A program made the translations under genes and the position numbers. A DNA stretch of 64,000 nt from contig JBAZYB010000001.1 of NCBI GenBank assembly GCA_041659545.1, forward strand, positions 119,510-183,509, read 5' to 3'. This stretch comes from Hyphomicrobium sp. (lineage in GTDB: Bacteria; Pseudomonadota; Alphaproteobacteria; Rhizobiales; Hyphomicrobiaceae). Of this stretch, positions 1 through 64,000 are shown one piece after another. The first letter of the stretch is position 1. The number at the start of each line of letters is the position of its first letter. Under the pieces are notes generated by a model. It had not been told where the DNA came from. It made no database searches and worked only from the letters and a program-made list of their open reading frames with translations.

Positions 1-425
1 TCTACCCGTTCCGAGCATGTCTATTGCCGGTAAAGCACATCTGCTTCGGAGCGGTCCTGTCTCATCAATAGACGGGCATGATGTCAGCCTTTTCTCCCTG
101 AAGTCTTGGCAACTGCGCGCCTGGGTACTTTCGCCGACTCCCAACTGGCGATACTGAGCCTGGGATCCTTGAGACCCAACTGGTCGCGACGCGGAGGTTT
201 CTCAGCCCCCCGACCATTGGGGGTCTCTGGCTTGGCTTCGCGACGCGAGGTTCTCGGCTGTGCCTTCCGACTGTCAAGAACAACCTTCATGACACGCCGA
301 CCACAGTAGCGCGCGAGATTCCCGATCAACGCTATCCCGTTACGAAGCGGCCACGTCTGAAGGGTGACGGTCGTTGAGTCCGATATCTTCATGGACAGCA
401 TCAGGCTGTCCAAGGAGGCCTTTCA

Positions 426-1412
426 ATGCGACAACTCGATCTATTTGGTCGACCCGATTTCAGTAGTGGCTTTGGTCCGAGCAGCCTTCAGAAGAATACT
501 GTGGAGTTTCTTGACCATTGTCGCAACTCCAGGCGGCTGGCGGTCCACACCACACGGGCATACACGAGCGACCTCGCGGACTTCACAAATCGGATCGGCC
601 TTGACGCGCGACTTGGAGGAGTCTCACGGGAACATCTGCACGAGTACGCAAGGCATTTGAGCGAAGAGCGGAAGCTAAAGGCGACAACCATCCGACGCCG
701 AATCGCAACCCTCAAAGTATTCTTCAAGTGGCTCTAACGAAAGGACGAGGCATCGATTAACCCGTTCGACCGTACCAATATCTCGATACGCCTTCCTCGC
801 AGGCTACCTCGGGCTCTTGAAACCCAAGAAATGATTCAACTCCTGAAGCGGGCTCGTGCCGAGGCCTCGGGTAGAGTCACTGGCAATCGGTACAACGCGC
901 TCCTGATGGAGTTTGTTGTCGTGGCTCTGTTCACGACTGGTCTCAGGATTAGTGAGCTCACCGCTGTCACGCTCCCGGACGTGTCGATTGCTAGCAAAGC
1001 CATTCGCGTGCGTGGAAAGGGTGAACGCGAACGCACTGTCTATTTCGCGGGAGCCAAAGCAACCGGTATTCTGAGCGCCTTCTTGGAGCGCAGAATGCGG
1101 CTCAAGACTCCGACCCGCCAGTTATTGACATCGTTCTCGGGGGTGGCTCTCACTTCCCACGTTGTGCGCCTGCGGCTACGCGGGCTGGCTGAAAGAGCAG
1201 GCCTGAGTCGCCGGGTGACTCCCCACATGCTTCGACACACTGCGGCCACGAAGCTGATCGAGGCCGGTGTAGATATTCGACTCGTGCAGCGCCTGCTCGG
1301 GCATTCCAGCATTACGACGACCCAAATCTATGCGCAAGTCAGCGACCTTACCCTTCGGAATCGCATGGACAGAGCTGACACCCTCTCTCGGCTCACAGCG
1401 AGGCACCAATAA
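426..1412 (+). pseudogene. Tyrosine recombinase (XerC/XerD-type phage-integrase family) interrupted by a single in-frame TAA at 735..737
   Basis: ORFs 426..737 and 831..1412 share one frame. The read-through translation is ...KVFFKWL*RKDEASINPFDRTNISIRLPRRLPRALETQEMIQLL.... The N-terminal part looks like the core-binding domain (TTRAYTSDLADF). The C-terminal part carries the catalytic signature: TGLRISEL (Arg), HMLRHTAAT (HxxR), LLGHSSITTTQIY (His, Tyr). Confidence 0.8.
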
Positions 1413-1513
1413 CTGCGAATTATCATTAGACGCGCACAACGCTAGCAGTGAGGGGCCGAACACCGTTCTCGCCCGTGCGGCCAGCCGGTCAGGACCAGAG
1501 GAATACAACAACG

Positions 1514-2914
1514 ATGGCGGGAATCCTAGTTGCCGCGCTCCTCGTTTCCTCACTGCTCCTCGTCCATTTTTCAATGCGCTCGCGGCCGTTGGACGCCAAA
1601 CGTCCGCTAGACGAAGACCATGGGCTTCCCTGGCCAGAAGCGGGCCAGGCGAGCACTGTCTTTTCCTTGACCGCACTGTTTGGAGCCTACTTCGGCATCA
1701 CGTTGATTCTCGGCCTGCCCGCATTGCTAGGCCTCGCGTTCGGGACCGTGAGCGGGCTCATTCTTACCGCCCGTCTGATCAAGAAGCGGAACCAGGACAG
1801 CTTTGAGGAGTTTCTACAGTCAGTGTTGAAGGCCCGTGGCGACAATGCCATCGTTTTTGGTGTCCTTCTGGCTGGGATTCAATGCTGTTTTGCAGCCTCC
1901 GAATTGCTAATTCTCCGAGAGATGGCCCGCACCGGACTCGGCCTGAGGGGAGAGGATGCGACCCTCTTAGCCATGGCACTAGGCGCGATCGGTTACTTTT
2001 ATGTGCTTTTTGGCGGGTACAAGGCGGTGTTTCGAACCGACGTGCTCCAGTTTTCAATGATTGCGCTGATGGGAGCAGTCCTCCTGAGCCTGGAATTTCA
2101 CAACGCCACGCGTGGCTCACTGGTTCCGCCGCTGTGGCCCAGGAGCGGATACTGGGAACTTCCAGCTTTAGCCGCGACTGGGCCGCTGCTCTACGTGTTT
2201 CAGTTTGGGGTTGCTTCCGTGATGGGCCTGGGTTTCCTGGTGGCGAGCCCGGACACATGGAAGCGCGTGTTTCTGGTAGTGAAAATGAGACGGCAGGGAC
2301 CGCGGTTTCCGATGTTTGTAGGCGTCGGCACCGCGCCCTTCCTGCTGCTAATTCCGCTGGCGGCGCTTACTCCGGCCATTGCAGATGGACCGACCGACTC
2401 AGGAGCTCTTTTTGCCGGGCTCATCTCAAGCGACATGCTGTTTGTCGCCGCCGCCTTAGGGCTTGTCGCTAGCTTCCTATCGTCTTTCAACAGTGCCCTG
2501 CTCGCGAGTGTTCACGTCGGGCTCTTGTTGCGTCGAACAGCATCTGGAGTTCGCGAAGAGATGTCACGATTTCATTGGCTGATGGCTTCCGCACTGGTCT
2601 CCATAGGCTTCGTCTTTCTCGCGCTTTCGAGCAATGGCAACCCGTACCTTCTGGCCAACGCTCTGCTCGGAGCCTATTCCGTTGTCGCCGGCGTTCAGGT
2701 CGGAACCGGCTGGAAGATATCGCGCCTTCGAGAGGGGCATTTGATCTGGCTGGCGGTTCCGAGCCTGCTTGCTTGGTTTGTTTATCTCACATCGCTCGGC
2801 GGCCTCACCGATGCGCCTAATACATACCAGCTCAATACAGTGCCTGTAGCAGCTCTCTTGTCCTTGGTGCTGGCTGCGACTTGCAGGGGCCTTGTAACTT
2901 GGTCGACAAAATGA
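1514..2914 (+). CDS. Polytopic membrane transporter, sodium:solute symporter (SSS)-like
   Basis: ORF 1448..2914 has many hydrophobic segments. GGYKAVFRTDVLQFSMIALMG resembles the SSS-family GG-K-x3-TD-x-Q region. Start placed at ATG 1514 (MAGILVAALL); GTG 1448 is also possible. Confidence 0.55.
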   Translation: MAGILVAALLVSSLLLVHFSMRSRPLDAKRPLDEDHGLPWPEAGQASTVFSLTALFGAYFGITLILGLPALLGLAFGTVSGLILTARLIKKRNQDSFEEFLQSVLKARGDNAIVFGVLLAGIQCCFAASELLILREMARTGLGLRGEDATLLAMALGAIGYFYVLFGGYKAVFRTDVLQFSMIALMGAVLLSLEFHNATRGSLVPPLWPRSGYWELPALAATGPLLYVFQFGVASVMGLGFLVASPDTWKRVFLVVKMRRQGPRFPMFVGVGTAPFLLLIPLAALTPAIADGPTDSGALFAGLISSDMLFVAAALGLVASFLSSFNSALLASVHVGLLLRRTASGVREEMSRFHWLMASALVSIGFVFLALSSNGNPYLLANALLGAYSVVAGVQVGTGWKISRLREGHLIWLAVPSLLAWFVYLTSLGGLTDAPNTYQLNTVPVAALLSLVLAATCRGLVTWSTK

Positions 2915-3522
2915 TGGATGGACTTTCAATTCTCCCGGGCCTACTCAAGAACCGTCCAAGCGGCGAAAAGGGACGGCTTTGTGCCTTCGTTCTCGCTCCT
3001 AGCTTGGTGGTGGGCCTGGCGTTCGCCGGAGGCCAACGCGCCGGTTCACTTTTTGACCTTTCAGGGCCAATTGCCATTACGGAGCTCCGCACGGAGATGT
3101 CCATCGATGGACGACCGACGCCTAGAAAGGGTATTGCGGTCATCCTCGAGCCCACTGCAGCTGAATCCCACATTTCGCTAAAGGGAGACCTCCAGAGGCG
3201 CGTTTGGAGTTCCCTAAGTGAGTCGGGAGCCGAAGCCAATCGCGATCGACTCGTACTGAGCCGCGATGGCCTCTCAAGCAAGACTCCCTTAAACGGTGTC
3301 AGTTCGCCCGTTACCCTCGTCGTGGAAGGTGAGTTGGGCTCAGGCATTCTGATTCCTGGAGGTGTTCAGTCGATCGCGTCGAGCACGCTTTCGTCCCGGC
3401 GATCCCAGTCGCTCTTATCAAGCGTTCTGTTCTCGTGCGTGTTGGCTTTCGGGATGGCGCTTGCGTCGGCTGTTCCTAGCCCGGTCCCAAGCGAGAAAGA
3501 CCGTCGCAATGTACGTGCATAG
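2911..3522 (+). CDS. Hypothetical protein with C-terminal hydrophobic segment
   Basis: In-frame ATG at 2911 forms an ATGA overlap with the stop of the upstream transporter. There is no recognisable motif. The 3' end overlaps the convergent gene 3418..3762 by about 100 nt, so this call is weak. Confidence 0.3.
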   Translation: MMDGLSILPGLLKNRPSGEKGRLCAFVLAPSLVVGLAFAGGQRAGSLFDLSGPIAITELRTEMSIDGRPTPRKGIAVILEPTAAESHISLKGDLQRRVWSSLSESGAEANRDRLVLSRDGLSSKTPLNGVSSPVTLVVEGELGSGILIPGGVQSIASSTLSSRRSQSLLSSVLFSCVLAFGMALASAVPSPVPSEKDRRNVRA

Positions 3523-3762
3523 CCACATGAAGATGAGGTCGTTCACTGGCACACCGTAGACTACGAGCCCTGGATCTCTCGGGTATCTCCAAACACCGAG
3601 GCGGATGGCAAAGAAATCCCATGGGTATGCGAACAGCGTTGTGAGCAAGCCTACACGTGCGGCCAGTGCGAACTGCAGCGGGGGAAGCGACGAACGGACG
3701 CAGATTGAAAGCAACAGAGCCAGTCCGGCAAGACCCAAGTTGTATAGGGCATAGATCGTCAT
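3418..3762 (-). CDS. Lycopene cyclase domain protein (CrtYd-like small subunit)
   Basis: Internal Met (MTIYALYNLGLAG...) of ORF 3418..4203. Its ATG (3762..3760) overlaps the TGA of the upstream gene as ATGA. About 114 aa with 3 hydrophobic helices. The PVNDLIFMW region is comparable to the PxE(E/D) motif of heterodimeric lycopene cyclases. Confidence 0.7.
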   Translation of the reverse strand: MTIYALYNLGLAGLALLLSICVRSSLPPLQFALAARVGLLTTLFAYPWDFFAIRLGVWRYPRDPGLVVYGVPVNDLIFMWLCTYIATVFLAWDRARNSRRKRHPESQHAREQNA

Positions 3763-4067
3763 TGCTGCCGTCCCTCGTACAGTCTTAAGAGCAGGACGCA
3801 CATCAGGGTGTGGATAAAGAACAGCAGATATTCTTCGAGAGGCAGATGGAGGATCCGAATCTGTAAGGTCCCGCCCGCCGGAAAGCTCCAGATTCCTGCT
3901 CTCACCGCGATCTGATCGATAGCAAACCAGAAGACCGCTAACGTTAACGCCGGTTTCCAGAAAGCTCCAGACGTCAGCTCTGTGAGCCGAAACTGCTCCC
4001 AGCAGAAACCAAGAAAGAACACAATCGTCGCGAGCTCGAGAAATAGATAGGCTGACGACGGTGGCAT
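3759..4067 (-). CDS. Lycopene cyclase domain protein (CrtYc-like small subunit)
   Basis: 102 aa and 3 TM helices. HLPLEEYLLFF matches the hPhEE motif of the lycopene cyclase domain family. Confidence 0.75.
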   Translation of the reverse strand: MPPSSAYLFLELATIVFFLGFCWEQFRLTELTSGAFWKPALTLAVFWFAIDQIAVRAGIWSFPAGGTLQIRILHLPLEEYLLFFIHTLMCVLLLRLYEGRQQ

Positions 4068-4252
4068 CGACTGGCTTCTCCTGCCGGCCTGATAATTCGC
4101 AGTTATCAGCCGGCGCCAAAGGATAGCTCAACATGGGCGAACAATGAGTGTTCATTTCCCCGAGCACCATCGAGCCGCCGCTTGAGCCTGCCGCCCTGGG
4201 CACCCACCTATTCGCTTGCTATACTTTCACTACCGCAATTAACCCCACTTAG

Positions 4253-4531
4253 GTGTCCGAACGTCAAGAACACCCAAATCACGCAGCCGGCGAAGCGTCT
4301 ATCGAACATCAACTCGCCGAGTTCGATCGCCTCGACGCAGAAGGGCAAGAACTGGCAGAACTTCACCGCGCTGTTAAGGAACTCCTCTACACCAGTCTCT
4401 CCAGCGATTTAGTCGAGAAGCTGCCGGAGCTGGAACACGAGCTGGCCAGAGTGCATCGGCGGCAACACGAAGTCATCGACCTCCAGGCAGCCCTGGAGGT
4501 CTCGATTCTTCGAGCCAGGGCCCGGAAATAG
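4253..4531 (+). CDS. Hypothetical small acidic coiled-coil protein
   Basis: 92-aa ORF with GTG start and heptad-like E/L-rich sequence. No family recognised. Confidence 0.35.
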   Translation: MSERQEHPNHAAGEASIEHQLAEFDRLDAEGQELAELHRAVKELLYTSLSSDLVEKLPELEHELARVHRRQHEVIDLQAALEVSILRARARK

Positions 4532-4992
4532 GTCGAGCGTCGACTTCGGCCGGAGGCGGTTTTTGTCATGGCCAACGGAGGGCCGAGTGCGTGGCCGTTG
4601 AACGTACATTTGCCACCTGAGCCAACGTCTGGCGAGTTGGGCGCCCCCGGACCGTTCCCACCGGTTGCAGATCGCGCGGTTCGTGGGCTAATAGGCGGCC
4701 AAGAGTGGCCGTTTCCTCAAGTGACCCTGAAAGGCCGCCTGGAGGGCCAAGGCCGACCTCTTCGACGCGACCAAAGATGAGAAAAGGCGCGGGTCTGGCC
4801 GTCTATCAAATAGATAGGCTGGATGCCCCGCGACGATCACATCCAGCGCTGCACCCGTGATTGATCCCGGCCACTCGACGTAGGGTGCGCCTCACTGATG
4901 GACGGTTGCCGCGCGCTCAGGGCGCGTCGGCTAGATACGACGTCACGGTGATTGTCACCCGCCGAGTTCTGAGGATCTGGAGGCTCTCGCCA

Positions 4993-5394
4993 ATGGACCC
5001 GAACCTATTCCACCTAGATTGGGAACGCACGTTCGAAGCAATCACCGCAATCATCGTCTTGGCGTTCGTCCTCGAAAGGGCATTGGCACTGCTATTCGAG
5101 CACCGTTGGTTTGTCAGGCGGTTTGATGAGTCTGGACTTAAGGAGCCGATCGCTTTTGCACTGTCCGCTGGGGTGTGCTGGTGGCGTGACTTCGATGCGC
5201 TAAGCATCATCATTCTCGCAGAGAAGACGTCCTTGATCGGGGTTCTGATTACGGGCGCTGTCATTGCGGGAGGCAGCAAGGCCTCCGTCAAGCTGTTCCA
5301 CGATCTGCTGGGTGTTCAGAGCGATGCAGTCAAGGCCAAGAAGGAGCGAGATGCCGCACGCAACGTGCGGTCAGACACGGTGGTCGTCCGATGA
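4993..5394 (+). CDS. Small integral membrane protein
   Basis: ATG at 4993 (MDPNLFHLDWERTFEAITAIIVLAFVL...) with 3 hydrophobic segments. Its stop overlaps the start of the next gene as ATGA. Confidence 0.5.
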   Translation: MDPNLFHLDWERTFEAITAIIVLAFVLERALALLFEHRWFVRRFDESGLKEPIAFALSAGVCWWRDFDALSIIILAEKTSLIGVLITGAVIAGGSKASVKLFHDLLGVQSDAVKAKKERDAARNVRSDTVVVR

Positions 5395-6680
5395 AGACGC
5401 GCCAACTTCTTGCGTTGCTACTAGGCCTGGGTCTGTGCACCGCTGCGCTGCAGGCCGATTTTCTTGAGGTTCGTCGCTCCGTGACGCTCAAGGGCACGCC
5501 TCAGGGTGATGCTGAGGTCTTGGACAGCCTCTCAAAGGGCGTGAATGTCGAGTTGCTCCAAGACGGACAGCAGAATGGCTACTATCGTGTCCGGGTGCCC
5601 GAAACCGGGCTTGAAGGCTGGGTTTACCGGACCTTTGTCCGCCGGCACACGGGGGGCCTGCCGAGTTCGGCGCCACCATCCCCGCCGTTGGCCGCCGCGG
5701 CAGCGGGCGGAGGTGTCTGGATTCGCTTTGATCCGGAGTTTGTTCAAAAGCACTTTGACGGAGACCTTGCCTTCTCCGAAATCACCTTTGATGGGCAATG
5801 GAGAGCCGGTCCGCTGCACAACATGCCCGCCAACAAGGTGTCTTGTAGCGGAAAGGACGGCGAGGTTCACCTTGGCGCGTACGAGTCCTCAGTCGAGTTG
5901 GACGGCTCCGAACGCCCATTCTCGCGACTCGTCGGTCAGCCGACCGTGGCTTGGGGCTTGGTAGCCGAACCGCCAAATGCTACCCGTGACGACGCGGAGC
6001 TCCTGGAGAGCCTCGAAGGGTCGCGGGTCACGTTTACCGGCTACATGCGGGTCTGGAACGAGGGCCACTACGATGACGAATCGAAGAAGAACCCTGACGG
6101 TTCAAGTAACCCGAACCACGTTGTTGAACTGCATCCTGCCTGGCATCTGGAGTCTACTGATGAGGGATCGGAGGACTACGATTTCCCCCCGACAGCTCCC
6201 ATGCCGCGCTACGCCGGATATGGCCTGAGCAAGGCCGCCAGAATTTTCAGCGCGGTCTCCGCCGGCAACTGGCCTCTCGCCTATAACGCGAATGGTCAAT
6301 TGCACATCTTCTTGTCCGAGGAGTCAAACTTCTACCAGCTACCGGTGCGCATAACTTCAGTACAGCCCCTGGAGGACGGAATCGTCTTGCGCGCAGACGT
6401 TTGCAGTACGGTCGGTTGCGTGGGGAACCAAGTCCTCTATCGGAATCTTCGTCTTGTCACGCGTAGTGATAGCCAGGACGGAAAGCCATTCAAGAAGGGT
6501 GATGTGACTGAGGTGCTCGGCATCTTCAGTGTCCACCTCGGCAAGGCGAGGCAGATCGCCGCTCCGGCGAACGGCCAGTCACAAGCAGTGTCGGTCGCCG
6601 AGGCCCTTGAGTTCTTCGTCTTCACTCGCGCCGCGCAGAAGGCAGTCATGAACAGCAAGTGTGTTCCTGAGGGTTCGTAG
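5391..6680 (+). CDS. Secreted protein with N-terminal bacterial SH3-like domain
   Basis: Signal peptide MKTRQLLALLLGLGLCTAALQA. SH3b-like segment GYYRVRVPETGLEGWVYRTFV. The last 86 codons are duplicated at 60140..60398. Confidence 0.7.
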   Translation: MKTRQLLALLLGLGLCTAALQADFLEVRRSVTLKGTPQGDAEVLDSLSKGVNVELLQDGQQNGYYRVRVPETGLEGWVYRTFVRRHTGGLPSSAPPSPPLAAAAAGGGVWIRFDPEFVQKHFDGDLAFSEITFDGQWRAGPLHNMPANKVSCSGKDGEVHLGAYESSVELDGSERPFSRLVGQPTVAWGLVAEPPNATRDDAELLESLEGSRVTFTGYMRVWNEGHYDDESKKNPDGSSNPNHVVELHPAWHLESTDEGSEDYDFPPTAPMPRYAGYGLSKAARIFSAVSAGNWPLAYNANGQLHIFLSEESNFYQLPVRITSVQPLEDGIVLRADVCSTVGCVGNQVLYRNLRLVTRSDSQDGKPFKKGDVTEVLGIFSVHLGKARQIAAPANGQSQAVSVAEALEFFVFTRAAQKAVMNSKCVPEGS

Positions 6681-6868
6681 CGTGCCCCGATGAGTCCATA
6701 AAGTAAGGCGACCTTGCGGGGTGGGTGGCCATTCGGCCAAGGGTGGGCCGAGGCAGGTTCACCTTCGTCTGCCATGGACCAAACTGTCACCCGCCAAGTG
6801 ACAAGGTCTGGCTGAGAGGCGAGGCCCCAGCCAACGTGCACTCCGTCGGAGTGGAACAGTGGCAGAGG
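6422..6868. repeat. Left copy (first part) of a long direct repeat, matching 60140..60591
   Basis: My manual alignment gives about 92-95 percent identity across the last 259 nt of gene 5391..6680 plus about 190 nt downstream. Confidence 0.9.
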
Positions 6869-6967
6869 CCTCAAGGACGATGTCAATCTCTTAGACCGTT
6901 CGCGACAAAGATCGCGCGGTCCCGCCAGTGATACGATTCGGAGCGATTCGCAATTGAGGGAGCTGCA

Positions 6968-7897
6968 GTGCAAATCAAAGCGTATATCGCTGTCCTGTTT
7001 GCGACGACGTTTACGTCATGCGGTGGGGCCACACCCCTGACAGCTCCTTCAGCTCCAGGTCAGCCTTCCCCAACTGCGAGTGTGCCCACTTCTCCAACTC
7101 CGATCGAACCCCCAAAGTACACATTGCGGGGGTCTGTAGGGGAATACGGCTCGTCTAACTTGAACAACACAACCCCGATTGCAGGGGTAAGCGTCTCCAT
7201 TGTCGACGGGCCGAACGCCGGGACATCGGCAATGAGCGATGCGAGCGGACAGTACTCGATACCTGGTGTTCTTGCCGGCACATTCAACCTTCGAGCCGCT
7301 TTGAACGGCTACCAAACGCAAGAGCGATCAACGACTCTGGCAACCGACATGACTGTCAACTTCGTGATGGTCAGAGACTGTAGTCCGTGGCCATCGGCGC
7401 TTGCGCCGATGATGGCCAGGATGTCGCTGGTCAGTAATCTTTGTCTCGTTAGGTGGCCAAGCAATCAGGCCTCCAACTATGTTGCTTCGCAGCGCGTCGT
7501 GTATTACCGCTCCCCGAGCCCGGTGGGTGGCGAGCTTGCTGCAATAGCCCACGAACTCTGCCACGTACACCAACACCGCGTGATTCTTGATTCAGGAAGG
7601 TCGGATCCGGCACATGACGGTGAGTTTGTGCCGGCGTGGACCGAAACCGCCGAGGGGCGCAGCTTTGTTGAGCTAACAGGCTGGCGGCTGGGTAGCCCGG
7701 GAGGGCAGGCACCCGGTTTTGGATGGGTTGAGGCATGCGAGAGATGGAGCTGTGGCTACGCCAACCCTATTGAAGATAATGCTGAGGCGTGTGCCTACTG
7801 GAGCAACCCTGGCAACGATGCGGGCCGCGGCAAACAGCCACTGCAAGAATTTGCCCCAAGAAGGGCTGAGTGGATGCGGCGTTGGTTGCCATACTGA
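6968..7897 (+). CDS. Lipoprotein with carboxypeptidase-regulatory-like domain and HExxH metallopeptidase motif
   Basis: Lipobox-like LFATTFTSC. GVSVSIVDGPNAGTSAMSDASGQYSIPGVLAGTFNLRAALNGYQTQ resembles CarboxypepD_reg. IAHELCHVHQH contains HExxH. GTG start. Confidence 0.6.
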   Translation: MQIKAYIAVLFATTFTSCGGATPLTAPSAPGQPSPTASVPTSPTPIEPPKYTLRGSVGEYGSSNLNNTTPIAGVSVSIVDGPNAGTSAMSDASGQYSIPGVLAGTFNLRAALNGYQTQERSTTLATDMTVNFVMVRDCSPWPSALAPMMARMSLVSNLCLVRWPSNQASNYVASQRVVYYRSPSPVGGELAAIAHELCHVHQHRVILDSGRSDPAHDGEFVPAWTETAEGRSFVELTGWRLGSPGGQAPGFGWVEACERWSCGYANPIEDNAEACAYWSNPGNDAGRGKQPLQEFAPRRAEWMRRWLPY

Positions 7898-8040
7898 GCG
7901 GCGCGCGCTAACACGTGAGCCTTGACGACGCGATCAAGGAGACTCAGATTAGGACGCCAACTGGTTCAGAATGTCTGGAATCCACAAATGGCCTAGCCGA
8001 TCTCTCTGGCTTGCTTGATTGTCTGAGACGTAGACTTGTT

Positions 8041-9203
8041 ATGTTCCTGACACGCCTCAGTGCCGTCGTGCCGCTCTGTTTACTGTGTTTTGTGGCATGT
8101 AGTGGCAAGGAGTCGCCCAAGACTCCACTGTCACCGTCGCCCTCGGCTACCGTGACTGCAATCACGGTTTCTGGAACGTCCTCGCTTGTAGCTGTGACGC
8201 AAACCACCCAGCTGCGAGCAGTTGCGTCACTTTCGAATGGCACCAGCCAAGACGTCACGACGCAAGCCTCGTGGTTGTCCAGCAATCCCAACGTTGCCAT
8301 GGTCTCGGCAACCGGACTCGTGACCGCCACGGGTTATGGCGGCGCCGACATTCAGGCCACTCACGCAGGCTTCAGTGGAATCATCTCCGTGTCGATCGCA
8401 CCACCAGCGAGCGGCAGCCTCCTTCTGTACGACGTCGCAGCGGATGTCCCCGCAGCCGATCTCGACGCGATTCGCCGAGGAATCGTTCAGGCGCAAGCGT
8501 TCCTGGCGAGCGAGCTGGGAGGAGACATCCCGGTCAACACTCAGCTCGGCATCAACGTGAAGGTGGTCGCGACGGCCTCGGCAATCCGGACCCCGGCGCT
8601 CAAATACCGGGCGGTGGTGGCGCGTGCTGCACGGCACTCGACACCTCCGGGCGGCCCCGACCGTTCTTCGACGTCAGGCATCCACATTTTGCCCAGCCCG
8701 GATGGGGCGGTGAATGGAGCTTGACGGCCCAGAAAGAAAAGACCGCGGCTCACGAATACACGCATGGGTGGCAGTCTGCGTTGGGTGGACTGAGTTTCAC
8801 ATCAAGAGAACGCCTTGTTGCCTGGATGAGCGAAGGGATGGCTGATTACATCGCGTTTTCGATGATGATCCGACGCGGTCAGATCAGGGAGGCCGACAGG
8901 GATACTTTCATGCTTCGGAACGCACTGTCGACAGGGCAGGCGGTTCGATGTTTGGGATCCCTCGAAGGCGTCATCACGTCAATTGGTGTCTGGCCCGGCG
9001 ACGTCGGCCAGATTGCGGTGAAGCGACTGGTTGCCCAAAGCTCCAATGGCATGTTGTCGCTGCGCATCCTGAACCAAGGCTTGGGTGCCGGCATGAATTT
9101 CGACCAAGCCTTCCAGGACGCCTTCGGCGTAACTAAGCAGGCTTTTTACGAGGCCTTCCCCACCTATCTGGCGAGCCTCGGCGGGCCTTCTTCATGTTCC
9201 TGA
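8041..9203 (+). pseudogene. Lipoprotein with Big_2 (bacterial Ig-like) domain and HExxH motif, apparently frameshifted
   Basis: The N-terminal part is in the frame of ORF 7915..8724: [22 protein letters not shown] lipobox, and the Big_2-like pattern [47 protein letters not shown]. The C-terminal part, with TAAHEYTHGWQ (HExxH), is in the frame of ORF 8271..9203. The frame switch lies somewhere near 8560-8700. Confidence 0.55.
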
Positions 9204-9292
9204 CCGTCCGACGAAATCCGGAGATCGGGGCCCTCAACGGCGTTCGAAGTCCGTCTTCCCAGCCACCTTGCCCTCTCAGTCGAACTGGGAAA

Positions 9293-9529
9293 TAGCGGCA
9301 GAGGATGGCAGAAGATGGAAGAAGGCGGAAGAGGATGGAAGCTATTGGCAGATGGGTGCGAAGCAGGGAGACGACCCCGAGCCTCTGCTGATTCCTGCTA
9401 GGCTCTGCCGTTGTCTGCCAAGTACTGCCGTTTCAGCCGGTTAGCCGTTTTGCCGCTCTGCCACGGTCTGCCGCGTACTGCCGTGGTATGCGGCTAGCTC
9501 CAATCAAATGACACTCGAAATGACACTCG
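9293..9529. repeat. 237-bp GGCAGA/TCTGCC phased-repeat element, copy 1 (matches 60581..60817)
   Basis: Left arm is six 10-nt units starting GGMAGA (GGCAGAGGAT GGCAGAAGAT GGAAGAAGGC GGAAGAGGAT GGAAGCTATT GGCAGATGGG). Right arm is rich in the reverse complement (CTCTGCC, GTCTGCC, ACTGCC). The element ends with the tandem AATGACACTCGAAATGACACTCG. Confidence 0.85.
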
Positions 9530-9797
9530 CCGCGAGCCTCTCCGAGATCTTCTCCTCGGAACACTTGCTGGAAAGGCTCCACCAGGTTTTCTGAAACAGT
9601 GCGGCGTCAGTCAGGATCCACCGTGAGCTTCGGACAGACCGAGCATCGACTCGGATGCCACCAGCGGGTCCCATTCTGGTCGCCGCTTGACAACCGCTGC
9701 GGAGACTGTGATCGGCGCCGTGTTCATGGACATCGCGCAAAGTGGTATTTTGCGGTCTGTGAGTAGCCCCGCCCATGAGTCACCCCAAGGTATCGAA

Positions 9798-10141
9798 ATG
9801 CGTCGCAGCGCGGAGGCGCGGGCGCTCAGGCGCGGCGGGAGTTAGGTGATCGCCAGGGGGCGGAGCGACGGTACTCGGACCAGCTCCGCCACGAGGCCGT
9901 CGCGTACTGGCGGGCGCGCGAGCCGACGGGCGACGGGGTGCGCGCGGTGGCGACCGCGCTCGGCGTCGCGCCAGTGAGCCTGCGCCGATGGGCCCAGGAT
10001 CCGCGGTGGCGCCCGGTCCGTGTCATCGCCGACGCGGCGCCCGTGCCCCCGCGCCTCGTGGTAGTCATCGACGCCACGGGCGTCCGCGTCGAGGGCGTGG
10101 ACGTCGAGACGGCTGCGCAACTGGCCGCGCGGTTGCGATGA
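9798..10141 (+). pseudogene. tnpA: IS66 Orf1 (TnpA-like), start lost or frameshifted
   Basis: The frame holding ...ERRYSDQLRHEAVAYWRAREPTGDGVRAVATALGVAPVSLRRWAQD... is open from 9779 but has no ATG/GTG/TTG before GTG 9938. An ATG at 9798 sits in another frame and stops after 15 codons. Confidence 0.5.
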
Positions 10142-10516
10142 GATGGGCCGGCCGGCGCGTCGCCGTCTACGCGCACGGTGCGCCGACGGACATGCGCAAG
10201 GGGTTCGACAGCCTCTGCGTTGATGGTCACCGAACGACTGGCGCGGAATCCCCTGAGCGGCGATGTCTTCCTGTTCGTGAGCCGGAATCGCATCCGCGCG
10301 AAGGTCCTGCACTTCGACGGGACGGGGCTCTGTCTGTATGTGAAGCGCCTGGAGCGCGGGCGCTTCGCGGCCCTGTGGCGTGACGAAGCCGCTGGTCCGA
10401 TGACGCTGACGGTGAGCGAGCTCGATCTCTTTCTCGATGGCAGCTCGCTGGTGGGGCGGATGCCGCTCACGCCGCCCGCCCTCACGCAGTTTTCGCTTGC
10501 CTCGGATCGCGCGTGA
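10138..10516 (+). pseudogene. tnpB: IS66 Orf2 (TnpB), frameshifted
   Basis: MRWAGRRVAVYAHGAPTDMRKGFDSL is in one frame (ATGA overlap with tnpA). The continuation SALMVTERLARNPLSGDVFLFVSRNRIRAKVLHFDGTGLCLYVKRLERGRF is in another. The shift is near 10205-10215. Confidence 0.75.
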
Positions 10517-10535
10517 TGATCTACTGTGCGGCAAC

Positions 10536-12020
10536 GTGGTGCCCTTGGCTGGGGAACGCGACGTCGACACGCTCCGGCAGATCAGTCGGCTCCTCGAGCG
10601 CGAGAATCAGCGACTCATCACCCAGAATCTCCAACTGACGACGGAACTCGCGCGGCTGCGCGGGCTCCCCGAGGTCGCGCAGCTGACGTTCGCCATCGAG
10701 CAGACGCTGCACCAGACACGGGCGGCCATTCTCGGGGGCGCGCCAGCCGCGCCAGCCCCGGCCATCCCGCGGCCCCCGCGGCCGGGACACGGGCCGCGCG
10801 AGCAGCCGGCCTTGCCGGTCATCGAGGTGCGGCACGAGCTGGCGCCTGATCAGCGCGGGTGCCCGGCCTGCGGGGGCACGCTCACCGAGCTGGCCGGCCA
10901 ATACGAAACGGCCGAGCGCATCACCACCGTGAAGGCCACGTATCACGTGCAGCACCATGCGCGGCAGAAGTATCGGTGTGCGTGCAACGGGGCCGTGGTC
11001 ACCGCACCCGCCCCGCCCACCCTGATCCCGGGCGGGCGGTATACCCCGGCCTTCGCGGTCAGCGTGGCCGTCGCGAAGTACACCGATCATTTGCCGCTGG
11101 AGCGTCAGGTGCGGATGATGGCGCGCGAGGGCCTGATCGTCGAGTCGCAGACGTTGTGGGATCAGATTCAGGCCCCTGGCGCGGCATCTCGAGCCCACCT
11201 ACGAGGCCTTGGTCGCCAGGCCTTGGCCGTGCCGGCGATCCATGTCGATGAAACGCGCTGGCCCCGCCTCGGATCGGACGCCCAGTCGGCCGGCACCGTC
11301 TGGGGCCTCGCGACACCGACGATCGCCTTCTATCGCATCTTGCCCGGGAAGTCCGCGGACGAGGGCCGGCAGTTCCTCGGCGGCTATCGCGGCACGGTCG
11401 TCGTGGACGGGTACGCCGTGTACGAGGTGCTGGCGCGGGACGGACCTCACTTTGCACTCGCGCACTGCTGGGCGCACACGAAGCGGAAGTATGACGCGAT
11501 CGCCGAGCACTGGCCGACTGCGTGTGCTGAGATCACCGAGCTGATCGGCGATCTGTACGCCGTCGAACGCCTCGTCCCCGGTCGGTTTCCCGGCGATGCC
11601 GCCGCGCAGGCCCTGCGGCAACAGCTTCGGTAGGCGCGATCGGGGCCGATCCTCGGTCGCATCAAGACCTGGGCGACCGAGCAAGTCGGCCTGCCGCGCA
11701 GCGAGTTTGGCAAGGCGGTGCGTTACATGCTCGAACGGTGGACCGGCCTCACCCGGTTCGTCGACGACCCCTGCATTGCACTCGACAACAATGCCGCGGA
11801 GCGGGCGCTCCGGGGGCCGGTCGTCGGCCGCAAGAATCACTACGGCTCGAAGTCGCTGCGGGGGACGCAGGTCGCCGCGCTCTTCTACACGCTGTGCGAG
11901 ACCGCGAAGCTCACCGGCGTCGATCCGCACGCGTATCTGCTGCACGCCGTCGAGGCCGCCCTCGCGCGGCCCGGCACGGTCACGCTGCCCGACGCGCTCC
12001 TGCTCGCCACCTCGGCGTAG
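10536..12020 (+). pseudogene. tnpC: IS66-family transposase (TnpC) with an in-frame TAG at 11631..11633 and a local double frameshift
   Basis: Zn-finger CPACGG...CACNG, HVDETRW, DGYAVY, CWAHTKRKY, and a C-terminal DNNAAERALRGPVVGRKNHYGSKS. ORFs 10437..11633 and 11718..12020 share one frame and are separated by TAG. Residues 11176-11220 read better in the +1 frame (LARHLEPTYEALVAR). Confidence 0.8.
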
Positions 12021-12080
12021 CGGCCCCTTTCGTTGCCCCCGGCTCAGAACACCACCACGGGCCAGGGCGAGGACTTACTG

Positions 12081-12647
12081 ACTACCGCATTGGAATCCGT
12101 TGGTGTCGCTGTGCCGTTAAGGCTACTAGCGGCATCGCCATTTGTGCTCCGGTTCCCACAGACATACCTAAATGCAGTGGACCCGGGCCGCATGCTATAT
12201 GGCATTACCTCCCGAGGTGAGGGCGGTCACCTCTCTCTTCGGCCCACACTTAGCAAGCTTTCGACAAAGGTGATTGCCGTCCGAGCTGTGACACAACGCG
12301 ACCAATTTGCAGAGGAGGCGCCGTTCCCAATTCGTCCTCAGATGCGACTGGGCGTAATTCCGTTCGGCTCCGCAGATGGAATGGATCGACTCACAGTAGG
12401 TCACGTGCTAGTGCGCGGGCGGCGCGTGCCAGTCATTTCTCGCCCTTCGCTTGAGCACACTCGCATCGATCTGACCGATGTTCCAGACGTTGGCGTTGGT
12501 GAGGAGGTAGTGATTATTGGCAAACAATTGGGTGACGCGATAGATGCGGAGACAATCACCGCGAAAACCGGCATACCTCACAACCAAATCGCGACAGCCA
12601 TCGGTCCGCGTGTCCAGCGAACTTACCTATCAACGCCTATTCTCTAA
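12081..12647 (+). pseudogene. alr: Alanine racemase, 3' fragment only (N-terminal PLP barrel missing)
   Basis: AASPFVLRFPQTYLNAVDPGRMLYGI, RLGVIPFGSADG, VLVRGRRVPVISRPSLEHTRIDLTDVP, GEEVVIIGKQ and IATAIGPRVQRTY follow the conserved order of the alanine racemase C-terminal domain. Homology starts right at the IS66 right end. Confidence 0.7.
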
Positions 12648-12957
12648 TGACGTCCGACGCGCTTCGAGGTTCGAAACAGTCCACGACTTTTCAGCGCGGC
12701 CGGCCGATTGACACTCTAGAACGCGAACGAACATATCCCTCGAGGAGAGTGAGCTGCCGGCCGTTCATCTTTCCGTCATGCCCGTTGGAACATCCTCCCG
12801 AAACCGCTCGTTGAGCGACCCGATTGCGGCGTTGTCTGCCCGCCAAACAAGTTGCGACACACCCATGTAGACAGATAGACGGCCACTAAGTAGAATTCTC
12901 TCACACGCTCGGCTGAACAAACCCTGGCCTCGAAGGCATCCTTGGAATCGGAGCATC

Positions 12958-13191
12958 ATGGAGAGCGCGCAAGTCGTTCTGCAAAAAGCACTTAGCCAGC
13001 TTGTTGCACAGAAAGTTCGAACGGAAAGGGAAATAAGGGCTGTACAGACCGCCTTGGCATCGATCGGGATCGCATCCCCGGCGCTTGCTGCGCGGCGTCG
13101 GCGGAAGCCCATGAACGCCGCCGAAAGGAAGTTGGTCAGCAAGCGAATGAAAGCCTACTGGGCCAAGAAGAGAACGCAACAGTCCTCGTAA
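12958..13191 (+). CDS. Hypothetical small basic protein (coiled-coil N-terminus, Arg/Lys-rich C-terminus)
   Basis: 77-aa ORF. Its composition looks more protein-like than the overlapping antisense ORFs. No family recognised. Confidence 0.35.
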   Translation: MESAQVVLQKALSQLVAQKVRTEREIRAVQTALASIGIASPALAARRRRKPMNAAERKLVSKRMKAYWAKKRTQQSS

Positions 13192-13384
13192 CGAGTGCCA
13201 AGGGGCATTCGCGCTCGGCGCCAAACGCCCGCTCTTAAATTCAAGCTTCCGCTACCCCCACAAAACACGGTCCGTTGGGATCCTGAGCACGATCTGCCGT
13301 ACTTCCTCCGCTGCAGGGTTTCTTTGCATCTGGAGGCGCGGAAATCGTTGCGGAATGGTATTGTCGCGTTTCCTTAAGACATAA

Positions 13385-13403
13385 GAGACATTATCAATGT
13401 CTC
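13385..13403. promoter_or_regulatory. Perfect palindrome GAGACAT-TATCA-ATGTCTC upstream of gene 13457..14182
   Basis: 7-bp arms with a 5-nt spacer in an AT-richer intergenic stretch, 54 nt upstream of the start codon. A related site lies at 14327..14344. Confidence 0.5.
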
Positions 13404-13456
13404 ATACTCGTTAGTCGTTCAGACAGGGTCGGGGCCGCTTCAGTGGAGCGTCGTAC

Positions 13457-14182
13457 ATGTCGCAGCTTATACTCTTGGCCTCAAGGGAGTCTGGCTTAAA
13501 GGCCATTCGCGAGCGACTAGAGGCCGCGGGTTTTGGCGTCGTCATGGACTCGCAACAAGACGACTCTGTTGCAGAAATTGAATGCCGAGTGCCGCAGCAT
13601 GACGAATGCTATGTCTTGGTGTTGATCGACCGCGGCATCCCAGCAAAGGCAAGTCGTCCCGAATGCTTTGGAAGCGCCGACGGACGAAATGCTACGAGAC
13701 ACACCTCGGTCTTGGATCCGTCGCTTCACGCCAGGATCGAACCTCTGTCGATCACCCACAGTTCCGGCGACACCATTCGCTATGCAGCCGCGCGTTGGGC
13801 AACGGCAGTCGTTCGCATCCTTGATTCTCCAGAAGACCCAAATACGGTGTCGGCATGGAGTTCCTGTGTGAACGCGTCCTCTGGAGCGCTGCGCAACTGG
13901 TGCAGTACTGTCGGCATCGGTGCACGGCGGTCGCTGGTCTTCGGGCGTATGTTGCGCGCGGTCGTTTTGGCAATGGACCGAGGGACAAGAGCAGAAAACC
14001 TCTTGAACGTCACAGACAAGAGAACCCTGAAGAAGTTGTTTGAACTTTCTGGCCTACCCGATCCCCGCTTGCCGCCGGGAGTTGACGACTTCTTGGATCG
14101 GCAGACCCTCGTTCGAGATCCAGACGCATTGGCCGAGATTAGGCGGCTCCTAGCAGTGAAAGGACTTCGGACGGCTAGGTAG
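13457..14182 (+). CDS. Hypothetical protein, possibly a pseudo-receiver plus HTH regulator
   Basis: The N-terminus (ILLASRESGLKAIRERLEAAGFGV...YVLVLID) resembles a receiver fold but lacks the acidic DD pair. The segment SSGALRNWCSTVGIGARRSLVFGRMLRAVVL resembles an AraC/Fis-like HTH. Both assignments are weak. Confidence 0.45.
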   Translation: MSQLILLASRESGLKAIRERLEAAGFGVVMDSQQDDSVAEIECRVPQHDECYVLVLIDRGIPAKASRPECFGSADGRNATRHTSVLDPSLHARIEPLSITHSSGDTIRYAAARWATAVVRILDSPEDPNTVSAWSSCVNASSGALRNWCSTVGIGARRSLVFGRMLRAVVLAMDRGTRAENLLNVTDKRTLKKLFELSGLPDPRLPPGVDDFLDRQTLVRDPDALAEIRRLLAVKGLRTAR

Positions 14183-14326
14183 TTATCTCTGCGCCAGTTG
14201 TTTCGTCACGCTCGACGGTTGTACTTCCGTTTGCAACTCGTCGCGCGTTACGACGTGAGCTGGCTTCCCTCCAAGGGCAAAATGTACGTCGCTTCCTGCC
14301 TCACTCTGCTCTTGATCAATTCAATT

Positions 14327-14344
14327 AGACATCTAAAGTGTCTC
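14327..14344. promoter_or_regulatory. Second copy of the GAGACAY-N5-ATGTCT palindrome (on the opposite strand), upstream of gene 14434..14832
   Basis: AGACATCTAAAGTGTCTC; its reverse complement is GAGACACTTTAGATGTCT. It lies 90 nt upstream of the start codon. Confidence 0.45.
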
Positions 14345-14433
14345 TAATCAGTCGCAGGTTTGGCGTCTCACACTTCAAAGGCCCGACGACTGCCTGTGAC
14401 TGAGAGGGCGAAGCTCCATCCGGCCCTTTAGAA

Positions 14434-14832
14434 ATGACTTCCCAATACACCTTTATCAGGGCCAGCTTGGCCAATGCGCTGCCAGCCGTCGAATTTGCCG
14501 GTCCGCTGTTAATTCGCCTATTCGCGAAGGATAGGAACGCAGACCTTGGCGCGCGCTTGGAAACTATCCTTGAGCGCGTGGCCCTGGACTGTGGGTGTGA
14601 AGCAGAACTGGCCGCACTAAGGACATCATCTCACCAGGCTTCCGGCTCTGCCAGCAGGTTCCTCGATGCAGCCTCTCAACTACGCTATCTGGTGGAATGC
14701 GCTTGTGGATCCACGATTGAATATCGCCTGTCCGAGGCACTCGGCGTTGATTGTCCAAGGTGGATTCGGCTTCGCTGCATCGCCTGCGACGCCGAGATTA
14801 GATGGTTTGTGCCCTCATTACCCTGTGAATGA
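14434..14832 (+). CDS. Hypothetical Cys-rich protein
   Basis: 132-aa ORF with the cysteine clusters CGCEAE, VECACGS and CPRWIRLRCIACDAE. No family recognised. Confidence 0.4.
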   Translation: MTSQYTFIRASLANALPAVEFAGPLLIRLFAKDRNADLGARLETILERVALDCGCEAELAALRTSSHQASGSASRFLDAASQLRYLVECACGSTIEYRLSEALGVDCPRWIRLRCIACDAEIRWFVPSLPCE

Positions 14833-14913
14833 ACGCTGTGCGGGACGGTGTGCAGAAGTGGCTTCTGCAAGTATAGAATGGCCGCCAAGGACCCACTACA
14901 CTGAGGAGCCGCC

Positions 14914-17313
14914 ATGCTGAGACATGTTGTCTATGCTCTCCGATCTCTATTGAGAGATCCTTTGTTGACCACCATGGCGTCTCTCACCATGGCTGTGGGA
15001 CTCGCTGCTGTTACTGCTACGTTCAGCATCATTGATACGACCCTGCTGAAACCTCTGCCGTATCCTCGATCCTCCGATCTTTACTTTCTTGGAACGGGCA
15101 CGCTGGATGGAAGTGTCTCCACCGGAAAGGTCGCACCGGTGGAACTGTCTCGGCTTAACGACGCCAGGAAGTCGGTGGCACACGCGGCTTTCACCGCGCG
15201 TACGGAAACAGCGATCATCGATGGTGCCGGTATCCCAACTCCTACCGTGGCTGTGAGTGTGAGTGACGAGTTCTTTCAAGTATTGGGACTGCCGATGGCG
15301 CTCGGGCGAGTGTTCACGCCAGACGAGCACAAAGGGAAGGGCCCCTCAGTCGCAGTGCTCGCGTTCGATACCTGGACGAACCTGTTCGGCAGCGCGCCAG
15401 ACATCGTCGGACGTTCGATTCGTCTGACAGAAGGTCCTGTTACCGTCGTGGGCGTTGCGCCTCCGAGCCTAAGAACGCCAGCCGATACTGCGCTCTGGAC
15501 AAACTCGCGCCTGGATCGCCAGAGCACCGTTCACAGGTACGATGGGTACGTCCGGCTTCACCCTGGTAGAACTGCCGAAGAGCTGCGGGCAGAACTTGAC
15601 GTCACGATGGCCGCACTCGCGGTCGAGTACCCCGCAGAAGAGCGCAATCGCCGATACACATCTCGGTCACTACTTGACCACGTTGTTGGTGACTTAAGAC
15701 CGGTCCTGGGACTCCTGGCGATTGGGTCGGTGGTCGTTCTATTACTGGCGTTGGTTAACGTGACCAATCTTCTCCTTGTTCGTGGATTATACCGCTCGCG
15801 CGAGGTCGCATTGCGTGCCGCATTGGGCGCGAGCCGCGGAGATCTCGTACGGCAACAGATTTCCGAGGCATTGGTACTGACGACCATCGCGGTAGTTGTT
15901 GGGTCCGGGATTGCTTTCGGGAGCTTACGAGCCCTCTTAGCTATGGGAAGTGCGATCCTGCCCCGCTTTGAGACGGTCTCGGTCGACCTTCCGGTTGTGG
16001 CTTTCGTTGGTGGGATTTCATTGGTCACCGCCTTATTGGTTGCGGCCATACCGGCTTGGCGAATCTCGCAAGCGGACGTGCGAGGCACCTTGAATGAAGG
16101 CGGACGGGGTATAACCCTAGGCAAGTCGCCGCGCCGCCTGTTCGCGACAATGATCGTGGCAGAAATAGCGCTCGCGATCCTGTTGATCGGTAACGTCGGC
16201 GTGGTGTCACAGAGTCTGTCACTGCTTGAGGAAACCCATCCCGGATTTGACTCTGAGGGGCGGCTGACGGCGGAAGTGCTTTTGGAGCCAACGAAGTACA
16301 GGACAGCCGACCAGTTGGCTACTTGGTTTCGAGCAGTTAGCGAGCGAATAGGCGCGATACCCGGAGTCGAGTCTGTTGCTTCAGCGTCGTCATTTCCTCT
16401 CGGAACCGAGCGGGACACGGCCTGGTTTCTCGCAGTCGCCGGAGCTGCTCAAGATCCGAACAGGCAAGACTCAGCGAGGGTCAGGCGCGTAAGTCCTGGC
16501 TTTTTCGGGACAATGGGTATCGCGTTGCTTAACGGCCGCGAGTTCAACTGGCAGGACTTACCGACAAACCCGCCAATTGCCATTGTTAACCGCTCATTCG
16601 CCCAGAAGTTCCTGGCGGGACGCGAACCATTGAGCTCACAGTTCGCCGTCGGCTATCCGACCGTAAACCCCAAAGTCCTCATCAATGTTGTCGGGGTGGT
16701 TGATGATGCAAAGTACGCGACGTTAGACGGCTCGGCTGAGCCCACTTTCTACTTCTCACAGAGTCAGGCGACCTATTGGCGCCAAACAGTAATTGTCCGG
16801 ACGCAGATTGCTGATCCGACTGTCATCGGCGGCGCTGTCACGTCTGCAATTCGGGAGGCGGACCCCGAAGTGCCGATCGTAATCAACACGGCGGACCGGG
16901 TTGTAGCGGACTCACTGCGGATGCAACGTATCGGGGTGGTGCTGATGATGATGTTTGCGGGATGCGCTCTCGTCATGGCGGCCGGAGGTATCTACGGCGT
17001 AGTCGCTCATACTGTCGGACAACGGACTGCTGAAGTCGCCACCCGTTTGGCGCTTGGTGCCACACCTCAGGACGTCGTGCTGCTCATCGCTAAGCAGGGT
17101 GCGAGTCTGATTCTCGTCGGCGGTGCCTTAGGGCTCTTTGGTGTCTATGCTGGAGGGCGTCTCCTTCGCAGCCAAATCTCTTACGTTGCCGGCACAGACT
17201 TGGCGATGGTTTCTGCGGCGGTCGCCGTGGTCGTCGTTGTCGCCGCCGGCGGAGTACTGCTTCCTGCAGTGCGAATCAGTCGGATGCACGCCCGGGAGAG
17301 TCTGAGAGCCTGA
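14914..17313 (+). CDS. ADOP-family (MacB/FtsX-like duplicated) ABC-type permease
   Basis: 799 aa. The N-terminus MLRHVVYALRSLLRDPLLTTMASLTMAVGLAAVTATFSIIDTTLLKPLPYPRSSDLYFLG matches the ADOP/MacB-like pattern. There are two FtsX-type 4-TM blocks and large periplasmic domains. No ATPase gene is adjacent. Confidence 0.85.
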   Translation: MLRHVVYALRSLLRDPLLTTMASLTMAVGLAAVTATFSIIDTTLLKPLPYPRSSDLYFLGTGTLDGSVSTGKVAPVELSRLNDARKSVAHAAFTARTETAIIDGAGIPTPTVAVSVSDEFFQVLGLPMALGRVFTPDEHKGKGPSVAVLAFDTWTNLFGSAPDIVGRSIRLTEGPVTVVGVAPPSLRTPADTALWTNSRLDRQSTVHRYDGYVRLHPGRTAEELRAELDVTMAALAVEYPAEERNRRYTSRSLLDHVVGDLRPVLGLLAIGSVVVLLLALVNVTNLLLVRGLYRSREVALRAALGASRGDLVRQQISEALVLTTIAVVVGSGIAFGSLRALLAMGSAILPRFETVSVDLPVVAFVGGISLVTALLVAAIPAWRISQADVRGTLNEGGRGITLGKSPRRLFATMIVAEIALAILLIGNVGVVSQSLSLLEETHPGFDSEGRLTAEVLLEPTKYRTADQLATWFRAVSERIGAIPGVESVASASSFPLGTERDTAWFLAVAGAAQDPNRQDSARVRRVSPGFFGTMGIALLNGREFNWQDLPTNPPIAIVNRSFAQKFLAGREPLSSQFAVGYPTVNPKVLINVVGVVDDAKYATLDGSAEPTFYFSQSQATYWRQTVIVRTQIADPTVIGGAVTSAIREADPEVPIVINTADRVVADSLRMQRIGVVLMMMFAGCALVMAAGGIYGVVAHTVGQRTAEVATRLALGATPQDVVLLIAKQGASLILVGGALGLFGVYAGGRLLRSQISYVAGTDLAMVSAAVAVVVVVAAGGVLLPAVRISRMHARESLRA

Positions 17314-17318
17314 CAGCT

Positions 17319-18398
17319 TTGTCACCCGGACGGTCATTCGTCTCCAAGATGCTCGTGAAGTCTAAAGTTGAAACGTTAAGGTCCGAAGGGAATAGCCTCG
17401 CGATCCTCGGTGAGGCGGAAGAGGCGGTGCTCGGCCGATTGGCTGCCGCCTTCGACCCCTTGGCGACCGACATTGTCTTCGTGTCTGGCTCGCGAATGGA
17501 GGGGCTCGGCAACTCGACATCGGATTTCGACCTCTACGTCGTGCAGTCCGAGAAATACACTGGGGACCCGTTCGTGACAGTTGTACTGGACGCTCAGTAC
17601 GCCGTTTACGAGATCTTTAGCCTGGCCCACGCTACGCGAGTGGCTACAACGCTTAACGCTATCGATCGGAACGACTATCGGCAAATAGCCTCCCTGTCGC
17701 TGTTCGAGCTTGAGTTCTACTATCGCGTCTTAATTGGCCGGGCTCTCACCAGCCACCACTCTTTCGAGCAACTACGGGATTCATTCCGGCGCTCAACAAT
17801 AGATGAATGTGTGGCGACATGGTGCGGGCTGCGCTCGGTGGTTTTGCTCGGTGAGGCTCGGCAAAAGCTTGCATTGTGTCGCGAGGCCGGAGCGTACGTA
17901 GCCGCTCAACAGGCGGCGGCGGCGGCACTCGACTCATTTCTGGCGGCACATGGGCAGTCTTATCCTGGATTCAAGTGGCGGTTCGAGAAATTGCTCAGGA
18001 TCGTTCCAAAGACTTCGCCAGATTTCAAACGCGCCTGGGACATCAAGTCATTGGGCCGTCGGGATGTTTCCCAATATCTCGATGCGGTCGCCGAGTTTTG
18101 TCGCGACATGGGCATGCAGGCGTTTGAGTCCTGGTCGTTGAACGACGTGATGTGCCGTCAGGCGAAGACAGCCCAGGCTATCGTGGTGAACGGTCAATGC
18201 TTCATCGTCGAGAACAAGACAACGTTGTTTGAGCTGGATGAAGCCAGCTCTAAGCTCTGGCAATGGATTGCGACTCCGACCCGGCGAGGCGATCTTCTCG
18301 ACCGCGCTGAGCAGGAGCAAGTCATGACTGCGCTCGAGGTGGACGAAGTCCTGTTCGACCTAGCAATGCACGGTCTTCTTCGGCAGGGAAGCGTATGA
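17319..18398 (+). CDS. Nucleotidyltransferase-domain protein with C-terminal PqqD-like (RRE-like) domain
   Basis: Pol-beta-type NTase motif FVSGSRMEGLGNSTSDFDLYVV. The C-terminal ~85 aa (AIVVNGQCFIVENKTTLFELDEASSKLWQWIATPTRRGDLLDRAEQEQVMTALEVDEVLFDLAMHGLL) follow the PqqD pattern. Start is TTG 17319 or ATG 17349. Confidence 0.6.
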   Translation: MSPGRSFVSKMLVKSKVETLRSEGNSLAILGEAEEAVLGRLAAAFDPLATDIVFVSGSRMEGLGNSTSDFDLYVVQSEKYTGDPFVTVVLDAQYAVYEIFSLAHATRVATTLNAIDRNDYRQIASLSLFELEFYYRVLIGRALTSHHSFEQLRDSFRRSTIDECVATWCGLRSVVLLGEARQKLALCREAGAYVAAQQAAAAALDSFLAAHGQSYPGFKWRFEKLLRIVPKTSPDFKRAWDIKSLGRRDVSQYLDAVAEFCRDMGMQAFESWSLNDVMCRQAKTAQAIVVNGQCFIVENKTTLFELDEASSKLWQWIATPTRRGDLLDRAEQEQVMTALEVDEVLFDLAMHGLLRQGSV

Positions 18399-19240
18399 CA
18401 GTCCCGGTGCGCCGTTTGCGAAGGATGCCTCGCGCTGCCAGCGCGCACTTCGTCGCCGATGCGCTCGCAACGAGGGTCGTCACCGCACACAGTGGGTACC
18501 ATCTCGATATCGAGGGTGGTCTGCAAGCGAGTCAATACGGCATGGTGTTTGTTGCAGCGCGACTAGCCCTATATGCCGCGCTGTACGTTCATCTGGCGAG
18601 ACAGGGGAAAGTGGCGATGCTGCCCGCGGACATGCGAGAGATAGGCAGCCAAGTGTTCGACCTATTAGCCGCGGACCCAGCAGAAGCGGACGTGCTAGCA
18701 ACGGCAATGGAGTTCGAGCGCGCGAATCCGTCAACCCCTGACGAGGTGCGCCAGTTCGTCGAAGCGTATCGCGCGTTCTTTGCGAACGTCCTGCAGCTCG
18801 ATCGCGGATTTGCGCATGCCACACTGTTCTCGGACAACACCTACGATCAGTACTTGAACTATGCCTCCGAGCTGACCAAGGCATTCGAATTGATTGGTAT
18901 TGCCGGCATCAATATTCCGGACATCCGCGCGCGCGCAGCGAAGCGGACCGCTGTGGCGGGTCGCCTCTCCGTAGGAGAGCCGAATGTGCCTTCCCTCTCG
19001 ATAGCTAAACCGATTGAGGAAACAGCGCCAGATGTCCGACAGGTCGTCGTGTCGCTTGACGAACGCGATGTCGAGCCACTGCGTGCGGCGCTGCGTGCGC
19101 TAACCGAGGCAATCACGGCCGAGCTTGCATCGACCGACGGCCGCGATGAGCGGCGCGAACTACTAGTTCGCCAAGGTGGGTTCGAGCGGACGCTGGAGCG
19201 GTTGGCTGAACAGGCACGGCCGACTTTATCAAAGCCATGA
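18395..19240 (+). CDS. Hypothetical helical protein coupled to the NTase gene
   Basis: ATGA overlap with both neighbours. 281 aa, Ala/Leu-rich. No motif recognised. Confidence 0.55.
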   Translation: MTVPVRRLRRMPRAASAHFVADALATRVVTAHSGYHLDIEGGLQASQYGMVFVAARLALYAALYVHLARQGKVAMLPADMREIGSQVFDLLAADPAEADVLATAMEFERANPSTPDEVRQFVEAYRAFFANVLQLDRGFAHATLFSDNTYDQYLNYASELTKAFELIGIAGINIPDIRARAAKRTAVAGRLSVGEPNVPSLSIAKPIEETAPDVRQVVVSLDERDVEPLRAALRALTEAITAELASTDGRDERRELLVRQGGFERTLERLAEQARPTLSKP

Positions 19241-20691
19241 TTGACGAGCCCGCGACGCAGGGGCCGCGATGGTCCTTCGGCGACCGGGTGAACCGCGTCG
19301 ATGAATCCATGATGATTGCCGGAGAGCTGCGCGAAGCTATTGATGGCGAGCGTTACGTCGTCTTCAATCCGGCCGATAGCTTGGAGGTCGGCACGGCGCC
19401 GCTCGGAACTCCGGCAGATGCAAGGACCGCTGTAGATGCTGCGGAGCGAGCTGGTGAAAAGTGGCGAGCCGTCAGTGTGAAAGAACGCGCGCGCCTACTT
19501 GAGACTGCTGTGGACGCTGTAGCAAGCGAATGTGACGGTCTGTCCCAATTGCTAACGGCTGAACAGGGGAAGCCTTTACACGAGGCACGCGCCGAAGTTC
19601 TTAGCTTTATACAGAGGATGCGAGTCTTCGCTAGGATCGCTCGTGGCAACGCTGACGGCCACGTGCCTTTGGTGTCTGCGGTCCCGAGCAGACGCTCCGC
19701 GACAGCATCGGATACCCGGCCCGTAGTCGGACTGGTCGCTTGGAACTATCCGGTGGGCCTCGCGGCTAAGAAGGTCGGTCCGAACCTCTTAGCTGGGCGC
19801 GCAGTTGTTCTCAAGCCGGCGCTAACGACACCACTGACGACCCTCCGTCTAGTGCAGCTCATGAACCACGCAGGTTTGCCTGAGGGTGTTCTCAACTGCG
19901 TCACGGGTAGGGGCGACGTGATCGGCAAGGCTCTCGTCGCCGACTCGCGGGTCGGGCGAATTCACCTGTCCGGAAGCGATCAGACCGGCACCTCAGTCGC
20001 ACGCAACGTTCGATCGAACTTTCCAGAAATGATTCTTGAGTTGGCAGGATCGGACCCGATGGTGGTCTGCGCGGATGCCGATATCGCGGCCGCCGCCACG
20101 GCCGCGACCGTCGGGAGATTCAAGAATGCTGGTCAAGCATGCATAGCGGTCAAACGGCTGTATGTCGACCGCGACATCTATCCTGAGTTCGTGGCACGGC
20201 TGCGCGATGAAGTCAGCAGGCTCGAACCCGGAGACGGCCGCATTGAGACAGTCCCGCCGCGCATACGGATGGGCCCTCTTCACACGGGTGCTCAGCGAGA
20301 ACGGGTTGAGGCGCAATTGTTCGACGCTCTTGAAAGTGGTGCGTCCTTAATTATCGGCGGCTCGCGGCCAGCCAAAGCGGCCCTCTGCTCTGGGTACTTT
20401 CTCGATCCGACGGTAGTCGCGCACGGACCAACTTCGAGCCGCCTCCTGACGGAGGAAGTGTTTGGTCCGGTATTGCCCGTTGTCAAGACCTCCGGTCTGG
20501 ATGATGCAATCACGAAAGCCAACCAAAGCACCTGGGACCTGAACGCATCTATCTGGACCCGCGATCAGACCGTCATTGACACCGCTCGGGCGAGTCTTAA
20601 ATGCCGTTCACTCTGGGTGAACCGCCTGCCATTTGGATTCGAGCCCGGCGATAAGGTTGAGCGCACCACGGCCCTGAGCCAATCCCATTGA
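19237..20691 (+). CDS. NAD(P)-dependent aldehyde dehydrogenase family protein
   Basis: VLKPALTTPLT, ILELAGSDP (general-base Glu context) and FKNAGQACIAVKRLYV (catalytic Cys context), at ALDH length. Confidence 0.85.
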   Translation: MIDEPATQGPRWSFGDRVNRVDESMMIAGELREAIDGERYVVFNPADSLEVGTAPLGTPADARTAVDAAERAGEKWRAVSVKERARLLETAVDAVASECDGLSQLLTAEQGKPLHEARAEVLSFIQRMRVFARIARGNADGHVPLVSAVPSRRSATASDTRPVVGLVAWNYPVGLAAKKVGPNLLAGRAVVLKPALTTPLTTLRLVQLMNHAGLPEGVLNCVTGRGDVIGKALVADSRVGRIHLSGSDQTGTSVARNVRSNFPEMILELAGSDPMVVCADADIAAAATAATVGRFKNAGQACIAVKRLYVDRDIYPEFVARLRDEVSRLEPGDGRIETVPPRIRMGPLHTGAQRERVEAQLFDALESGASLIIGGSRPAKAALCSGYFLDPTVVAHGPTSSRLLTEEVFGPVLPVVKTSGLDDAITKANQSTWDLNASIWTRDQTVIDTARASLKCRSLWVNRLPFGFEPGDKVERTTALSQSH

Positions 20692-21557
20692 GGCGCCGGT
20701 TGCTTGGGAGGAGTGGAATAGAGGTCTCGGCCATAGGGTTCGGCTGCATGGGCCTCTCGGAATTTCGCGGCCCTACGTCGGCAGAGGATGGGATCAAGGC
20801 CATCCACCGCGCCCTCGAATTGGGCATTGATCATTTCGACACCGCCGACATGTATGGCCACGGAGCCAATGAAGAACTCGTCGGAGCCGCGCTTGCCGGA
20901 AGGTGCGGTCAAGTTGTGATCGCGACCAAGTGCGGCATCGTCCGGAGCGCCGACGGTCATCGCCGGGATGGCCGCCCCCAGTACATCCGCGACGCCTGTC
21001 TGTGCAGTCTGAAGCGGCTGCGTCGCGAATACGTCGATCTGCTGTATTTGCACCGCGTGGATCCGTGCGTCCCAATCGAAGATAGCGTGGGTGAGATCGC
21101 CAGGCTGGTTGCTGAAGGCAAGGTCCGGGCCATTGGTCTGTCAAAGATCGATGGCGGACTGCTGCGCCGGGCGAGGACTGTCGCCCCGATTGCGACGGTG
21201 CAAATGTCTTACTCGGCTTCGGACCGGAGAGTGGAAGCGGAATTGCTGCAGGTCTGTCGGGAGGTCGGCAGCGCCCTTGTCGCATACTCGCCTCTCGGTG
21301 GTGGCAGCATGGCGAGGGCGGACGTGGCCGGAAAACTCGAGAGAGTGGCGCGCGACTACAATGCGACGCCAGCACAACTGGCGTTAGCCTGGCTGCTATC
21401 TCGGGGGCCCGACGTGGTGCCGATTCCCGGGATGCGCCTAGTCGCGCATGTAGAAGAGAACGTAGCCGCTTGTAGGAAGGTCGAGCGGGCAGAACTCGAG
21501 GGAGCCGTAGAAGCTGTGAGCCGGATTGTTACGAGTTCCGCGTGGGCGATTCATTGA
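20688..21557 (+). CDS. Aldo/keto reductase
   Basis: LGRSGIEVSAIGFGCMGLS and HFDTADMYGHGANEELVG, about 289 aa. TTG start overlaps the upstream TGA. Confidence 0.85.
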   Translation: MRRRLLGRSGIEVSAIGFGCMGLSEFRGPTSAEDGIKAIHRALELGIDHFDTADMYGHGANEELVGAALAGRCGQVVIATKCGIVRSADGHRRDGRPQYIRDACLCSLKRLRREYVDLLYLHRVDPCVPIEDSVGEIARLVAEGKVRAIGLSKIDGGLLRRARTVAPIATVQMSYSASDRRVEAELLQVCREVGSALVAYSPLGGGSMARADVAGKLERVARDYNATPAQLALAWLLSRGPDVVPIPGMRLVAHVEENVAACRKVERAELEGAVEAVSRIVTSSAWAIH

Positions 21558-22390
21558 AGCCGATCGCGGCTCTGAGCCGGGCCGACCGTTGCGTCTACGG
21601 ATCAAAGGCGACGGCGCTCGGCGAATTGACTCGGGCCGGATTCTCAGTGCCGGACGGCGTGGCGCTGCCAATGTCCGTGTTCGACGCCGTCGTCGACGGC
21701 GCCGGTCTCAGCGAACGAGTCCGCCTGTATGAGAGCGATGCCGCATCGGCTACGCCGCGGGAATTGATCGCGCTTGAAACGACCATGACCGGGCTGTTCG
21801 AGGGGGCGGCGCTTTCGGAACCAGATACCGTCGCCCTCGCTGCATTCGCTGAGGAAGGCACGACGTTTGCTGTCCGGAGTAGCGCAGCGAACGAGGATCT
21901 TGAAGGAGCGACCTTCGCAGGTCAGTATGTGTCATTTCTCAACGTCCCGCCCCACCTCCTTGTCTCACGGGTGTTGCAGTGCTTTGCGTCTCTCTTTGGT
22001 GCTCGCGCTGCGCTTTATCGCCGGAGAAAGCGCATCGAAGGAGTGGGGCGAATGGGCGTGATCGTGCAACAGATGGTGCAGGCGTCACATTCGGGTATCG
22101 TGTTTACGAAAGCGCCTCGGCACCCCGGAAAACTTCTGCTGGAATGCGGTTTAGGTTTGTGCGATGCAATTGTGTCTGGCCAGCTGGCGCCAAGCCGTTA
22201 CTACATTGACCGCTCCACGCTGGAGATTGACACCGCGCAGGAAACGTTTTCGCTGAGCGACAGCGACATCCGCCGAATTACACAGAAGGCACTTGTCATC
22301 GAAGCGCTGATGGGACACCCGCAGGACATCGAGTACAGCATCTTGAACGACGACTTGCTTGTGTTGCAGGCACGCCCGATTACGTCATGA
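21542..22390 (+). CDS. PEP synthase/PPDK N-terminal nucleotide-binding (PPDK_N) domain protein, stand-alone
   Basis: YGSKATALGELTRAGFSVPDG, FAVRSSAANEDLEGATFAGQYVSFLNV, MGVIVQQMV, GLGLCDAIVSGQ and PQDIEYSILNDDLLVLQARPIT match the PPDK_N pattern. It ends without swivel or PEP/pyruvate domains. Confidence 0.8.
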   Translation: MGDSLKPIAALSRADRCVYGSKATALGELTRAGFSVPDGVALPMSVFDAVVDGAGLSERVRLYESDAASATPRELIALETTMTGLFEGAALSEPDTVALAAFAEEGTTFAVRSSAANEDLEGATFAGQYVSFLNVPPHLLVSRVLQCFASLFGARAALYRRRKRIEGVGRMGVIVQQMVQASHSGIVFTKAPRHPGKLLLECGLGLCDAIVSGQLAPSRYYIDRSTLEIDTAQETFSLSDSDIRRITQKALVIEALMGHPQDIEYSILNDDLLVLQARPITS

Positions 22391-23241
22391 CTCGCCAGAC
22401 GGAAACCGGTGCGGCAGATTGGAACGACCGAGCGGTGCTCTACGGGTACGGCCTGTTCGAGACCATGCGTGTCTATCGCGGCGTGCCGTTCGTCTTCGAT
22501 GCGCATCTCGATCGCTTGGAGGCGTCGTTATCGTCGCTTGCCCTGAACAGGGTTCCGAATCGTGTGGCCTATCGTCGCGACGTGTTAGCGCTTGCCGCCT
22601 CGCTCGATGAGGGCGCAATCCGCCTGATGGTCACTGCTGGCAACCCCGATATGGATGTCGCGCCGACGCACCACGTCGCGGTCAGGGCTCTGCCCTATTC
22701 GCCCCGGTTGTACGCGACCGGAGCGACGGTCTGCATGGCGCGTGAACCTCGCAACGAACTCTCGATGCTGTGCCGCCACAAGACGCTGAACCAGCTTCAG
22801 AACATCATCGAGTGGCAGGCCGCCGTGAAGGCCGGCAGCCTGGATTGTCTGTTTCTGAACACGACGGGGCACCTGGCAGAAGGCTCGCGCAGCAACGTGT
22901 TCATAGTAAAACAGGGACGACTAATCACTCCCTCGCTGTCGTGTGGCATTCTTCCAGGCATTGCGCGCCTGATGGTGTTGGACCTGGCGCGGCAAGCCGG
23001 TCTATTCGTGACCGAGGCGCCTGTGACGACAGCGGACTTGTTCTCGAGTGATGAGTGCTTCTTGACGAACTCACTTGCCGAAGTGCTCCCCGTGCGTCAG
23101 ATTGGCACCGCTCGGCCGCAGCACTGTCCCGGCCCGATCACGAGCCTGCTGGCACAGCGATATCGCCAATGTACCGACGGCGTCACGCCCTACGCATTGC
23201 CGTCTCTTCTTCTATCCGAATGTGGAGATAGCCGCACGTAA
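22387..23241 (+). CDS. Class IV (fold type IV) PLP enzyme, aminodeoxychorismate-lyase/branched-chain aminotransferase-like
   Basis: YGYGLFETMRVYRGVPFVFDAHLDRL, the Lys context CRHKTLNQLQN, SNVFIVKQGRLITP and ECFLTNSLAEVLPV. ATGA overlap upstream. Confidence 0.75.
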   Translation: MTRQTETGAADWNDRAVLYGYGLFETMRVYRGVPFVFDAHLDRLEASLSSLALNRVPNRVAYRRDVLALAASLDEGAIRLMVTAGNPDMDVAPTHHVAVRALPYSPRLYATGATVCMAREPRNELSMLCRHKTLNQLQNIIEWQAAVKAGSLDCLFLNTTGHLAEGSRSNVFIVKQGRLITPSLSCGILPGIARLMVLDLARQAGLFVTEAPVTTADLFSSDECFLTNSLAEVLPVRQIGTARPQHCPGPITSLLAQRYRQCTDGVTPYALPSLLLSECGDSRT

Positions 23242-23248
23242 CGCTCGC

Positions 23249-24646
23249 GTGGGAAATCGCTGCGTGCTCGTGCACAATGCGATCCGGTACTCGGGTTCTC
23301 GACTTGATGGCCTGTCCGGGCAGTTGGCAGAAACCCTGGCGGCGTCGGGAGTGTCGGTCCACAGTCGCGTTGCGGTTTGCCTGGGAAACTCGCCGGCCTT
23401 TGTGATCGCGGTGCTGGCCTTGGACAAGCTGGGTTGCGGCGTCTTCTACCTGAGCCCGCGATCCACTCAGGCAGAGGGCCAGGATTTCATCACGAGAGCA
23501 AAGCCAGCGGCTTTGCTGCTGCCGGGCGGGGACGCTTCGACGCACTTCGCCTGCCCTGATGCAACTGAGTTCAGGCCCGGGCAGCCGTTCTCAATATCTA
23601 TCGTCAGGCTCTCAGGTGTCGATGCGAAGGGCTCGGTCACCGCGCACATGACTTCGGGGGTCTCAGGTCGCTCGAAGATCTCCCTGAGACCACCTGCGGC
23701 GATCGAAGATGAGCTCGAGACGTTTGCGGCCCGGCTGGATCTAGGGCATGAGGACGCGACTGTTTGCCCCTGCAGCCTGGCGCACATGTACGGGTTTGTG
23801 AACGGCTTGCTCCTACCGTTGTGGTCTGGACGTCCGCTTGTGCTCGTCGACAACTGGTTGTTGCCAAACGAGCTGATCCGCCAGATTCGCCTGTTCCGGC
23901 CCCGCGTGCTGATCGGCGTGCCGGTCATGTTCGACGCCTTGTCACGCGCCTACGGAGCTGCCGCCGATGACCTGGCATCGCTGCGGATCTGTTTTTCGGC
24001 CGGGGCGCCGCTCACGCGAGCTACGGTGGACGCATTCGGCAGGACGTTCGGCTTGCCCATTCATCAGCAGTATGGTTCGACCGAGACCGGTGTCATCGCC
24101 GTCAACCTACTCGAGCAGCCTGGGCGAGATCCGCTCTCGGTGGGAAGGCCCCTGGCTGGCCGCCATGTGACGGTCTGCACGGACGACGGCGAGGCGTTGC
24201 CTGGAGTGCGTGGAGAGATCGTCGTTCGAGGCCGAGCCGTGGCGTCGGGATACTTGGACGACCAGGACGATTTGTCCCGGTTGCGGGAGGGCGCGTTCTA
24301 CACCGGCGATCTCGGCGCCTTCGATGCAGACTCAGGTCTTCATGTCGTCGGGAGGGCCACCGCGACCATCAACGTCGCCGGCCTGAAGGTCGATCCGGTT
24401 GAAGTGGAGGCGGTGTTGAGCGCCTGCGATGCGGTCGCCGAATGCGCGGTGGTGCCGGGTGTCGATCGATCCGGCAACGAAGTGGTCCAGGCGTTTGTGG
24501 TTCAGAGGCGGGAAATCTCTGCCCGAGAGATTCAGCTGTTCTGCCGGCGGCGTCTGTCGGCGCACAAGATCCCGAGGCTGGTGCGATTCGTTGACGCGTT
24601 ACCCCGAACGGCGAGCGGCAAGGTGCTCGTCAGGCAGCTCATGTGA
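23249..24646 (+). CDS. AMP-dependent (ANL superfamily) ligase 1
   Basis: Divergent A3-like TSGVSGRSK, QQYGSTETG, YTGDLG and the C-terminal LPRTASGKVLVRQL. Start set to GTG 23249, just after the upstream stop. Confidence 0.8.
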   Translation: MGNRCVLVHNAIRYSGSRLDGLSGQLAETLAASGVSVHSRVAVCLGNSPAFVIAVLALDKLGCGVFYLSPRSTQAEGQDFITRAKPAALLLPGGDASTHFACPDATEFRPGQPFSISIVRLSGVDAKGSVTAHMTSGVSGRSKISLRPPAAIEDELETFAARLDLGHEDATVCPCSLAHMYGFVNGLLLPLWSGRPLVLVDNWLLPNELIRQIRLFRPRVLIGVPVMFDALSRAYGAAADDLASLRICFSAGAPLTRATVDAFGRTFGLPIHQQYGSTETGVIAVNLLEQPGRDPLSVGRPLAGRHVTVCTDDGEALPGVRGEIVVRGRAVASGYLDDQDDLSRLREGAFYTGDLGAFDADSGLHVVGRATATINVAGLKVDPVEVEAVLSACDAVAECAVVPGVDRSGNEVVQAFVVQRREISAREIQLFCRRRLSAHKIPRLVRFVDALPRTASGKVLVRQLM

Positions 24647-24655
24647 GGAGCGATC

Positions 24656-24958
24656 ATGACCCATCAAGAGATTAAGACGGATCTCATTCGGATCCTGACG
24701 TCCGAAAAGTTTAAGGAACTCGAAATCGATCCGGCCGATATTCATGACGATACTTCGTTGTTGAATGAAGTAATGGTCGATTCGCTCCAGTTGCTCGATT
24801 TCATCGCGGAGATCGAGCACGTGTTCGGCTTCAAGGCTACCGCGAAATACCTCAACCTGGACGTGTTCGACCGGTTCGCAGACGTCATCGACTTCGTTCA
24901 TCGATCCATGAAGGACGCACAGGTGGCGACTCTAGTCGGAGATCAAGGTGGCGACTAA
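24656..24958 (+). CDS. Acyl/peptidyl carrier protein 1
   Basis: 100 aa. LLNEVMVDSLQLLDFIAEIE carries the DSL phosphopantetheine-attachment motif. Confidence 0.75.
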   Translation: MTHQEIKTDLIRILTSEKFKELEIDPADIHDDTSLLNEVMVDSLQLLDFIAEIEHVFGFKATAKYLNLDVFDRFADVIDFVHRSMKDAQVATLVGDQGGD

Positions 24959-25274
24959 GATCCTGCACGGTGAGCCGGTCGGCGGTGGCGTGGTCACGGG
25001 CCGTGTCCGAGTGGTGATCAATCCCCGCGACGCCGTGACCGTTGAGGCTGGCGAGATTGTCGTAATTCCGCACAGCAGCCCCGAATACGCAATCGGCGTA
25101 ATGCAGGCGGCTGGTCTTATCTGCGAGTACGGTGGTGTCATCTGCCACATCTGCACCGTGGCCGCCGAACTAGGGATTCCTTGCGTTACCGAGGTCAAAG
25201 GAGCGACGGCTCTGTTGTCGACGTCCATGTCGGTAACGTTGGACGGTGACAACGGGATCGTCTATGCCGCCTGA
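24948..25274 (+). CDS. PEP-utilising enzyme mobile (phosphohistidine swivel) domain protein, stand-alone
   Basis: 108 aa. GRVRVV...EIVVIPHSSPEY...AGLICEYGGVICHICTVAAELGIPCV matches the PEP_mobile pattern, including the conserved His. GTG start. Confidence 0.75.
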   Translation: MATKILHGEPVGGGVVTGRVRVVINPRDAVTVEAGEIVVIPHSSPEYAIGVMQAAGLICEYGGVICHICTVAAELGIPCVTEVKGATALLSTSMSVTLDGDNGIVYAA

Positions 25275-26310
25275 CAGCGGCCAGGCCAGGGTGGACCGCT
25301 ATCGGGAGAGCCTGCGAAAGGGATGGCGGCACAACGGTGACTCTTACGTCTGGCCCATTAAACTCAGTGCGGCGATGCACTTGTTCGCAAAAGCGTATGG
25401 CGACGAGTTGATAGAAGACATCAACGCCCTGGAAGCCAGTGGAAAATCCCTCGCCGAGATCGCCCGCCCGTTCTACAACCCTGCTCGACCGTATCGCCTG
25501 ATCGACTATGCCATCTACAGTATGCGACGCAACCGTTGTTCCCTGAAGGAGCAGCGACAGATGGTGTTGCGGATGCTGGACATGATGAGATCCCTCAAAG
25601 ACAGCGACGAGTTCACCGAAGATGGGCGCAGCATCATTTATCGTCCGACCCAGGCCAAAGGTATCGCCGATCACCTAGCCTCATTGCCTCCAGCCTCTCT
25701 CGCGGAGTCGCAAGTCGTTCATCGATTCTGCGCAGCGATGTGGGCCTATACCGAGGCGATTTGGTTTCGCGCTCACGACGTAACGAAAGAGTTTCACGGC
25801 CCTTATGCGCCCCGCGACGATCAACACCCGTTCGTGGTAAAGGAGTACATGAACCTCAGTCCGCGGGAGCTGTGGCCGGACGAGCCGCTGCTCGAGTGTC
25901 AGCACATCGTCATCTACAAGTCGTACCGGCCTCCCGTGCGCGCGCGGGTTGATTGCCATAACCGTGTCTTCCACGAGGGCGGCGCACTGATTCCGCACCT
26001 CGACCGATACTCCGTCAGTGTTGACGGGGTCTGGCAGCCTTGCGACGTTTTGCCGCCGTACGTGGCCGCGATTCAACGCGCAATCCCCGCCATTGCCAGG
26101 GTCGTGGAGCAAATGAACTGGAACGAGGTTGCGCTGAAATACGCCGATATCTTCTGGTTCCGCAAGAAGCCCCTCACCGACCAACGTGGCCGGGACTGGA
26201 GGGTGCCCGAGTCGGTCCGTGACGCAGTGCGCGCGGGCAAGGAGTTGGACCGACGGCGAGTTGCCCTGTCCGAAGACGATTGCGAGAAATTGGCGCTGCT
26301 CACGATCTAA
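25264..26310 (+). CDS. Hypothetical protein (no recognisable family)
   Basis: 348-aa ORF whose start overlaps the end of the swivel-domain gene by 11 nt. Confidence 0.55.
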   Translation: MPPDSGQARVDRYRESLRKGWRHNGDSYVWPIKLSAAMHLFAKAYGDELIEDINALEASGKSLAEIARPFYNPARPYRLIDYAIYSMRRNRCSLKEQRQMVLRMLDMMRSLKDSDEFTEDGRSIIYRPTQAKGIADHLASLPPASLAESQVVHRFCAAMWAYTEAIWFRAHDVTKEFHGPYAPRDDQHPFVVKEYMNLSPRELWPDEPLLECQHIVIYKSYRPPVRARVDCHNRVFHEGGALIPHLDRYSVSVDGVWQPCDVLPPYVAAIQRAIPAIARVVEQMNWNEVALKYADIFWFRKKPLTDQRGRDWRVPESVRDAVRAGKELDRRRVALSEDDCEKLALLTI

Positions 26311-26326
26311 GGCCTAGAACAGTGGT

Positions 26327-27112
26327 TTGTTGTCGATGAGTGCCACAGAAAGCATGACGAGGCAACGGTTGCGCGACCGGTTCGAATCGATCGACGCGTC
26401 GCTGCCAACGGCGTATAGAGCGTTCGCGACTTTCCTGAACCTCGGCTACGTCCCGAATGGCGCCCCTCAGCGAGCGAGAGGTGGTCTTGCACTTCCCAAA
26501 CTGAATGCCGCCTCGACCAGATTGTTGTTTGAAGTCATCGGGTCATGCTCTTTGGATGGGAGAGCAGTCGTGGAGGTGGGAGCTGGTCGTGGCGGGAACC
26601 TCGCGGCAATTCAGCGGCACTATGGGCCACGAGTTCTGGTCGGGGCCGACCTTCTGTTCGGTAACACGAGATTCTGCGTCGAACATCACGACATCGGTTC
26701 AGGCGGATTCATCACGGCTGACTCGGAGGCGCTGCCGCTGCAGAGCGCCGCGGTTGACGTCGTCATCAACATTGAGTCGTCCCACTACTACCCGAACCGC
26801 CGTTCCTTCTTCGCTGAAGTCCAGCGCGTCCTCGCCGGGGGAGGCGACTTTCTTTACGCCGACATCCTGCCGGTCGACGAATTCGAGCGCGCGAAGACGT
26901 CTCTGGCCTCCCTCGGGCTCGCGATTGTTCGAGACGACGACATTACGGCCAACGTCGTTTTGTCATGCGAAGAGATTGGCAGGAGGAGGGCAGCGGGTCG
27001 TGGTGGTGGTCTGTATGACACCTTCGTCGTCGTTCCAGGCAGTCCCGAGTTCGACGCGCTGGCGTCTGGCCGCACGCCGTATCGAATTCTTGCCTTGACC
27101 AAGCCGCTCTGA
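26327..27112 (+). CDS. Class I SAM-dependent methyltransferase
   Basis: Motif I VVEVGAGRGGNL, then VDVVINIESSHYY and GGDFLYADI. Confidence 0.75.
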   Translation: MLSMSATESMTRQRLRDRFESIDASLPTAYRAFATFLNLGYVPNGAPQRARGGLALPKLNAASTRLLFEVIGSCSLDGRAVVEVGAGRGGNLAAIQRHYGPRVLVGADLLFGNTRFCVEHHDIGSGGFITADSEALPLQSAAVDVVINIESSHYYPNRRSFFAEVQRVLAGGGDFLYADILPVDEFERAKTSLASLGLAIVRDDDITANVVLSCEEIGRRRAAGRGGGLYDTFVVVPGSPEFDALASGRTPYRILALTKPL

Positions 27113-27135
27113 GTGCTACACGCGTTCGTCCGTTT

Positions 27136-27750
27136 GTGTCGATAAGCAAACACATTGCGTTAATCGATAACTACGACTCGTTCACCTTTAACTTATTTCA
27201 ATGGTTGAGGGGGGCCGGGGTCGGAGTGGATGTCGTGCGGAACGATAAGGCGACAGTCGGTGAAATTCGCGCCATGTGTCCAGACGGGATCGTAATCTCC
27301 CCGGGCCCCAAGGCGCCGGTCGACGCCGGCATCAGCATGGGCGTGATTAGCGAGCTTCGTGAAGTGTGCCCCATCCTTGGTGTCTGCCTGGGCCATCAAT
27401 GCATCAACGAGGTCTTCGGCGGCCGTACGGTGCGTGCCCCGTCGCCTTGGCACGGCAAGACCTCAGCTATTCGACACGATGGCCGACAGTTGTTTGCGGG
27501 CATTCCTCAGTCTTTCGAGGCCGCCCGGTACCACTCCTTGGTGGCGGAACGTCGCAGCATTCCAGATTCGCTGGCGATCAGCGCCTGGACCGAGGACGGG
27601 CTCGTGATGGGTCTGCGTCACCGAACCCTGCCCATTGAGGGTGTGCAGTTCCATCCGGAATCATTTCTGACCGGCTGGGGTGGAGCGATCCTGCAGAACT
27701 TTGTGAACCAACTAGCTACGAGCCCTCTCAAGTACGGCAAGGCAGGATGA
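27136..27750 (+). CDS. Glutamine amidotransferase subunit of aminodeoxychorismate/anthranilate synthase (PabA/TrpG type)
   Basis: LIDNYDSFTFNL, GVCLGHQ (nucleophile Cys) and VQFHPES. GTG start. Confidence 0.85.
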   Translation: MSISKHIALIDNYDSFTFNLFQWLRGAGVGVDVVRNDKATVGEIRAMCPDGIVISPGPKAPVDAGISMGVISELREVCPILGVCLGHQCINEVFGGRTVRAPSPWHGKTSAIRHDGRQLFAGIPQSFEAARYHSLVAERRSIPDSLAISAWTEDGLVMGLRHRTLPIEGVQFHPESFLTGWGGAILQNFVNQLATSPLKYGKAG

Positions 27751-29237
27751 GTCCCCCCCGCCTCTCGGTGATGGATCTCCCGATCGACGCACCGGGCTCG
27801 TCGTTCCTTGACATGGCAGAAGCCTGCTCTGGGGAGCCGGAGTTTGTGTTCCTGGATGCGCAGGGAGACCACCCAGGGTGGGGAATGTCGATGTTCGCTT
27901 TCGCGCCAGTGGCCACCATCGTGGCGCGCAGCGATGAGACCACGGTCCGGAAGTGCGGGGTGGAGCGGCGGTCATCGCTGCCTGTTCTGGAGAGCATCGA
28001 AGAAGAATTGCGTCCTTACCGTCTGGACCTGCCAGATGGTCAAGCGCATCCCCACTTCGTCGGCGGCGCCGTCGGATACCTGGCATACGAACTCGGCCGC
28101 CAGTTGGAGGTGCTGCCATCCTCCGCGGTAAATGATCTCAGGTTGCCCACAGCCTATTTCAATATCTACAATTTTGCCGTTTGCTACGACCATCAGAGTG
28201 GTCGCTGCCGTTTGGCCTATGTTGACGGCTTTCCCTCTGACGCGCCCACGCGAGAAGCAATTCTGCGGCGCCTTGAATCGGCGTCGGCGACCCCGCGGGT
28301 TGCGGCAGCAGATTGGCGTGGACGGTTCGGAGCCATCACTTCCGACCTATCGAAGGCGGAGTATCTCGACGCGCTGAGTCGAATCAAGGAGTACATACGA
28401 AGCGGAGACGTGTACCAGGTGAACATGACCCAGCGTTTCCGGGCTCCACTGGGGATGTCTCCCTGGTCTCTCTGGAGGCGACTGGCTGCCATCAACCCCG
28501 CGCCCTTCGCGGCATATCTCAACCTGGATGAGCATTCAGTGATTTCGTCATCACCGGAGCTATTTCTCCGCGTTCGCGGCGACCGTGTGGAAACCAGGCC
28601 CATCAAGGGGACGATCCGTCGCAGCGCAGATTCCGTTGAAGACGCCATGTTCGCGCGTGAGCTGCTAGGCAGCGCGAAGAACAATGCCGAACTGGCGATG
28701 ATCGTCGATCTGATGAGGAATGATCTCGGCCGCGTGGCAATGCCGGGTACGGTCGAGGTCGAGGCTTGCCCAGTCCTGGAAACATACCCGTCGGTGCATC
28801 ACCTGGTCGCCACGGTGGCCGGCCGCCGCGATCCGTCCCTGTCGTTGTCAACGCTATTGCGCGCGACATTTCCGGGCGGCTCGATCACCGGTGCGCCGAA
28901 GATCCGCGCGATGGAGATCATCGACGAGCTTGAGCCCGTAGCACGCGGTGTATACACGGGCAGCATCGGGTATATCAGCTGCCACGGCACGATGGACCTC
29001 AACATCGCGATCCGGACGGTCATTGTGAAAGGGGACACGGCCTACTTTCACGCCGGCGGAGGCGTTGTCGCCGACTCCGAACCGGAACAGGAATATGAGG
29101 AACTGCTGCTCAAGGCGAGCCGTCTCGCGCAGGCCCTCACAGCCGACGGCCCGGTCGGGACGGAGAGCCCCTCCGGTCGTCTGCGCAGTGCCAGCGAAAG
29201 CCGAAACCCTTCCGCCATAACACAGAGGAGTAAGTGA
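27747..29237 (+). CDS. Chorismate-utilising enzyme component I (aminodeoxychorismate synthase PabB-like, or anthranilate/ADIC synthase)
   Basis: GDVYQVNMTQRF, SSSPELFLRV, FPGGSITGAPKIRAMEIIDELE and RGVYTGSIGY. ATGA overlap with the amidotransferase gene. Confidence 0.85.
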   Translation: MSPPRLSVMDLPIDAPGSSFLDMAEACSGEPEFVFLDAQGDHPGWGMSMFAFAPVATIVARSDETTVRKCGVERRSSLPVLESIEEELRPYRLDLPDGQAHPHFVGGAVGYLAYELGRQLEVLPSSAVNDLRLPTAYFNIYNFAVCYDHQSGRCRLAYVDGFPSDAPTREAILRRLESASATPRVAAADWRGRFGAITSDLSKAEYLDALSRIKEYIRSGDVYQVNMTQRFRAPLGMSPWSLWRRLAAINPAPFAAYLNLDEHSVISSSPELFLRVRGDRVETRPIKGTIRRSADSVEDAMFARELLGSAKNNAELAMIVDLMRNDLGRVAMPGTVEVEACPVLETYPSVHHLVATVAGRRDPSLSLSTLLRATFPGGSITGAPKIRAMEIIDELEPVARGVYTGSIGYISCHGTMDLNIAIRTVIVKGDTAYFHAGGGVVADSEPEQEYEELLLKASRLAQALTADGPVGTESPSGRLRSASESRNPSAITQRSK

Positions 29238-31198
29238 TGAAGAGTGTCGCGATCCTTGAGCTGGGCCTGATGGACCAGATGGTCCCGCTCGTCGGCGGCT
29301 ACCTCGAAGCGTATGCGAACCGCGACCCCTGGCTGCGCCAGTCCTATCGAATCGAAAAGCTCTGGGAGAGCGCGCGGGTCGACCAAGAACTGCTGCTGAA
29401 GCGCCTGGTGGACTGTGACGCCGATATCTACGCCCTCAGTTGCTATGTCTGGAACACCGGGTTGATCAAGGCGCTGCTGCCGCAACTACGAGCGCTCAAA
29501 CCGGAGGCCCAGTACATTCTTGGTGGGCCGCAGGTAATGGATCAAGCGCCGCGGATCCTGTTGCCGGAGACGGCAAACGTGACTATTTGCAATGGTGAGG
29601 GCGAAACCACCTTTGCCGACTATCTCAGGGAACTGACCGAGTCCAAGCCGGACCTGCACAAAGTGGGAGGCCTGAGTTTCATCGCCGACGGAACCGTTGT
29701 GACGACAGATAAACGGCAGCGGCTGACATCGATCGACGATATCCCGTCGCCGTTTCTGACGGGACTCTTCCGGGGGCAGTACCGCATGTCGATCCTGGAA
29801 ACCAACCGCGGTTGCCCGTTTCACTGCAGCTTCTGTTACTGGGGGGCCGCCACCAACGATCGGGTCTACAGCTTCGATCGGGATCGCGTGCGAGACGAGA
29901 TTGCTTGGATTGCCAAACAGGGGATTCCGTTCATGTTCCTGGCGGATGCCAATTGGGGCATGCGGACGCTGGACGTCGAGCAGACGCGGCACATCGCTGA
30001 GTGTCGGAAACAATACCTGTGCCCGCAGACCGTCTTTTACTCTGCGGCAAAGAACTCGCCAGACCGTGTCTGCGAAATCGTCGAGATTCTCGATAGTGCT
30101 GGAATTCTCGCGGCTCAACCGATTTCGCTGCAAACACAGGACGATCACACGCTGCAGGTCATCTCTCGAGAAAACATCAAGAAAGACGCCTATGCGCGAG
30201 TGCAAAAACGACTGGCGGAACGGCACATCAGCTCGTTCACTGAGGTGATCTGGCCCCTGCCGGGAGAGACGCTCACGACCTATACGACCGGAGTCGCCAG
30301 CGTTTGCCGAGCGGCCGGCCACACCAACACGATCATTTCGTATCCGCATCTCCTACTCGTCAACACACCCATGCATCGCCAACGCGAGGCGCTGGGATTG
30401 GTGACCAAGGGCATTGGCGACGGCCGCTGCGAGTCGGAACTCATCATCTCGACCGCCACAGCAAGCTACGATGACTACCTCGACGGGTTGCGCTTCTATT
30501 TCGCGACACTGCTCGCCTACAATTCACGTGGTCTGCGAAATCTCATGGCGTATCTGGACGCGGGTAACCGCGCCAGTTACGAAAGGGTGCTCTCGGAATT
30601 TGGCGAGTATTGCCGCGCCAACGTTGACCGTTCGCCGCTCTTCAGATACATAGAGGACGAGTCGATCGCAGGCCTGGAGGCGGCACGCTACAACAACTTC
30701 GGTGCTGTGATGCACTACGCGCTATGGCAACACCGCTCCGATTTCCAAGACCTATTGTGTGACTTCGTTGCCTCGCGATCCTATTGCGCCGACCGGGAAG
30801 CGCGGCTAGTGTTTGAGCTGGATCGCGTCCTGCTGCCCTTTATCTACAGCACCCCAACCCGCCAGAAATCCAATAGGCCGTTCGACTTGCTGTCCGTGAC
30901 CGCGAAGCCGGAGCGCAACATCAGCATCAGTGTACCTGAAGATCTGCGGGCCCTGGCCGCGACTATCCTCGCGCCTTACGGCGGAATAAATCAATCGACC
31001 GCGCGGTCCTACTCTATCGACCATGTGCGCCATCAGTTTCCCCATTGGCCGGCCAAGGGTATGCAGCAGAACGCCGACTATTGCTACGCCATGCTGTTGC
31101 GTATCGAGCGAATTACGCCCGTATGCTACGAGTCTGACAGTCCCGCCGCGGCACTCGGCGCGCGCACCGAAGAAAGCGCACTCGGGCGCATGCTGTGA
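29234..31198 (+). CDS. Cobalamin-binding-domain radical SAM enzyme (class B type), paralog 1
   Basis: N-terminal B12-like domain (VAILELGLMDQMVPLVGGYLEAY...DIYALSCYVWN...ILGGPQV) and the CX3CX2C cluster motif NRGCPFHCSFCYWG. 654 aa. Confidence 0.85.
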   Translation: MMKSVAILELGLMDQMVPLVGGYLEAYANRDPWLRQSYRIEKLWESARVDQELLLKRLVDCDADIYALSCYVWNTGLIKALLPQLRALKPEAQYILGGPQVMDQAPRILLPETANVTICNGEGETTFADYLRELTESKPDLHKVGGLSFIADGTVVTTDKRQRLTSIDDIPSPFLTGLFRGQYRMSILETNRGCPFHCSFCYWGAATNDRVYSFDRDRVRDEIAWIAKQGIPFMFLADANWGMRTLDVEQTRHIAECRKQYLCPQTVFYSAAKNSPDRVCEIVEILDSAGILAAQPISLQTQDDHTLQVISRENIKKDAYARVQKRLAERHISSFTEVIWPLPGETLTTYTTGVASVCRAAGHTNTIISYPHLLLVNTPMHRQREALGLVTKGIGDGRCESELIISTATASYDDYLDGLRFYFATLLAYNSRGLRNLMAYLDAGNRASYERVLSEFGEYCRANVDRSPLFRYIEDESIAGLEAARYNNFGAVMHYALWQHRSDFQDLLCDFVASRSYCADREARLVFELDRVLLPFIYSTPTRQKSNRPFDLLSVTAKPERNISISVPEDLRALAATILAPYGGINQSTARSYSIDHVRHQFPHWPAKGMQQNADYCYAMLLRIERITPVCYESDSPAAALGARTEESALGRML

Positions 31199-31205
31199 CG
31201 GGCGC

Positions 31206-32015
31206 ATGACCGTTTCGCACATGGCCCGTCTACGACATCGTTCGAAGTTCGCAGTCCTCACCGACGGCACTCGGTTGCACTACGTTGAGGCCGGCGCCGG
31301 GCCCACCTTGCTCATGGTGCCTGGTTGGATGGGGTCGGTCGAATACTGGACTGACCAGATCGAAGCGCTTGCCGCTAGCCACCGAGTGATCGCTTTGGAT
31401 CCGCGATCCCACGGCCGTTCCGAACAGACTGCCGACGGCAACTCGATCGCACAGCGGGGAGCGGATATCTGGAACCTAATCGAGAGGTTGGATCTGGCGC
31501 CGACTGGCATCGTCGCGTGGTCACTAGCTGTCGCCGATGTGCTGAGCATGGTCAAGGAGCGTGGGACCGGGCATGTTCGTCAACTTATTCTGGTCGATGG
31601 TCCCATCGTCAGTTGGACCCTTCAGCCGGAGATGTTGCAGCGGTGGATGCAGCAGCTGCGTGTGCTTCAACAGAACCGACCTCAGTTCGTGGAGGACTGG
31701 ACCAAGCGAATGTTCAAGCGACCGCCAGACCCCGTCAGGCTCGCACGGCTGGTCAAAGAGGCCATGAAAGTGCCGACCAATACCTCCCTGGCAATCCAGA
31801 TGGACTCCCTCGACTTCGACTACCGGGAAACGCTGCGCTCGCTCGACCGACCGACGATGTACATCGGACGCGGCGAGACGCCGGGAACGCAGTTCGACAT
31901 GTTCACACAGCTACTGCCAGAAGCACCAACCGTCGTGTTCCCCGGATGCGGACACGCGATGTTCATGGACGACCCGCGAAGATTCAACGAGCTTGTCCGC
32001 GAGTTTTGTTCCTGA
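31206..32015 (+). CDS. Alpha/beta hydrolase (Ser nucleophile)
   Basis: LHYVEAGAGPTLLMVPGW, nucleophile elbow VAWSLAV and FPGCGHAMFMDDP. Confidence 0.75.
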   Translation: MTVSHMARLRHRSKFAVLTDGTRLHYVEAGAGPTLLMVPGWMGSVEYWTDQIEALAASHRVIALDPRSHGRSEQTADGNSIAQRGADIWNLIERLDLAPTGIVAWSLAVADVLSMVKERGTGHVRQLILVDGPIVSWTLQPEMLQRWMQQLRVLQQNRPQFVEDWTKRMFKRPPDPVRLARLVKEAMKVPTNTSLAIQMDSLDFDYRETLRSLDRPTMYIGRGETPGTQFDMFTQLLPEAPTVVFPGCGHAMFMDDPRRFNELVREFCS

Positions 32016-32025
32016 AAGCGCAGTC

Positions 32026-32730
32026 GTGAAACGAATCGGCATTCTCGGCGGGTCAAGCGAGCACTCAACGGCAGATTACTACCGGCGTCTGAACGCGGCC
32101 ATCAACATGCGACTTGGCGGGCTAAATACCGCCGAACTGCTCATATCATCGATGAACTTCGCCCTGAGTGCGGACTGCGTGCATGAGAATCGATGGCGCG
32201 AACTCGGAGCGTACTTGGCTGAGAGAGCCAAGGCTCTCCAGCGCGCGGGTGCGGACCTGCTGATCTGTTCTTCGAATACCTTGCATCTCGTGGCCGACCA
32301 GTTCTGCGAGGGGTTACAGATGCCATTTCTACACATCGCCGATCCCACCGCGACTGCGATGGTCTCGGCCGGTGTGAGGCGGGCGGCTCTCCTCGGAACG
32401 TTGCCAGTCATGTCGACAGAGTCGTTCCCCCGTCGCTACGAGGCGCGCGGCGTCGAGATTATGGTGCCGCGGCCGGACGAGCAGGCGGTCATTCATCGGA
32501 TAATTTATGACGAGTTGTGTCTCGGATGCATTCGTGATGAGTCACGCCTGCGGTACCTCGAGATTGTCGATGCCCTTGTCTCGCGTGGGGCCACCGGGGT
32601 GGTGCTCGGCTGCACCGAGATTCCGTTGTTGCTACGACAAAGCGATCGGCCCAATGTCCTGATGTTCGACACTACGGGATTGCACGTCGATGCCGCTGCC
32701 GACGCCGCACTGAACCCTTCCGCAGAATAG
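32026..32730 (+). CDS. Aspartate/glutamate racemase family protein, YgeA/RacX-like
   Basis: IGILGGSSEHSTADYYRRLN, LLICSSNTLHLVAD and VLGCTEIPLL. From memory it is collinear with E. coli YgeA. GTG start. Confidence 0.75.
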   Translation: MKRIGILGGSSEHSTADYYRRLNAAINMRLGGLNTAELLISSMNFALSADCVHENRWRELGAYLAERAKALQRAGADLLICSSNTLHLVADQFCEGLQMPFLHIADPTATAMVSAGVRRAALLGTLPVMSTESFPRRYEARGVEIMVPRPDEQAVIHRIIYDELCLGCIRDESRLRYLEIVDALVSRGATGVVLGCTEIPLLLRQSDRPNVLMFDTTGLHVDAAADAALNPSAE

Positions 32731-32790
32731 TTGGATAGAACCGTTTCATCGTGTCGCGTTCTCGATCGGACCGCGTGCCGCCGGGAACAG

Positions 32791-33804
32791 ATGGTTATCG
32801 CGAGCGAGTGTTTTCGAAGCAATCTGGTCGGAGAGCCGTCGACGCGTACGGCTCAAGTGGTCTTGCCGGCGGACTACGACAGTTCGAGCGACAGGTATCC
32901 AGTTGTTGTTCTGCTTCACGGCTTCGGTCGGAACTCGGCTAGGTCGGGCCTGTGGTTTGGCGAAGGTTACGCCGCCGATCTGGACCTAACTGCTGTACTC
33001 GCCTCTGCAGTCGGACTAGGCAGAGCGCGGCCGATGATTCTTGTGTGTCCAGATGGCGGGACGTGGCTTGGTGGCGGGATGTGGCACGACTCACCGATTT
33101 CCGGCATGGCGGCGACGTTCGTCGCCGACGAACTGGTTCGCGAGGTCGACCGTCAGTTTAGAACAGTTGCTCTGCCAGCCTATCGAGGCATTGCTGGTCA
33201 CTCCATGGGAGGCCAGGGTGCGCTGCAAATTGTGATGAACCATCCCAAGGTGTTCGCCTCGGCGTACTCGCTTAACGCGATGATGTCGTTCAACGAGTCA
33301 CAGCTGCTCCGGTACTCGGACGCTTGGCGTCTGGCTTTGTCAGAGGGGCAGCGTTCGGAAGACTGGAGCGAAATGGCGTGCGCCTATCTCGCCATGTGCA
33401 TGGCGTTCTGCTGGACCGGTCGCCAGCCGATGTGTGGGGTCAAGTTTCCAATAGTCGATTCGCCGCGCGGACCCCGAGTCGAGCCCGCGGTCGCCGAGCG
33501 CTTCCTTTCACAGTGGCCATCGCAGACCTTCCAGACATCCAATGCGGCAGCAACTCTGCGCGGTTTACTCGGACTCGGTCTCGAAGTCGCCCTTGACGAC
33601 GAGTTCGACTGGGGTGTTGAGTCGAATCGCAGATTCATCCGTCAGTTGCAAGCCGCTGGCGTGCCGTATCAGTACACGGAAGCCGCCGGAAGCCACACGT
33701 CTGGGATCGCGGAGAGGCTTGAGAACCGGGTACTGCCCTTCTTCTCAACATGTTTCGCTAAGGCCGGGGCAGTGCGAGACGACCTGATAGAGAGCAGAGC
33801 ATGA
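32791..33804 (+). CDS. Esterase (putative esterase / esterase D-like family)
   Basis: YPVVVLLHGFGRN, GIAGHSMGGQGAL and a C-terminal GSHTSG. Start is ATG 32791 or TTG 32731. Confidence 0.7.
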   Translation: MVIASECFRSNLVGEPSTRTAQVVLPADYDSSSDRYPVVVLLHGFGRNSARSGLWFGEGYAADLDLTAVLASAVGLGRARPMILVCPDGGTWLGGGMWHDSPISGMAATFVADELVREVDRQFRTVALPAYRGIAGHSMGGQGALQIVMNHPKVFASAYSLNAMMSFNESQLLRYSDAWRLALSEGQRSEDWSEMACAYLAMCMAFCWTGRQPMCGVKFPIVDSPRGPRVEPAVAERFLSQWPSQTFQTSNAAATLRGLLGLGLEVALDDEFDWGVESNRRFIRQLQAAGVPYQYTEAAGSHTSGIAERLENRVLPFFSTCFAKAGAVRDDLIESRA

Positions 33805-34568
33805 ATCCAAAAGCAGCGGCGTGGGATCGGGTTGGCGGTGCCTTTTGGAGACTCGGGCGGCCCTCCGCCAAGCCGTCGCAAGCCGCAATCGATCTCTACC
33901 TCGCAGGTATGCGAACGAACGATCGCGTGTGCGTGGTAGGTGCAAGTACGAAGAGCGTTGTGGCCGCTGCCCTTGACCGGGGGCTCGAAGTATCAGTGAT
34001 CGACTTTTCCTCGGTCATGTGTGAGGACCTGGAGACGGAGATTCCGTCGGCGCGGCTGCGTTGTTACCATCGGGACATCCTCGCAGAGCCCGAGCCTTCG
34101 CTCCGAGGCCGTTTTGACCTGCTGATCGCGGACCGCCTAGTCAACCGAATGGAACGTGATGAGATTCCGCGTCTCTTCATCAACATGGCTGCGATGCTTC
34201 GGCCCGGCCGTGAACTGCGAGTTGGCGTCAAGATCGGTTTCTATCCATCAGATTCCTTGCTGATCGAGGAAGGACGGCGTGCAGGGACGCTGTCTCGTTT
34301 TTTTGACGAGCGCAATTCCACGATTGACTACTCAAAGGCTACCGACGAGCTGTCGCGGATTGCCTTGACCCATGGCGATATTCCTCGCGAGACCCTATTG
34401 GTCTGGTACGCCGGTCGTGGCCGGGAGAGTCGATTCGAGTTGGCCGACTTGTCCCGGGCCGTCGCGGTCGCGCAAACGTCTAGTTCAGGTTTGTCGTCAC
34501 ACTCAGTGCGTGACTTGCCGGATGCTGACTCAAGCGTCCTACTGACGCTGCGGTTGGCGGCAGCCTGA
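33801..34568 (+). CDS. Methyltransferase-fold protein with divergent SAM motif I
   Basis: Rossmann-like VCVVGASTKSVVAAALDRGLEVSVIDFS and FDLLIADRLVNRM. The Gly-rich motif I is degenerate. ATGA overlap upstream. Confidence 0.45.
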   Translation: MNPKAAAWDRVGGAFWRLGRPSAKPSQAAIDLYLAGMRTNDRVCVVGASTKSVVAAALDRGLEVSVIDFSSVMCEDLETEIPSARLRCYHRDILAEPEPSLRGRFDLLIADRLVNRMERDEIPRLFINMAAMLRPGRELRVGVKIGFYPSDSLLIEEGRRAGTLSRFFDERNSTIDYSKATDELSRIALTHGDIPRETLLVWYAGRGRESRFELADLSRAVAVAQTSSSGLSSHSVRDLPDADSSVLLTLRLAAA

Positions 34569-34578
34569 GTCCATCGGA

Positions 34579-36330
34579 ATGTGCGGTATTGCCGGCGTGT
34601 TGCATCCTACGGATGCGCCTCTCCTCGTTGCGTCCTTGCTTCACCGGCTGCGCCATCGAGGTCCTGACGGGGAGTTGGTGGTGTCCGGAGAAGGCTGTGC
34701 CCTCGGAGTACGAAGGCTGGCGGTACGCGGCGCCGCTTCCGACCGGAATCCCATAATCGAGGCTAGTCGAATCGTGGCGCTGAACGGCGAGATCTATCGG
34801 TTTCCGCAAACCGGGCCGGTCCGTGGACGCGTTCCGACCAATCCGCTTGAGGAGGTTAGGGCGATCTTGGCGTCCGAAGCAGCTGGCGTGAGACCCGAAG
34901 GAATGTATGCAATCGCGGAGTTCGAGGGCGCTCTTGGCGAGTTGAGATTGCAACGGGATCAGTTTGGGATGAAGCCCCTTTTCTGGCGCGTCCATGGCGA
35001 CACGCTCCTGTTTGCGTCCGAAACCAAGGCCCTGCGAATGCAAACAGCGCCCGAAGCGGTCGATTGCTCGGCAATAGATGACATTCTCGCGTTTGGTCGG
35101 CCTCTAGGTTCCAGGACCCCTTACCGAGGCATCCGGCCGGTACCTCGAGGAAAGTCTGTTGTTTTCTTCAAGCGAGGCGAAGTCATAAGCCCTGCGATGA
35201 CTCGTCCGCTGCTTCCCGCGCCGTCCTACCCTGGGGGCCTGCGACAGGCTGTGCGCGAATCGTTGCTGGCCTGCCTTCAAACCAACCGAGCCGTGGGACT
35301 TGCCATCAGTGGCGGCATTGACTCGACCATCCTCGCGTGGGAGCTCAATGACTTGGGCGTCGAAGCCCTGACGACATTCAGTGTCCATGTGGAAGGTGCT
35401 GCCGACGGGGTCCGAGATCTGGGAAACCTTGGCCTCCCTGCGAACGGGCCATGGCGGCGGTGGCGCCACGTCAACGTGCCGGTGCGTGCTGACCAATTGT
35501 TCGAATTGACGAACGAGTCGGTCCAGGCAATGGACACGCCGCATCGAATGACGAGTGCGCCCTTGTGCATCGCACTGGCTCGAGCCGTGGCGAAAGATGA
35601 GATCTCGGTTCTGCTGACCGGCGAAGGGCCAGACGAATTGTTCTTTGGCTATGAAAGCCATCGCCGGTTCTTTCAGGGCATCACCAGCCGGCCTCGGTCC
35701 CGACAAACAGCCCGGTTGGCAGACTTGACCAATTTCGCGCTGCAGGGGACCGGCCGGCACATGTTGAACCTCGTCTTGCCTAATCGGCGCTCCGAGGCGT
35801 GCGTCGAGCGGTTTGCGCGCCGCTATAGGGCTCTGGCCCATGGCTCGCCCGCGGCCGCGCTAGGCGAAGTCGAATTGGACCTGAGTCTGGAACCCCTGCT
35901 GGCGCGTACTGATCAGTGCCTGATGAAGTACGGCATCGAGGGACGAATGCCGTTCTTGCATGACGCTGTGCCCGCACTGGCTGCCAGTGTGTCCGAGAGG
36001 GCGGCGGGCCAGACCGTGTCCAAGCAACAGTTCCGTGAAGCGTGGGCCGACTGTCTGCCCCCGCAACTGCTGTTCAAGAAGAAAGTGGCGTTCCGGAGTC
36101 CGCTACGCGATTGGGTCGCCAAAGGCGACGGCGGATGGCTGAGAGCGTACTTGGTAGATGCGCGCGACGAGTTAGCCAAGATCGGCCTGAATGTAGATCC
36201 CCTGGTGACGCGCGCGGAATCAACCCAGAAACACGTCTTGATGTCGTTCGCCCTGTGCACGACTGCGATGTGGCTGCGCTCAATGTCCCAGCAGTCGGCG
36301 AGTCAACTCAACCATCCCACAGCCAGCTAG
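34579..36330 (+). CDS. Asparagine synthetase (glutamine-hydrolysing, AsnB) family amidotransferase
   Basis: N-terminal MCGIAG (Ntn Cys2), GMKPLFW, and the PP-loop GLAISGGIDSTILA. 583 aa. Confidence 0.85.
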   Translation: MCGIAGVLHPTDAPLLVASLLHRLRHRGPDGELVVSGEGCALGVRRLAVRGAASDRNPIIEASRIVALNGEIYRFPQTGPVRGRVPTNPLEEVRAILASEAAGVRPEGMYAIAEFEGALGELRLQRDQFGMKPLFWRVHGDTLLFASETKALRMQTAPEAVDCSAIDDILAFGRPLGSRTPYRGIRPVPRGKSVVFFKRGEVISPAMTRPLLPAPSYPGGLRQAVRESLLACLQTNRAVGLAISGGIDSTILAWELNDLGVEALTTFSVHVEGAADGVRDLGNLGLPANGPWRRWRHVNVPVRADQLFELTNESVQAMDTPHRMTSAPLCIALARAVAKDEISVLLTGEGPDELFFGYESHRRFFQGITSRPRSRQTARLADLTNFALQGTGRHMLNLVLPNRRSEACVERFARRYRALAHGSPAAALGEVELDLSLEPLLARTDQCLMKYGIEGRMPFLHDAVPALAASVSERAAGQTVSKQQFREAWADCLPPQLLFKKKVAFRSPLRDWVAKGDGGWLRAYLVDARDELAKIGLNVDPLVTRAESTQKHVLMSFALCTTAMWLRSMSQQSASQLNHPTAS

Positions 36331-36346
36331 CTAACGAGGTCGATGA

Positions 36347-37147
36347 ATGACACAGAACACCACAGCCGGATTGAGTTTCGGTGCTCGAACTGCTGCCTAC
36401 AAGAAGTTTCGGCTGTCATACCCTCCGGAACTGCACTCGACAATCGAATCGCTCGTGCCGCCGGAGCGCCGCGGATTGGCGGTCGACGTTGGCAGCGGAA
36501 CAGGCCATTCGGTCCTGCCTCTGATTGGGCGCTTCAGAAACGTCATTGCGGTCGAACCCGACGCTCGAATGGCCAATGAGATCCCGCCGAGCGCAAACCT
36601 CGAGGTGCGCAACGTCCGGGCCGAAGAGGCCGAGTTTGCCTTTCAATCTGTCGATCTGGTGACTTGCGGGACAGCGTTCTATTGGATGGACGGGCCGGTG
36701 GTGCTAGACCGAATTCGACGCTGGCTGAAACCGGAGTCACCGTTCGCGATCTTCAGGTATGCCCTGCCGGAACTGCCGCCAGCGGTGGGGGCGATCCTGG
36801 ATAGAGAGTTCAGGAATCACTGGGATAAATTCCGGCACGTTCGCCTACTGGACGAAGACTACAGCCGGCGCGTTGTCGAAGCAGACGCCCGGTTTGTCAA
36901 CAAGCAGGTGCATCGGCTGCCGCTGTACACGGAGATGACCGCAGAAAGCTTCACCGGGTTCTTTGGATCAACTTCTTATGTCGGCGCCTACTTGCGCACC
37001 ATCGCCAACGGCGACGAGTACCTCTCGGCTCTCGAACGCGAGGTCGCGCAGGCAGTTGACGGCAAGGAATTTCGCGTCAACTTCCCAACTGAGCTAATTG
37101 TTGGGTTTACCCTCCCCGCCGAAGACTGGAGCGATGATGTTTGCTAA
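36347..37147 (+). CDS. Class I SAM-dependent methyltransferase
   Basis: LAVDVGSGTGHSVLPL, IAVEPDARM and VDLVTCGTAFYWMD. Confidence 0.75.
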   Translation: MTQNTTAGLSFGARTAAYKKFRLSYPPELHSTIESLVPPERRGLAVDVGSGTGHSVLPLIGRFRNVIAVEPDARMANEIPPSANLEVRNVRAEEAEFAFQSVDLVTCGTAFYWMDGPVVLDRIRRWLKPESPFAIFRYALPELPPAVGAILDREFRNHWDKFRHVRLLDEDYSRRVVEADARFVNKQVHRLPLYTEMTAESFTGFFGSTSYVGAYLRTIANGDEYLSALEREVAQAVDGKEFRVNFPTELIVGFTLPAEDWSDDVC

Positions 37148-37892
37148 CTTCACTGAAACCGCACTCCACGAGCACCTAGGCGCGTATCAGCGCGATGGGT
37201 ATTGTGTGTTCAAGCAGGCCGTCTCGCCACCAAGCATCAAAACGATCGGCAAATGGCTCGATTCAGCATGTGAGCGGGCGGCCGACACACCCACGTTTGA
37301 AGCGCAGTTTGAGAATCAGGCGCAGCCACGGGCGGCTGAAGTGCGGAAGCTGCGCCGGCTCTTCTGGAACGACGAGGCATTCTGGCGACAGCTGCTGGGC
37401 GCCGAAGGATTCTTTGGCCTTGTCAAACGAATCGTCTCACCCGATCCGGCGTTGGTGTTTCACGCGGCCTTTCTGAAACCGGCGTCTGTTGGTAGTAAGG
37501 TCGCCTATCATCAGGATCAAGCGCTCTGGAAGTACAACTACCCGAACGCCGCCAACCTGTGGCTGGCAGTCACACCCTCGAAAGTGCGCAACGGCTGCAT
37601 TCGAGTGTGTCCAGGTTCGCATAAGAAGGGCGTGATTCCGCATATCGCGGTGCCTGACTATCCACACCACGACAGTATTGATCTCGTGGCAAACGGCTTG
37701 GTGTCACATCCGGTCGAAATGGACGCTGGCGATGTCTTATTGTGGGACCGATTCTTGGTCCACGGAAGCGAAGCCAACACAAGTCCTGAAGCCCGCAAGG
37801 GCGTGGTCATGGTCTTTGTCGATGGCTCTGTGAAGGACTTCAAGGCCACGGACGCGTTCTTCGTGAATGAGCACTCGCCAGTGGCGAGTTAG
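37134..37892 (+). CDS. Phytanoyl-CoA dioxygenase (PhyH) family Fe(II)/2-oxoglutarate oxygenase
   Basis: AYHQDQALW (HxD) and LWDRFLVHGSEANTS (distal His). ATG 37134 overlaps the upstream gene by 14 nt. Confidence 0.75.
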   Translation: MMFANFTETALHEHLGAYQRDGYCVFKQAVSPPSIKTIGKWLDSACERAADTPTFEAQFENQAQPRAAEVRKLRRLFWNDEAFWRQLLGAEGFFGLVKRIVSPDPALVFHAAFLKPASVGSKVAYHQDQALWKYNYPNAANLWLAVTPSKVRNGCIRVCPGSHKKGVIPHIAVPDYPHHDSIDLVANGLVSHPVEMDAGDVLLWDRFLVHGSEANTSPEARKGVVMVFVDGSVKDFKATDAFFVNEHSPVAS

Positions 37893-37924
37893 CCGAGCGA
37901 TGCATTGGCTTAGACTGTCGGTAG

Positions 37925-38701
37925 ATGGACGGCAACGTCGATTTCTCTGCCAATGCAGGACTCTACGACCGGCGCCATGGTGCGCGCTTGCCTCAGGACG
38001 TGCTCGAGGCCCTCTGCGTTGCCTCCGGCTTGGCTGAACACAGCCGAATCCTGGAAATCGGCGCCGGCACCGGCCGGGTGTCGGTCCCGATGGCGGAGGG
38101 ACGATTCAGGATGACGGCCCTCGACATATCAGCTGAGATGCTTCGCACCCTTCGGACGAAAGCGGCTCCCGGTCTGTTGGCAGTCGTCTGCGCCGACGCT
38201 GCTGCGGCGCCGTTCAAAGCCCAAGCCTTCGATGCGGTCATCATCGCGAGGGTTGTCTACCTAGTTCCGAACTGGCGGTCGATGCTTGGTGAGGCGCGGC
38301 GAGTGCTCAAGGCGCAAGGCCCGATACTGTACGAATGGGGAAACGGCACGGGCCGTGAGATGTGGGCCCGAATTCGTGACCGGGCGAGGGAGATCCTCGA
38401 GCGGGCTGGGGTCGATACGCCGTTTCATCCAGGCGCCCGCTCTGATGCCGATGTAGACCGCTGTCTGCAGCGCTCCGGTCTCCGGTGCGTGGCAGAGATC
38501 GCCGGCGAAGCGTTACCTGCGATCAGCCCGTCACAGTTCGTGACGCAGATCGCCACAGGGGAGTGCTCGTACATGTGGCGGGTGCCGGCGCACTTGCGCG
38601 CGGCATGCCTGCATGAGCTCAATGCGTGGGTTCAAGACCAGTTCGCTCAGGATCTTGTCGAGAATGCCACCGGTTCGTGGAAAGTGTATCGCCAGCCTTA
38701 G
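37925..38701 (+). CDS. Class I SAM-dependent methyltransferase
   Basis: ILEIGAGTGRVSVPM, ALDISAEML and FDAVIIARVVYLVPNW. Confidence 0.75.
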   Translation: MDGNVDFSANAGLYDRRHGARLPQDVLEALCVASGLAEHSRILEIGAGTGRVSVPMAEGRFRMTALDISAEMLRTLRTKAAPGLLAVVCADAAAAPFKAQAFDAVIIARVVYLVPNWRSMLGEARRVLKAQGPILYEWGNGTGREMWARIRDRAREILERAGVDTPFHPGARSDADVDRCLQRSGLRCVAEIAGEALPAISPSQFVTQIATGECSYMWRVPAHLRAACLHELNAWVQDQFAQDLVENATGSWKVYRQP

Positions 38702-38748
38702 CCGGCAGAACTCTCCTTCTTGCCTGACCTTCCGAGTCGGGAGCTGAC

Positions 38749-39015
38749 ATGTCTGAAGTAAGTCTCGAAGAGTTCGCGAGAGTCGTGCTCACGTTCGTCG
38801 CGAAACGGTCTGGCGCGGACATGGCTACGTTGCATTCCGACTCTGAGTACATCGCCAACGGGCTGCTCGACTCGCTTGGGACGATGGACCTGTTCCTGCT
38901 GGTGGAGGAGCACTTTGGAGTGAAATTCCGGCTCGAGGCATTTGATGTCCAGCAGGCGACGACCGCACGACGTCTCTACGCGCAGTACGTCAATGCGCAC
39001 CATCGACTTAATTAG
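38749..39015 (+). CDS. Acyl/peptidyl carrier protein 2
   Basis: 88 aa. YIANGLLDSLGTMDLFLLVEEHFGVKF contains the Ser attachment motif. It is a paralog of the C-terminal domain of 44000..45751. Confidence 0.75.
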   Translation: MSEVSLEEFARVVLTFVAKRSGADMATLHSDSEYIANGLLDSLGTMDLFLLVEEHFGVKFRLEAFDVQQATTARRLYAQYVNAHHRLN

Positions 39016-39034
39016 CGCGACCAAACCCACTTCT

Positions 39035-40951
39035 ATGTCCCTTAAAGTCGCCCTGCTAGAGTTTTCGGTATGGGATCGCATGGTCCCACTCGTTGGTGGC
39101 CTCCTAGAGGCTTCTGCCCTGCAGCGGCCTCGGCTCAGAGATAGCTGTGAGTTTGTGAAGTTCTCGACCTCGGTGCGCGGCGCCGAACTCACGCCGATTC
39201 TTGCCATCGAGGCGGACGTCTACGCCGTGTCCTGTTACGTGTGGAACACAGGCTTCGTCACGAAGCGCTTGCTCCCCGAGATCCTGGCGAGAAATCCGAA
39301 GGCTCGGATACTGCTCGGCGGGCCACAGGTCATGCATAAAGCGGAACGGTACATTCCGCAGCAGAGCCACCGAGTGACGGTCTGCAATGGCGAGGGCGAG
39401 GACACCTTCGCGAACTACCTCGAGCAGTTACTCGTCGAACGCGGTGACCTCGCGAACGTTAACGGACTGTCCTTCTATCGAGGGGGCACGCTCGTCACCA
39501 CGCCGCCGCAAAGCAAGATCGCAGACTTTGCGGCCTACCCGTCGCCTTATTTGGCAGGCGCTTTTGATGGCGGGCGATTCATGTGCGCGGTCATCGAAAC
39601 CAATCGAGGTTGTCCCTTCAAGTGCACGTTCTGCTATTGGGGCGCGGCCACCAACAGTCAAGTGCGGAAGTTCGATCAGGATCGCGTGATGGCTGAGATC
39701 GAGTGGGCGAGCCGAAACCAGGTGTACCTGCTGGTTTTGGCCGACGCCAACTTCGGGATGCTAAAGCGAGACCACGAGATCGCCGAATGGATCGCCGAGT
39801 GCCGGCGGCGCAGTGGCTTTCCGAAGGCGGTATCTTTCAGTGCATCGAAGAACACGCAGCCTTCTCGTAATGCTGCAACGGTCGATACGTTGGCCGGCGC
39901 CGGTCTGCTGAGCAATTTTCCAGTGTCGATTCAGTCGATCAGCGAGAACGTGCTTGAGAACGTCAATCGCAGCAACATCTCAACTGAGGGTTACGTCACC
40001 CTGCAGGGGCTCTTGAATGACCGTGGCCATGATTCCACGATCGAGCTGATATTCCCGTTGCCAGGAGAGACCTTGCCGTCGTTCAAGCAGGGTGTCGCAA
40101 AACTATTCAAGCTCGGCGCTTCCACCTTCAACGTGTTTCCATTGCTGCTGATCAACAACGTGCCAATGGAGACCCAGCGCGAGGAGTTCGGGCTGGTGAC
40201 GGTCGAAGACCCTGACGCGAATAGCGACGCCGAGCTCGTCGTGCAGACCAAATCGGTGAGCCACGAAGACTACCTGCGGGGATTGCGCTTCATCGCCCAC
40301 GCGACGTCGTTGCTCAGCTGTCATACGCTCCGTTGCGTGGCCCGCACGCTGGATGCCAAGAGCGGAATTGGCGTGGACGAGTTGATCGATGCCTTTGACG
40401 CCTACTGTCACAGCCGGCCGGACCATCCTTATGTCGAGTACGTCTCGATGGCGACCGCCAACTCGCGGTTCTTCAGTTTTGGGATGCTTGGTTCGCTATT
40501 GCACCGCTGCGCCGGAGTTTGGGTGCACGAGGTCGATCAATTGTTGGCCGGCTTCATGGAGCAACATGAGTATTGGAATGATGACGAGGTAAGGGTAGCT
40601 TTTGAGCTGGACCTTCTGAACCGTCCCCACATCTACTCCAACCAGTCGATCGTCGAGAAGTCGAAGTTTCTGGGTCACCTCACGATGACTCCGTTAGATG
40701 ACGGTGATCGCGTCAGCGTGACGGTGCCGGACGAGTTCCGTGCGACGGCAGCAAGGCTGCTGACCCGGGGGGCAGCTCCGCTCCCGCCGAGCAGCAGCTA
40801 CGTCATCAACTACAAGTCTCAGCAGTCACAGCATGTGTATGTGGCGGGCAAGCCGGACGACAACTACAACTACTACTGCACTGGGTTGTTAGTGCGGATC
40901 AACACCGTCCTGCCGAAATGGACGCCTGCCGGCGCCACGCGCCCGCACTAG
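39035..40951 (+). CDS. Cobalamin-binding-domain radical SAM enzyme, paralog 2
   Basis: VALLEFSVWDRMVPLVGGLLEAS, DVYAVSCYVWN and NRGCPFKCTFCYWG. By eye it is more similar to 50473..52437 than to 29234..31198. Confidence 0.85.
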   Translation: MSLKVALLEFSVWDRMVPLVGGLLEASALQRPRLRDSCEFVKFSTSVRGAELTPILAIEADVYAVSCYVWNTGFVTKRLLPEILARNPKARILLGGPQVMHKAERYIPQQSHRVTVCNGEGEDTFANYLEQLLVERGDLANVNGLSFYRGGTLVTTPPQSKIADFAAYPSPYLAGAFDGGRFMCAVIETNRGCPFKCTFCYWGAATNSQVRKFDQDRVMAEIEWASRNQVYLLVLADANFGMLKRDHEIAEWIAECRRRSGFPKAVSFSASKNTQPSRNAATVDTLAGAGLLSNFPVSIQSISENVLENVNRSNISTEGYVTLQGLLNDRGHDSTIELIFPLPGETLPSFKQGVAKLFKLGASTFNVFPLLLINNVPMETQREEFGLVTVEDPDANSDAELVVQTKSVSHEDYLRGLRFIAHATSLLSCHTLRCVARTLDAKSGIGVDELIDAFDAYCHSRPDHPYVEYVSMATANSRFFSFGMLGSLLHRCAGVWVHEVDQLLAGFMEQHEYWNDDEVRVAFELDLLNRPHIYSNQSIVEKSKFLGHLTMTPLDDGDRVSVTVPDEFRATAARLLTRGAAPLPPSSSYVINYKSQQSQHVYVAGKPDDNYNYYCTGLLVRINTVLPKWTPAGATRPH

Positions 40952-40983
40952 TAACGCCGGTCAAGTCGCCCAGGGAGTCTTCC

Positions 40984-42024
40984 ATGCCAATCGTCGACAA
41001 GAAATGGCCGATTTGCGATGTCGTACCGGATTCACTCGCCGAGCGTTGGCGACGGCAGCAGGGCTGGCGGGGCGACGGCTTGGCCAAGCGTGACTGGCTG
41101 GTCGAGTTGCCGGCAGGGTTCGCAGAGGTGGTGCACGAGACTGTCGCCGACCGGTCTGACGCGTCCGCCGCGGCCCAACGGCTGTCGGACCACGCGTTCG
41201 TCATGCAGCTTCGACTGGATGTTGAGCAACGGTTGGAGGGAGGGCATGGCTTCTGCGTGCTTCGGGGAATCCCGCCAACGAGCGACGACAGACTCAACGC
41301 ACGAGTGGCGCTCGCGGTCAGCCTGCTCTTCGGGCAGCCCGTCACGCAAACCCTTCAGGGTGACATCGTCGCTCGCGTGGAAGACCGCACCGGCCGAACG
41401 CTCGAGCCGACGAAACGGGGGCACACGACGTCAGCCGAACTCGCATTTCATGCCGATCGCGCAGACCGGGTGCTGCTGTACTGCGTGAGGCCAAGCAGAA
41501 GCGGAGGAGAGTCGAGCGTCGTGAGCAGCGTGTTTCTGCGAGACGAAATGCGCAGGGAGGTGCCGCACCTGTTAGAGGCGTTGGCACAACCCCTTCCCGA
41601 GGACCGGCGAGGCGAGCAACCGGCGCATGAGCCGCCGTTCGCTCTGATTCCTGTGTTCTCCGACTGTGGAGGAGTCTTTGTCTGTCGTTATATCAGGCGC
41701 TTCCTTCAGGATTCGTGCCGGCACGCTGGCGCGCCGCCACTTTCAGAAACCGCTGTTGAAGCCTTGAACTATCTGGACGCACTGACGGCCAGGGAGGGCG
41801 TTGCGTTCTCGCACCGGCTGGAGGCTGGCGACCTTCAGATGCTCAACAACTGCGTTGTGTTGCATTCGAGAACCGCGTTCGTCGACGATCCGCTGGCCCC
41901 TCGCTTGTTGCTGCGGACGTGGCTCAGCCATCGGTCGTCCCGGCCGCTGCCGCCATCTTTCGCGCCGTTGTACGGTTCCACGGAGGCCGGGGCCGTTCGC
42001 GGCGGAGTGCAGCAGAAATCGTGA
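40984..42024 (+). CDS. TauD/TfdA-family Fe(II)/2-oxoglutarate oxygenase
   Basis: ELAFHADRAD (HxD), SGGESSVVS and NNCVVLHSRTAF (distal His, Arg). Confidence 0.7.
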   Translation: MPIVDKKWPICDVVPDSLAERWRRQQGWRGDGLAKRDWLVELPAGFAEVVHETVADRSDASAAAQRLSDHAFVMQLRLDVEQRLEGGHGFCVLRGIPPTSDDRLNARVALAVSLLFGQPVTQTLQGDIVARVEDRTGRTLEPTKRGHTTSAELAFHADRADRVLLYCVRPSRSGGESSVVSSVFLRDEMRREVPHLLEALAQPLPEDRRGEQPAHEPPFALIPVFSDCGGVFVCRYIRRFLQDSCRHAGAPPLSETAVEALNYLDALTAREGVAFSHRLEAGDLQMLNNCVVLHSRTAFVDDPLAPRLLLRTWLSHRSSRPLPPSFAPLYGSTEAGAVRGGVQQKS

Positions 42025-44021
42025 CCCATCTCTTTTCAGATCGCGTGTCGCGCGATCAGGGCCCGTCTTCGGAACTGCCGCCATCCATTGCCGTGATTGG
42101 CGGCACACATGCCTGCGTTGACGCGTTGGCGACGGAGTGCCGGCGCCTCCAGCCGGCGTGGCACGTTACGACCGGCATCGTCAGCCGATCGGCAAGCCGA
42201 AACGAAGCAACAGAAGACGCGCGCCCTGACAGGGCGCTGGCCGTCGTCACGTGGTCGGAACTCTCAGAGTGCGGCCCCGCACTGCTCGCGAGCCGGCTGA
42301 AACACGATGCTACTGAATTGGCCGGCCGGCCGGATGTGCCGTGCCTGATCGCGGTTGTTCCGTACTCGTCGTTCCGGGACGAGCACGGGCAGGTCGTCAG
42401 GTCCTATTGCCCGCCAACGTCCGGTCACGCCGCTGGCGCCTGCGCCCGATTGGTTGCTCGGTTCAGGCAGGAATGCGAAGCCTTTGGCAACTGTCGCGTT
42501 GTCGAGACGCCGATGGTGATCACATCGGCCATCGTTTCGCCCTGCGCCTATGCCAGCGAGATGAGCCGAATCATTGCTGCGATCAAGTGCTTGGTTTACG
42601 AAGTGCGCTCTAAGGTTCCTGCCTATTTCGAGCAGCATCCGCTCCGGCTGGCTCCAACTTCTGGTAACCCAGATCTACTGAGCTGGGAAGCATTGGTGCG
42701 GTGGCTCTTGTCGGAGTCGGTCAGGTCCGATGGCAGCGCATCCACCGACGCATTTGTGAGCGATGCGAACTGGGCGGCAGTAGCCGACGGGTGCCATCGT
42801 GGCTTGAAAGTGCGGTTGGAACGTGAGGACGATAGCGGACAACACAATTGGTTGGACGAAGTGTTCAACGAGCTTGTCGTCGCCGTTAAGCCGATGTGCG
42901 GCGTTACGACCAGGCTGCAATGGTCTGATTCAAGCCATGTTGTCCGCGCGATTGGCCTCGGTGATGAGATCGAGAAGTTCGCGAGTATGCCGCCATTCGA
43001 CTGGGAAGACAGCTATCGCGTCGTTCCAAAGATCGACATTGCAACCGCCGGCCTCGAGCCTCGGCATTACCTTGGCGGGCACGCTCAAGGTGACAGGGCG
43101 TGTTTGGACCGTACCTATTTTGTCGGCGGACGGGGCCCACGGACCGTAGTGGCCCTGGTGCCGCTGGGCGTAGATCCTGGCTATTTCGCCGATCTGTTGC
43201 GGCGGCTCGACGCCGATCACCGGCTGATGGTGTGGGAGATGGGTGGACACGACTGGCAAGGCATCGATGCAGATGCGAGGGCGCTGGACCAGCTTCTGGC
43301 AGCCGAGACGGAGCTGCATCTGGTGGCTTGGTGCGGCAGTATCCGGCTGGTCGCGAAACTTCTCGAGCGCTCGCCGGAGAAGATCCAATCGGTCTGTCTG
43401 TTCGCGCCTGAGCCGGACGCCGATGATCAGCAGACCGAAGGTTACCGGGGACTCGTCCGCTTTTTCAGCCAGCTGACAGCCAGCGATGATGGGGTCGACC
43501 GCGCGATCGCCAGGGCGCAGGCATCCTGGCGCGCCGCTGTTCGAGATGCGCCGTCCGCCAACCTCGCGCAATACAACGTCAGCGCGGAGCAGAAACGGTC
43601 GCCGCTTCAATATCACCCGGCCGGGTTCTCGTCGGCGGTGACCGAGGAGTTGTTCGGCGATTCGCGTCGAATTCTGGACATCGCCCGAAGTATCGACGCA
43701 CGAATCGACGCGGCGGCGGCTCAAGTTCTGTGCGCTTATCCCAACAGGGTGATGGTCGTGGCGGGCACTGCGGACGCACTCATCCGCTACCAATCGGCGC
43801 GACACCGGTTCGGCCAGCTGGCCAACGGTGTTCTAGTCAGTGTCAGAGGCGGCAACCACTATGCGTTGACTGAGCACGCGAGCGCTCTGGCGCCCCTGTT
43901 GCGCGAGTTCATCGGCGGACGTCAGTTTGTCGAGGGCCAATGGCCACGACACGGAATCGGTCGCATTCGTATCGAACGCACAAGAGAAGTGGAGCTCAGA
44001 TGTCGAGTACAGAGCCTGTAA
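42021..44021 (+). CDS. Two-part protein: unknown N-terminal ~330 aa plus alpha/beta-hydrolase-fold C-terminal domain with a Cys at the nucleophile elbow
   Basis: GTG 42021 makes a GTGA overlap with the upstream stop. The C-terminal VVALVPLGVDPGYFADLLRRLDADHRLMVWEMGG...HLVAWCGSIRLVA...VVAGTADALI...GGNHYAL follows alpha/beta-fold order. Confidence 0.6.
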   Translation: MTHLFSDRVSRDQGPSSELPPSIAVIGGTHACVDALATECRRLQPAWHVTTGIVSRSASRNEATEDARPDRALAVVTWSELSECGPALLASRLKHDATELAGRPDVPCLIAVVPYSSFRDEHGQVVRSYCPPTSGHAAGACARLVARFRQECEAFGNCRVVETPMVITSAIVSPCAYASEMSRIIAAIKCLVYEVRSKVPAYFEQHPLRLAPTSGNPDLLSWEALVRWLLSESVRSDGSASTDAFVSDANWAAVADGCHRGLKVRLEREDDSGQHNWLDEVFNELVVAVKPMCGVTTRLQWSDSSHVVRAIGLGDEIEKFASMPPFDWEDSYRVVPKIDIATAGLEPRHYLGGHAQGDRACLDRTYFVGGRGPRTVVALVPLGVDPGYFADLLRRLDADHRLMVWEMGGHDWQGIDADARALDQLLAAETELHLVAWCGSIRLVAKLLERSPEKIQSVCLFAPEPDADDQQTEGYRGLVRFFSQLTASDDGVDRAIARAQASWRAAVRDAPSANLAQYNVSAEQKRSPLQYHPAGFSSAVTEELFGDSRRILDIARSIDARIDAAAAQVLCAYPNRVMVVAGTADALIRYQSARHRFGQLANGVLVSVRGGNHYALTEHASALAPLLREFIGGRQFVEGQWPRHGIGRIRIERTREVELRCRVQSL

Positions 44022-45751
44022 GAATCATTGACGCGACCCTTCGGGAGGGGAACCAGGCCCCGGGGGTCAGATTCACGATCGAGCAGTCCTGTGTCATTGC
44101 CTCGATGCTGGCGACTGCGGGCGTCGACTCGATCGAGTGCGGACATGCGTCGGCGTCTGACCACGAGATGGCTCGCGTCAAGGCGGTCGTCGAGCTCAAC
44201 CTCTCGACGCCGATCCTCAGCCACGCTCGAGCTTGCGTGGAAGACGTGCAGCGCGTCGCGGATGCCGGCGCGCGGTGGGTGGGGATCTTTGCCGGCGTCA
44301 ACACTCTCTCTCGAACCACTCGATTGTCTGGCCGGAGCCACGCGGACGTCATTCGGCTGATCGGTAGTTCCGTCGAGTTTGGCAAACGCCGTGGCTTGAA
44401 CGTGCGCTACACCCTCGAGGACGCCAGTCGAACCCCGCGGGACCAGGCACTCGACGCCTTCCGCGCCGCCCTCGACAGCGGCGCCGACCGTCTCTGTTTC
44501 GCAGACACGGTCGGCGCGCTCACGCCCGACGAGATATGGCAGGCCATCCGTTTCCTGGCTGATGAGCTCGGCAACCCGAGCTTTGAGGTTCATATTCATG
44601 ACGATCGGGGCCTCGCGGTCGCCTCGGCCCTCAAGGCGATCGATGCCGGCGTGCGCTGGATATCGGCATCGGTCAATGGCCTCGGAGAACGATCGGGGAT
44701 CGTCGACACCGCAACCCTCGCCGCGAATCTGGACGTCGGCGGTCCGAGCAGCCGATGGAACTTCGGATCGCTGCAGGAGTTGTCCACGCTGGTTGGAGCA
44801 ATTTCACGCGAGCACCCTGACGCGCGCCGGCCGGTAATCGGGAAATACGCCTTCACGCACTCCGCCAAGCTGCATGCCGATGCTGTCAGCCGTGATGAGA
44901 TGGCTTACTCGTGGCGTGCGCCCAGCTCGCTCGCCCGCTCGACGTCGATCGCCGCGCCGGCGCTGGACGATGTGCTGGCCCTTATCAACAAGGCCGTGCC
45001 AATCTGCGCTACCGAGCTTCCACATCACCGCCGGGGGCCGGGCACACGATACGTCATGTTGGACGATCGCTTTGTACCCAACGCCAAGCAGTACTGCATC
45101 GTCCGTGAGATTCCGCCTCAAGATACCGCCCCGACGCCTCATGTCGATGCCCACCGGCACAATGTCGACAGCATCTTCGTATTCATCGGCAGTGGTGAAC
45201 GGCTGACCGGTCTAACCGTCTCGGTGAAGCTTGGCGCTACCGATATAACGGTCGAGAGTCCATCGAGTGTGCTGATTCCTGGCGGCCTCGAGCACAGCTA
45301 TTCGATTCTCAACGGCAGTGGCTACTTCATCCACTTCGTCAATGCGGGCGACTACGCCAGCAGTCTCCTCAAGCTTGCACCCGTCCGATCTGCTCCAGCC
45401 CCGATGATGAATCAGTCTTGCCAGGCCGATCTTACAACGGCGACCGCGAGGGGCATGCATGCGGCCATGACCACCAACGGACGCGCTAATGGAGTGGGTT
45501 TGTCCGCAATGCCGTTCGAAGAGTTCGCGCTGCTTGTCGCCGAGTTCGTGGCGAATCGCAGCGGCAAGCGGCCGGCGGAGATCGCACCGGACTTTGACTA
45601 CGTCAGTGCGGGACTGCTGGACTCCCTTGGACTGGCGGAGTTGTTTTTTTATGTCGAGGACACTCTCGACCGCAAGTTCCAGGCAGAAGAACTTCGTCTC
45701 GAACGGCTGAGCACCGCCGCCCGTTTCTACGCCTTTGTTCAGGCGCAATGA
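44000..45751 (+). CDS. HMGL-like (homocitrate/isopropylmalate synthase-type) domain fused to a cupin-like domain and a C-terminal carrier-protein domain
   Basis: IIDATLREGNQAPG and EVHIHDDRGLAVASALKAIDAG...SVNGLGERSGI (HxH metal site); cupin-like HVDAHRHNVDSIFVF...VLIPGGLEHSY; carrier domain YVSAGLLDSLGLAELFFYVED. Confidence 0.75.
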   Translation: MSSTEPVRIIDATLREGNQAPGVRFTIEQSCVIASMLATAGVDSIECGHASASDHEMARVKAVVELNLSTPILSHARACVEDVQRVADAGARWVGIFAGVNTLSRTTRLSGRSHADVIRLIGSSVEFGKRRGLNVRYTLEDASRTPRDQALDAFRAALDSGADRLCFADTVGALTPDEIWQAIRFLADELGNPSFEVHIHDDRGLAVASALKAIDAGVRWISASVNGLGERSGIVDTATLAANLDVGGPSSRWNFGSLQELSTLVGAISREHPDARRPVIGKYAFTHSAKLHADAVSRDEMAYSWRAPSSLARSTSIAAPALDDVLALINKAVPICATELPHHRRGPGTRYVMLDDRFVPNAKQYCIVREIPPQDTAPTPHVDAHRHNVDSIFVFIGSGERLTGLTVSVKLGATDITVESPSSVLIPGGLEHSYSILNGSGYFIHFVNAGDYASSLLKLAPVRSAPAPMMNQSCQADLTTATARGMHAAMTTNGRANGVGLSAMPFEEFALLVAEFVANRSGKRPAEIAPDFDYVSAGLLDSLGLAELFFYVEDTLDRKFQAEELRLERLSTAARFYAFVQAQ

Positions 45752-47337
45752 ACGCCAATCGGCCGTCACACATTGCGGACGTCTATTTTCGGGTCGAGGC
45801 CGGATGTCCACCCTTGACAATGCCGCTCGACGCGGTCTTGAGAATGCGGGCTGAACGAACGGGGTCCGATCCGTTTCTCGAGTTTGGTAGGGCACCGCAC
45901 AAGGGACTGACAATTTCCTGGTCCGAACTCGACGAACGCGCTGACGCTGCCGCCGGTGTGTTTGCGATGAGGGGCATCTCAACCCATGATCGGGTCGGCG
46001 TCGTCCTCGAGGACACTCCGGAGTGCTTGGCAGCGATCATCGGGTTGTGGCGATTGCGTGCCGTTCTCGTTCCGATCGACCGTCGCTGGGGGACCCAAAC
46101 CACGCAAACGATCTGCGCCCATGCGGGCATGCGCGCGATTGTCGCCGCCGGGGATTTTATCGCCCGGCTGGGAGCTGACCTCGGGGATGCTCTCAGGATT
46201 GACGTCGAGGAGGTCGAAGGCCATCGCGGCGAGCGCCGACAACTGCTGAGCCGTCCAGAAGATGTCGCGATCATCGCGTATACCTCGGGAACGACGTCCA
46301 GCCCCAAAGGCGTCGTGATTCGGCATTCGCAACTGCGCTGGGCGTACAGCATTGCCCGACGTCACCTATTTGCCGGCGAACCGCCGCGCCGGTTCGGGAA
46401 TGTCTTCCGCATGGGTGGGCTTGGCGTTCTTGGTCTGAACTATTTGTTCCCGCTGGAGTGTGGTTCGGCGGTCGTAGCCTTGCCCGAGCTTTCTATCGAG
46501 ACCGCCGCGACGCTATGGCGAGATGTGGATGAAGCGCAGGTGGACTTTCTCTACCTGGTACCAACGCTGGTCCAGGTGGTCGTCCGGTTGTCACGGGCGG
46601 TATCGCCGTCAGCGCGAGTCGATTGCGTCACCGGTGCGGCGCCGATCTCGCCCGAGCTTCACGACTCCTTTCATAACCGCTTTGGCCATCGGCTGCGGAA
46701 TATTTACGGAATCAGCGAAGCCAGTTTTGGTGTGTTCTATGGCGCCTACGATGGAACGGATCGCGGTGCATGGCACTTGGGGAAGCCGGCGACGCCAATC
46801 ACGGTGCGTCTGCGCGCGCCGGACGGCGGTCTGATCGAAGGGCCAGGCGCAGGCGAACTCGAAGTGAATGGCCCAGTACTGTCAGACGGCTATTGGCGCA
46901 ACGAGGCCGCGACGCACGAGCGGTTTGTCGATGGATGGCTCCGGACTGGTGATGTCGCGGCCCGCGATGCTGAGGGCAACTACACGATTGTGGGACGTCT
47001 GAAAGACGTAGTTATCAGGGGGGGATTCAACATCCACCTGGACGAAGTTGATCAGACGCTGGCCAGCCATCCGCAGGTGCTCGGCGCCTGCGCCATCGGT
47101 ACCGATACCGCCGGCGTGGACGAGGGACTATCCGCTCTGGTCCATACCGCCGCCGGCGCGCCAGTGACTGCCGGCGACCTGGCTGACTGGTGCCGCCAGC
47201 GATTGGGACCAGCGAAGACGCCTTCGCCGATAATCCTGACTCACGATCCGCTGCCACAGAACAGTTCAGGGAAAGTGGTGCGCCGAGATGTTGCGGCGTT
47301 GGTGCGAGCCTTGTCCGCTCCAGGAAGGGGCTTCTAG
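45748..47337 (+). CDS. AMP-dependent (ANL superfamily) ligase 2
   Basis: IAYTSGTTSSPKGVVIRH, NIYGISEA, LRTGDVA and LPQNSSGKVVRRDV. ATGA overlap upstream. Confidence 0.85.
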   Translation: MNANRPSHIADVYFRVEAGCPPLTMPLDAVLRMRAERTGSDPFLEFGRAPHKGLTISWSELDERADAAAGVFAMRGISTHDRVGVVLEDTPECLAAIIGLWRLRAVLVPIDRRWGTQTTQTICAHAGMRAIVAAGDFIARLGADLGDALRIDVEEVEGHRGERRQLLSRPEDVAIIAYTSGTTSSPKGVVIRHSQLRWAYSIARRHLFAGEPPRRFGNVFRMGGLGVLGLNYLFPLECGSAVVALPELSIETAATLWRDVDEAQVDFLYLVPTLVQVVVRLSRAVSPSARVDCVTGAAPISPELHDSFHNRFGHRLRNIYGISEASFGVFYGAYDGTDRGAWHLGKPATPITVRLRAPDGGLIEGPGAGELEVNGPVLSDGYWRNEAATHERFVDGWLRTGDVAARDAEGNYTIVGRLKDVVIRGGFNIHLDEVDQTLASHPQVLGACAIGTDTAGVDEGLSALVHTAAGAPVTAGDLADWCRQRLGPAKTPSPIILTHDPLPQNSSGKVVRRDVAALVRALSAPGRGF

Positions 47338-48161
47338 TGTTCAACGAGAGTTTCCTGAGCAGCATTGCCGATCTCGCGTCACCACGGATGGGCACCGAGG
47401 GCATGGGACCCTTCCTGTACAGTCTCGTCCGCATGCTTCGCCCCCGGTCCGTCCTCGAGGTAGGTATCGGCTATTCGACTCCCTTCATCCTGAAGGCCCT
47501 GGATGACAACGTCAGCGAGATTGAGCGCGAACTTAACTTGGTGCCGGACAAGAACCGCCTGTTGTCTCCGGACGCTTTGTCTGGCACGGCGGTGACCGAT
47601 GCATTGAATTCCGTTGACAAGGCGACCAAGGTGCGATGGCTGGTCGCCGCGCCGCCACTGGCTGATCCGGCATTCTATGAGGCGCCCTATCGCCCCAGCC
47701 TGACCGCCATCGACGACCTGTCGAGTCCGCACGCCACGGCACGAAAGCTGAAGGACCGCGTCGAGTCTCTGCCCGGCGCCCAGTACCTGAACGTCGTCAA
47801 GGGGTCATTCCGCGGTCAAGGGGCCGCCATCGCCTCGGCCGCCGGCGGATTGGACTTCATGTGGTTCGATTGCGGTGGACACCGTGAATATCGGGACTTT
47901 CTCGATGAGTACTGGCCGTTGCTTGACGCGAACGGCGGCACCCTTCTTCTTCACTACACACTCACCAACCTCACCATCGGCAGCATCGTTAAAGATCTAA
48001 AGATCAAGCAAGCGACGACTGGATTCTCGGATTTCGAGCTATTGAGCCTTCGCGAACCCCACAAGATGATGCAGAACAGCGTCTCGGTTGTGCGCAAGAC
48101 CTCAGGGTTCCGCGACCGCATCTATTACGAGATCCGAGACGTCAGCCTCGAATCAGACTAG
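47337..48161 (+). CDS. Class I methyltransferase-fold protein (O-methyltransferase family 3 / Methyltransf_24-like)
   Basis: VLEVGIGYSTPFILKAL and FMWFDCGGHREYRDFLDEYWPLLDANGGTLLLHYT. GTG 47337 overlaps the upstream TAG by 1 nt. Confidence 0.6.
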   Translation: MFNESFLSSIADLASPRMGTEGMGPFLYSLVRMLRPRSVLEVGIGYSTPFILKALDDNVSEIERELNLVPDKNRLLSPDALSGTAVTDALNSVDKATKVRWLVAAPPLADPAFYEAPYRPSLTAIDDLSSPHATARKLKDRVESLPGAQYLNVVKGSFRGQGAAIASAAGGLDFMWFDCGGHREYRDFLDEYWPLLDANGGTLLLHYTLTNLTIGSIVKDLKIKQATTGFSDFELLSLREPHKMMQNSVSVVRKTSGFRDRIYYEIRDVSLESD

Positions 48162-48226
48162 TCCTCTCCGGCGGCTCGTCTTATCGCAATCGAGTCCACG
48201 CCCCGACAACAATTCAGAGGTGACCC

Positions 48227-50413
48227 GTGCGAGTGCAGCTGATGTACGCGCCTACCGCCGACCCCACGTGCCCGTGGGGCAGCCTGTATATGCTGAAGGG
48301 CTATCTCAACGATCGGACGGATCACGAGGTGACCGTGCGCGACCTGAACATCGAGTGGTTGCACTACATGTTCGAAGCGGGATCGCTGACGAGAGCGCAG
48401 GGGGTGATCGAGGGCCGCTTGGCTGAACTGGAGAACAAGTCCCGATTGGAGCCCATGGAGCAGTTTGCTTATACCAGGCTTCTGCAACCGATTGCGATGC
48501 CGACCGCTAGCGTTCTGGCTGAGGCGGTCTCCATCCTGCAATCCGGTGATCGATTCTACGACGTCGACGAGTATTTCGACGCGATGACGGCCCTGAAGCA
48601 ATGGGAAAGGGCAATGTCGCGAATCTCGTTCCCCGGAGTTTTCGACAAGTTCAGCCGCTACGGCATGGGGCCGTTTCTTAATCCGACCAGCGCCGCGGAC
48701 ATCGTTTGCGCCACCTCGGATGCCCAGTTGGGTTTCTTCTCATCCTTCCTGGACGAGCGAGTGCTTCCCGGTATGTCAAAGGTGCCGCCGGATGTGGTCG
48801 GGATCTCGATACCTTTCCGATTCCAGCTCTGGCACGCGGTTGCTCTTGCTCGAGCATTGCGTGCTCGGTTTCCCGCGACCAAGTTGGTTGTCGGTGGCAC
48901 TGCCCTGCAACTACAGAAGTATGCGCAACTGCACGGTCGTCACGACGGCCTCTACGAGTTTTTCAAGCTGTTCGACGCCGTGGTGGTTGGTGAGGGCGAA
49001 GAACCGCTTTGCGAACTGCTGGCGCTTTGGGAGCGAGGCGGCACTGTGAGCCGCGCGCTCCCGCAGGCAGGAAAGGGCGCGACGACCACAATGCCGAACG
49101 TGCTAGTAGTCGATCCTCATCGACCGATCGTCTATGCGCCACCGTCATTCAGATATCACGACCTGAACGCCTTGTCGGTGCCTGACTATTCAGACGTGAG
49201 ATGGGATCTCTATCTGTCGCCGGAACCGGTCCTCACTTACTCACCGACGCGGGGATGCTACTGGGACCGATGCACATTCTGCGAGATTGGCCTGGCCACC
49301 GATCGCCCGACTGCTCCTTCTCGCGAACGAACCCCGGACCGCGTGATCGAAGACCTAAAGGTCCTGCGCAAGATCGGCCGCCACATCTACTGGTCGGTCG
49401 ATGCCATTCGACCCGCTTGGCTGGTCCAGGTCTCGAGAGGCATCGCGGCCGCAGGGCTGGACGTCCTATGGGGAGCCGAAGTGCGACTTGACCGGATGTA
49501 TACCGACGAGGAGGTGGCGGTGCTCAAGAAGGGCGGATGCCTTGCCATCTCTGTTGGCCTGGAGACAGGCTCGAATCGCCTGCTTAAGCTGATGGATAAG
49601 GGGACGACGACCGAGCGCTACGGTACAACGCTAGCGCGCCTGCGGTCGGCGGGAATCGGTGTATATCCGATGACATTCATCGGCTTCCCAACCGAGACCA
49701 TTGACGAGGCCAATCAGACGATCGATTTCCTCGAACAGCACGCGGACGAACTGGCGATGCTCGCGATGCCCGCCACCTTCTACCTCGAAGGGAACGCGAT
49801 CATCACACAGAAGCCGGAACAGTACTCGCTGAGGCGCCTGGAGCGGTTCAAGAACCTCGACGCTCCTAATGGCTGGTACTGGGAGGGACCCGAGCGATGG
49901 CCGATTGGGGAGCAACGACAGCTCATGGCTCGACTCGTCGAGACATCGACACAGATCATGGGTCTGTTGGATCGGCCATTCCTCGGCGGGGTCGACACTC
50001 CTCACAGTGCCTTATATCTGGAACGCCACGGTCTGACTGCGATCAAGACGGCTTCGGCCCGGTTCAAGAGCCGTGTCAAGGAACGGCCAGCACTCGCCTC
50101 ACGGAACCGCGTAGCGTCGCCGTTCGATCTCGAGGAGATTCGAGCAAATGTGTGGCGCCTGATCGACTTACTCGAAGAGGAGTATCGAGAGGGGCTGTGC
50201 GCGAGCGGGGAAATCACCGTGCCGCTGTTGGCATCCCTGCCGAGTGTTGCACGCCAGCAGGTGCGATACCAGGACCTCGATGCTGACATTCAAACGCCTC
50301 TCGATCAGTGGCTGGACATCAACTTCTCCCGCGACCGGTCCCGTGATGAGCCGATGTACACGCAGTATCGACCCGCCGCGCACAGTGGCGCGGAGGTAGT
50401 CCGCTCCAGCTGA
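48227..50413 (+). CDS. Cobalamin-binding-domain radical SAM enzyme of a different subtype, with a CX4CX2C cysteine motif
   Basis: 728 aa. B12-like region DVVGISIPFRFQLWHAVALARALRARFPATKLVVGGTAL. The cluster motif TRGCYWDRCTFCEIG was read directly from nt 49249-49293. GTG start. Confidence 0.8.
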   Translation: MRVQLMYAPTADPTCPWGSLYMLKGYLNDRTDHEVTVRDLNIEWLHYMFEAGSLTRAQGVIEGRLAELENKSRLEPMEQFAYTRLLQPIAMPTASVLAEAVSILQSGDRFYDVDEYFDAMTALKQWERAMSRISFPGVFDKFSRYGMGPFLNPTSAADIVCATSDAQLGFFSSFLDERVLPGMSKVPPDVVGISIPFRFQLWHAVALARALRARFPATKLVVGGTALQLQKYAQLHGRHDGLYEFFKLFDAVVVGEGEEPLCELLALWERGGTVSRALPQAGKGATTTMPNVLVVDPHRPIVYAPPSFRYHDLNALSVPDYSDVRWDLYLSPEPVLTYSPTRGCYWDRCTFCEIGLATDRPTAPSRERTPDRVIEDLKVLRKIGRHIYWSVDAIRPAWLVQVSRGIAAAGLDVLWGAEVRLDRMYTDEEVAVLKKGGCLAISVGLETGSNRLLKLMDKGTTTERYGTTLARLRSAGIGVYPMTFIGFPTETIDEANQTIDFLEQHADELAMLAMPATFYLEGNAIITQKPEQYSLRRLERFKNLDAPNGWYWEGPERWPIGEQRQLMARLVETSTQIMGLLDRPFLGGVDTPHSALYLERHGLTAIKTASARFKSRVKERPALASRNRVASPFDLEEIRANVWRLIDLLEEEYREGLCASGEITVPLLASLPSVARQQVRYQDLDADIQTPLDQWLDINFSRDRSRDEPMYTQYRPAAHSGAEVVRSS

Positions 50414-50472
50414 TTCGCCGCAGTGGCCAGACCGCTGCCGTCTATTTCAACTCCGCGACTATAAGGTGACGC

Positions 50473-52437
50473 ATGACTGCACAGAAGAGACACGTCGCTC
50501 TGTTCGAGTTCTCCGTGTGGGATAGGATGGTGCCCCTCGTAAGCGGCTTGCTGGAGGCTGGTGCGTGCGCCCGGCCGGAATTGCGAGACAGCTACCGGTT
50601 CTCGAAGTACAGCACCAGCACCGGCGCCGCTGCCATTGATCGCGTCATCGACGTCGAGGCCGACGTCTATGCTTTCTCTTGCTACGTCTGGAACACCGGA
50701 TTGGTGCGACGGATTCTTCCGGCGGTGTTGGAGCAACGGCCGCACGCAAGGATTTTGCTGGGTGGTCCGCAAGTAATGAACAAGGCCGCCTCGTATCTGC
50801 CAAAGGATTGCGAGAGAACCGCCGTGTGCAATGGGGAGGGCGAGATTACGTTCTCGAACTACCTTGCCGAACTCCTGAATGAAGAACCAGACCTTGGTCG
50901 GGTCAATGGACTGAGTTTCTACCGGGATGGGACTCTCATCGACACACCCAAGCAGGATCGAATCGCGGACCTAGACAGCTATCCGTCTCCTTACCTTGCG
51001 GGCTGCTTCACCGGCCAGCGGTTCGTCTATGGCGTCATCGAGACGAATCGTGGTTGCCCCTTTAAGTGCACTTATTGTTACTGGGGTGCTTCGACTAACA
51101 GCAAGGTACGGAAGCAGTCCGAAGACCGCGTGTTTCAGGAACTTGAGTGGCTGAGCCAGCAGAAAACACACATGATCCTCATCGCCGACGCCAACTTTGG
51201 CATGTTGAAGCGTGATCAGGACATTGCCGCCCATATCGTCGCTTGTAAGTCGAAGTACGGGTTTCCGATGACCGTCTCGTTCAGCGCGTCGAAGAATACT
51301 CCAGACAAGAACGCGGAGTTGGTCAAGGTCCTGGCGGATTCCGGTCTCTTGAGCACACTACCGATTGCCATTCAGTCGACCAATCCGGAGGTGCTCAAGA
51401 ACGTCGATCGCAGCAATATTTCTTCCGCGGGGTACATTCAGCTGCAGAACGCCGTCAATGAACGTGGGCAGAGCTCCTATGTCGAGCTGATCTGGCCGTT
51501 GCCAGGCGAAACCCTTTCCTCCTTCCGCGCCGGAATCGAAGACTTGTTCCGCCAGGGCGCGAGTACTTTCAATGCCCATCCGCTGATGCTCATCAACAAT
51601 GTTGAGATGGACGACCATCGTGAGCGCTTCGGCTTGGTCACCGTGCCGGACCAGGATCCGAACAGCGAGGCGAGTCTCGTCGTGTCCACCGCGTCGGTGT
51701 CTGCCGGTGAGTACCTCGATGGCCTGCGGTACATGTGCCATGTGACGGCCTTGCTCAGCTGTCGCGGGCTGGCGCATTCGGCGAAGTGGCTCGACCAGCG
51801 GCAGCAACTCTCGTTGGGGCAACTGTTCGCTCGGTTTGACGACTTCTGCCTTGCCCGGCCGGATCATCCCTACACGGCGCACGTCGGCACTGCGACATCG
51901 GGTGACGGCGCCTACAGTTTCGCCATGCTGGGGTCGGTCTTCCATCTCACCTGTGGCGCGTTGATTCGAGAGTTCGACCAATTGCTTCATGAGTTCGTGC
52001 AGACTCTAGAGCAGTGGTCTGATCCTCGACTGCGCGCACTTTTTGCTCTTGACCTATTGAATCGGCCGTACGCGTACCGGAACACACGAATCGTCGAACG
52101 GGGCGGCCTGCTTCAGGGATTCAATTGCCGCCCTCTCGCAAAGAATGACCGGGCGCAGGTCGAAGTGCCTCCAGCCTATGTCGCACTCATTGCGGAGGCT
52201 TTGGGCGTGCCGGAGGCTGGAAGGTGCGCTGTTTACGAGGTGTCTTACAAGTCCGAGCAGTATCCGTATGTGGCCGGCAAGAAGGAGCTCGACTACCACA
52301 CCTATTGCACTGGGATGCTGTTACGTATGAACGCCGTGGCAGCCCGCTGGACACCCTTGGGGCAATCCCGCGAGTTCTCAATTTCGAGCGATGTCAGCCG
52401 AATCGGCGTCCCCTCCGAATCGGCGGTCACTGAATAG
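50473..52437 (+). CDS. Cobalamin-binding-domain radical SAM enzyme, paralog 3
   Basis: VALFEFSVWDRMVPLVSGLLEAG, DVYAFSCYVWN and NRGCPFKCTYCYWG. 654 aa. Confidence 0.85.
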   Translation: MTAQKRHVALFEFSVWDRMVPLVSGLLEAGACARPELRDSYRFSKYSTSTGAAAIDRVIDVEADVYAFSCYVWNTGLVRRILPAVLEQRPHARILLGGPQVMNKAASYLPKDCERTAVCNGEGEITFSNYLAELLNEEPDLGRVNGLSFYRDGTLIDTPKQDRIADLDSYPSPYLAGCFTGQRFVYGVIETNRGCPFKCTYCYWGASTNSKVRKQSEDRVFQELEWLSQQKTHMILIADANFGMLKRDQDIAAHIVACKSKYGFPMTVSFSASKNTPDKNAELVKVLADSGLLSTLPIAIQSTNPEVLKNVDRSNISSAGYIQLQNAVNERGQSSYVELIWPLPGETLSSFRAGIEDLFRQGASTFNAHPLMLINNVEMDDHRERFGLVTVPDQDPNSEASLVVSTASVSAGEYLDGLRYMCHVTALLSCRGLAHSAKWLDQRQQLSLGQLFARFDDFCLARPDHPYTAHVGTATSGDGAYSFAMLGSVFHLTCGALIREFDQLLHEFVQTLEQWSDPRLRALFALDLLNRPYAYRNTRIVERGGLLQGFNCRPLAKNDRAQVEVPPAYVALIAEALGVPEAGRCAVYEVSYKSEQYPYVAGKKELDYHTYCTGMLLRMNAVAARWTPLGQSREFSISSDVSRIGVPSESAVTE

Positions 52438-52471
52438 GGCCTCCGGCCGTTTCCCAGCGAAGTGAGTCGCC

Positions 52472-53323
52472 ATGCCAGTGCCACGCGTTGAACGTTTTGA
52501 CAAGAGCTCGAGGGACGGCACCTTACTGAAGTGCTGCCGAATCGGCGTCGGTAGTCCTCTCGTCGTTGCTAACCCGATCGGTATCCACCCTGATGCTTGG
52601 ATGCCTGTCGCCGCAGAACTCGACGGCCAGTTTTGCCTTCTGCTTTGGGAGGGACGCGGGTTGGGCAGTTCCGCCTATCCTGTCAACCCTGCTGCCATGG
52701 AAGTGACGGACCATGCCGCGGACTTGCGGGCCGTCGCATCCACTTGCGGGAGTTCTCCGTTCGGGTTGATCGCATTTTGCTCTGCCGCGCTGGTCGCGTG
52801 TGAGGCACTTCAGGACAGAGCGTTTGCTCCCCATCGCGTGATGTTCATCAGTGCCCCGTTGGCTCAAAGGCCTCAGGACCAGGTAATTCTCCGGTTCTTG
52901 AAGAGGGTGGCGAGCGAAAAGAACGGATGGCGCGGAATGGCGGAGATCTGCCAGGCGTTCGTGCCCGATGAATTCAGAAGCGGAGTTGCGGCGATGTTCG
53001 AACAAAAGCGCGGTGCCGATGCGTTCATGAGGACCATCGAGAGCTATGTTCGCTACCGGCCTAGTCCTGCGTTCTCCACCGCGCCGCTATGGCTGGCTCT
53101 CGCTGAGTCCGACGATGCAGCAACGAGAACTGGAAACGAGATCTTTCTGAAGGCGAGGCGTGACCCTCGCGACCGCATGGTGACATTGCCTGGAAAGCGT
53201 TATGCGTCGCTGGTCAGACCGGCAGAATTCGCAAGAATGCTAGCAGAATGGTGGCAAGAGGGCGTCACCGTGCCGCCTGACGTCTTACAGTCGGTCCAGA
53301 AGATCGGCGGTCACTTCGGGTGA
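52472..53323 (+). CDS. Alpha/beta-hydrolase-fold protein with Cys at the nucleophile elbow
   Basis: VVANPIGIHPDAWMPVAAELDGQFCLLLWEGRG and FGLIAFCSAALVA. It is a paralog of the C-terminal domain of 42021..44021. Confidence 0.65.
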   Translation: MPVPRVERFDKSSRDGTLLKCCRIGVGSPLVVANPIGIHPDAWMPVAAELDGQFCLLLWEGRGLGSSAYPVNPAAMEVTDHAADLRAVASTCGSSPFGLIAFCSAALVACEALQDRAFAPHRVMFISAPLAQRPQDQVILRFLKRVASEKNGWRGMAEICQAFVPDEFRSGVAAMFEQKRGADAFMRTIESYVRYRPSPAFSTAPLWLALAESDDAATRTGNEIFLKARRDPRDRMVTLPGKRYASLVRPAEFARMLAEWWQEGVTVPPDVLQSVQKIGGHFG

Positions 53324-53902
53324 GGTTCTGGCGGCGTCCAGCGTCGTCCAGTTGTCCCTTGCCGACCATAGATCCAGTTGAGCTGTTATCTTGCGTTGAT
53401 GGCTCAAGAAGCTACCGTAGCTACAAGTCGCGTCCATTCCGCATTCATAGGGAACGACTTGGCCTCGCTGCTTGCGAGACCAAGCTAGATCAGGATCTAG
53501 CCTCAGATAGAACACCCGATCCGGCCGACGCAGTCCAGCCACGACATTCTCGGTCCATGTGGCGTCGAGGCCATAGGCAATCTCGCTGGCAGCATGCTTC
53601 ATCCAATAGCCGTCCATAACGAACACGTGCGACCTGTGTGACTCTGCACGAGTCACGGCCAAGGAGATGGTCCACATCAAGAACAGGAAACGCGGCACCT
53701 GCCGCATCTCGATCAAGCCTTCGCGAATTTCTCCGCTCTGGGCCCTCAAGAACGTGGCAGTCGGATAATGGCCCGGGTTGTTGAGGATATCCCAGCGGTC
53801 CAATACCGTGGCGTGTGTGCCGCGCTGACGCAGCTCCGCAGTGAGTGCGGCGGCCGCAGTCGATTTGCCGGCACCATCACTTCCGACAATTGCAATCAGC
53901 AT
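53285..53902 (-). CDS. P-loop kinase of the thymidylate-kinase fold family
   Basis: MLIAIVGSDGAGKSTAAAAL (Walker A) and VFVMDGYWMKHAASEIAYG (the DRY-like region, diverged). It is the only minus-strand gene inside the cluster and overlaps the convergent hydrolase gene by 39 nt. The start is uncertain (up to 53965). Confidence 0.6.
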   Translation of the reverse strand: MLIAIVGSDGAGKSTAAAALTAELRQRGTHATVLDRWDILNNPGHYPTATFLRAQSGEIREGLIEMRQVPRFLFLMWTISLAVTRAESHRSHVFVMDGYWMKHAASEIAYGLDATWTENVVAGLRRPDRVFYLRLDPDLAWSRKQRGQVVPYECGMDATCSYGSFLSHQRKITAQLDLWSARDNWTTLDAARTSPEVTADLLDRL

Positions 53903-54046
53903 AGTCGAGTCGCGCAACACCGCCGGCTCGTGAGTGCAGCCGGCCATTGAAGTGTATAGCGTCAACCCTACGACAGTCGACCTGACAGGAAGTACGTCAT
54001 TCTATGTCGTTCGTGACCGCACCTGGCCAGCTGTGACTCTCGCTTA

Positions 54047-55012
54047 ATGATGCTATCGGCGTCTGTGTCTGCAATCAGGGTCTCACACATCGCGAAGAGG
54101 TTCGGGAAGCGGGATGCCCTGCGCGACATCACGTTTGATGTGGCGCCAGGCGAAGTGTTCGGACTCGTGGGTCCGAATGGGGCCGGGAAGTCTACGTTGA
54201 TCCGGATTCTGTCGACGCTGGTGCGGCCCTGCGCCGGCACGGCATTCGTCGGCCCGCATAGCGTCACTGATGCCCCGAACGCCGTAAGACGACTGCTTGG
54301 CGTAGTGCCGCAGGCGCATACCAGCGATCCTCACATGAGCGTCGAGGAAAACCTTCGTCTGTTCGCAAAGCTGTACGAGGTTCCGGCCGCGAAGCGACGG
54401 CAACGGATTCCGGAGGCGATGGAGGCGGTCGGCGTTCTAGAACATCGCTCAACTCCAGTGAAGAATCTATCGGGCGGGCTGAGAAGGCGGGTCGAGATTG
54501 CAAGGGCCTTGGTGCATGAACCAGCCGTGTTGATCCTGGACGAACCAACCTCCAGTCTTGACCCGGTGTCGAGGACCAACATCTGGTCCGTTATTAAGAC
54601 CCTTGTTAGGGATCGAGGCATGGCGTTAGTTCTGGCAACTCACTATATGGAAGAAGCCGAGAGCCTGTGCGATCGAGTTGCAATCCTCAATACTGGGCGA
54701 ATCGTTGCGCTCGACTCGCCGGGGCGGATGAAACAGGCGTTGAGGAAAAACGATGTGATCGACCTCGTGTTTGAGGAGCCGGGTCAACAACGAGATTGGG
54801 CGGCGGCACTGTCAACATTGCCCGGACTCGTGAGCATAGCCCAGGCGCCGAGCGGCGTTACGATTGAGAGCACGAATGGCTTCCGGACGCTGCAGGCTCT
54901 GTCCTGCCACGTCGAGGATCAACAGGCTCGAATCGCGTCATGCTCAATGCGTCCTATCACTCTGAATGATGTATTTGCCCACTATACGTCGAACCTCGGA
55001 GCGAAAGCCTGA
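54047..55012 (+). CDS. ABC transporter ATP-binding protein (ABC-2/DrrA-like)
   Basis: GPNGAGKST, LSGGLRRRVEIA and VLILDEPTSSLD. Confidence 0.9.
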   Translation: MMLSASVSAIRVSHIAKRFGKRDALRDITFDVAPGEVFGLVGPNGAGKSTLIRILSTLVRPCAGTAFVGPHSVTDAPNAVRRLLGVVPQAHTSDPHMSVEENLRLFAKLYEVPAAKRRQRIPEAMEAVGVLEHRSTPVKNLSGGLRRRVEIARALVHEPAVLILDEPTSSLDPVSRTNIWSVIKTLVRDRGMALVLATHYMEEAESLCDRVAILNTGRIVALDSPGRMKQALRKNDVIDLVFEEPGQQRDWAAALSTLPGLVSIAQAPSGVTIESTNGFRTLQALSCHVEDQQARIASCSMRPITLNDVFAHYTSNLGAKA

Positions 55013-55036
55013 TCGGAGAGCGCTTCTAACGCAGTA

Positions 55037-56122
55037 ATGTGGAAGACCCTTGCGATTGTCGAGCGGGAACTGTGGCGCCTTGCCCGTCGTCCCACACTGA
55101 TCGTCATGGCTCTCCTTCTGCCAGCAATCCAGTTGCTGGTTCTTGGTTACGCGGTTGGCGGTGATATCCCTGAGTTGCGGGTTGCGGTGGTTGGCGATGA
55201 TCCAGTCATACAACTTCTCGTGCCCGATTCGGCCGAGGGCAGATCCGACGCTGAGGCGCTTCGGGGGATCCGATTTCAGTCGATAGATGCAGCACGGCAA
55301 GCCCTCTTGGCCGGTGAGGTGCATGGGGTCCTGGCGATACCGCGCGATCTTCGGGCCGAAGCGGTCAGAATCGAAGTCGATAGCGCGGACAAGTTTCTCG
55401 CAGACGCGATGGTCGACCGTGTCACGTCTGCCCTGCGCCGCTACGATCTCGCGATCGCTCCCGAGTTGCTGGCACAGACGACAAACCTGAATGTGACGGA
55501 GGTGTTCGGTCAAGTTCCGTATATCCAGTACTTGCTCGCAGGGGTTGTGTCTTTAGCGGTTTTCATGATGTCGACGGTAGGGGGCGGCATTACTTTCGTG
55601 GACGACAAGGTCAGGGGCGTCCACGAGGGGTATCTCGTAACTCCAATCACGACCGTCCAGTTAGTCGGCGGCTTTGGCATCGCGGGTGTGATCAAAGCGG
55701 CGTTAGCCGGTATCTGTCTCTTGGTCATCGGCAGCGTGCTGGCTGATCTGCCCAGCATAATGGCGCTCGGCCAGTTCCTGAGACTGAGCATCGTTGTCGC
55801 GGCGACGGCTTGTGCTCTGGTCGGATTGACGTTCGTGATGATCGTGCGCGCGCAAGACCTGTTCTGGCCGAGGGCTATGTTTGCCGTGGCGAACACCGCG
55901 CTGTACTTTCCTAGCGGAGCGCTCTATCCAACCGACGCGTTCCCAGAATGGATGCGGGTGCTGTCGTATGTAAACCCCTTCTACTATTCGGTGCACGCTT
56001 TGCGCGCTGTCATGCTCAGGAGCGCAAACCTGTGGCAAGTACAGGCCGACCTGGGGGCGTTGCTCCTATTCGCTGCCGTGGCCTTCGCCATTGTCGTCTT
56101 CGCGTTTAAGCGCACCCTATGA
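55037..56122 (+). CDS. ABC-2 type transporter permease
   Basis: 361 aa. One N-terminal TM, an extracytoplasmic loop, then about 5 C-terminal TM helices. It directly follows the ATPase gene. Confidence 0.8.
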   Translation: MWKTLAIVERELWRLARRPTLIVMALLLPAIQLLVLGYAVGGDIPELRVAVVGDDPVIQLLVPDSAEGRSDAEALRGIRFQSIDAARQALLAGEVHGVLAIPRDLRAEAVRIEVDSADKFLADAMVDRVTSALRRYDLAIAPELLAQTTNLNVTEVFGQVPYIQYLLAGVVSLAVFMMSTVGGGITFVDDKVRGVHEGYLVTPITTVQLVGGFGIAGVIKAALAGICLLVIGSVLADLPSIMALGQFLRLSIVVAATACALVGLTFVMIVRAQDLFWPRAMFAVANTALYFPSGALYPTDAFPEWMRVLSYVNPFYYSVHALRAVMLRSANLWQVQADLGALLLFAAVAFAIVVFAFKRTL

Positions 56123-56152
56123 CCACTTCGTGAGCTGTGGTCCCTTGACCTC

Positions 56153-57004
56153 ATGCCGATCATGAACCCTGAGGAATTTGCGCTCGCAAGTCGGCGCGCC
56201 CATCAAGCGGACTCAGTGGTCGATGTATATGGGGTAACGGTGGGTGGGCTGAGACCCGTGGTGTGCGCCGGCCCCTGCTCTGTGGAGACACCGGAGCAGA
56301 TATTGGCATGTGCTGAAGCAGTCCGGAAATCCGGGGCACATCTGCTTCGAGCCGGAGCGTACAAACCGCGCACGTCACCCTATTCCTTCCAGGGCCTCGG
56401 CGAGAGAGGTCTCAAGCTTCTCGCCGAGGTGCGGGAGGAAACGGGCCTCGGGATCGTGACCGAGGCGGTTGATACCGACACATTCGACCTCGTCGAGGAA
56501 TATGCTGACTGCGTGCAAATCGGCGCACGAAACATGCAGAATTTCTCGCTCCTGCGCCGTGCAGGTAGATCGGTTCGCCCAATTCTTCTAAAGCGCGGGC
56601 TCTGCGCAACATTGCAAGAGTTCTTGTTAGCCGCCGAGTATGTCTTGGCTGGCGGCAATCCGCGGGTGATCCTCTGTGAACGCGGCGTGCGAACATTCGC
56701 GGATCATTCGCGTACGACACTCGACCTCAGCATCGTGCCGGCCGTGAAGAGGCTGAGTCACCTTCCAATCATCGTGGATCCGAGTCACGCTACCGGCGTT
56801 CGGGACGCGGTGCCTTCGATGTCCCTAGCGGCGATAGCTGCGGGCGCGCATGGTTTGTTGATAGAGATGCATGTGCAGCCGAATCAGGCGCTCACTGACG
56901 GCCCGCAGGCGATTTATCCGTCGCAGCTGGAACGAATCGTATCTGATACCGCTTCGATTGCAGCCATTCTTGCCCAATCCAAAGTGCCCCAACCGCTTAT
57001 TTAA
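56153..57004 (+). CDS. 3-deoxy-7-phosphoheptulonate (DAHP) synthase, type I-beta (KDO8PS-like) family
   Basis: CAGPCSVE, LRAGAYKPRTSPYSFQGLG, VQIGARNMQN, LLKRG and VDPSHATG. Confidence 0.8.
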   Translation: MPIMNPEEFALASRRAHQADSVVDVYGVTVGGLRPVVCAGPCSVETPEQILACAEAVRKSGAHLLRAGAYKPRTSPYSFQGLGERGLKLLAEVREETGLGIVTEAVDTDTFDLVEEYADCVQIGARNMQNFSLLRRAGRSVRPILLKRGLCATLQEFLLAAEYVLAGGNPRVILCERGVRTFADHSRTTLDLSIVPAVKRLSHLPIIVDPSHATGVRDAVPSMSLAAIAAGAHGLLIEMHVQPNQALTDGPQAIYPSQLERIVSDTASIAAILAQSKVPQPLI

Positions 57005-57151
57005 CTGGCTGGTGTTCGGCAGGACAACAGCTGCGAGTCAGTATGTCCAGTGCACGTTCTGCCGTACTTACTGACAGCGCGAGCGTCCAGGCTACGGGAG
57101 GGTATAGTGTCGCATCGCTTAAGCGCGTGAGTTCTTCAACCGGAGGGTGTG

Positions 57152-57361
57152 ATGTCCAAGGTTAGCAAAGAGTTGGTCGTTGGGGTATCGCGGAAGACAG
57201 GAGTCAGCGAAGCTGACGTTGAGAAAGTGCTGAATTCGCTTGGACTGAACAAGGTGCTGTCCAATGTTCAGGCGTCTGCCGGAGCAACGAAGATGTCCTC
57301 TTTGAAGGTTGGAGACCTCAAGCTGGGAGTGCGGTTGGGCCGGTCTTCGGTGTCGGTCTAG
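57152..57361 (+). CDS. Small protein (69 aa), function unknown; the only short ORF that fits in the cluster's intergenic space
   Basis: GGAGGG sits 4 nt upstream of ATG 57152. The translation is MSKVSKELVVGVSRKTGVSEADVEKVLNSLGLNKVLSNVQASAGATKMSSLKVGDLKLGVRLGRSSVSV. It ends 28 nt before the next gene. Confidence 0.5.
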   Translation: MSKVSKELVVGVSRKTGVSEADVEKVLNSLGLNKVLSNVQASAGATKMSSLKVGDLKLGVRLGRSSVSV

Positions 57362-57389
57362 GCAGGTGCACTCGTGAGAGTGCGTCTGC

Positions 57390-58670
57390 GTGAAGCAATG
57401 TGGCTTGTCCGAGTATCCAGTGACTGAGAGCGATCTGGCGATTCCCGTAGACATCACTCCCGCGATCGAGTGTTTGCCGCTACGGGAAGCGCTGTTGTCT
57501 TACAGCGAGGCTCGCACAATTCAATCCGACCCGGTGCGGTTGAGCGATTTGATTGCAACGCTCAACGAGCGGGCCCTTTACGACGTACCTGCCCTGTCCT
57601 CTTTCGCGGCAACACCGAGAACAACGAAGGAAGGCCTGCGTGATCATCAGGCGCTCTGGCTAAACAGGCTGGCTCTTGCGGATGAACTGTGGCTCAAGTA
57701 CACGACGGGTACCACGGGACCTCCTTTGCCCATTCCACAGACTGGCCTATTTCAGTTTGACCAGCTGTTTCTGGCGCCTTTGCGCGCTGCGAGACACCGC
57801 GCTCCGCACCTGAAGCCCAGCGCCACTATTCTGGCTCTCACCGACAATCCGGACTGCGAGACCGTGATTTGGCCCAACCCGTGGGGTGGGATGGTGTGCC
57901 AGTACTATTTTAGTGACGAACTAGCAGCCGCAACCGACCTGTCCCGCACGTTAGCGGAACTGGAGCCGGATCTAATAACGGCTAAACCGAGTCTCACTCA
58001 AAGGCTGGCGACCCTGTCCTTAACCGGCGAGCTGTCTGTGCCCTGTCCTATCTTGGTCAGCGGCGCCGACATCTCCGCTGTCGCAAAAACGTCTTACGAG
58101 CAGGCGCTGGGTGTCCACGTAATCGAAGCGTTCGGACTGACGGAGACCGGACTCATCGCGTCAGATTGCAGCTGCGGAGGCGGCTTGGCCATAGACAGGG
58201 ATGTCGCAATCGAGGTCTTGGACGGGGATGAGCGACCGGTCGCCATAGGCGAGTTTGGCGGTCTGATCTTGACGTCACTACGAAACAGCGTCTTGCCGAT
58301 AGTCAGGTATGCCACCGGTGACACAGTGTCCATTGGCGAAGCGTCGCCTCAGTGCAACCGGGGGCAGCACATCGTGGCGATTGGAGGCCGATTATTGCGG
58401 CCGTTCCGTGGGCGCGATGGACGACTGTTGCCGGCGGCCAGATTCCATTCGCTGTTTGCGAACTTCGAGATTACTGAGTTCCAAATGGTTCAAACGCATA
58501 TCGGTCAATTGGACGTTGTAGTGCAGGGGCGGGACGGCGTTACGCTCGATGCGCGGGCGATTGAGGGCTGGATCGTCGCCCGGTCTTCGTGTGATGTCAG
58601 AGCTCGAGTGCGGCTCGATACGGTAGATACATCCGGAAAATTTCAACGGTACGTGAGCATGATCGATTAA
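57390..58670 (+). CDS. Phenylacetate-CoA ligase / coenzyme F390 synthetase-like adenylate-forming enzyme
   Basis: LKYTTGTTGPPLPIP (P-loop of the PaaK-like subgroup), EAFGLTETG, RYATGD, and a C-terminal SGKFQRYV. The start codon is uncertain. Confidence 0.65.
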   Translation: MKQCGLSEYPVTESDLAIPVDITPAIECLPLREALLSYSEARTIQSDPVRLSDLIATLNERALYDVPALSSFAATPRTTKEGLRDHQALWLNRLALADELWLKYTTGTTGPPLPIPQTGLFQFDQLFLAPLRAARHRAPHLKPSATILALTDNPDCETVIWPNPWGGMVCQYYFSDELAAATDLSRTLAELEPDLITAKPSLTQRLATLSLTGELSVPCPILVSGADISAVAKTSYEQALGVHVIEAFGLTETGLIASDCSCGGGLAIDRDVAIEVLDGDERPVAIGEFGGLILTSLRNSVLPIVRYATGDTVSIGEASPQCNRGQHIVAIGGRLLRPFRGRDGRLLPAARFHSLFANFEITEFQMVQTHIGQLDVVVQGRDGVTLDARAIEGWIVARSSCDVRARVRLDTVDTSGKFQRYVSMID

Positions 58671-58775
58671 CAGAAGAACGGGTCACTGCCACGATGAAGC
58701 CGCGGCTGCCGTCCGCGGCTTCGCTGCGTACGGGCAAGCCCTTCAGCCCCGTTCACGAGTCGAGATCGCTGAGCG

Positions 58776-58973
58776 TCAGTTTGGACATTGTTCCGCTCTC
58801 AACGCCGCGAGGGTGCGGATCACGCCCGCGATCAACCCTAGGCACTGCGTGCAGGACGCAATGTGCTCCTCCAGCTTCGTTCGGTCCCGCCTTCCGAGCC
58901 CGCGATCGACGTACGCTGCCAGAGCCTCACAATCCGGACAGTCTTTTGCAGCCGTGGTATCGAGGCACAACAC
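58776..58973 (-). CDS. zf-HC2 anti-sigma-factor N-terminal domain protein (short or truncated, no sigma partner seen)
   Basis: CPDCEALAAYVDRGLGRRDRTKLEEHIASCTQC carries the HxxxCxxC signature. It is only 65 aa with no clear TM segment. Confidence 0.55.
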   Translation of the reverse strand: MLCLDTTAAKDCPDCEALAAYVDRGLGRRDRTKLEEHIASCTQCLGLIAGVIRTLAALRAEQCPN

Positions 58974-58985
58974 GGTGGCAGTTGC

Positions 58986-59253
58986 CTAGAGCGCTTTCAG
59001 GTCTGCAAGCGTCACGCCGAACGCAACGCCAGCATTTAAGTAAGCAACGTTGAGCACCGCACAGAGGTGATCCACGGCCACTTCAATCTCGTCGCGGGCG
59101 GATGGCGGCTCGACTTGCGTCAGCGCGGCATCCAGGGCCGTCCTGACAGCGCCCAGGTCCAAATACTTGATGGCGACGCCATCGATCTCGTTGAACAGTT
59201 GATCGTCGGACAGTGGCAGGGCGCTGCGAACAGGAATCCGAATTCTTGCGAGC
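58986..59253 (-). other. Possible 3' fragment of a gene whose 5' end was replaced by the IS21 left end
   Basis: The minus-strand ORF 58986..59462 runs into the IS21 terminal repeats. Only ...LARIRIPVRSALPLSDDQLFNEIDG...VTLADLKAL lies outside the IS. No family recognised. Confidence 0.25.
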
Positions 59254-59268
59254 TGTCCCAGTTTGCGT

Positions 59269-59424
59269 ATTCCGGTCCATCGTGAACACTCATTCCGTTT
59301 CAACGTGAACCCCGATTCCGCTGATGCTGAACAGCGATTCCGGCCATCGTGAACACCCATTCCGGTCATGGTGAACACGGATTCCGGTGATCGTGAACGG
59401 CGAATCCGGGTGATCTGAACACTC
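59269..59424. repeat. Seven tandem 21-23 bp repeats, consensus ATTCCGGTNATCGTGAACAC
   Basis: Units start at 59269, 59292, 59315, 59337, 59359, 59381 and 59404, directly upstream of istA. Confidence 0.85.
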
Positions 59425-59477
59425 ATCGGGCGTTGTGCGCGATCCTGAGGGGTTTCCCGCAAGGAGGGACCCCCTGG

Positions 59478-60139
59478 ATGGCAGCCCCACGGCTACTGAT
59501 GAGACGACTCCGCGAATTACTCCGTCTGAAATACGAGGCCGGCCTGACCCACCGGGCGATTGCCCAGGCGTGTGCCGTGGGCCTGGCACGGTGTCGGCGT
59601 ATCTGGCCCGCGCGACCGCCGGCGGGCGTGACGTGGCCGCTGCCCGCCGATCTGGACGACGCGGCCCTGGAGGCGCGGCTGTTTGCGCGCCCGGCCGACC
59701 CGGCCCGTCTCGACCGCACCGTCCCGGCGTGGCCGCACCTGCACCAAGAACTCAAACGGCCCGGGGTCACCCTGCAGCTGCTGTGGACGGAGTATCGCGG
59801 CGCGCACCCGACGGGCTACGCCTACGGCCAGTTTTGCGAGCGCCATCGCCGCTGGGCGCGAGTGCTCAAGCCGTCGATGCGCCAGGTGCATCGCGCCGAC
59901 GAGAAACTCTTTGTCGATTTCTCTGGCAAGCGGCCGGCGCTGGTCGACGCGACGACGGGCGAACTCGTCCTCGTCGAGCTCTTCGTCGGTGTGCTCGGGG
60001 CGAGCGGTCTGATCTATGCGGAGGCCACGCGGAGCCAGGACTTGGCGTCGTGGGTGGGCGCGCACGTGCGCATGGTCGAGTACTACGGCGGGAGTCCCGC
60101 GATCTGGGTGCCGGATAATTTGAAGAGCGGCGTGATGTC
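59478..60139 (+). pseudogene. istA: IS21-family transposase IstA, 3'-truncated and locally frameshifted
   Basis: MAAPRLLMRRLRELLRLKYEAGLTHRAIAQA..., WPLPADLDDAALEARLF, LLWTEYRGAHPTGYAYGQFCERHRRW and KLFVDFSGKRPALVD. The HTH segment GTVSAYLARATAGG is readable only in another frame (about 59575-59632). The DDE region is cut after VPDNLKSGV. Confidence 0.75.
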
Positions 60140-60398
60140 GGGGAACCAAGTCCTCTATCGGAATCTTCGTCTTGTGACGCGCAGTGACAGCCAGGACGGC
60201 AAGCCATTCAAACAGGGCGATGTGACTGAGGTGCTCGGCATTTTCAGCGTCCACCTCGGCAAGGCGTGGCAGATCGCTGCTCCGGCGAACGGCCAGTCAC
60301 AAGCAGTATCGGTCGCCGAGGCCCTTGAGTTCTTCGTCTTCACTCGCGCCGCGCAGAAGGCAGTCATGAACAGCAAATGTGTTCCTGAGGGTTCGTAG
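60140..60398 (+). pseudogene. Duplicate of the last 86 codons of gene 5391..6680, fused in frame to truncated istA
   Basis: GNQVLYRNLRLVTRSDSQDGKPFKQGDVTEVLGIFSVHLGKAWQIAAP...NSKCVPEGS differs from the left copy at 2 residues. Confidence 0.85.
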
Positions 60399-60580
60399 TG
60401 TGCCCCGATGAGTCCATCAAGTCAGGCGACCTTGCGGGGCTGGGTGACCATTCGGCCAAGGGATGGGCCGAGGCAGGTCCCTCTTCGTCTGCCATGGACC
60501 AGACTGTCGCCCGCTAAGTGACAAGGTTCTGGCTGAGAGGCGAGGCCACTCAGCCAACGTGCACTCCGTCGGAGTGGAAC

Positions 60581-60817
60581 TAGCGGCAGAGGATGGCAGA
60601 AGACGGAAGAAGGTGGCAGAGGATGGAAGCTATTGGCAGATGGGTGCGAAGCAGGGAGACGAGGTTCGGGCTCTTCCGATTTCTGCCGTGCTCTGCCGCC
60701 TTCTGCCAAGCACTGCTGTTTCTGCTAGTTAGCGGCGCGGCTGCTCTTCTGCGTACTGCCATGCTCTGCCGCCTGATGCCGGCAAATATTCTTGAATGAC
60801 ACTCGAAATGTCACTCG
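60581..60817. repeat. 237-bp GGCAGA/TCTGCC phased-repeat element, copy 2
   Basis: GGCAGAGGAT GGCAGAAGAC GGAAGAAGGT GGCAGAGGAT GGAAGCTATT GGCAGATGGG, then a centre, then TCTTCC/TCTGCC units at 10-nt spacing. It ends AATGACACTCGAAATGTCACTCG. Confidence 0.85.
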
Positions 60818-60870
60818 TTTCGGTCGTCTCACATGAACCCAGTTCGGCCAACAAAGCGCGATAATCTTAC

Positions 60871-61527
60871 GTGGACTTGAACGTCGCGAAAGCGATGCTC
60901 CAAACGATTCGTATTGAGCAAGAACGTCGGCTCAATAGTGATTCGAGCGACCTGGAAGCGGAACTCGCGCAATGGTCTGAGACAGATCTGCCATTTCTCA
61001 ACGAGCTGGCGTTGCTCCTCTTGGCTGCCGTGTGGCACGGAGTCGAGCGCGAGTTGATATGGCTCGCCGCAGGTCACAGGGCAGGGGGCTGCGAACTTCA
61101 CAGCAAGAGTCACAAGGCACTGATAGGAGCGCAGCAACGAGCATTTGGCAAACGCCGCCAGGAGTTTATCGCCGAGTTCGCCCTTACCGAACTGGCGCAG
61201 TGGCCAACGATCGAAATGCTGCGGCTACTTGCGAATTCGTACAAGCACGAGTCCTCACGAAGGCCGCGAACTGAACTGTTAACGCACCTTGGGCTTTGCA
61301 CTGTTGTTCAGCGCAAGCCCCTCAAGATTGTCTATGGCCCGCTCCCGGACAGCCTCCTCTTTAGGCGCGGGTTGGCGAAGTGGCTTGAATTGGACGCCGG
61401 ATGCGACTATTGCTCCATCGTTGAGGAAGTCATTCGCAGAGTCGAGCAGTTCCTCGCGGCCGCCAACGATGCTATTCCTCAGCACACCGCATTCGGCAGG
61501 GTATCGCTCAGGAGCTTTGAGGGATGA
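60871..61527 (+). CDS. Hypothetical protein
   Basis: 218-aa ORF with GTG start, helical composition, no family recognised. LRLLANSYKHE only vaguely resembles a HEPN Rx4-6H region. Confidence 0.45.
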   Translation: MDLNVAKAMLQTIRIEQERRLNSDSSDLEAELAQWSETDLPFLNELALLLLAAVWHGVERELIWLAAGHRAGGCELHSKSHKALIGAQQRAFGKRRQEFIAEFALTELAQWPTIEMLRLLANSYKHESSRRPRTELLTHLGLCTVVQRKPLKIVYGPLPDSLLFRRGLAKWLELDAGCDYCSIVEEVIRRVEQFLAAANDAIPQHTAFGRVSLRSFEG

Positions 61528-61578
61528 GACGTCAACGACCAAGCCGTCTCTGTTCAACTCGATAAAGGAAGCATAGTC

Positions 61579-62496
61579 GTGTCCGCCTCACCATTCTTGC
61601 GTTCCTTCGCCCCGGAAACGTGGAGCTACGCCCGGAAGTTTAGGGAGTTTATGGGACCCCCGTTCAGACTCGATCAGGAGTTGAGAACAGGAACATCGGC
61701 AGTCCTAAGCCACCGGGATAAGTATGAGTTGCTCGCTGCGATCGCGACAGACCTTGCGGCGCGCATCGACCGTGACGAAGTAGAACTCGATACACAGGGG
61801 TATAGCCCGGCTCTCGGAACCCGGTCGTTCGCCGCGCTGTTCGAAACGCTCGTCGCCGAGCAATACGGCATTCTGGATGGCCTTCGGCGGGCTGCCACGT
61901 CCGTCTTTGAGAACGTCCGCAACTTGCCCCAGGGTTCAACCAAGAGATTTTTTGAACTCGCCGGAAGAGGTGTGTACGGCACACCCCGCGCAGATCATCC
62001 TTTGGCGGCAGCATTCCCAGAATTGACGATGGCGTTAGCCCAAGCACACGGTTCGTGGTTCCCGCTACTGCGTCAGGTGCGAACGCTAACAACGCATGGC
62101 GAAATCGGCTCGTGCTATAGAGACCGGGCGGGTGTCGCGATCTCGTATCGGCACCGAGCGATCCGAGAGGTCTTCGTTCCGGACGCCGTCCATTGGCTCA
62201 ACGAAACCTCCGCTCACATTTTCCAACTGACGGAGTTGTTCTATCGCGGTTGCTATCTTGCCCTGGAGCCGGCCGAGCGCGCGATGGCCTGCGGCATGCA
62301 CAACGGATTGCTCTACGAGAGATTCGTCTCGCCGTCGCCAGCCATATCCCTCAACGACGGCCGATGTCTGTCGCGCGGCTGGTTTGAGATCAGGCCCGGC
62401 GCGGAATGCCCAATGCGCCTTTCCTGCAGTGCCTATTTGCGCCCAGTTCCACAGCTTGAGCGCGAGGCTCACTACGGCGTCATCTCGAGGAGCTGA
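61579..62496 (+). CDS. Hypothetical protein
   Basis: 305-aa ORF with GTG start. No family recognised. Confidence 0.45.
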   Translation: MSASPFLRSFAPETWSYARKFREFMGPPFRLDQELRTGTSAVLSHRDKYELLAAIATDLAARIDRDEVELDTQGYSPALGTRSFAALFETLVAEQYGILDGLRRAATSVFENVRNLPQGSTKRFFELAGRGVYGTPRADHPLAAAFPELTMALAQAHGSWFPLLRQVRTLTTHGEIGSCYRDRAGVAISYRHRAIREVFVPDAVHWLNETSAHIFQLTELFYRGCYLALEPAERAMACGMHNGLLYERFVSPSPAISLNDGRCLSRGWFEIRPGAECPMRLSCSAYLRPVPQLEREAHYGVISRS

Positions 62497-62650
62497 CTCT
62501 CGCAGTCGCGTCAGCACAAGGACATCGTCCAGGAGGGCAACGAGTCGCCCATCCGCGCGCTGGTTTCTCAGTTCCGACGGATTGATAATGAGGCGTATCC
62601 TGACTAATGTATAGCCCGCGTAAGCTTCCGTCTGCAGCATCCCGAGAACT

Positions 62651-64000
62651 ATGAAAATCGTTATCGGTTCCGACTCGTTGTTGAAGGCGCGCGACTGGTT
62701 CGGGTCTCCACAACATAATTCTCTGTTCGTTGACATAGTCAGTTGGGCGACGGCCCGCGAACCGACGTGGGGCCAATGCGCCTTCTTTGTTGAGGTCGAC
62801 ATACCGGGCAACGGTCGGACCAAGGCTACGAATGTCGACCTAATCCTCGCGTTCTCAAGCCGAGTCGCGGTGTGTGAGATCAAGCACTACCGGAGCCTCA
62901 GCCGCGCTCAGGATTCGTTAAGCGACTCCCTGGATCAATGCCGCACGAACGCTGACTTGGTGAAGGAGCACCTTTCACTAGCGCATATCTTGCCGGAGCA
63001 AGCGATTAGGCCGTTCCTGTTCCTGCCCGCTTTGAACAGCAAGGAGATCACTGCGTTAGTAGACGAACAACTGTTGAAGAGTTCGTTACGGCACATCGCC
63101 ATCGCTGGCGGCGGCGACTGTCGCGAAGAGCCAGTGATGAAGAATGGCCATCCTGTGTTCTTTCCTCGAGCGCTGGACGGTCGACTTGGCCAAATTAGAG
63201 CAGCAGATCGACGGTTCTATAGAAATGGGGCCGAGGTGTTTCTCGAGAACCTCGTCAATCCTCGAGTACACGTGTTTGCTGCGTTGGATCAGGCCATCGA
63301 GTACGTGCGCACCCAGGCTGACACTGCGCATCGGCTTCGCCTACCCATCGGTCACGTTAGCAACCTCAGGCCAGAATCGATGCAACGCGCCCAGGAAGCC
63401 CTCGCGAACTTTGGCGTCGTCGAAATCTGCGCACCGTTTGGGGTCGGGAAGTCTGCCTTTATCAAGGAATTGATTTACACGGTTGCCCAACAGTCTTCTA
63501 CTCGGATTCGCCTTGCGGCAATCAGTATCGAAGGTGTGACGTCGATAACCGAACTAACACGCAGGTTTGTGTTCGCGTTTGACCTGGACTCCAAGCCCGA
63601 CACCGATGAAGACAAGTTAACGGCGCAGCTATTTGAGGTGGAGGGCATCGCGTGGATTACGTCGTACGGATCGGAAGCGACAGTCGCGGTCCGACGGCTC
63701 ATCGACTCTGCGCTGGCGACTTCTGATCGTCGTTGTAAGTTTATTGTCGAGTCGAAGATTCCACTTCATCCATACACTCGGGAGAGTGGAACACGAAAAT
63801 TCAACATTCATTTCACTGAACTTCGTGCCGGTGCTATAGGCAAGATCGTGGAGTTCAATGCTGCTGGCAATCCGGACTTTCCATTAGCGGCAATGAAAGG
63901 ATGGAAGAATCCACGTTTGGCACTTGCGCGGTGGCAGTCACCGAGTCTGGAAGAGGAGTCGCCTGAACTGGTCCACGAGTTTTCGTGGTTCAACGAGATC
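62651..64000 (+). CDS. Partial ORF (continues beyond the window): NERD/PD-(D/E)xK-like nuclease domain fused to a P-loop NTPase
   Basis: Absent from the supplied ORF track because it has no stop in the window. I translated it by hand from ATG 62651 and found no stop to position 64000. NVDLILAFSSRVAVCEIKHYRS fits a D...ExK nuclease core. VEICAPFGVGKSAFIKEL is a Walker A motif. Confidence 0.6.
   Translation, partial: MKIVIGSDSLLKARDWFGSPQHNSLFVDIVSWATAREPTWGQCAFFVEVDIPGNGRTKATNVDLILAFSSRVAVCEIKHYRSLSRAQDSLSDSLDQCRTNADLVKEHLSLAHILPEQAIRPFLFLPALNSKEITALVDEQLLKSSLRHIAIAGGGDCREEPVMKNGHPVFFPRALDGRLGQIRAADRRFYRNGAEVFLENLVNPRVHVFAALDQAIEYVRTQADTAHRLRLPIGHVSNLRPESMQRAQEALANFGVVEICAPFGVGKSAFIKELIYTVAQQSSTRIRLAAISIEGVTSITELTRRFVFAFDLDSKPDTDEDKLTAQLFEVEGIAWITSYGSEATVAVRRLIDSALATSDRRCKFIVESKIPLHPYTRESGTRKFNIHFTELRAGAIGKIVEFNAAGNPDFPLAAMKGWKNPRLALARWQSPSLEEESPELVHEFSWFNEI

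Follow-up and report, generated by a model that had tools for sequence, protein, structure and literature searches.

How a 53.7-kb block carrying a large and unusual biosynthetic cluster came to lie between two diverged copies of the 3' end of one gene is the question raised by this locus of Hyphomicrobium sp., which we analysed within a 64 000-nt stretch of DNA (the window). An earlier note had proposed a horizontally acquired island, with the right-hand copy as the immigrant. The best reading, in which we have moderate confidence, is a homology-anchored insertion of DNA from a related lineage, the edges of which were later eroded by IS elements. Such an insertion is an ordinary process, and the locus marks an old recombination between related lineages; it does not represent a mobile element of a new type. 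This reading explains, in concrete terms that can be checked, how a cluster with four B12-radical-SAM enzymes reached a variable defence-type locus.

The repeats and the two copies of gene X

The intact gene at the left edge, here called X (5391–6680, + strand), encodes a protein of 429 residues; its N-terminus resembles a signal peptide, and an SH3b-type domain is weakly recognizable. Residues 30–85 match TIGR04211 (SH3) at E = 1.2e-5, but no Pfam family matches at E ≤ 0.01, so that the name 'SH3b', by which the gene had been called, is weakly supported. The N-terminal domain is common to EndoG-like proteins, and an orthologue (P0001) is 96% identical. The left repeat (6422–6868, + strand) takes in the final 86 codons of X and runs on through ∼130 nt of conserved downstream DNA into the first ∼60 nt of a junction element described below, with the homology ending after GGCAGAGG. 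The right repeat (60140–60591, + strand) consists of the 86-codon relic of a second X allele and its downstream DNA. These positions, as given in the earlier note, are correct to the base. The gapped alignment contains 422 matches, 25 mismatches and six gap positions (93.2% identity), and its longest identical runs are 68, 36, 30 and 29 nt; identity is 95% for 6422–6721 against 60140–60439 and 90% for 6741–6807 against 60461–60527.

The relic forms the end of an in-frame fusion ORF (59433–60398, + strand), the N-terminal part of which is IstA, ending ...VPDNLKSGVM at 60139. Residues 30–236 of the IS21 transposase correspond to profile positions 1–192 of 294 (E = 6e-37), and the IS21–X junction recurs in L146, an independent Logan unitig. 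As the earlier note had held, the right copy is a 3' fragment fused to a truncated istA. The right-copy boundary (60139/60140) is an internal IS21 deletion junction, while the left-copy boundary (6868/6869) is a break inside the junction element; neither is an att-type end.

The coding part (6422–6680 against 60140–60398; 259 nt in the frame of ORF 5391–6680) contains exactly 13 substitutions, reproducing the earlier manual count. Eleven are synonymous, every one at codon position 3, and the other two are AAG to CAG (K to Q) and AGG to TGG (R to W). The Nei–Gojobori method (S = 59.7 and N = 195.3 sites) gives a dS of 0.212 and a dN of 0.010; the resulting dN/dS, which the earlier note had named as a check, is 0.049. 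The synonymous excess is significant (Fisher p = 3e-6), and 11 or more of the 13 changes would fall at third positions with a binomial probability of 2e-4. Because dN/dS is 0.05, both copies evolved as functional genes, under purifying selection, before the right copy was truncated.

The only informative relative, L001, provides a third X sequence, to which dS is 0.19 from the left copy and 0.28 from the right copy (10–14 synonymous changes; the differences are not significant). Unique sites number 11 in the left copy, 13 in the right copy and 17 in the L001 orthologue, and the site patterns of the three-way comparison (∼40 variable sites) show no switch and reveal no crossover point. Since the left–right dS (0.21) is as large as that of either copy to the orthologue, a recent local duplication is excluded, as the earlier note had held. 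The three sequences are about equidistant, and the copies are therefore two lineage-level alleles. A recent segmental duplication was rejected on the same grounds: the dN/dS of 0.049, the 11 of 13 third-position changes and a divergence between copies equal to that between genomes. The view that the right copy is the immigrant is not supported, as nothing favours the right copy over the left: it is the relic, not the intact X, that adjoins the L001-type context, and the divergence of intact X from L001 runs without a break at 6422 (dS 0.17 before and 0.19 after).

In L001, as in L002, the order is X, downstream DNA, half a junction element, variable genes and a ThiF module. Here, the relic is followed by a full junction element, variable genes and a homologous ThiF module (46–74% amino-acid identity, with order and strand kept); the genes directly after the junction element differ between the two. 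Since it is behind the relic that the L001-type context continues, the 53.7 kb are extra relative to L001. Both L001 and L002 have one X copy each and lack the block. The X module is 93–97.5% identical between this genome and that of L001, compared with 72–77% for the neighbouring integrase and ThiF modules, and because it is so much more similar than its neighbours we infer that it was exchanged between lineages. L001 itself is not close genome-wide (its flanks are 72–77% identical), and neither an empty site nor a donor arrangement turned up in any close relative.

These data also bear on an improbable alternative, in which the copies are old resident paralogues from an ancient tandem duplication of the X module, the cluster and IS elements having been inserted later and the second copy destroyed. 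It would account for purifying selection on both copies and for the uniform composition of the region, and the slightly greater distance of the right copy from L001 would fit a duplication that pre-dates the split of the left copy from L001. However, that difference is among those that are not significant, L001 and L002 are single-copy, and the similarity of the X module relative to its neighbours speaks for exchange and not for long vertical residence.

Content and edges of the block

The block is a mosaic of, from left to right, a two-gene block, a complete junction element, an IS66 fragment, an alr fragment, the biosynthetic cluster, an anti-sigma fragment and an IS21 fragment. The two-gene block (2.4 kb; 6869–9252, + strand) has the truncated junction element on its left and the complete one on its right, is bracketed by an imperfect ∼45-nt direct repeat (6826–6868 and 9253–9302) and encodes a CarboxypepD_reg protein (6968–7897) and a Big_2 protein (8041–9203). 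The truncated IS66-family transposase (10437–11633, + strand) covers profile positions 3–277 of 387 in a stretch with a GC content of 0.70, and only the C-terminal domain remains of the alanine racemase (alr; 12033–12647, + strand). The co-directional cluster (14914–58670, + strand) extends over ∼44 kb and contains genes for a MacB-type permease, ADC/anthranilate-synthase-like proteins, the four B12-radical-SAM enzymes, methyltransferases, adenylating enzymes with a carrier protein, PhyH and TauD oxygenases, an HMGL-like enzyme, an ABC exporter, a DAHP synthase and a PaaK-like ligase. Its right edge (∼58.5–58.7 kb) was set by comparison with a similar cluster, 71–79% identical, that lies in another context (L150). 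Between the cluster and the IS21 fragment is the N-terminal fragment of a zf-HC2-type anti-sigma factor (58776–58973, − strand). The IS21-family fragment (59262–60139, + strand), with a GC content of 0.66, includes the truncated istA, and seven 22-nt repeats (59269–59422) occupy its left end. Beyond the right repeat, two genes of the right flank (60871–62496, + strand) encode proteins of 218 and 305 residues with no family match; a homologue of the latter sits in a defence-type gene neighbourhood elsewhere. The ThiF/E1 four-gene module comes after them, outside the window.

Apart from the repeats there is no signature of mobility, as neither a recombinase nor a pair of transposases nor a tRNA marks the edges of the block. 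Pfam and NCBIfam scans found no integrase or recombinase in the main ORFs between 6869 and 60139, and the window contains no tRNA or tmRNA. The sole tyrosine recombinase nearby (426–1412) lies outside the block, is interrupted by an in-frame stop and sits beside an invertible segment. A composite transposon was rejected, as the IS66 and IS21 fragments at the edges belong to different families and are both truncated. Tetranucleotide and GC profiles of the cluster resemble those of both flanks (r = 0.87–0.91, with 0.85 between the flanks), and the only compositional outliers in the region are the IS fragments. Of the proposed horizontally acquired island, the part that stands is the presence of the block as DNA that L001 lacks; the foreign composition that might have been expected is absent, inside and outside being alike. 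Composition-based island calling would miss this block, which the diverged repeat and synteny alone reveal.

A segment bracketed by direct repeats is also the classic appearance of a circle inserted into an assembly path, and the contig might have been threaded through identical stretches of a shared ∼450-bp repeat, so linking the chromosome (X, its downstream DNA, the element and the gene for the 218-residue protein) with a 53.7-kb molecule or strain variant of separate origin. The k = 31 unitigs of run SRR18595301 end 30 nt inside the repeats (L148 at 6451 and L146 at 60169) and resume at 6629 (L149) and 60639 (L147), leaving the variants unphased across the 36-nt and 68-nt identical runs; as these unitigs are interrupted within each repeat, it is the original assembly alone that links the repeat variants to their flanks. 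Such an artefact is nevertheless very unlikely. With 25 mismatches, six gap positions and identical runs of at most 68 nt, reads of 100–150 nt would be expected to phase the copies. The four outer junctions were recovered at 99.96–100% identity in independent unitigs, L149 spanning the left break at 6868/6869. A free block would lack means of maintenance, as no replication, partition, conjugation or integration genes were recognized in it, several of its ORFs being without a family match.

The junction element

The earlier note had the repeat continuing at 60581–60817 and 9293–9529. These stretches instead belong to a separate element family, copies of which also occur in unrelated contexts. 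The right copy (60530–60817, + strand) consists of an A-part of 10-nt GGMAGARGAT repeats, the core TGGGTGCGAAGCAGGGAG, a B-part in which CTGCC units form a phased array, and a terminal 12-mer pair; the middle copy (9253–9529, + strand) is 80–84% identical to it. Identity is 80% for 9288–9483 against 60576–60771 and 80–84% for 9288–9529 against 60576–60817, and column identity averages 84% for 9250–9580 against 60538–60870; a near-identical 23-mer, AATGACACTCGAAATG[A/T]CACTCG, closes this second pair at 9507–9529 and 60795–60817. Chance matching is excluded as the source of any of the repeat pairs. Across the family the element measures ∼185 nt, with the core TGGCTGGGAGGCAGGGAG, short repeats phased at 10 nt and the terminal 12-mer pair AATGACACTCGA/AATGACACTCG.

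Copies are clustered and co-oriented in all seven Acidobacteriota contig regions that contain at least two of them (eight fetched loci, L101 and L144 being on one contig). The genes between copies are unrelated to one another, and many are of toxin–antitoxin type. PIN domains and helicases head the 25 most frequent Pfam families near the element, among which integrases and transposases are absent (132 ORFs in 8-kb blocks around 30 element copies). No consensus fold was obtained on either strand, single-copy folding giving z = −3.75 for one copy and −0.02 for the other. Rfam has no match in the window at gathering thresholds, and the element gives sub-threshold matches at chance level only.

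These features raise a possible but unlikely alternative to homology-anchored insertion, namely site-specific accretion or exchange of cassettes at the element, the moving unit running from core and B-part to A-part and core. The 51-kb stretch from 9.4 to 60.7 kb would be one such unit: it opens with a B-part and closes with the X relic, its downstream DNA and an A-part, resembling an 8.7-kb unit of L001. There, an A-part with core (11417–11521) and a core with B-part (2844–3033), 8.6 kb apart, bracket DNA that closes in X, the break in each half copy falling exactly at the conserved core. Full A–core–B copies exist (two in the window and one in L084), copies cluster in one orientation as described, and the inverted 10-nt phased arrays resemble arm-type protein-binding sites. 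Against this, the 51-kb unit has no recombinase, the nearby tyrosine recombinase carries its in-frame stop beside the invertible segment, integrases and transposases are missing from the commonest families near the element, a core with B-part is absent from the 1.3 kb upstream of the left module, and the left copy is broken within the A-array and not at the core. That these undescribed ∼185-nt DNA elements are recombination sites of an integron-like or accretion type that placed the 51-kb cluster block is accordingly a doubtful proposition. If it were true, blocks of genes would be reshuffled by this system at a single hypervariable locus in each genome, and the gene-end repeats would be a by-product of two related blocks in tandem. 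The wider value of the locus lies in these element arrays, which may mark an undescribed recombination system in Acidobacteriota.

Proposed history and comparison with known systems

Under homology-anchored insertion, DNA of a related lineage, in which the cluster lay beside that lineage's own form of the X locus, would have entered the hypervariable locus by homologous recombination, probably anchored in the shared X region, its downstream DNA and the junction element. A circular intermediate with a single crossover and one homologous arm with an illegitimate join at 6868/6869 would fit equally well, and by either route the resident and incoming copies would remain as direct repeats that differ in sequence. 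IS insertions and deletions would have eroded the edges, whether before entry or after it. The right repeat is the remnant of a full second X, of which ∼80% (the 5' end) was lost in a deletion that fused X codon ∼344 to the middle of istA. Through RecA-type recombination between the repeats (93% identical, with perfect runs of up to 68 bp) the block could be lost again, and a hybrid but intact X would remain. The earlier note had foreseen such a loss, which would give back an L001-like arrangement; the block may thus be unstable, loss being possible via the 447-nt repeats.

The locus resembles integrase-type islands and prophages (attL/attR) in its direct repeats of a gene 3' end, one intact and one displaced, and in a large accessory block, the excision of which would restore a single gene. 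It differs in that the block has no integrase and the target is no tRNA or tmRNA gene, the repeat including instead the 3' end of a protein gene. Moreover, the repeats are long (447/452 nt), 7% diverged and without a privileged core, and one of their boundaries is the IS21 deletion junction and not an att limit. An integrase-mediated island with att duplication was rejected, since there is no recombinase among the main ORFs inside, no short identical core and no att boundary.

The junction-element arrays are like integrons and CALINs in having co-oriented, clustered ∼185-nt elements between unrelated small gene blocks, but no IntI was found with them, integrases being absent from the 25 most frequent families in the surrounding 8-kb blocks, and they lack R''/R' GTTRRRY boxes and a conserved hairpin; the element is also longer than attC and is conserved in sequence across genomes. 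Like REP, ERIC and MITE repeats it is short, noncoding, multi-copy and intergenic, but its copies are clustered at one locus per genome and co-oriented instead of dispersed, and it has neither terminal inverted repeats nor an evident target duplication.

In Campbell-type (single-crossover) insertion, or homology-facilitated illegitimate recombination, an incoming edge is homologous to a resident gene, the copies are left in direct orientation with one truncated at the end of the donor fragment, the remaining joins are illegitimate and the event is reversible by homologous recombination. The pattern here is alike, although the homologous stretch is short and diverged: direct repeats homologous to one gene flank the block, and that gene is intact on the left and truncated on the right.

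Diverged copies of the gene X 3′ end

Gene X (ORF 5391–6680, forward strand; the SH3b gene of the earlier note) encodes a protein of 429 aa without matches in Pfam (E ≤ 0.01). A TIGR04211 match (E = 1.2e-5) and a stretch of 87 aa with 54% identity to the start of an EndoG-like protein suggest that X begins with a signal-peptide-like N-terminus and then an SH3b-type domain. Searches for exact matches to the X protein and to the proteins P0034 and P0051 found nothing. Neither X nor its neighbours matched a known defence gene in PADLOC; among them, only the ThiF gene matched the E1–E2 models. More distant X homologues (P0007 and P0003) lie in differing contexts without the junction (GGCAGA) element described below.

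The 3′ end of X and the DNA that follows it recur on the far side of a 53.7-kb block. The repeat finder paired 6422–6721 with 60140–60439 (95% identity), 6741–6807 with 60461–60527 (90%) and 9288–9483 with 60576–60771 (80%), and gapped alignment of 6422–6868 with 60140–60591 gave 93.2% identity (422 columns identical, 25 mismatched and 6 gapped), the longest perfect runs being 68, 36, 30 and 29 nt; the repeats reported in the earlier note are real. The 259-nt coding part, read in the frame of ORF 5391–6680, carries exactly 13 substitutions, 11 of them at third codon positions and all of these synonymous, the remaining two being K→Q and R→W replacements, in exact agreement with the earlier manual count. 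The Nei–Gojobori estimates between the left and right copies are dS = 0.212 and dN = 0.010 (dN/dS = 0.049; Fisher p = 3e-6), and the proposal that both copies had been under purifying selection was a sound inference. Over the ∼190 nt past the stop codon, 12 of 186 aligned sites differ, in addition to small indels; since this is less than at synonymous sites, the region is probably under constraint too. Within it, ∼130 nt (6681–6812, 60399–60530 and 11288–11417 of L001, a related contig with an X orthologue) show ∼6.5% substitutions compared with 18% at synonymous sites and contain a TGTCAC-N7-GTGACA dyad. This segment may represent a regulatory or RNA feature that has gone unrecognised; a simple scan for a terminator or promoter gave nothing convincing.

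The right copy comprises only the last 86 codons of X, joined to an IS21-family IstA in the same reading frame; the IstA part ends at profile position 192 of 294. Upstream of the fusion, the left end of the IS21 has its typical form, with a 22-nt repeat in seven tandem copies (ATTCCGGTGATCGTGAACACCG; 59269–59422); fewer copies are the norm for the transposase-binding terminal repeats of IS21 elements. Position 60139/60140 is therefore not an element end but a deletion that joins the interior of the IS to the interior of an X gene that was once longer.

Comparison with a related X locus

The closest homologue of X (P0001, 96% amino-acid identity) is encoded on two contigs, L001 (JGI, 110 kb) and L002 (Logan). 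Positions 8695–11476 of L001 match 4090–6868 of the window with 93.4% nucleotide identity. In a three-way alignment, the left copy has 11 unique sites, the right copy 13 and the L001 orthologue 17, with dS values of 0.21 (left–right), 0.19 (left–L001) and 0.28 (right–L001); the three are about equidistant. The window copies therefore differ like alleles of different lineages, and a recent duplication is excluded by this degree of divergence; an old paralogous pair of X remains as an alternative source of the two copies. The distance of the left X from L001 does not change at the repeat boundary (dS of 0.17 before position 6422 and 0.19 after), and no mosaic or crossover signal is visible among the ∼40 variable sites of the three-way alignment.

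The right copy is followed by a complete GGCAGA element, by genes of 218, 305 and 824 aa and, beyond the window, by a four-gene ThiF/E1 module. In L001 a homologous module likewise lies downstream of X, past ∼8 kb of different genes, with the same gene order and strand and 46–74% amino-acid identity. Judged from the shared module, it is the relic and not the intact gene that appears to occupy the X position of L001, and the 53.7 kb would be extra relative to the L001 arrangement. A search for the empty site through the right-flank gene returned closest homologues of at most 54% identity, in an unrelated defence-type neighbourhood. The module (77, 146, 188 and 273 aa) spans 5381–7417 of the Logan unitig L147, ∼4.7–6.8 kb past the right end of the window, and 19097–21182 of L001. 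It resembles ubiquitin-like conjugation defence modules, its last gene encoding the 273-aa ThiF/E1-like protein that matches the PADLOC E1–E2 models, and the nearby genes resemble those of a variable, defence-type region.

Nucleotide identity to L001 is only 72–77% in the ThiF and recombinase regions (77% for the tyrosine recombinase gene) compared with 93–97.5% in the X module. L001 is thus not a close relative overall, and the difference suggests that the X module itself has been exchanged between lineages.

Adjoining the 8695–11476 match is a 2.7-kb segment (window 1408–4107; L001 6015–8711) that is inverted relative to the window, with 97.5% identity. The inversion ends at 17-nt inverted repeats (ATAACTGCGAATTATCA at 1409–1425 and its reverse complement at 4090–4106) that lie within a longer dyad, TGATAA-N7-TTATCA, and one of which overlaps the neighbouring tyrosine recombinase gene at its stop codon. 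A flip swaps the genes that point from the recombinase towards the X operon (466 and 203 aa, or 102 and 114 aa), and the segment looks like a recombinase-driven invertible switch. The recombinase gene (426–1412) has an in-frame stop here (ORFs 426–737 and 831–1412) and is intact in L001 (327 aa); given this stop, the switch may be locked in this genome.

The junction element

The sequence at 60530–60817 recurs at 9253–9529. The earlier note had taken this stretch as a continuation of the repeat; it is a separate element, which also occurs without gene X on the unrelated short contigs L084, L085 and L024, the only real matches in a 17-mer scan of metagenome contigs that otherwise gave mostly chance matches. 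In the element, an A-part built of 10-nt repeats (GGMAGARGAT) precedes a core (about 60640–60660 and 9352–9372) and a B-part in which CTGCC recurs as a phased array, with two terminal 12-mers. Of this element the left repeat retains just the initial ∼60 nt, the break coming after GGCAGAGG at 6868, and a ∼45-nt imperfect repeat of the element start brackets a 2.4-kb two-gene block. L001 has two half copies, one (A-part and core) after X and the other (core and B-part) 8.6 kb upstream; both break at the core, and another contig, L135, also starts there. Site-specific exchange of blocks at junction elements remains an alternative explanation of the arrangement.

A terminal-motif scan with one genome per species located 48 places, mostly in Acidobacteriota and Vicinamibacteria MAGs, and ∼30 copies can be aligned over 183–192 nt, from TGGCTGGGAGGCAGGGAGTCT to AATGACACTCGAAATGACACTCG. 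These ∼185-nt elements have conserved ends and a 10-nt phased array (loci include L101, L102, L111, L112, L120, L122, L127, L132 and L144); the array is TTTCG in most family copies, where the window copies have CTGCC. Eight loci were fetched, covering seven contig regions with at least two copies; in each of these regions the copies cluster and share one orientation. Arrays lie, for example, on CAVYRS010000001.1 (3.71–3.74 Mb) and on JAHFUI010000032.1. The neighbouring genes, PIN toxins and helicases among them, are unrelated to one another; no conserved neighbour family was found beside the elements, and the 25 Pfam families matched most often by neighbouring ORFs include no transposase or integrase. 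Neither the repeat nor the element has an Rfam match, 21–26 aligned copies yield no consensus fold on either strand, folds of single copies disagree with each other, and no paper describing the motifs was found. This family is the part of the locus most worth further work.

Contents and origin of the 53.7-kb block

The block contains, in order, 2.4 kb holding two genes (CarboxypepD_reg and Big_2), a GGCAGA element copy, a truncated IS66 transposase in a stretch with a GC content of 0.70, an alr remnant consisting of the C-terminal half, a 44-kb biosynthetic cluster with co-directional genes, an anti-sigma fragment and the IS21 fragment. No integrase, replication, partition or conjugation functions were found among its scanned ORFs, several of which match no family, and no tRNA or tmRNA target is present within the window.

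The cluster (14914–58670) encodes four paralogous B12-binding radical-SAM enzymes (at 29234, 38942, 48227 and 50473), ADC/anthranilate-synthase-like and DAHP synthase enzymes, several methyltransferases, PhyH and TauD oxygenases, an exporter, two adenylating enzymes and a free-standing carrier protein. Related clusters were seen only twice, on contig L150 (68% amino-acid identity for the last gene) and through a Pseudomonas protein (44%). The last cluster genes are 71–79% identical in L150 and similarity is lost right after the PaaK-like gene, which places the right edge at ∼58.6 kb and shows that the cluster is present in other contexts as well.

GC content is flat across the window (0.58–0.61) except for the two IS fragments, and the tetranucleotide profile of the cluster correlates with both flanks (r = 0.87–0.91) as the flanks do with each other (0.85). 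The foreign origin proposed earlier is thus unsupported by composition, which fits acquisition from a related donor of similar composition.

The data are most consistent with DNA of a related lineage having entered through anchoring by homology, with IS-linked erosion either preceding or following entry. In one route, a circle carrying an X fragment would enter by a single crossover, leaving each X copy part resident and part donor. In the other, one homologous arm in the X, downstream or element region would be combined with an illegitimate join at 6868/6869, and the relic would come in with the donor. The variable sites of the three-way alignment favour neither route. The proposal in the earlier note that the right copy arrived with foreign DNA is retained in the one-arm route; both the direction of transfer and the foreignness of the block are tentative.

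An assembly mis-join remains a further explanation, as the k=31 unitigs end 30 nt inside each repeat and therefore do not phase the copies independently. Against it, all four outer junctions are reproduced in Logan unitigs (run SRR18595301) that reach past the window and are 100% identical to it (apart from a single indel over 2,732 nt in L149), the copies are never identical for more than 68 nt at a stretch, so that ordinary reads are expected to bridge them, and the block has no recognised means of independent maintenance. The feature is an ordinary genome mosaic, in which an accessory block lies between diverged homologous repeats at a variable locus.

Follow-up and report, generated by a model that had tools for sequence, protein, structure and literature searches.

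CysS is the iterative methylase of cystobactamid biosynthesis, and pantetheine-linked substrates are used by both CysS and TokK (PMC12846815). CysB is SyrC-like (PMC7966384), and split aromatic dikinases have been characterised (PMC12167813; PMC7500099). Here we compare these systems with a gene cluster of Hyphomicrobium sp., located in a 64-kb stretch of DNA (hereafter the window), for which an earlier note had described an enzyme set matching no known pathway. This held for the cluster as a whole: no described pathway matches it, no close relative of it was found, and among those of its proteins that were compared with public sequences, the best non-self identities were 53-65%. The set is, however, not unitary; as judged by sequence comparison, the cluster joins two cassettes that occur separately and independently in many other bacterial genomes, plus several B12-dependent methylases. 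The best reading of its product is a heavily methylated aminobenzoate conjugate, made by carrier-based assembly without NRPS or PKS, and we put the probability of this reading, with ~14.9-58.7 kb as one co-transcribed mosaic natural-product gene cluster, at roughly 0.45, i.e., a little below even odds.

Gene organisation

All coordinates refer to the + strand of the window, unless indicated otherwise. Between positions 14914 and 53323, 33 genes follow one another on the + strand, an arrangement with P ~2e-10 if orientation were random, which bears out the statement of the earlier note that all genes of 17319-53323 are on this strand. With the most plausible start codons, the spacing of these genes ranges from -23 to +65 nt, in agreement with the claim that no gap exceeds ~70 nt, and many genes overlap by 1-23 nt. 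All nine start/stop overlaps reported previously were found at their positions: ATGA at 18395, 19237, 22387, 27747, 33801 and 45748, GTGA at 42021, TTGA at 20688, and TAGTG at 47337. The tightly packed cluster of ~44 kb for a small molecule is real. Nearly all enzyme classes that had been listed for it were recovered with Pfam or NCBIfam models.

The boundaries required revision. The co-directional run opens not at 17319 but one gene earlier, with an ADOP-family duplicated MacB/FtsX permease (14914..17313; TIGR03434 672 bits, cutoff 622; Pfam MacB_PCD, FtsX) that lies 5 nt upstream of the next gene. This permease is likely to be an exporter and the opening gene of the run, and an ADOP-like permease likewise precedes cassette A (defined below) in locus L006. 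After 53323, the run is broken by a dTMP-kinase-like P-loop protein gene on the minus strand (53285..53965; Thymidylate_kin E=1.5e-8); the proposed continuation to 58670 is interrupted by this gene, although the exporter, DAHP synthase, small ORF and PaaK-like ligase are all present beyond it. Of the cassette A loci, L025 and L026 also have Thymidylate_kin-like genes, the L025 counterpart being 28% identical to the window protein, and ATPase/permease pairs similar to the ABC-2 exporter (54047..56122; ATPase 54047-55012, permease 55037-56122; ABC_tran, ABC2_membrane) lie beside cassette A in L004 and L026. The 70-aa ORF (57149..57361), taken from the ORF list and of uncertain reality, has no homologue in any locus compared and no Pfam match. 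The PaaK-like adenylate-forming ligase (57390..58670; AMP-binding E=4.8e-7) weakly matches the DVU_1553, PaaK, FlxY and BagE/FevW families.

We distinguish the following three parts of the cluster: (i) cassette A, in which PabA/PabB, DAHP synthase and a class IV PLP enzyme are joined by an ANL ligase, a carrier protein and a split ATP-grasp/His-swivel dikinase; (ii) cassette B, in which an HMGL-type synthase with a fused carrier domain is accompanied by an ANL ligase, AsnB, oxygenases of the PhyH and TauD families, methyltransferases and hydrolases; (iii) window-specific genes, which encode three B12 radical SAM methylases of the CysS type as well as alpha/beta-hydrolases with a Cys nucleophile. 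Since each cassette exists independently elsewhere, the two could make separate products. Cassette B is flanked by cassette A genes: to its left are the NTase, ALDH and the block from PPDK_N to PabB, and to its right DAHP synthase and the Tmk-like gene. This nesting argues for a single integrated cluster.

Aminobenzoate supply and a putative split dikinase

Cassette A was found in at least 17 loci from many phyla. In the window, its left part includes a nucleotidyltransferase of the Pol-beta type whose C-terminus is weakly PqqD-like (17319..18398), described previously as an NTase-PqqD-like fusion. The NTase motif (GS...SDFDLYVV, i.e., GS...DxD) is clear and this part matches an ORF that follows PqqD in L025 (E=9e-5), but the PqqD match is weak (E=0.24), as are those to Polbeta/MTPAP (E=0.04-0.08); no match was found in PDB. 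The next gene, with an ATGA overlap at each end, encodes a 281-aa protein of no assigned family (18395..19240), for which sequence searches of Pfam, NCBIfam and PDB gave no match. An aldehyde dehydrogenase (19237..20691; Aldedh E=1.5e-113) and an aldo/keto reductase (20688..21557; Aldo_ket_red E=4e-64) follow. In L002 and L005, an ALDH gene is again close to cassette A, and L017 and L021 also contain an AKR.

The supply of aminobenzoate from chorismate is complete. PabA (27136..27750; GATase E=1.5e-54) has 59-64% identical homologues in four loci (L003, L005, L006, L013), and both PabB, aminodeoxychorismate synthase component I (27747..29237; TIGR00553 365.9 bits, cutoff 328.4; PIKGT motif), and DAHP synthase, the shikimate pathway entry (56153..57004; NF006421 409 bits, cutoff 335; 53-60% homologues in the cassette A loci L003, L005 and L025), exceed curated cutoffs. 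For the class IV PLP enzyme (22387..23241; Aminotran_4), ADC lyase and BCAT models score alike and below cutoff; the enzyme is probably an aminodeoxychorismate lyase, which is preferred over a branched-chain aminotransferase because of gene context alone, and in L006 and L025 a class IV PLP gene directly follows PabA-PabB. Together, DAHP synthase, PabA/PabB and the class IV PLP enzyme are shown by homology to supply p-aminobenzoate.

ANL ligase 1 (23249..24646; AMP-binding, AMP-binding_C) is followed by carrier protein 1 (PCP1, 24656..24958; PP-binding E=1.4e-7; VDSL motif), whose gene overlaps by 11 nt that of a separate 108-aa PEP-utiliser swivel protein (24948..25274; PEP-utilizers E=2e-18) with the phospho-His kept in a GGVICH motif. 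The swivel gene lies directly 5' of the gene for a conserved 348-aa protein (25264..26310; ~60 homologues) in all loci having upstream DNA, and the 11-nt overlap of this pair is repeated in the called genes of five loci (L002, L003, L005, L006, L021), with 8-35 nt in the others. A carrier gene is usually directly upstream of the pair, and the carrier-swivel-348 order is common to L002, L004, L005, L006, L011, L021 and L026. In most loci, a homologue of ANL ligase 1 is encoded no more than 10 kb from the gene for the 348-aa protein. SAM methyltransferase 1 (26327..27112; Methyltransf_11/25) has 44-53% homologues near this gene in L002, L003, L005 and L011, in most cases directly 3' of it. The ATP-grasp (PPDK_N) component is encoded further upstream (21542..22390; PPDK_N E=5.7e-45); it matches PEP synthase, RPH and PigC in their N-terminal regions, with 35-42% identical homologues in L002, L003, L005, L006 and L025.

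The 348-aa protein has no match in Pfam or NCBIfam. Its AF2 model (pLDDT 93, pTM 0.90) has no fold match in PDB (best E=0.28, TM 0.13), and no profile match was obtained there; residues Y162, E164, H171, E176 and H178 are invariant. Because of gene order only, we propose that it is the acceptor-substrate component of the dikinase. The split PEP-utilising module noticed previously, with its separate PPDK_N and swivel genes, is most plausibly a three-part small-molecule dikinase, the third part being this unannotated ORF.

The condensing cassette

Cassette B is also present in Acidobacteriota, Rugamonas, Streptomyces and P. aeruginosa, and shares 11 genes with L007 (38-65%). Its core is the HMGL-type condensing protein (44000..45751; HMGL-like E=4.9e-59; >429 homologues), which consists of an IPMS/homocitrate-synthase-like condensing domain (both models 230-250 bits), a middle domain in which a cupin-like motif occurs (Cupin_2 E=0.12 only) and a C-terminal carrier. 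The fused carrier domain is 43% identical (E=2e-20) to its free paralogue, carrier protein 2 (ACP2, 38749..39015; PP-binding at cutoff; GLLDSLG motif); the count of two free and one fused carrier domains is correct. ANL ligase 2 is A-domain-like (45748..47337; AMP-binding; TIGR01733 E=1e-53, below cutoff; 56% in L007, 38% in L008 and L009); it is not CysF-like.

The AsnB-type glutamine-dependent amidotransferase (34579..36330; Asn_synthase, GATase_7; TIGR01536 E=4.6e-56), recognised earlier, has an N-terminal MCGIAG and an SGGIDS motif, with homologues in L007, L008 and L009. Two Fe/2OG dioxygenases are encoded, one of the PhyH family (37137..37892; E=1.6e-31; 54% in L007) and one of the TauD family (40984..42024; E=1.3e-27; 39-47% in L008 and L009; PDB matches 7n7v 3.6e-41, FrbJ 3.5e-29, AsnO 3.6e-6). 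Among the five methyltransferase-fold proteins claimed for the cluster, four are clear and the fifth, Methyltransf_24-like, is weak (47337..48161; E=0.0017; 54-56% homologue in L007). Besides the latter, cassette B contains methyltransferase 2 (33801..34568; weak Pfam matches; PDB 3iv6 E=5.7e-50; 50% in L007) and methyltransferase 3 (36347..37147; Methyltransf_11/25; 59% in L007, 28% in L008); methyltransferase 4 (37925..38701; Methyltransf_11/25/12/31 E=2.6e-18) is window-specific, with no homologue in the cassette loci compared.

All four hydrolase-fold proteins of the earlier inventory have the alpha/beta-hydrolase fold. These are a hydrolase with a Ser nucleophile (31206..32015; Abhydrolase_1/6; AWSLA motif), a cassette B esterase-family hydrolase (32731..33804; Esterase E=7e-18; 46% in L007), abH666 and abH283. 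The 666-aa abH666 (42021..44021) combines a Rossmann-like N-terminal domain with an alpha/beta hydrolase carrying a Cys-Asp-His triad; a word-indexed search returned only the protein itself, and full HMMER revealed a small family with invariant C438, D585 and H613, two relatives carrying NAD_binding_4. Foldseek matches it to alpha/beta hydrolases (E ~1e-12), and it is a candidate transacylase. The small abH283 of cassette B (52472..53323; weak Abhydrolase_1 match) has Cys at the nucleophile elbow (AFCSA) and a 42% homologue beside HMGL in L007. The YgeA-like racemase is an Asp/Glu-family amino acid racemase (31993..32730; TIGR00035 172.5 bits, cutoff 93.1).

B12 radical SAM enzymes

As reported previously, the cluster encodes four B12-binding radical SAM proteins (Pfam/NCBIfam), three of which are homologous to CysS over full length, with 37-45% identity. 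The CysS/KedN5-type rS1 (29234..31198; PDB 9n1b CysS E=1.6e-139, TokK 2e-59) is 37% identical to CysS and keeps the equivalents of W75, W206 and S273, with two substrate-contact tryptophans of CysS, W188 and W271, not conserved. Matches to the KedN5 family were obtained for rS2 (39035..40951; E=2.3e-86; 43% to CysS, 55% to rS4) and rS4 (50473..52437; E=4.4e-86; 45% to CysS), and the ACP2-rS2 pair is kept in L027 (54% and 58%). The fourth enzyme, rS3 (48227..50413; Radical_SAM, B12-binding), is not CysS-type and belongs to cassette B in Acidobacteriota; it has a 170-aa N-terminal extension, a CX4CX2C motif, weak matches to rSAM_ocin_1 and PhpK models and a ~65% homologue in L007.

The analogy to cystobactamid drawn earlier is supported for the three CysS-type methylases, but alkoxy groups on the aminobenzoate ring are unproven. 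No recognisable arene hydroxylase was found in the cluster, which leaves a methoxy-aminobenzoate substrate, as for CysS, unaccounted for; it may be the other building block that the methylases modify.

Discussion

On both strands of the 64-kb window, ORFs of 150 aa or more contain neither an HHxxxDG (C) nor a DTACSS (KS) motif, in line with the claim that NRPS C modules and ketosynthases are lacking. Free carriers, stand-alone ligases and the absence of condensation and ketosynthase domains from the window agree with the carrier-protein-dependent pathway without NRPS or PKS that had been proposed. Cassette A is linked to NRPS genes in L002 and L006, and an NRPS encoded elsewhere in the genome might take part. 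The other proposal of the earlier note, a hybrid using a peptide scaffold, has almost no support.

For the carrier-based aminobenzoate conjugate, we infer every chemical step from the genes. ANL1 would load aminobenzoate onto PCP1, and the aromatic unit on the carrier, or a precursor of it, would be phosphorylated by the three-part His-swivel dikinase at the expense of ATP. In cassette B, ANL2 and the HMGL-type Claisen condensing domain would make a short, (alkyl)malate-like acid, attached to ACP2 or to the carrier fused to HMGL; this acid may be hydroxylated by both Fe/2OG oxygenases, amidated by AsnB and methylated by methyltransferases. Repeated methylation of pantetheine-tethered intermediates by the CysS-type enzymes would generate branched alkyl or alkoxy groups. 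The Cys-nucleophile hydrolases abH666 and abH283 could pass acyl groups from one carrier to another or to the aryl amine. Release of the product would fall to a Ser hydrolase, and its export to the ABC-2 and/or ADOP transporters.

Several of these putative steps have counterparts in known systems. The acyl transfer suggested for abH666 and abH283 would resemble the SyrC/CmaE/CysB shuttles, a likeness drawn from Cys nucleophile motifs, and phenol and aniline dikinases are precedents for the proposed three-part His-swivel dikinase. Cassette B matches the long unsolved, orphan quorum-sensing-regulated cluster PA1211-PA1222 of P. aeruginosa: the HMGL protein is 44% identical to the PA1217 homologue, and the PhyH protein and methyltransferase 3 are 35% and 28% identical, respectively, to the PhyH-family protein and the methyltransferase (L035) that adjoin it.

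Organisation and gene content of the cluster

We listed the open reading frames (ORFs) of the window and scanned every long plus-strand ORF at 14.9-60.4 kb against Pfam and NCBIfam. An earlier note had described a tightly packed, one-strand biosynthetic cluster, and the packing was borne out: all nine claimed start/stop overlaps are present in the sequence, and the distances between successive plus-strand genes from 14914 to 53323, with the most plausible starts, are -23 to +65 nt. The orientation of the genes was also as described. The start of the run, placed at 17319, was not, in that an ADOP-family duplicated permease (672 bits versus a cutoff of 622) lies one gene earlier. If orientation were random, 33 same-strand genes would be expected with a probability of about 2e-10. 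The continuation to 58670 is interrupted, because a minus-strand dTMP-kinase-like gene (53285-53965) breaks the run; the part with the ABC-2 exporter, DAHP synthase and PaaK-like ligase is therefore a separate unit. Downstream of it, a 119-aa ORF rich in Arg, Pro and Ser (58694-59053) matches no family and is probably not a real gene, so that the cluster likely ends at about 58670.

Domain scans and motifs match nearly all of the enzyme classes that had been named. By Pfam, the cluster contains four B12-binding radical SAM proteins, and there are four clear methyltransferases and one weak candidate. A PhyH and a TauD oxygenase, two ANL ligases, a PaaK-like ligase, an HMGL-type condensing domain, an ALDH, an AKR and a class IV PLP enzyme were all found, together with four proteins of the alpha/beta-hydrolase fold. 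The AsnB-type amidotransferase keeps both the N-terminal MCGIAG and the SGGIDS PP-loop. PabA is present, PabB scores above the TIGR00553 cutoff and carries the PIKGT lysine motif, the DAHP synthase exceeds its own cutoff, and NCBIfam also recognises an Asp/Glu-family racemase. Two carriers are free; a third carrier domain forms the C-terminus of the HMGL protein and is 43% identical to the free ACP (E=2e-20). The exception is the window's first protein (17319-18398), proposed as an NTase-PqqD fusion: the NTase half is sound (a plain GS...DxD motif), and the PqqD half is a weak match only (E=0.24). Searches of the PDB with the sequences of the window's first two proteins gave no match. As had been claimed, signatures of an NRPS condensation (C) domain, including the HHxxxDG motif, and of a ketosynthase are absent from all six-frame ORFs of 150 aa or more; the Condensation Pfam matched none of the ORFs scanned. 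An Rfam scan of the window gave no match, and scans for promoters and terminators were uninformative, since the sites were no commoner than in shuffled sequence.

The GC content is even over the cluster (0.586-0.622), compared to 0.70 in an upstream IS66 element. There, an IS66-family transposase gene lies in the GC-rich patch, an apparent truncated alanine racemase consisting of the C-terminal domain only adjoins it (10437-11633, 12033-12647), and a phage-integrase fragment is found near the window start (831-1412), which suggests that the DNA directly before the cluster is mobile or has been rearranged. Outside the cluster, a minus-strand 261-aa ORF (3418-4203) has an SGGRD PP-loop-like motif and no Pfam match. 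The ADOP permease, CarboxypepD_reg proteins and nearest homologues (Blastocatellia, Acidobacteriota) are Acidobacteriota-like signs at odds with the label Hyphomicrobium sp.; the label, or the binning of this metagenome-assembled genome (MAG), may be wrong. For those cluster proteins that were compared with public sequences (a collection of 5.8 billion proteins, or loci fetched from other genomes, metagenomes and plasmids, L002-L036), the best non-self identity was 53-65%. A search for a close relative of the whole cluster found none.

For the comparisons below, we define two gene sets: (i) cassette A, with PabA/PabB, the class IV PLP enzyme, DAHP synthase, the first ANL ligase (ANL1), the carrier PCP1, a PPDK_N protein, a swivel protein and a 348-aa protein; (ii) cassette B, with the HMGL-carrier protein, the second ANL ligase (ANL2), AsnB, PhyH, TauD, methyltransferases and hydrolases.

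A conserved carrier, swivel and 348-aa module

About 60 proteins make up the family of the 348-aa protein (25264-26310), for which neither Pfam nor NCBIfam has a model. We read the neighbourhoods of 16 distinct loci with a homologue. Wherever upstream DNA is available in these 16 loci, a small PEP-utiliser swivel gene lies directly 5' of the 348-aa gene; the overlap between the two is 11 nt both in the window and for the called genes of L002, L003, L005, L006 and L021, and 8-35 nt elsewhere. Directly before the swivel gene stands a carrier gene in the window (PCP1, 24656-24958) and in L002, L004, L005, L006, L011, L021 and L026. An ANL ligase lies within 10 kb of the 348-aa gene nearly always, and L025 as well as the Acidobacteriota, Aminicenantes and Paenibacillus versions encode PPDK_N (ATP-grasp) as a protein of its own. 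PabB occurs in eight of the cassette A loci, usually with PabA; L003, L005 and L025 also have a DAHP synthase, and L002 and L005 an ALDH. A methyltransferase gene is close to the 348-aa gene in L002, L003, L005 and L011, directly 3' of it in most.

The more distant versions of cassette A, L025 and L026, add a Thymidylate_kin-like protein. In L025, a PqqD gene also precedes an NTase-like ORF that matches the window's first protein (E=9e-5), and L026 carries an NTP_transf_5 protein; the window's first gene and the minus-strand kinase-like gene therefore belong to an extended cassette A. The pairwise match between the window's first protein and the L025 PqqD covers only 14 residues.

The hosts of cassette A include Blastocatellia and other Acidobacteriota, Aminicenantes, Nitrospirae, Polyangiales, several Bacillota MAGs, gut Ruminococcus and Lachnoclostridium, the cultured Paenibacillus aceti L14 and an Altiarchaeales MAG; the set of carrier, swivel, 348-aa protein and PPDK_N spans at least six bacterial phyla and this one archaeal MAG. 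A plasmid search with the 348-aa protein gave no match. Cassette A abuts NRPS genes in L002 and L006, and PKS/NRPS genes in L026.

The cultured Paenibacillus strain (L021; NZ_KZ987724.1, 3584403-3605341) would be tractable for genetics. Its cassette A lies next to a GT4 transferase and includes genes for a HemN-like radical SAM protein, a PCP, the swivel and 348-aa proteins, PPDK_N, a carbamoyltransferase, an AKR and an ANL ligase, as well as a class II aaRS-like protein, DUF2461, PAP2, PabB and PabA. HemN-like radical SAM genes are also near cassette A in L002 and L005. In L003 (Aminicenantes-type), L025 and L026, a DUF362-ferredoxin protein is encoded 3' of the 348-aa gene, with non-B12 radical SAM genes nearby. 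The window has neither DUF362-ferredoxin nor HemN-like radical SAM genes, and cassette A may come in oxygen-sensitive and oxygen-tolerant forms.

The AlphaFold2 model of the 348-aa protein, built with 37 homologues, is confident, with a pLDDT of 93 and a pTM of 0.90. A Foldseek search of this model against the PDB found no match (best E=0.28, TM 0.13), and neither did a profile search; in neither search was homology to the rifampin-binding domain detected. The invariant residues of the family include Y162, E164, H171, E176 and H178, and many Arg and Lys residues are conserved. The ATP-grasp protein of the window (PPDK_N, E=5.7e-45) aligns with the first 230-280 residues of the PEP synthase, RPH and PigC models. 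The swivel protein (24948-25274; sequence EYGGVICHICTVAAELGIP) matches PEP-utilizers (E=2e-18) and keeps the His after a Gly-rich loop, which is the swivel motif of small-molecule dikinases (PMC12167813). Two-component dikinases consist of an ATP-grasp subunit and a subunit with swivel and acceptor domains; PpsAB, HpeHI and CreHI phosphorylate phenols and are homologous to rifampin phosphotransferase (PMC12167813). A related synthase phosphorylates the aniline nitrogen en route to 4-aminobenzoate (PMC7500099). From gene order, we infer that PPDK_N, the swivel protein and the 348-aa protein form a three-component dikinase, with an acceptor subunit of new fold. Its coupling to a carrier-protein gene is conserved, which suggests a carrier-bound acceptor.

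Cassette B and the Pseudomonas aeruginosa PA1211-PA1222 cluster

The HMGL protein of the window (44000-45751) has three parts, namely the condensing domain, the carrier domain and, in the middle, a domain with a cupin-like His motif (for Cupin_2, E is only 0.12). More than 429 proteins belong to its family, and they are either about 460 aa long without the carrier or about 570 aa long with it. The contig L007, from an Acidobacteriota project, has eleven genes in common with the window at 38-65% identity. The counterparts are the small hydrolase abH283, HMGL with a fused ACP (this domain is 38% identical to the free carrier ACP2), ANL2, an esterase, the methyltransferases MT2 and MT3, AsnB, PhyH, a Methyltransf_24-like protein and the radical SAM protein rS3. 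In L007, cassette B adjoins type II FAS/PKS-like genes, not aminobenzoate genes. The L007 homologue of rS3 (18677-20889) is in pieces over several frames and about 65% identical, probably owing to assembly frameshifts and not because it is a pseudogene. The core of HMGL, AsnB, ANL, PhyH, TauD, methyltransferase and small hydrolase is also found in Rugamonas aquatica (L008) and in Streptomyces (L009/L010), in the latter with a stand-alone C domain, a NUDIX protein and a SARP regulator.

A plasmid-database search brought up a P. aeruginosa synthase, annotated as 2-isopropylmalate synthase, that is 44% identical to the window HMGL protein over residues 7-459. It is flanked by a PhyH-family dioxygenase gene on one side and by class I methyltransferase and AMP-binding genes on the other, with an NRPS gene upstream; the identities to the window proteins are 35% for PhyH, 28% for the methyltransferase and 32% for the AMP-binding fragment. 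AsnB and TauD accompany the synthase in the window, Rugamonas and Streptomyces versions; in the P. aeruginosa record a prophage cuts the locus, where the counterparts would be PA1214 and PA1213. In this record (L035, NZ_CP131792.1, 228-241 kb), a Mu-like prophage with Mor, GemA, Gam and transposase genes leaves 113 aa of the AMP-binding gene that follows the PA1217 homologue. Although filed as an 847-kb 'plasmid', the record appears to carry chromosomal core genes. From the PAO1 gene numbering and from a published description of the cluster (PMC13351317), we take the locus to be PA1211-PA1222. That cluster, in which PA1213 is listed as a TauD enzyme, responds to quorum sensing, RpoH and host cues, and by July 2026 no metabolite had been assigned to it (PMC13351317).

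Plasmid pST7-1 of Bacillus thuringiensis (L036) and 43 other Bacillus plasmid records, of the Bacillus cereus group, encode a 37%-identical protein with HMGL plus middle domain. In pST7-1, it adjoins two MoeB/ThiF-like genes and a hydrolase gene, a context unlike cassette B.

Radical SAM methylases and hydrolases

All four radical SAM proteins have B12-binding and Radical_SAM Pfam matches, with a CX3CX2C motif in three and CX4CX2C in rS3. Three of them, rS1 (29234-31198), rS2 (39035-40951) and rS4 (50473-52437), are full-length homologues of CysS, with identities of 37, 43 and 45%, respectively; rS2 and rS4 are 55% identical to each other. For rS1, the match to CysS (PDB 9n1b) has E=1.6e-139, and that to TokK 2e-59. 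The structure paper on CysS assigns W75, W188, W206, W271 and S273 to substrate or cofactor contact, and enzymes of the CysS/TokK type act on pantetheine-linked small molecules (PMC12846815). Of these residues, rS1, rS2 and rS4 keep the counterparts of W75, W206 and S273, and W188 and W271 are replaced. The fourth protein, rS3 (48227-50413), has CYWDRCTFC as its CX4CX2C motif and a 170-aa N-terminal extension without a Pfam match.

A metagenome scan with rS2 found a sole informative relative, the contig L027, in which the pair of ACP2 (38749-39015) and rS2 genes recurs at 54% and 58% identity. The conservation of this pair hints that rS2 acts on an ACP2-bound substrate.

The nucleophile elbow carries Cys in the hydrolase abH283 (52472-53323) and Ser in abH1 (31206-32015). 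The larger abH666 (42021-44021) recovered only itself in a word-indexed search; full HMMER placed it in a small family of proteins of about 650 aa, at 41% identity or less, in which C438, D585 and H613 are invariant. Its C-terminal half is a canonical alpha/beta hydrolase and its N-terminal half is Rossmann-like; NAD_binding_4 is carried by two of its relatives. Cys-type alpha/beta hydrolases are known to shuttle aminoacyl groups between carriers, and CysB resembles two such proteins, SyrC and CmaE (PMC7966384).

Proposed pathway and alternative explanations

Under the scheme that we prefer, aminobenzoate would be loaded on PCP1, and the dikinase would work on the carrier-bound aryl unit. Cassette B would make a short hydroxylated, amidated and methylated acid on its own carrier, while the CysS-type enzymes would iteratively methylate pantetheine-tethered intermediates. 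By analogy, the Cys hydrolases would join or shuttle the two units, and the Ser hydrolase would free the product, which would then be exported. A bolder reading, to which we give a probability of roughly one in four, is that carrier, swivel, 348-aa protein and PPDK_N constitute an unrecognised, three-component class of carrier-directed dikinase with an acceptor subunit of new fold, which works together with the PA1217-type cassette and three CysS-type methylases to make a new family of highly branched, methylated arylamides. A tethered aminobenzoyl or related aryl group would be phosphorylated on N or O and thus activated for coupling without an NRPS.

Four other explanations were weighed, of which two are serious rivals. 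The first is that two or three independent pathways share one transcription unit and yield separate compounds, i.e., a cassette A product, a cassette B product and CysS-type tailoring of either. The cassettes do occur apart: at least 16 other loci have cassette A but lack cassette B, the reverse is true of L007, L008, L009 and P. aeruginosa, and no other fetched locus has both. However, in the window cassette A genes lie on both sides of cassette B, which in turn falls into two blocks, one at 32.7-37.9 kb and the other at 44.0-50.4 kb plus 52.5-53.3 kb; the window-specific genes for MT4, ACP2, rS2, TauD, abH666 and rS4 are interleaved with it; and the genes at the junctions overlap or are 7-65 nt apart. 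The extra transacylase-like hydrolases also have no role in either cassette alone. The two-sided position of cassette A and the window-specific genes inside cassette B favour a single integrated pathway over chance adjacency, and we regard the separate pathways as a real but unlikely possibility.

The second serious rival is a building-block and tailoring cluster for an oligo-aminobenzoate peptide of the cystobactamid or albicidin kind, with the NRPS encoded elsewhere in the genome. PabAB, the ADC-lyase-like enzyme, DAHP synthase, the CysS homologues, the TauD-type oxygenase, the methyltransferases and the SyrC-like-looking hydrolases all recall the cystobactamid set, and NRPS genes adjoin cassette A in L002 and L006. 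Against this, the C domain is absent throughout the 64 kb, 17 kb upstream and 5 kb downstream of the cluster included; the cluster has neither an AMDH-type SGGKD domain nor a run of pentapeptide repeats, and it lacks a BoxB-like hydroxylase; and the TauD protein is nearer to FrbJ and 7n7v than to the asparagine oxygenase AsnO. Taken together, an in-trans NRPS appears distinctly improbable.

An aminobenzoate-derived cofactor or cell-envelope modification, made by cassette A and elaborated on by the cluster in the window, would fit the very broad occurrence of the swivel/348-aa pair (Acidobacteriota, Nitrospirae, Polyangiales, Bacillota including gut Ruminococcus and Lachnoclostridium, Paenibacillus, and the Altiarchaeales MAG) and the GT4, PAP2, GT2, nucleotidyltransferase and nucleotide-kinase-like neighbours in some loci. 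The distribution is nevertheless patchy and not universal, NRPS, PKS, PPTase, thioesterase and exporter genes are often linked to cassette A, and the carrier-protein logic is typical of specialised metabolism, which makes this explanation very doubtful. The chance is slimmest for a peptide scaffold, i.e., a ribosomal peptide recruited by a PqqD-like domain and methylated by the B12 radical SAM enzymes, for although the first protein has its weak PqqD-like C-terminus, genuine PqqD and NTP_transf_5 genes occur in L025 and L026, rS3 weakly matches a RiPP C-methyltransferase model (E=5e-24, far below the cutoff) and a 70-aa ORF lies at 57149-57361, that ORF has no homologue in any related locus and no conserved precursor gene was found, leader peptidase, YcaO and LanB/M are absent, AsnB keeps its catalytic Cys and matches asparagine synthetases far better than lasso cyclases, and three of the radical SAM enzymes are of the CysS/TokK type, whose substrates are pantetheine-linked small molecules.

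The cluster exposes a conserved, uncharacterised set of carrier, His-swivel, new-fold 348-aa protein and ATP-grasp protein in soil, groundwater and gut bacteria, and it may mean new phosphotransfer chemistry on carrier-bound aromatic units. It also ties environmental DNA to PA1211-PA1222 of P. aeruginosa, a cluster under the control of quorum sensing, heat shock and host cues. A compound from any member of the cassette B family would make the question of the PA1211-PA1222 product testable, and, should the dikinase reading be true, solving the window product would also give the product chemistry of PA1211-PA1222. Three CysS-type iterative methylases without an NRPS would widen the known substrate range of enzymes that build tert-butyl-like groups. 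It should be noted that this is an orphan cluster from an uncultured genome, and its value is that of a lead, not a result.

Comparison with known pathways

The claim that no described pathway matches the whole cluster held up: a search of the literature for pathways combining its enzyme types found none, and single parts have clear relatives in CysS/TokK, PA1211-PA1222 and the split aromatic dikinases. Judged by gene content, the cluster is not of the cystobactamid-type NRPS, RiPP, beta-lactone, carbapenem or phosphonate type. We class it as a specialised-metabolite cluster based on carrier proteins, one component family of which, that of the proposed 348-aa acceptor subunit, may be truly new.

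Four of these types can be set aside briefly. For a RiPP or lasso peptide, a precursor gene is lacking apart from the non-conserved 70-aa ORF, and AsnB is a true amidotransferase (MCGIAG; TIGR01536 4.6e-56 versus 1.1e-12 for the lasso cyclase model). The beta-lactone warhead pathways of cystargolide and belactosin use similar gene types (an IPMS homologue, methyltransferase, ANL ligase and hydrolase), but ANL2 has no special similarity to CysF, whose structure is PDB 8RA0 (PMC11427300) and which was not among the best 60 PDB matches of ANL2 listed. The sole PDB match of MT2 is 3iv6, a structural-genomics protein. Carbapenem clusters share TokK-type methylases, an AsnB-like protein and 2OG oxygenases; no match to the CarB/ThnE crotonase (ECH) was found in the window, and AsnB keeps Cys2. 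Beta-lactam synthetases, unlike the window AsnB, lack the glutaminase Cys. For an FR-900098-like phosphonate, with FrbC- and FrbJ-like genes, the TauD protein does resemble FrbJ, and the ORFs scanned gave no PEP mutase Pfam match.

Cystobactamid, with albicidin and coralmycin, is closer. Shared features are a PabAB-type ADC synthase, an ADC-lyase-like enzyme (the class IV PLP enzyme, assigned by gene context) and DAHP synthase for aminobenzoate; three full-length CysS homologues that keep the cobalt-side Trp, W206 and the Ser in contact with the amine; an oxygenase of the TauD family, along with several SAM methyltransferases; and, as with CysB, alpha/beta-hydrolase-fold candidates for carrier-to-carrier acyl shuttling. 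Conversely, the window has no multimodular NRPS, condensation or AMDH domain, the only PP-loop inside the cluster being the SGGIDS of a canonical AsnB and not an SGGKD-type motif. It also lacks a BoxB-like ring hydroxylase (CysC), an N-oxygenase and a pentapeptide-repeat resistance gene; the cluster scans gave no Pfam match for a pentapeptide-repeat protein or BoxB-like hydroxylase. The two CysS residues replaced in the window homologues, W188 and W271, hold the substrate carbonyl. Moreover, the window has the HMGL/AsnB cassette and the split dikinase, with which cystobactamid clusters have not been described. The analogy is weakened by the lack of a recognisable ring hydroxylase, which leaves a methoxy-aminobenzoate substrate unexplained, and by the fact that ACP2 is of the cassette B carrier type.

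TokK/ThnK and KedN5 belong to the same B12 radical SAM subfamily as rS1, rS2 and rS4 (TokK E=2e-59; KedN5-family model 1e-86 to 1e-93) and also methylate pantetheine-linked substrates iteratively, but the window proteins score far below the curated KedN5-family cutoff (290-313 bits versus 700). Closthioamide, which is made by an NRPS-independent thiotemplated pathway, offers a further likeness in its free carriers, stand-alone adenylating ligases, chorismate-derived aromatic acid and amide formation without C domains. Its papain-like and transglutaminase-like enzymes have no homologues among the Pfam hits of the window, where the candidates are instead the Cys-type alpha/beta hydrolases.

With PA1211-PA1222, the cluster shares a PA1217-type '2-isopropylmalate synthase' with an extra middle domain and, adjacent to it, PhyH, a class I methyltransferase, an AMP-binding enzyme and a small alpha/beta hydrolase, a set that is also found in L007, L008 and L009. 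The differences are that PA1211-PA1222 uses the valine-activating A-PCP didomain PA1221, where the window has a stand-alone ANL2 and a carrier fused to HMGL, and that it contains neither B12 radical SAM enzymes nor aminobenzoate genes.

Finally, the candidate dikinase resembles PpsAB, phenylphosphoamidate synthase, HpeHI, CreHI, RPH and PigC/RedH in its separate PPDK_N protein and its GG...H swivel. The characterised split dikinases act on aromatics (phenols, aniline), and RPH and PigC/RedH are single-chain relatives. In the window the set comprises three polypeptides, compared to two in PpsAB, HpeHI and CreHI, and the fold of the presumed acceptor component matches neither the rifampin-binding domain nor anything in the PDB. 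The gene for this component shows translational coupling to that of a carrier protein and sits in biosynthetic, not catabolic, clusters.

Follow-up and report, generated by a model that had tools for sequence, protein, structure and literature searches.

The stretch of 64,000 nucleotides analysed here (further referred to as the window) contains a large uncharacterised biosynthetic gene cluster of the antibiotic type that, in our estimate with a probability of about 0.65, has its own dedicated route leading from central carbon to an aromatic amine used as a building block. The original prediction of a pathway-specific branch to 4-amino-4-deoxychorismate (ADC) and 4-aminobenzoate (PABA), provided with its own DAHP synthase, is supported by the identity of PabB, by the absence of the regulatory domain from the DAHP synthase, by the coupling of pabAB to a CysS-family gene and by the recurrence of the same cassette elsewhere. 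The value of this assignment is that of an anchor: ADC, and most likely PABA, would be a building block of a 40-kb cluster otherwise matching no described pathway, and concrete substrates are now suggested for its ligase, carrier protein and radical SAM enzymes.

Gene order and origin of the contig

Open reading frames and Pfam matches agree in placing the four predicted genes on the plus strand: pabA (27136..27750; a glutamine amidotransferase of the PabA/TrpG type, component II of ADC synthase), pabB (27747..29237; component I of ADC synthase), the gene of a class IV PLP enzyme (22387..23241; ADC-lyase-like, an atypical putative PabC) and the gene of a type I-beta DAHP synthase that lacks the regulatory domain at its N-terminus (56153..57004). 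The same strand encodes an ANL adenylating enzyme (ANL1; 23249..24646, PF00501/PF13193), a free carrier protein (carrier protein 1; 24656..24958, PF00550), a SAM methyltransferase (26327..27112, PF08241/PF13649) and three paralogous cobalamin radical SAM methylases of the CysS family (paralogue 1, 29234..31198; paralogue 2, 39035..40951, PF04055 and PF02310; paralogue 3, 50473..52437, matching CysS 9n1b). According to Pfam, the cluster encodes SAM methyltransferases and a TauD-family oxygenase, and an NRPS megasynthetase for condensation or adenylation is absent from the 64,000-nt window, whose ANL ligases and carrier proteins are all free-standing.

The predicted ATGA overlap of pabA and pabB was read directly in the sequence at positions 27747–27750. 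The pabB stop in turn overlaps the start of CysS-family paralogue 1 (GTGATGA, with GAGGAG ahead of it), and pabAB is translationally coupled to this CysS homologue. The claim that all elements form one co-directional unit holds for the strand but not for an uninterrupted unit. A plus-strand run extends from 14914 to 53323 and is followed by a Tmk-like gene on the minus strand (53285–53965, PF02223) and by a second plus-strand run from 54047 to 58670. The DAHP synthase gene belongs to the second run, 27 kb downstream of pabAB; given the minus-strand gene ahead of it, it is not in the same transcript as pabAB.

The contig is probably of Acidobacteriota origin, mis-binned into a Hyphomicrobium MAG. 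Four ADOP permeases are encoded on it and nowhere else in the bin, the second GltB of the bin sits on it, and the closest relative of its NrdA (76%) was found in an Acidobacteria MAG. Comparison of the window flanks with 25 same-genus genomes yielded no match for either flank. The tetranucleotide content does not separate the contig from the rest of the bin, but genome bins are themselves built on this measure. The other genes of the bin include TrpE-TrpG-TrpD (C134), a PabB-PabC fusion (C29), a type II DAHP synthase (C323) and KdsA (C108), and a third PabB was found in none of 24 same-genus genomes. The paralogue count in the bin was rejected as proof of extra copies, since the contig is probably mis-binned; for the same reason, these other copies prove nothing about the housekeeping pab and aro genes of the host.

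DAHP synthase and the two components of ADC synthase

The DAHP synthase (283 aa, PF00793) is indeed of type I-beta, scoring 409 bits against NF006421 (cut-off 335) and 358 bits against TIGR01361 (cut-off 267.75), and only 104 bits against the KDO8P synthase model (cut-off 314). The residues C42, K71 (in KPRTS), H212, E238 and D249 are present (metal ligands Cys/His/Glu/Asp). The NF006421 match covers profile positions 67–335 of 338, and the protein aligns to residues 68–331 of the 338-aa T. maritima enzyme. Neither an N-terminal ferredoxin-like nor a chorismate-mutase regulatory domain is present in it, and the reading frame cannot be extended upstream due to an in-frame stop at 56120–56122. 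Its relatives are housekeeping-type acidobacterial enzymes; those with 65–70% identity are about 340 aa long and contain PF18152, which is absent from the window protein and from its orthologue with 88% identity. The locus of the latter keeps the order of hydrolase, Tmk (minus strand), ABC, ABC-2, DAHP synthase, small ORF and ANL genes. Judged by sequence, the enzyme belongs to the unregulated subclass of type I-beta, still a member of the family, and is probably feedback-insensitive. Such a naturally truncated DAHP synthase could serve pathway engineering.

PabA (204 aa, GTG start) matches PF00117 (E 1.5e-54) and TIGR00566 trpG_papA (199 bits, cut-off 121). Its triad C84/H173/E175 is intact, residing in the GVCLGHQ and FHPES motifs. 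Component I (496 aa, PF00425 and PF04715) has E. coli PabB as its best solved structure (E 3.6e-90), and the lysine of its PIKGT motif, K287, occupies the place of K274 in E. coli PabB, the catalytic lysine of ADC synthase. In the bin's own TrpE, in TrpE of E. coli and in EntC, this position is taken by Ala.

The original prediction left the product of this pair open. Formation of anthranilate or ADIC by a component I of the TrpE/PhzE type is very improbable, as is the use of ADC for p-aminophenylalanine in a PapABC-type route. The score of component I against TIGR00564 trpE_most (367 bits) numerically equals that against TIGR00553 pabB (365.9 bits), but the former misses its cut-off of 517.7, whereas the latter passes its cut-off of 328.4, and the PIKGT lysine also argues against TrpE. 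In a tree having E. coli PabB and the TrpE pair among its references, and neither PhzE nor PapA, component I falls into the PabB clade with E. coli PabB (support 96/95), apart from the TrpE pair, as the suggested phylogeny was meant to decide. The predicted product of PabAB is thereby narrowed to ADC. p-Aminophenylalanine is unlikely given that the contig has no PapB/PapC-type genes: a six-frame search of the whole contig revealed no CM_1, CM_2 or PDH_N domain, that is, no mutase or dehydrogenase. The gene at 27747–29237 is therefore assigned, on sequence grounds, to ADC synthase component I of the PabB type, not the TrpE type; the families and catalytic residues of PabA and PabB are established, and their activity would follow from these.

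The four genes could also be ordinary folate and shikimate genes of the host, located in or beside the operon. The nearest relatives of PabB outside clusters (about 54% identity) are encoded in housekeeping pabAB loci beside folK, the relatives of the DAHP synthase are of the housekeeping type as well, and a second copy cannot be demonstrated for the real host. However, start and stop codons overlap with those of cluster genes on both sides, and it is specifically the regulatory domain, kept by its housekeeping relatives, that the DAHP synthase has lost. Further, the acidobacterial genome nearest by NrdA contains chorismate-binding genes with only 32–43% identity, none of them close to the window PabB. 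The ANL-MT-PabA-PabB set (MT, methyltransferase) recurs in other uncharacterised clusters with 45–67% identity, its gene order is found in other biosynthetic contexts, and synteny of the cassette is seen on the independent contigs L091, L096 and L285. The PabA proteins of L285 and L096 are 64–67% identical to that of the window. We consider the housekeeping origin of these genes improbable.

The class IV PLP enzyme

The class IV enzyme (284 aa, PF01063, E 4.8e-55) is a plausible ADC lyase by its sequence motifs. Comparison of its active site with PabC, IlvE and DAAT, as the original prediction recommended, yielded an ADC-lyase motif, not that of BCAT or DAAT, but without the canonical PabC tyrosines. 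Residues Y19, F24, T26 and R79 correspond to positions [FY]31, F36, T38 and K/R97 of the ADCL row in the Hohne motif table (PMC8048526), and the PLP lysine K132 is present. The BCAT rule (G38 and the Y95-x-R97 carboxylate trap) fails, as the enzyme has T26 and A77-I-R79; so does the DAAT rule (Y36, V38, RxH loop), with F24-E-T26 and no RxH. Arginines occupy positions 40 and 97, which is forbidden by the R-amine transaminase rule. The proposed (modelled) ADC-binding residues of P. aeruginosa PabC, Tyr22, Thr29, Lys80 (as Arg), Tyr112 and Lys140, all have counterparts, with Y19, T26, Y104 and K132 aligned to the structure 2y4r.

A tyrosine at position I or II of the active site holds for 125 of 129 PabC sequences (PMC3174152). 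In the window enzyme, the position I tyrosine (RGY loop) is absent, loop 83–97 containing no Tyr at all, and position II (Lys+4) is occupied by Gln136, invariant across the cluster-borne clade. The protein passes no NCBIfam cut-off, those of the pabC models included (NF005800, 145 bits with the cut-off of 308; TIGR03461, 129.6 bits with the cut-off of 176.85), and its best sequence and fold matches are BCATs. The fold search was discarded as a discriminator: for the AlphaFold model (pLDDT 87), BCAT, ADCL and DAAT structures all had TM 0.73–0.79.

The genomic context was compared by tblastn in 80 metagenome loci. A PabB gene lies within 3 kb of the class IV gene in 38 of 57 cases for the T/S38 type and in none of 21 for the V38 type. 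Position I was left out of this comparison, since loop indels make it unreliable. Arg168 in EGSRSN was dropped as a clade marker because it was built into the pattern used for the metagenome scan. In the window, L091 and L096 the class IV gene and pabB belong to the same operon at a distance of 4–6 kb; in L282 and L283 pabB is not seen beside the class IV gene. The nearest non-cluster relative, P0143 (42% identity), is encoded in a pabA-pabB-pabC operon and likewise has no position II tyrosine, Phe being found there.

These data bear on an unlikely alternative, in which PabAB make ADC for the cluster and the class IV enzyme catalyses some other PLP reaction, e.g. a transamination linked to the aldehyde dehydrogenase, aldo-keto reductase and split PEP-utilising module encoded nearby; ADC would then be aromatised by the host PabC or by another cluster enzyme, or used without aromatisation. 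The loss of both canonical tyrosines is in line with it, as is the gene order: the class IV gene begins within an ATGA shared with the PPDK_N gene ahead of it, and is preceded by Aldedh and AKR genes. Contig L285 carries ANL-MT-PabA-PabB-hydrolases with no class IV gene in 13 kb, and the Gln136-type clade also has members in clusters that contain PEP-utiliser, carrier and CysS-like genes but, within the 13–21 kb that can be seen, a Trp-dioxygenase-like gene in place of pabAB. Moreover, class IV enzymes can be bifunctional, Rv0812 being reported as both ADC lyase and D-amino acid transaminase (PMC8105722). On the other hand, the motif is of the ADCL type (T at 38, no Y at 95, R at 40 and 97) and conforms to none of the rules for BCAT, DAAT and R-amine transaminase, all proposed ADC-binding residues are retained, and the operon-encoded P0143 shares the missing position II tyrosine. 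The variant contigs are incomplete, and pabAB could sit beyond their visible part. ADC lyase is a plausible assignment.

The closest described relatives of such a lyase are the position II PabC proteins of L. pneumophila, T. thermophilus and Bacillota pabABC operons (PMC3174152). They share with the window enzyme the FET motif with Thr, Arg97, the catalytic Lys and the absence of the RGY loop, and the operon-encoded member has the 42% identity given above. The differences are Gln136, which replaces the position II tyrosine throughout the cluster-borne clade, and the separation of the window gene from pabB. The PabC-like Gln136 clade (support 98/97), brought to light here as breaking the tyrosine rule, might tentatively be seen as a new functional type, either a third, tyrosine-free kind of ADC lyase or a neofunctionalised PLP enzyme. 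The latter would be common to a family of NRPS-independent, carrier-protein-based clusters fed by PabAB or by a Trp-dioxygenase-like enzyme, in which CysS-type methylases would take part in building alkylated aryl-amine units. The probable host belongs to the Acidobacteriota, for which hardly any characterised natural products are known.

Proposed pathway and related systems

In the proposed pathway, the DAHP synthase without the allosteric N-terminal domain would feed the shikimate pathway whatever the levels of aromatic amino acids. PabA would hydrolyse glutamine, and PabB with Lys287 would add the ammonia at C4 of chorismate, producing ADC, from which the ADC-lyase-like class IV enzyme may eliminate pyruvate to give PABA. 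By analogy with known systems, ANL1 would adenylate PABA and load it on the free carrier protein; the tethered unit would be tailored by the methyltransferase and the CysS-type methylases, as alkoxy-PABA in cystobactamid, and the finished unit would be passed on by hydrolase-fold transferases, not by NRPS condensation domains.

The roles of ANL1 as the activator of the aminobenzoate unit and of carrier protein 1 as its acceptor are those we infer from context. Orthologues of ANL1 (45–48% identity) are encoded beside the MT-PabA-PabB set or the class IV gene in L285, L096 and L286, and those of the carrier protein (46%) in L096 and L282. The solved-structure matches of ANL1 were rejected as a substrate call, given that benzoate-, anthranilate- and 4-chlorobenzoate-CoA ligases are all among them with no clear specificity. 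The methyltransferase gene is always ahead of pabA in related cassettes: its orthologues (52–58% identity) are encoded immediately ahead of PabA on L096 and L285, whereas on L282 the orthologue comes after the Trp-dioxygenase-like gene. The solved-structure search with the methyltransferase found no relative.

Equipping a cluster with its own PABA branch and a deregulated DAHP synthase is a well-known strategy, not surprising in itself, but found here in a new, unusual setting. The precedents named by the original prediction proved real. In the chloramphenicol cluster, cmlE (DAHP synthase) and cmlB (ADC synthase) are second copies of primary enzymes, for which the authors propose a role in securing the shikimate flux (PMC4249514). 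As in the window, both enzymes are cluster-borne; however, in the chloramphenicol route a mutase (CmlD) and a dehydrogenase (CmlC) lead on to p-aminophenylalanine, such domains being absent from the window contig, and the DAHP synthase of the window belongs to type I-beta and has undergone loss of the regulatory domain. The candicidin cluster likewise contains pabABC, i.e. PABA synthase genes and an ADC lyase, within a secondary-metabolite locus (PMC5143413), but PABA there primes a modular PKS, whereas the window cluster probably uses a free ANL ligase to attach it to a free carrier, and the lyase candidate of the window is atypical.

The NosI/NosJ/NosK system of nosiheptide, compared by gene type and serving as an analogy only, combines a free adenylating enzyme with a free carrier; a radical SAM enzyme methylates the indolic acid on the carrier, from which a hydrolase-like enzyme releases or transfers this aryl acid (PMC5585349). 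The window cluster has the same gene types, but the aryl acid is different and the window has no thiopeptide machinery. No described cluster with the gene combination of the window was found in the literature.

Taken with the three CysS homologues, the PABA branch suggests an alkoxy-aminobenzoate chemistry like that of cystobactamid/albicidin, with assembly independent of NRPS condensation domains. A close parallel is the PABA tailoring of cystobactamid, albicidin and coralmycin, in which CysS works alongside CysF/CysC, with CysJ, CysQ and CysB as helpers. Two of the three B12 radical SAM paralogues match CysS in full length, including the C-terminal domain (about 625 residues): paralogue 1 with E 1.6e-139 and 469 bits against 9n1b, and paralogue 3 with E 2e-178 and 598 bits, residues 6–629 against 7–629. 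Paralogues 2 and 3 are 55% identical to each other. The SAM methyltransferases and the TauD-family oxygenase match CysF/CysQ and CysJ in family only (PMC7966384). The window cluster shares with cystobactamid and albicidin the possession of its own PABA-branch genes, although the cystobactamid literature examined does not name the cys genes supplying PABA. In contrast to these systems, the window cluster has separate pabA and pabB genes and employs free ANL ligases and carriers instead of the NRPS condensation/adenylation megasynthetase, and its host is probably an acidobacterium rather than a myxobacterium or Xanthomonas.

The substrates of CysS are methoxy-aminobenzoyl units linked to a carrier or to pantetheine (PMC12846815; PMC7966384). 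Of the CysS residues, paralogue 3 keeps W75, W206, S273, F485 and D607 and carries the changes W188Y, F238L and W271S. Among the residues contacting the aminobenzoyl moiety, S273 is retained in all three window paralogues, none of which has kept W188 or W271; F238 is not conserved, and differences among the paralogues are seen at F485 (Phe or Tyr) and at D607.

Chorismate-binding component I and its amidotransferase

PabAB and the DAHP synthase bear out the original prediction of a pathway-specific chorismate-to-aminobenzoate supply, while a lyase role for the class IV enzyme is plausible. The dedicated status of the genes is based on the operon structure, the recurrence of the cassette and the truncation of the DAHP synthase. 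Open reading frames were found at the predicted positions of all four genes.

Gene 27136–27750 encodes a 204-aa class I amidotransferase from the TrpG/PabA subfamily, in which the nucleophile Cys84 and His173/Glu175 are intact. Its stop codon overlaps the ATG of component I (27747–29237), giving the ATGA coupling described earlier. Component I scores above the pabB equivalog cut-off and below the trpE cut-off, and its best solved relative is PabB from E. coli (E 3.6e-90). The PIKGT lysine is the nucleophile distinguishing ADC (4-amino-4-deoxychorismate) synthases. In component I it is Lys287, aligned with Lys274 of E. coli PabB, while Ala is found at this position in the bin's TrpE, E. coli TrpE and EntC. 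In a maximum-likelihood tree, component I grouped with E. coli PabB and every other protein carrying PIKGT in one clade (support 96/95), away from TrpE. Given these four tests, the predicted product is ADC, neither anthranilate nor ADIC. Thus, among the products initially regarded as undecidable by eye (PABA, anthranilate, ADIC and a p-aminophenylalanine precursor), anthranilate and ADIC are ruled out. The Pap-type p-aminophenylalanine route has no support, as CM_1, CM_2 and prephenate dehydrogenase domains were not found in six frames anywhere on C1, the contig carrying the window.

The closest relative of component I is an 88% identical orthologue on the metagenomic contig L091, where the gene order is kept. 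The remaining relatives are at most 55% identical and are called PabB wherever a name is given; one of them (54%) adjoins folK, a folate context.

The class IV enzyme as a candidate ADC lyase

The function of the class IV PLP enzyme (22387–23241) is not decided by sequence or fold searches, since BCATs slightly outscore ADC lyases and the structural model (pLDDT 87) fits BCAT, ADCL and DAAT structures equally well. Its residues say more, and were compared with the Hohne motif table given in PMC8048526. Y19, F24, T26 and A77-I-R79 fit the ADCL row. The enzyme breaks the rules for BCAT (G38 and Y95), DAAT (Y36, V38 and RxH) and R-amine transaminases (no Arg or Lys at positions 40 and 97), so that the proposed comparison of PabC with IlvE/DAAT yields an ADCL-type motif. 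Moreover, all five residues modelled around ADC in PabC from P. aeruginosa (Tyr22, Thr29, Lys80, Tyr112, Lys140; Lys80 is Arg in the Thermus orthologue) are matched. The Thr38 marker was tested on 80 metagenome loci fetched using the alignment of the class IV clade. A PabB gene lies within 3 kb of 38 of the 57 class IV genes with Thr or Ser at position 38 (several of the other 19 loci had almost no flank) and of none of the 21 genes with Val.

On the other hand, both canonical tyrosines are missing: the enzyme has no RGY loop and carries Gln136 where position-II PabCs have Tyr, while one or the other active-site tyrosine is present in 125 of 129 PabCs (PMC3174152). Gln136 is invariant across a 17-sequence alignment, and the core Gln136 clade (15 sequences, support 98/97) occurs in more than one kind of biosynthetic cluster. 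P0143 (42% identity), the nearest relative outside such clusters, comes from a complete Bacillota genome, where its gene is part of a pabA-pabB-pabC operon. It has Phe at position II, so the tyrosine is not indispensable.

Three variants of the cassette were seen. Variant A (the window and the metagenomic contigs L091 and L093–L096) has the order PPDK_N, class IV, ANL, carrier, swivel domain, unknown protein, methyltransferase, PabA, PabB. Variant B (L282, L283) retains the carrier, swivel domain, unknown protein, methyltransferase, class IV and CysS-like genes and has a gene of the Trp-dioxygenase family, with no pabAB in the visible 13–21 kb. Genes for a multicopper oxidase, a GDSL hydrolase, a PPTase and a P450 also stand in place of pabAB in L282 (a contig of JGI 3300038384) and L283. 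Such replacement next to retained shared genes suggests that suppliers of the aromatic unit are interchangeable between sister clusters. Variant C, a related cassette on L285, consists of ANL, methyltransferase, PabA, PabB, two hydrolases and a methyltransferase, with no class IV gene in 13 kb. It also contains a NusG-family gene (5530–6087), possibly a cluster-specific antiterminator. Hence PabAB most faithfully accompany ANL1 and the methyltransferase, and the class IV enzyme accompanies the PEP-utiliser module. The variant contigs are incomplete at their ends, which weakens their count against a lyase role. We put the probability that the class IV enzyme acts as an ADC lyase at a little over one half.

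Cluster layout, DAHP synthase and proposed use of the aminobenzoate unit

All four genes share the + strand; however, they do not form the single co-directional unit originally described. The + strand runs 14914–53323 and 54047–58670 are split by one minus-strand gene (53285–53965), whose product is a P-loop kinase resembling Tmk (PF02223, E 1.5e-8). No other gene within the cluster is on the minus strand. The kinase gene is convergent with the hydrolase gene 52472–53323 and overlaps its 3' end; its position is kept in the metagenomic contig L284.

Pfam annotation covered 36 genes of the window. It yielded a duplicated FtsX permease, an aldehyde dehydrogenase, an aldo-keto reductase, a PEP-synthase-like enzyme split into PPDK_N and swivel-domain genes, two ANL ligases, a PaaK-like ligase, a free carrier protein, four B12-type radical SAM enzymes, several SAM methyltransferases, an AsnB-like enzyme, PhyH and TauD oxygenases, an Asp/Glu racemase, hydrolase-fold proteins, an HMGL-like protein and an ABC-2 exporter; neither an NRPS condensation domain nor a ketosynthase was seen among these genes. 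Cluster-borne PABA-branch genes are already known, as in candicidin, chloramphenicol and cystobactamid-type pathways; here they occur alongside CysS-type methylases in a cluster family that is as yet uncharacterised and has no NRPS condensation domains.

The DAHP synthase (56153–57004, 283 aa) passes two DAHP synthase cut-offs, scores far under the KDO8P synthase cut-off and has the KPRTS motif and the ligands Cys42/His212/Glu238/Asp249. Against the 338-position profile its match begins at position 67, and against the T. maritima enzyme (338 aa) its alignment begins at residue 68. A longer frame is ruled out by an in-frame stop 30 nt upstream. Relatives at 65–70% identity, several named Bryobacterales or Bryobacteraceae, have about 340 aa, with PF18152, the ferredoxin-like regulatory domain, ahead of the barrel; the window protein and its 88% orthologue both lack it. 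The best solved match is 3pg8 (272 aa), an engineered truncation of the T. maritima enzyme reported to have lost tyrosine inhibition; in keeping with this, 3pg8 and 1rzm are offset by 65 residues. The natural reading is that this synthase would be a paralogue escaping feedback control. The order hydrolase, Tmk-like (minus strand), ABC, ABC-2, DAHP synthase, small ORF, ANL recurs in L284, the 88% relative; this contig and L091 derive from one sample, so that it provides no independent evidence. The small ORF (57149–57361, +, 70 codons), between the DAHP synthase and the PaaK-like ligase, has a 69-aa counterpart at the matching site in L284 and could encode a scaffold or precursor peptide.

Directly after pabB comes a B12 radical SAM gene (29234–31198) whose start overlaps the pabB stop codon (GTGATGA after GAGGAG). 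Its product matches a solved CysS homologue over its full length (469 bits). The paralogue at 50473–52437 scores 598 bits, and the third (39035–40951) is 55% identical to the latter. In cystobactamid biosynthesis CysS iteratively methylates the methoxy group on carrier- or pantetheine-bound aminobenzoyl units (PMC12846815; PMC7966384). The window paralogues keep the cobalamin-side Trp75 and Trp206 and Ser273, which binds the aromatic amine in CysS. The substrate-contacting Trp188 and Trp271 are replaced, as is Phe238 in two of the three, so the exact substrate or position may differ. The SAM methyltransferases and the TauD-family oxygenase match CysF/CysQ and CysJ in type (PMC7966384), but unlike the cystobactamid cluster the window has no NRPS. 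ANL1 (23249–24646) and carrier protein 1 (24656–24958) lie between the class IV gene and pabA, and their orthologues accompany pabAB or class IV genes in L096, L285 and L286. By analogy only with NosI/NosJ/NosN/NosK (PMC5585349), an aryl acid would be activated by ANL1, tethered to the carrier, tailored on it and transferred by a hydrolase.

Two DNA repeats of about 450 bp (6422–6868 and 60140–60592, 93% identical) stand on either side of the cluster region. A family of about 250-bp repeats has at least seven copies on C1 (71–90% identity): 9255–9600 and 60550–60830 in the window and 91468, 99647, 106745, 111587 and 117808 in C1 coordinates.

Host of the contig

The TrpE of the bin (90–92% identical to Hyphomicrobium) identifies it as a Hyphomicrobium MAG. 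Several features of C1, however, make it most likely that this contig belongs to a member of the Acidobacteriota and was mis-binned. It is 213 kb long, the next contig of the bin being 60 kb; the four ADOP permeases of the bin are all found on it, as is a second GltB that shares just 55% identity with the other copy. The closest match to its NrdA (76%) is in an Acidobacteria MAG, and none of the best 80 matches is from Hyphomicrobium; its DAHP synthase has acidobacterial relatives. Neither window flank has DNA matches in 25 same-genus genomes. Any whole-genome argument for the window must carry this caveat. Consequently, neither the trpE, pabB-pabC, type II DAHP synthase and kdsA genes on other contigs of the bin nor the absence of a third PabB from 24 congeners is informative about the cluster host.

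In the Hyphomicrobium part of the bin, contig C29 carries a gene (L010:5212–7062, minus strand) for a 616-aa fusion of PabB with a short class IV domain of the PRK07546 type; most same-genus genomes searched have open frames of about 630–660 aa at the corresponding PabB match. A 517-aa protein on C1 (190683–192236; L194:7174–8727, minus strand) scores 200.6 bits against the cut-off of 200 for the NCBIfam CBASS cGAMP-activated phospholipase and may mark a defence locus about 7 kb past the window end.
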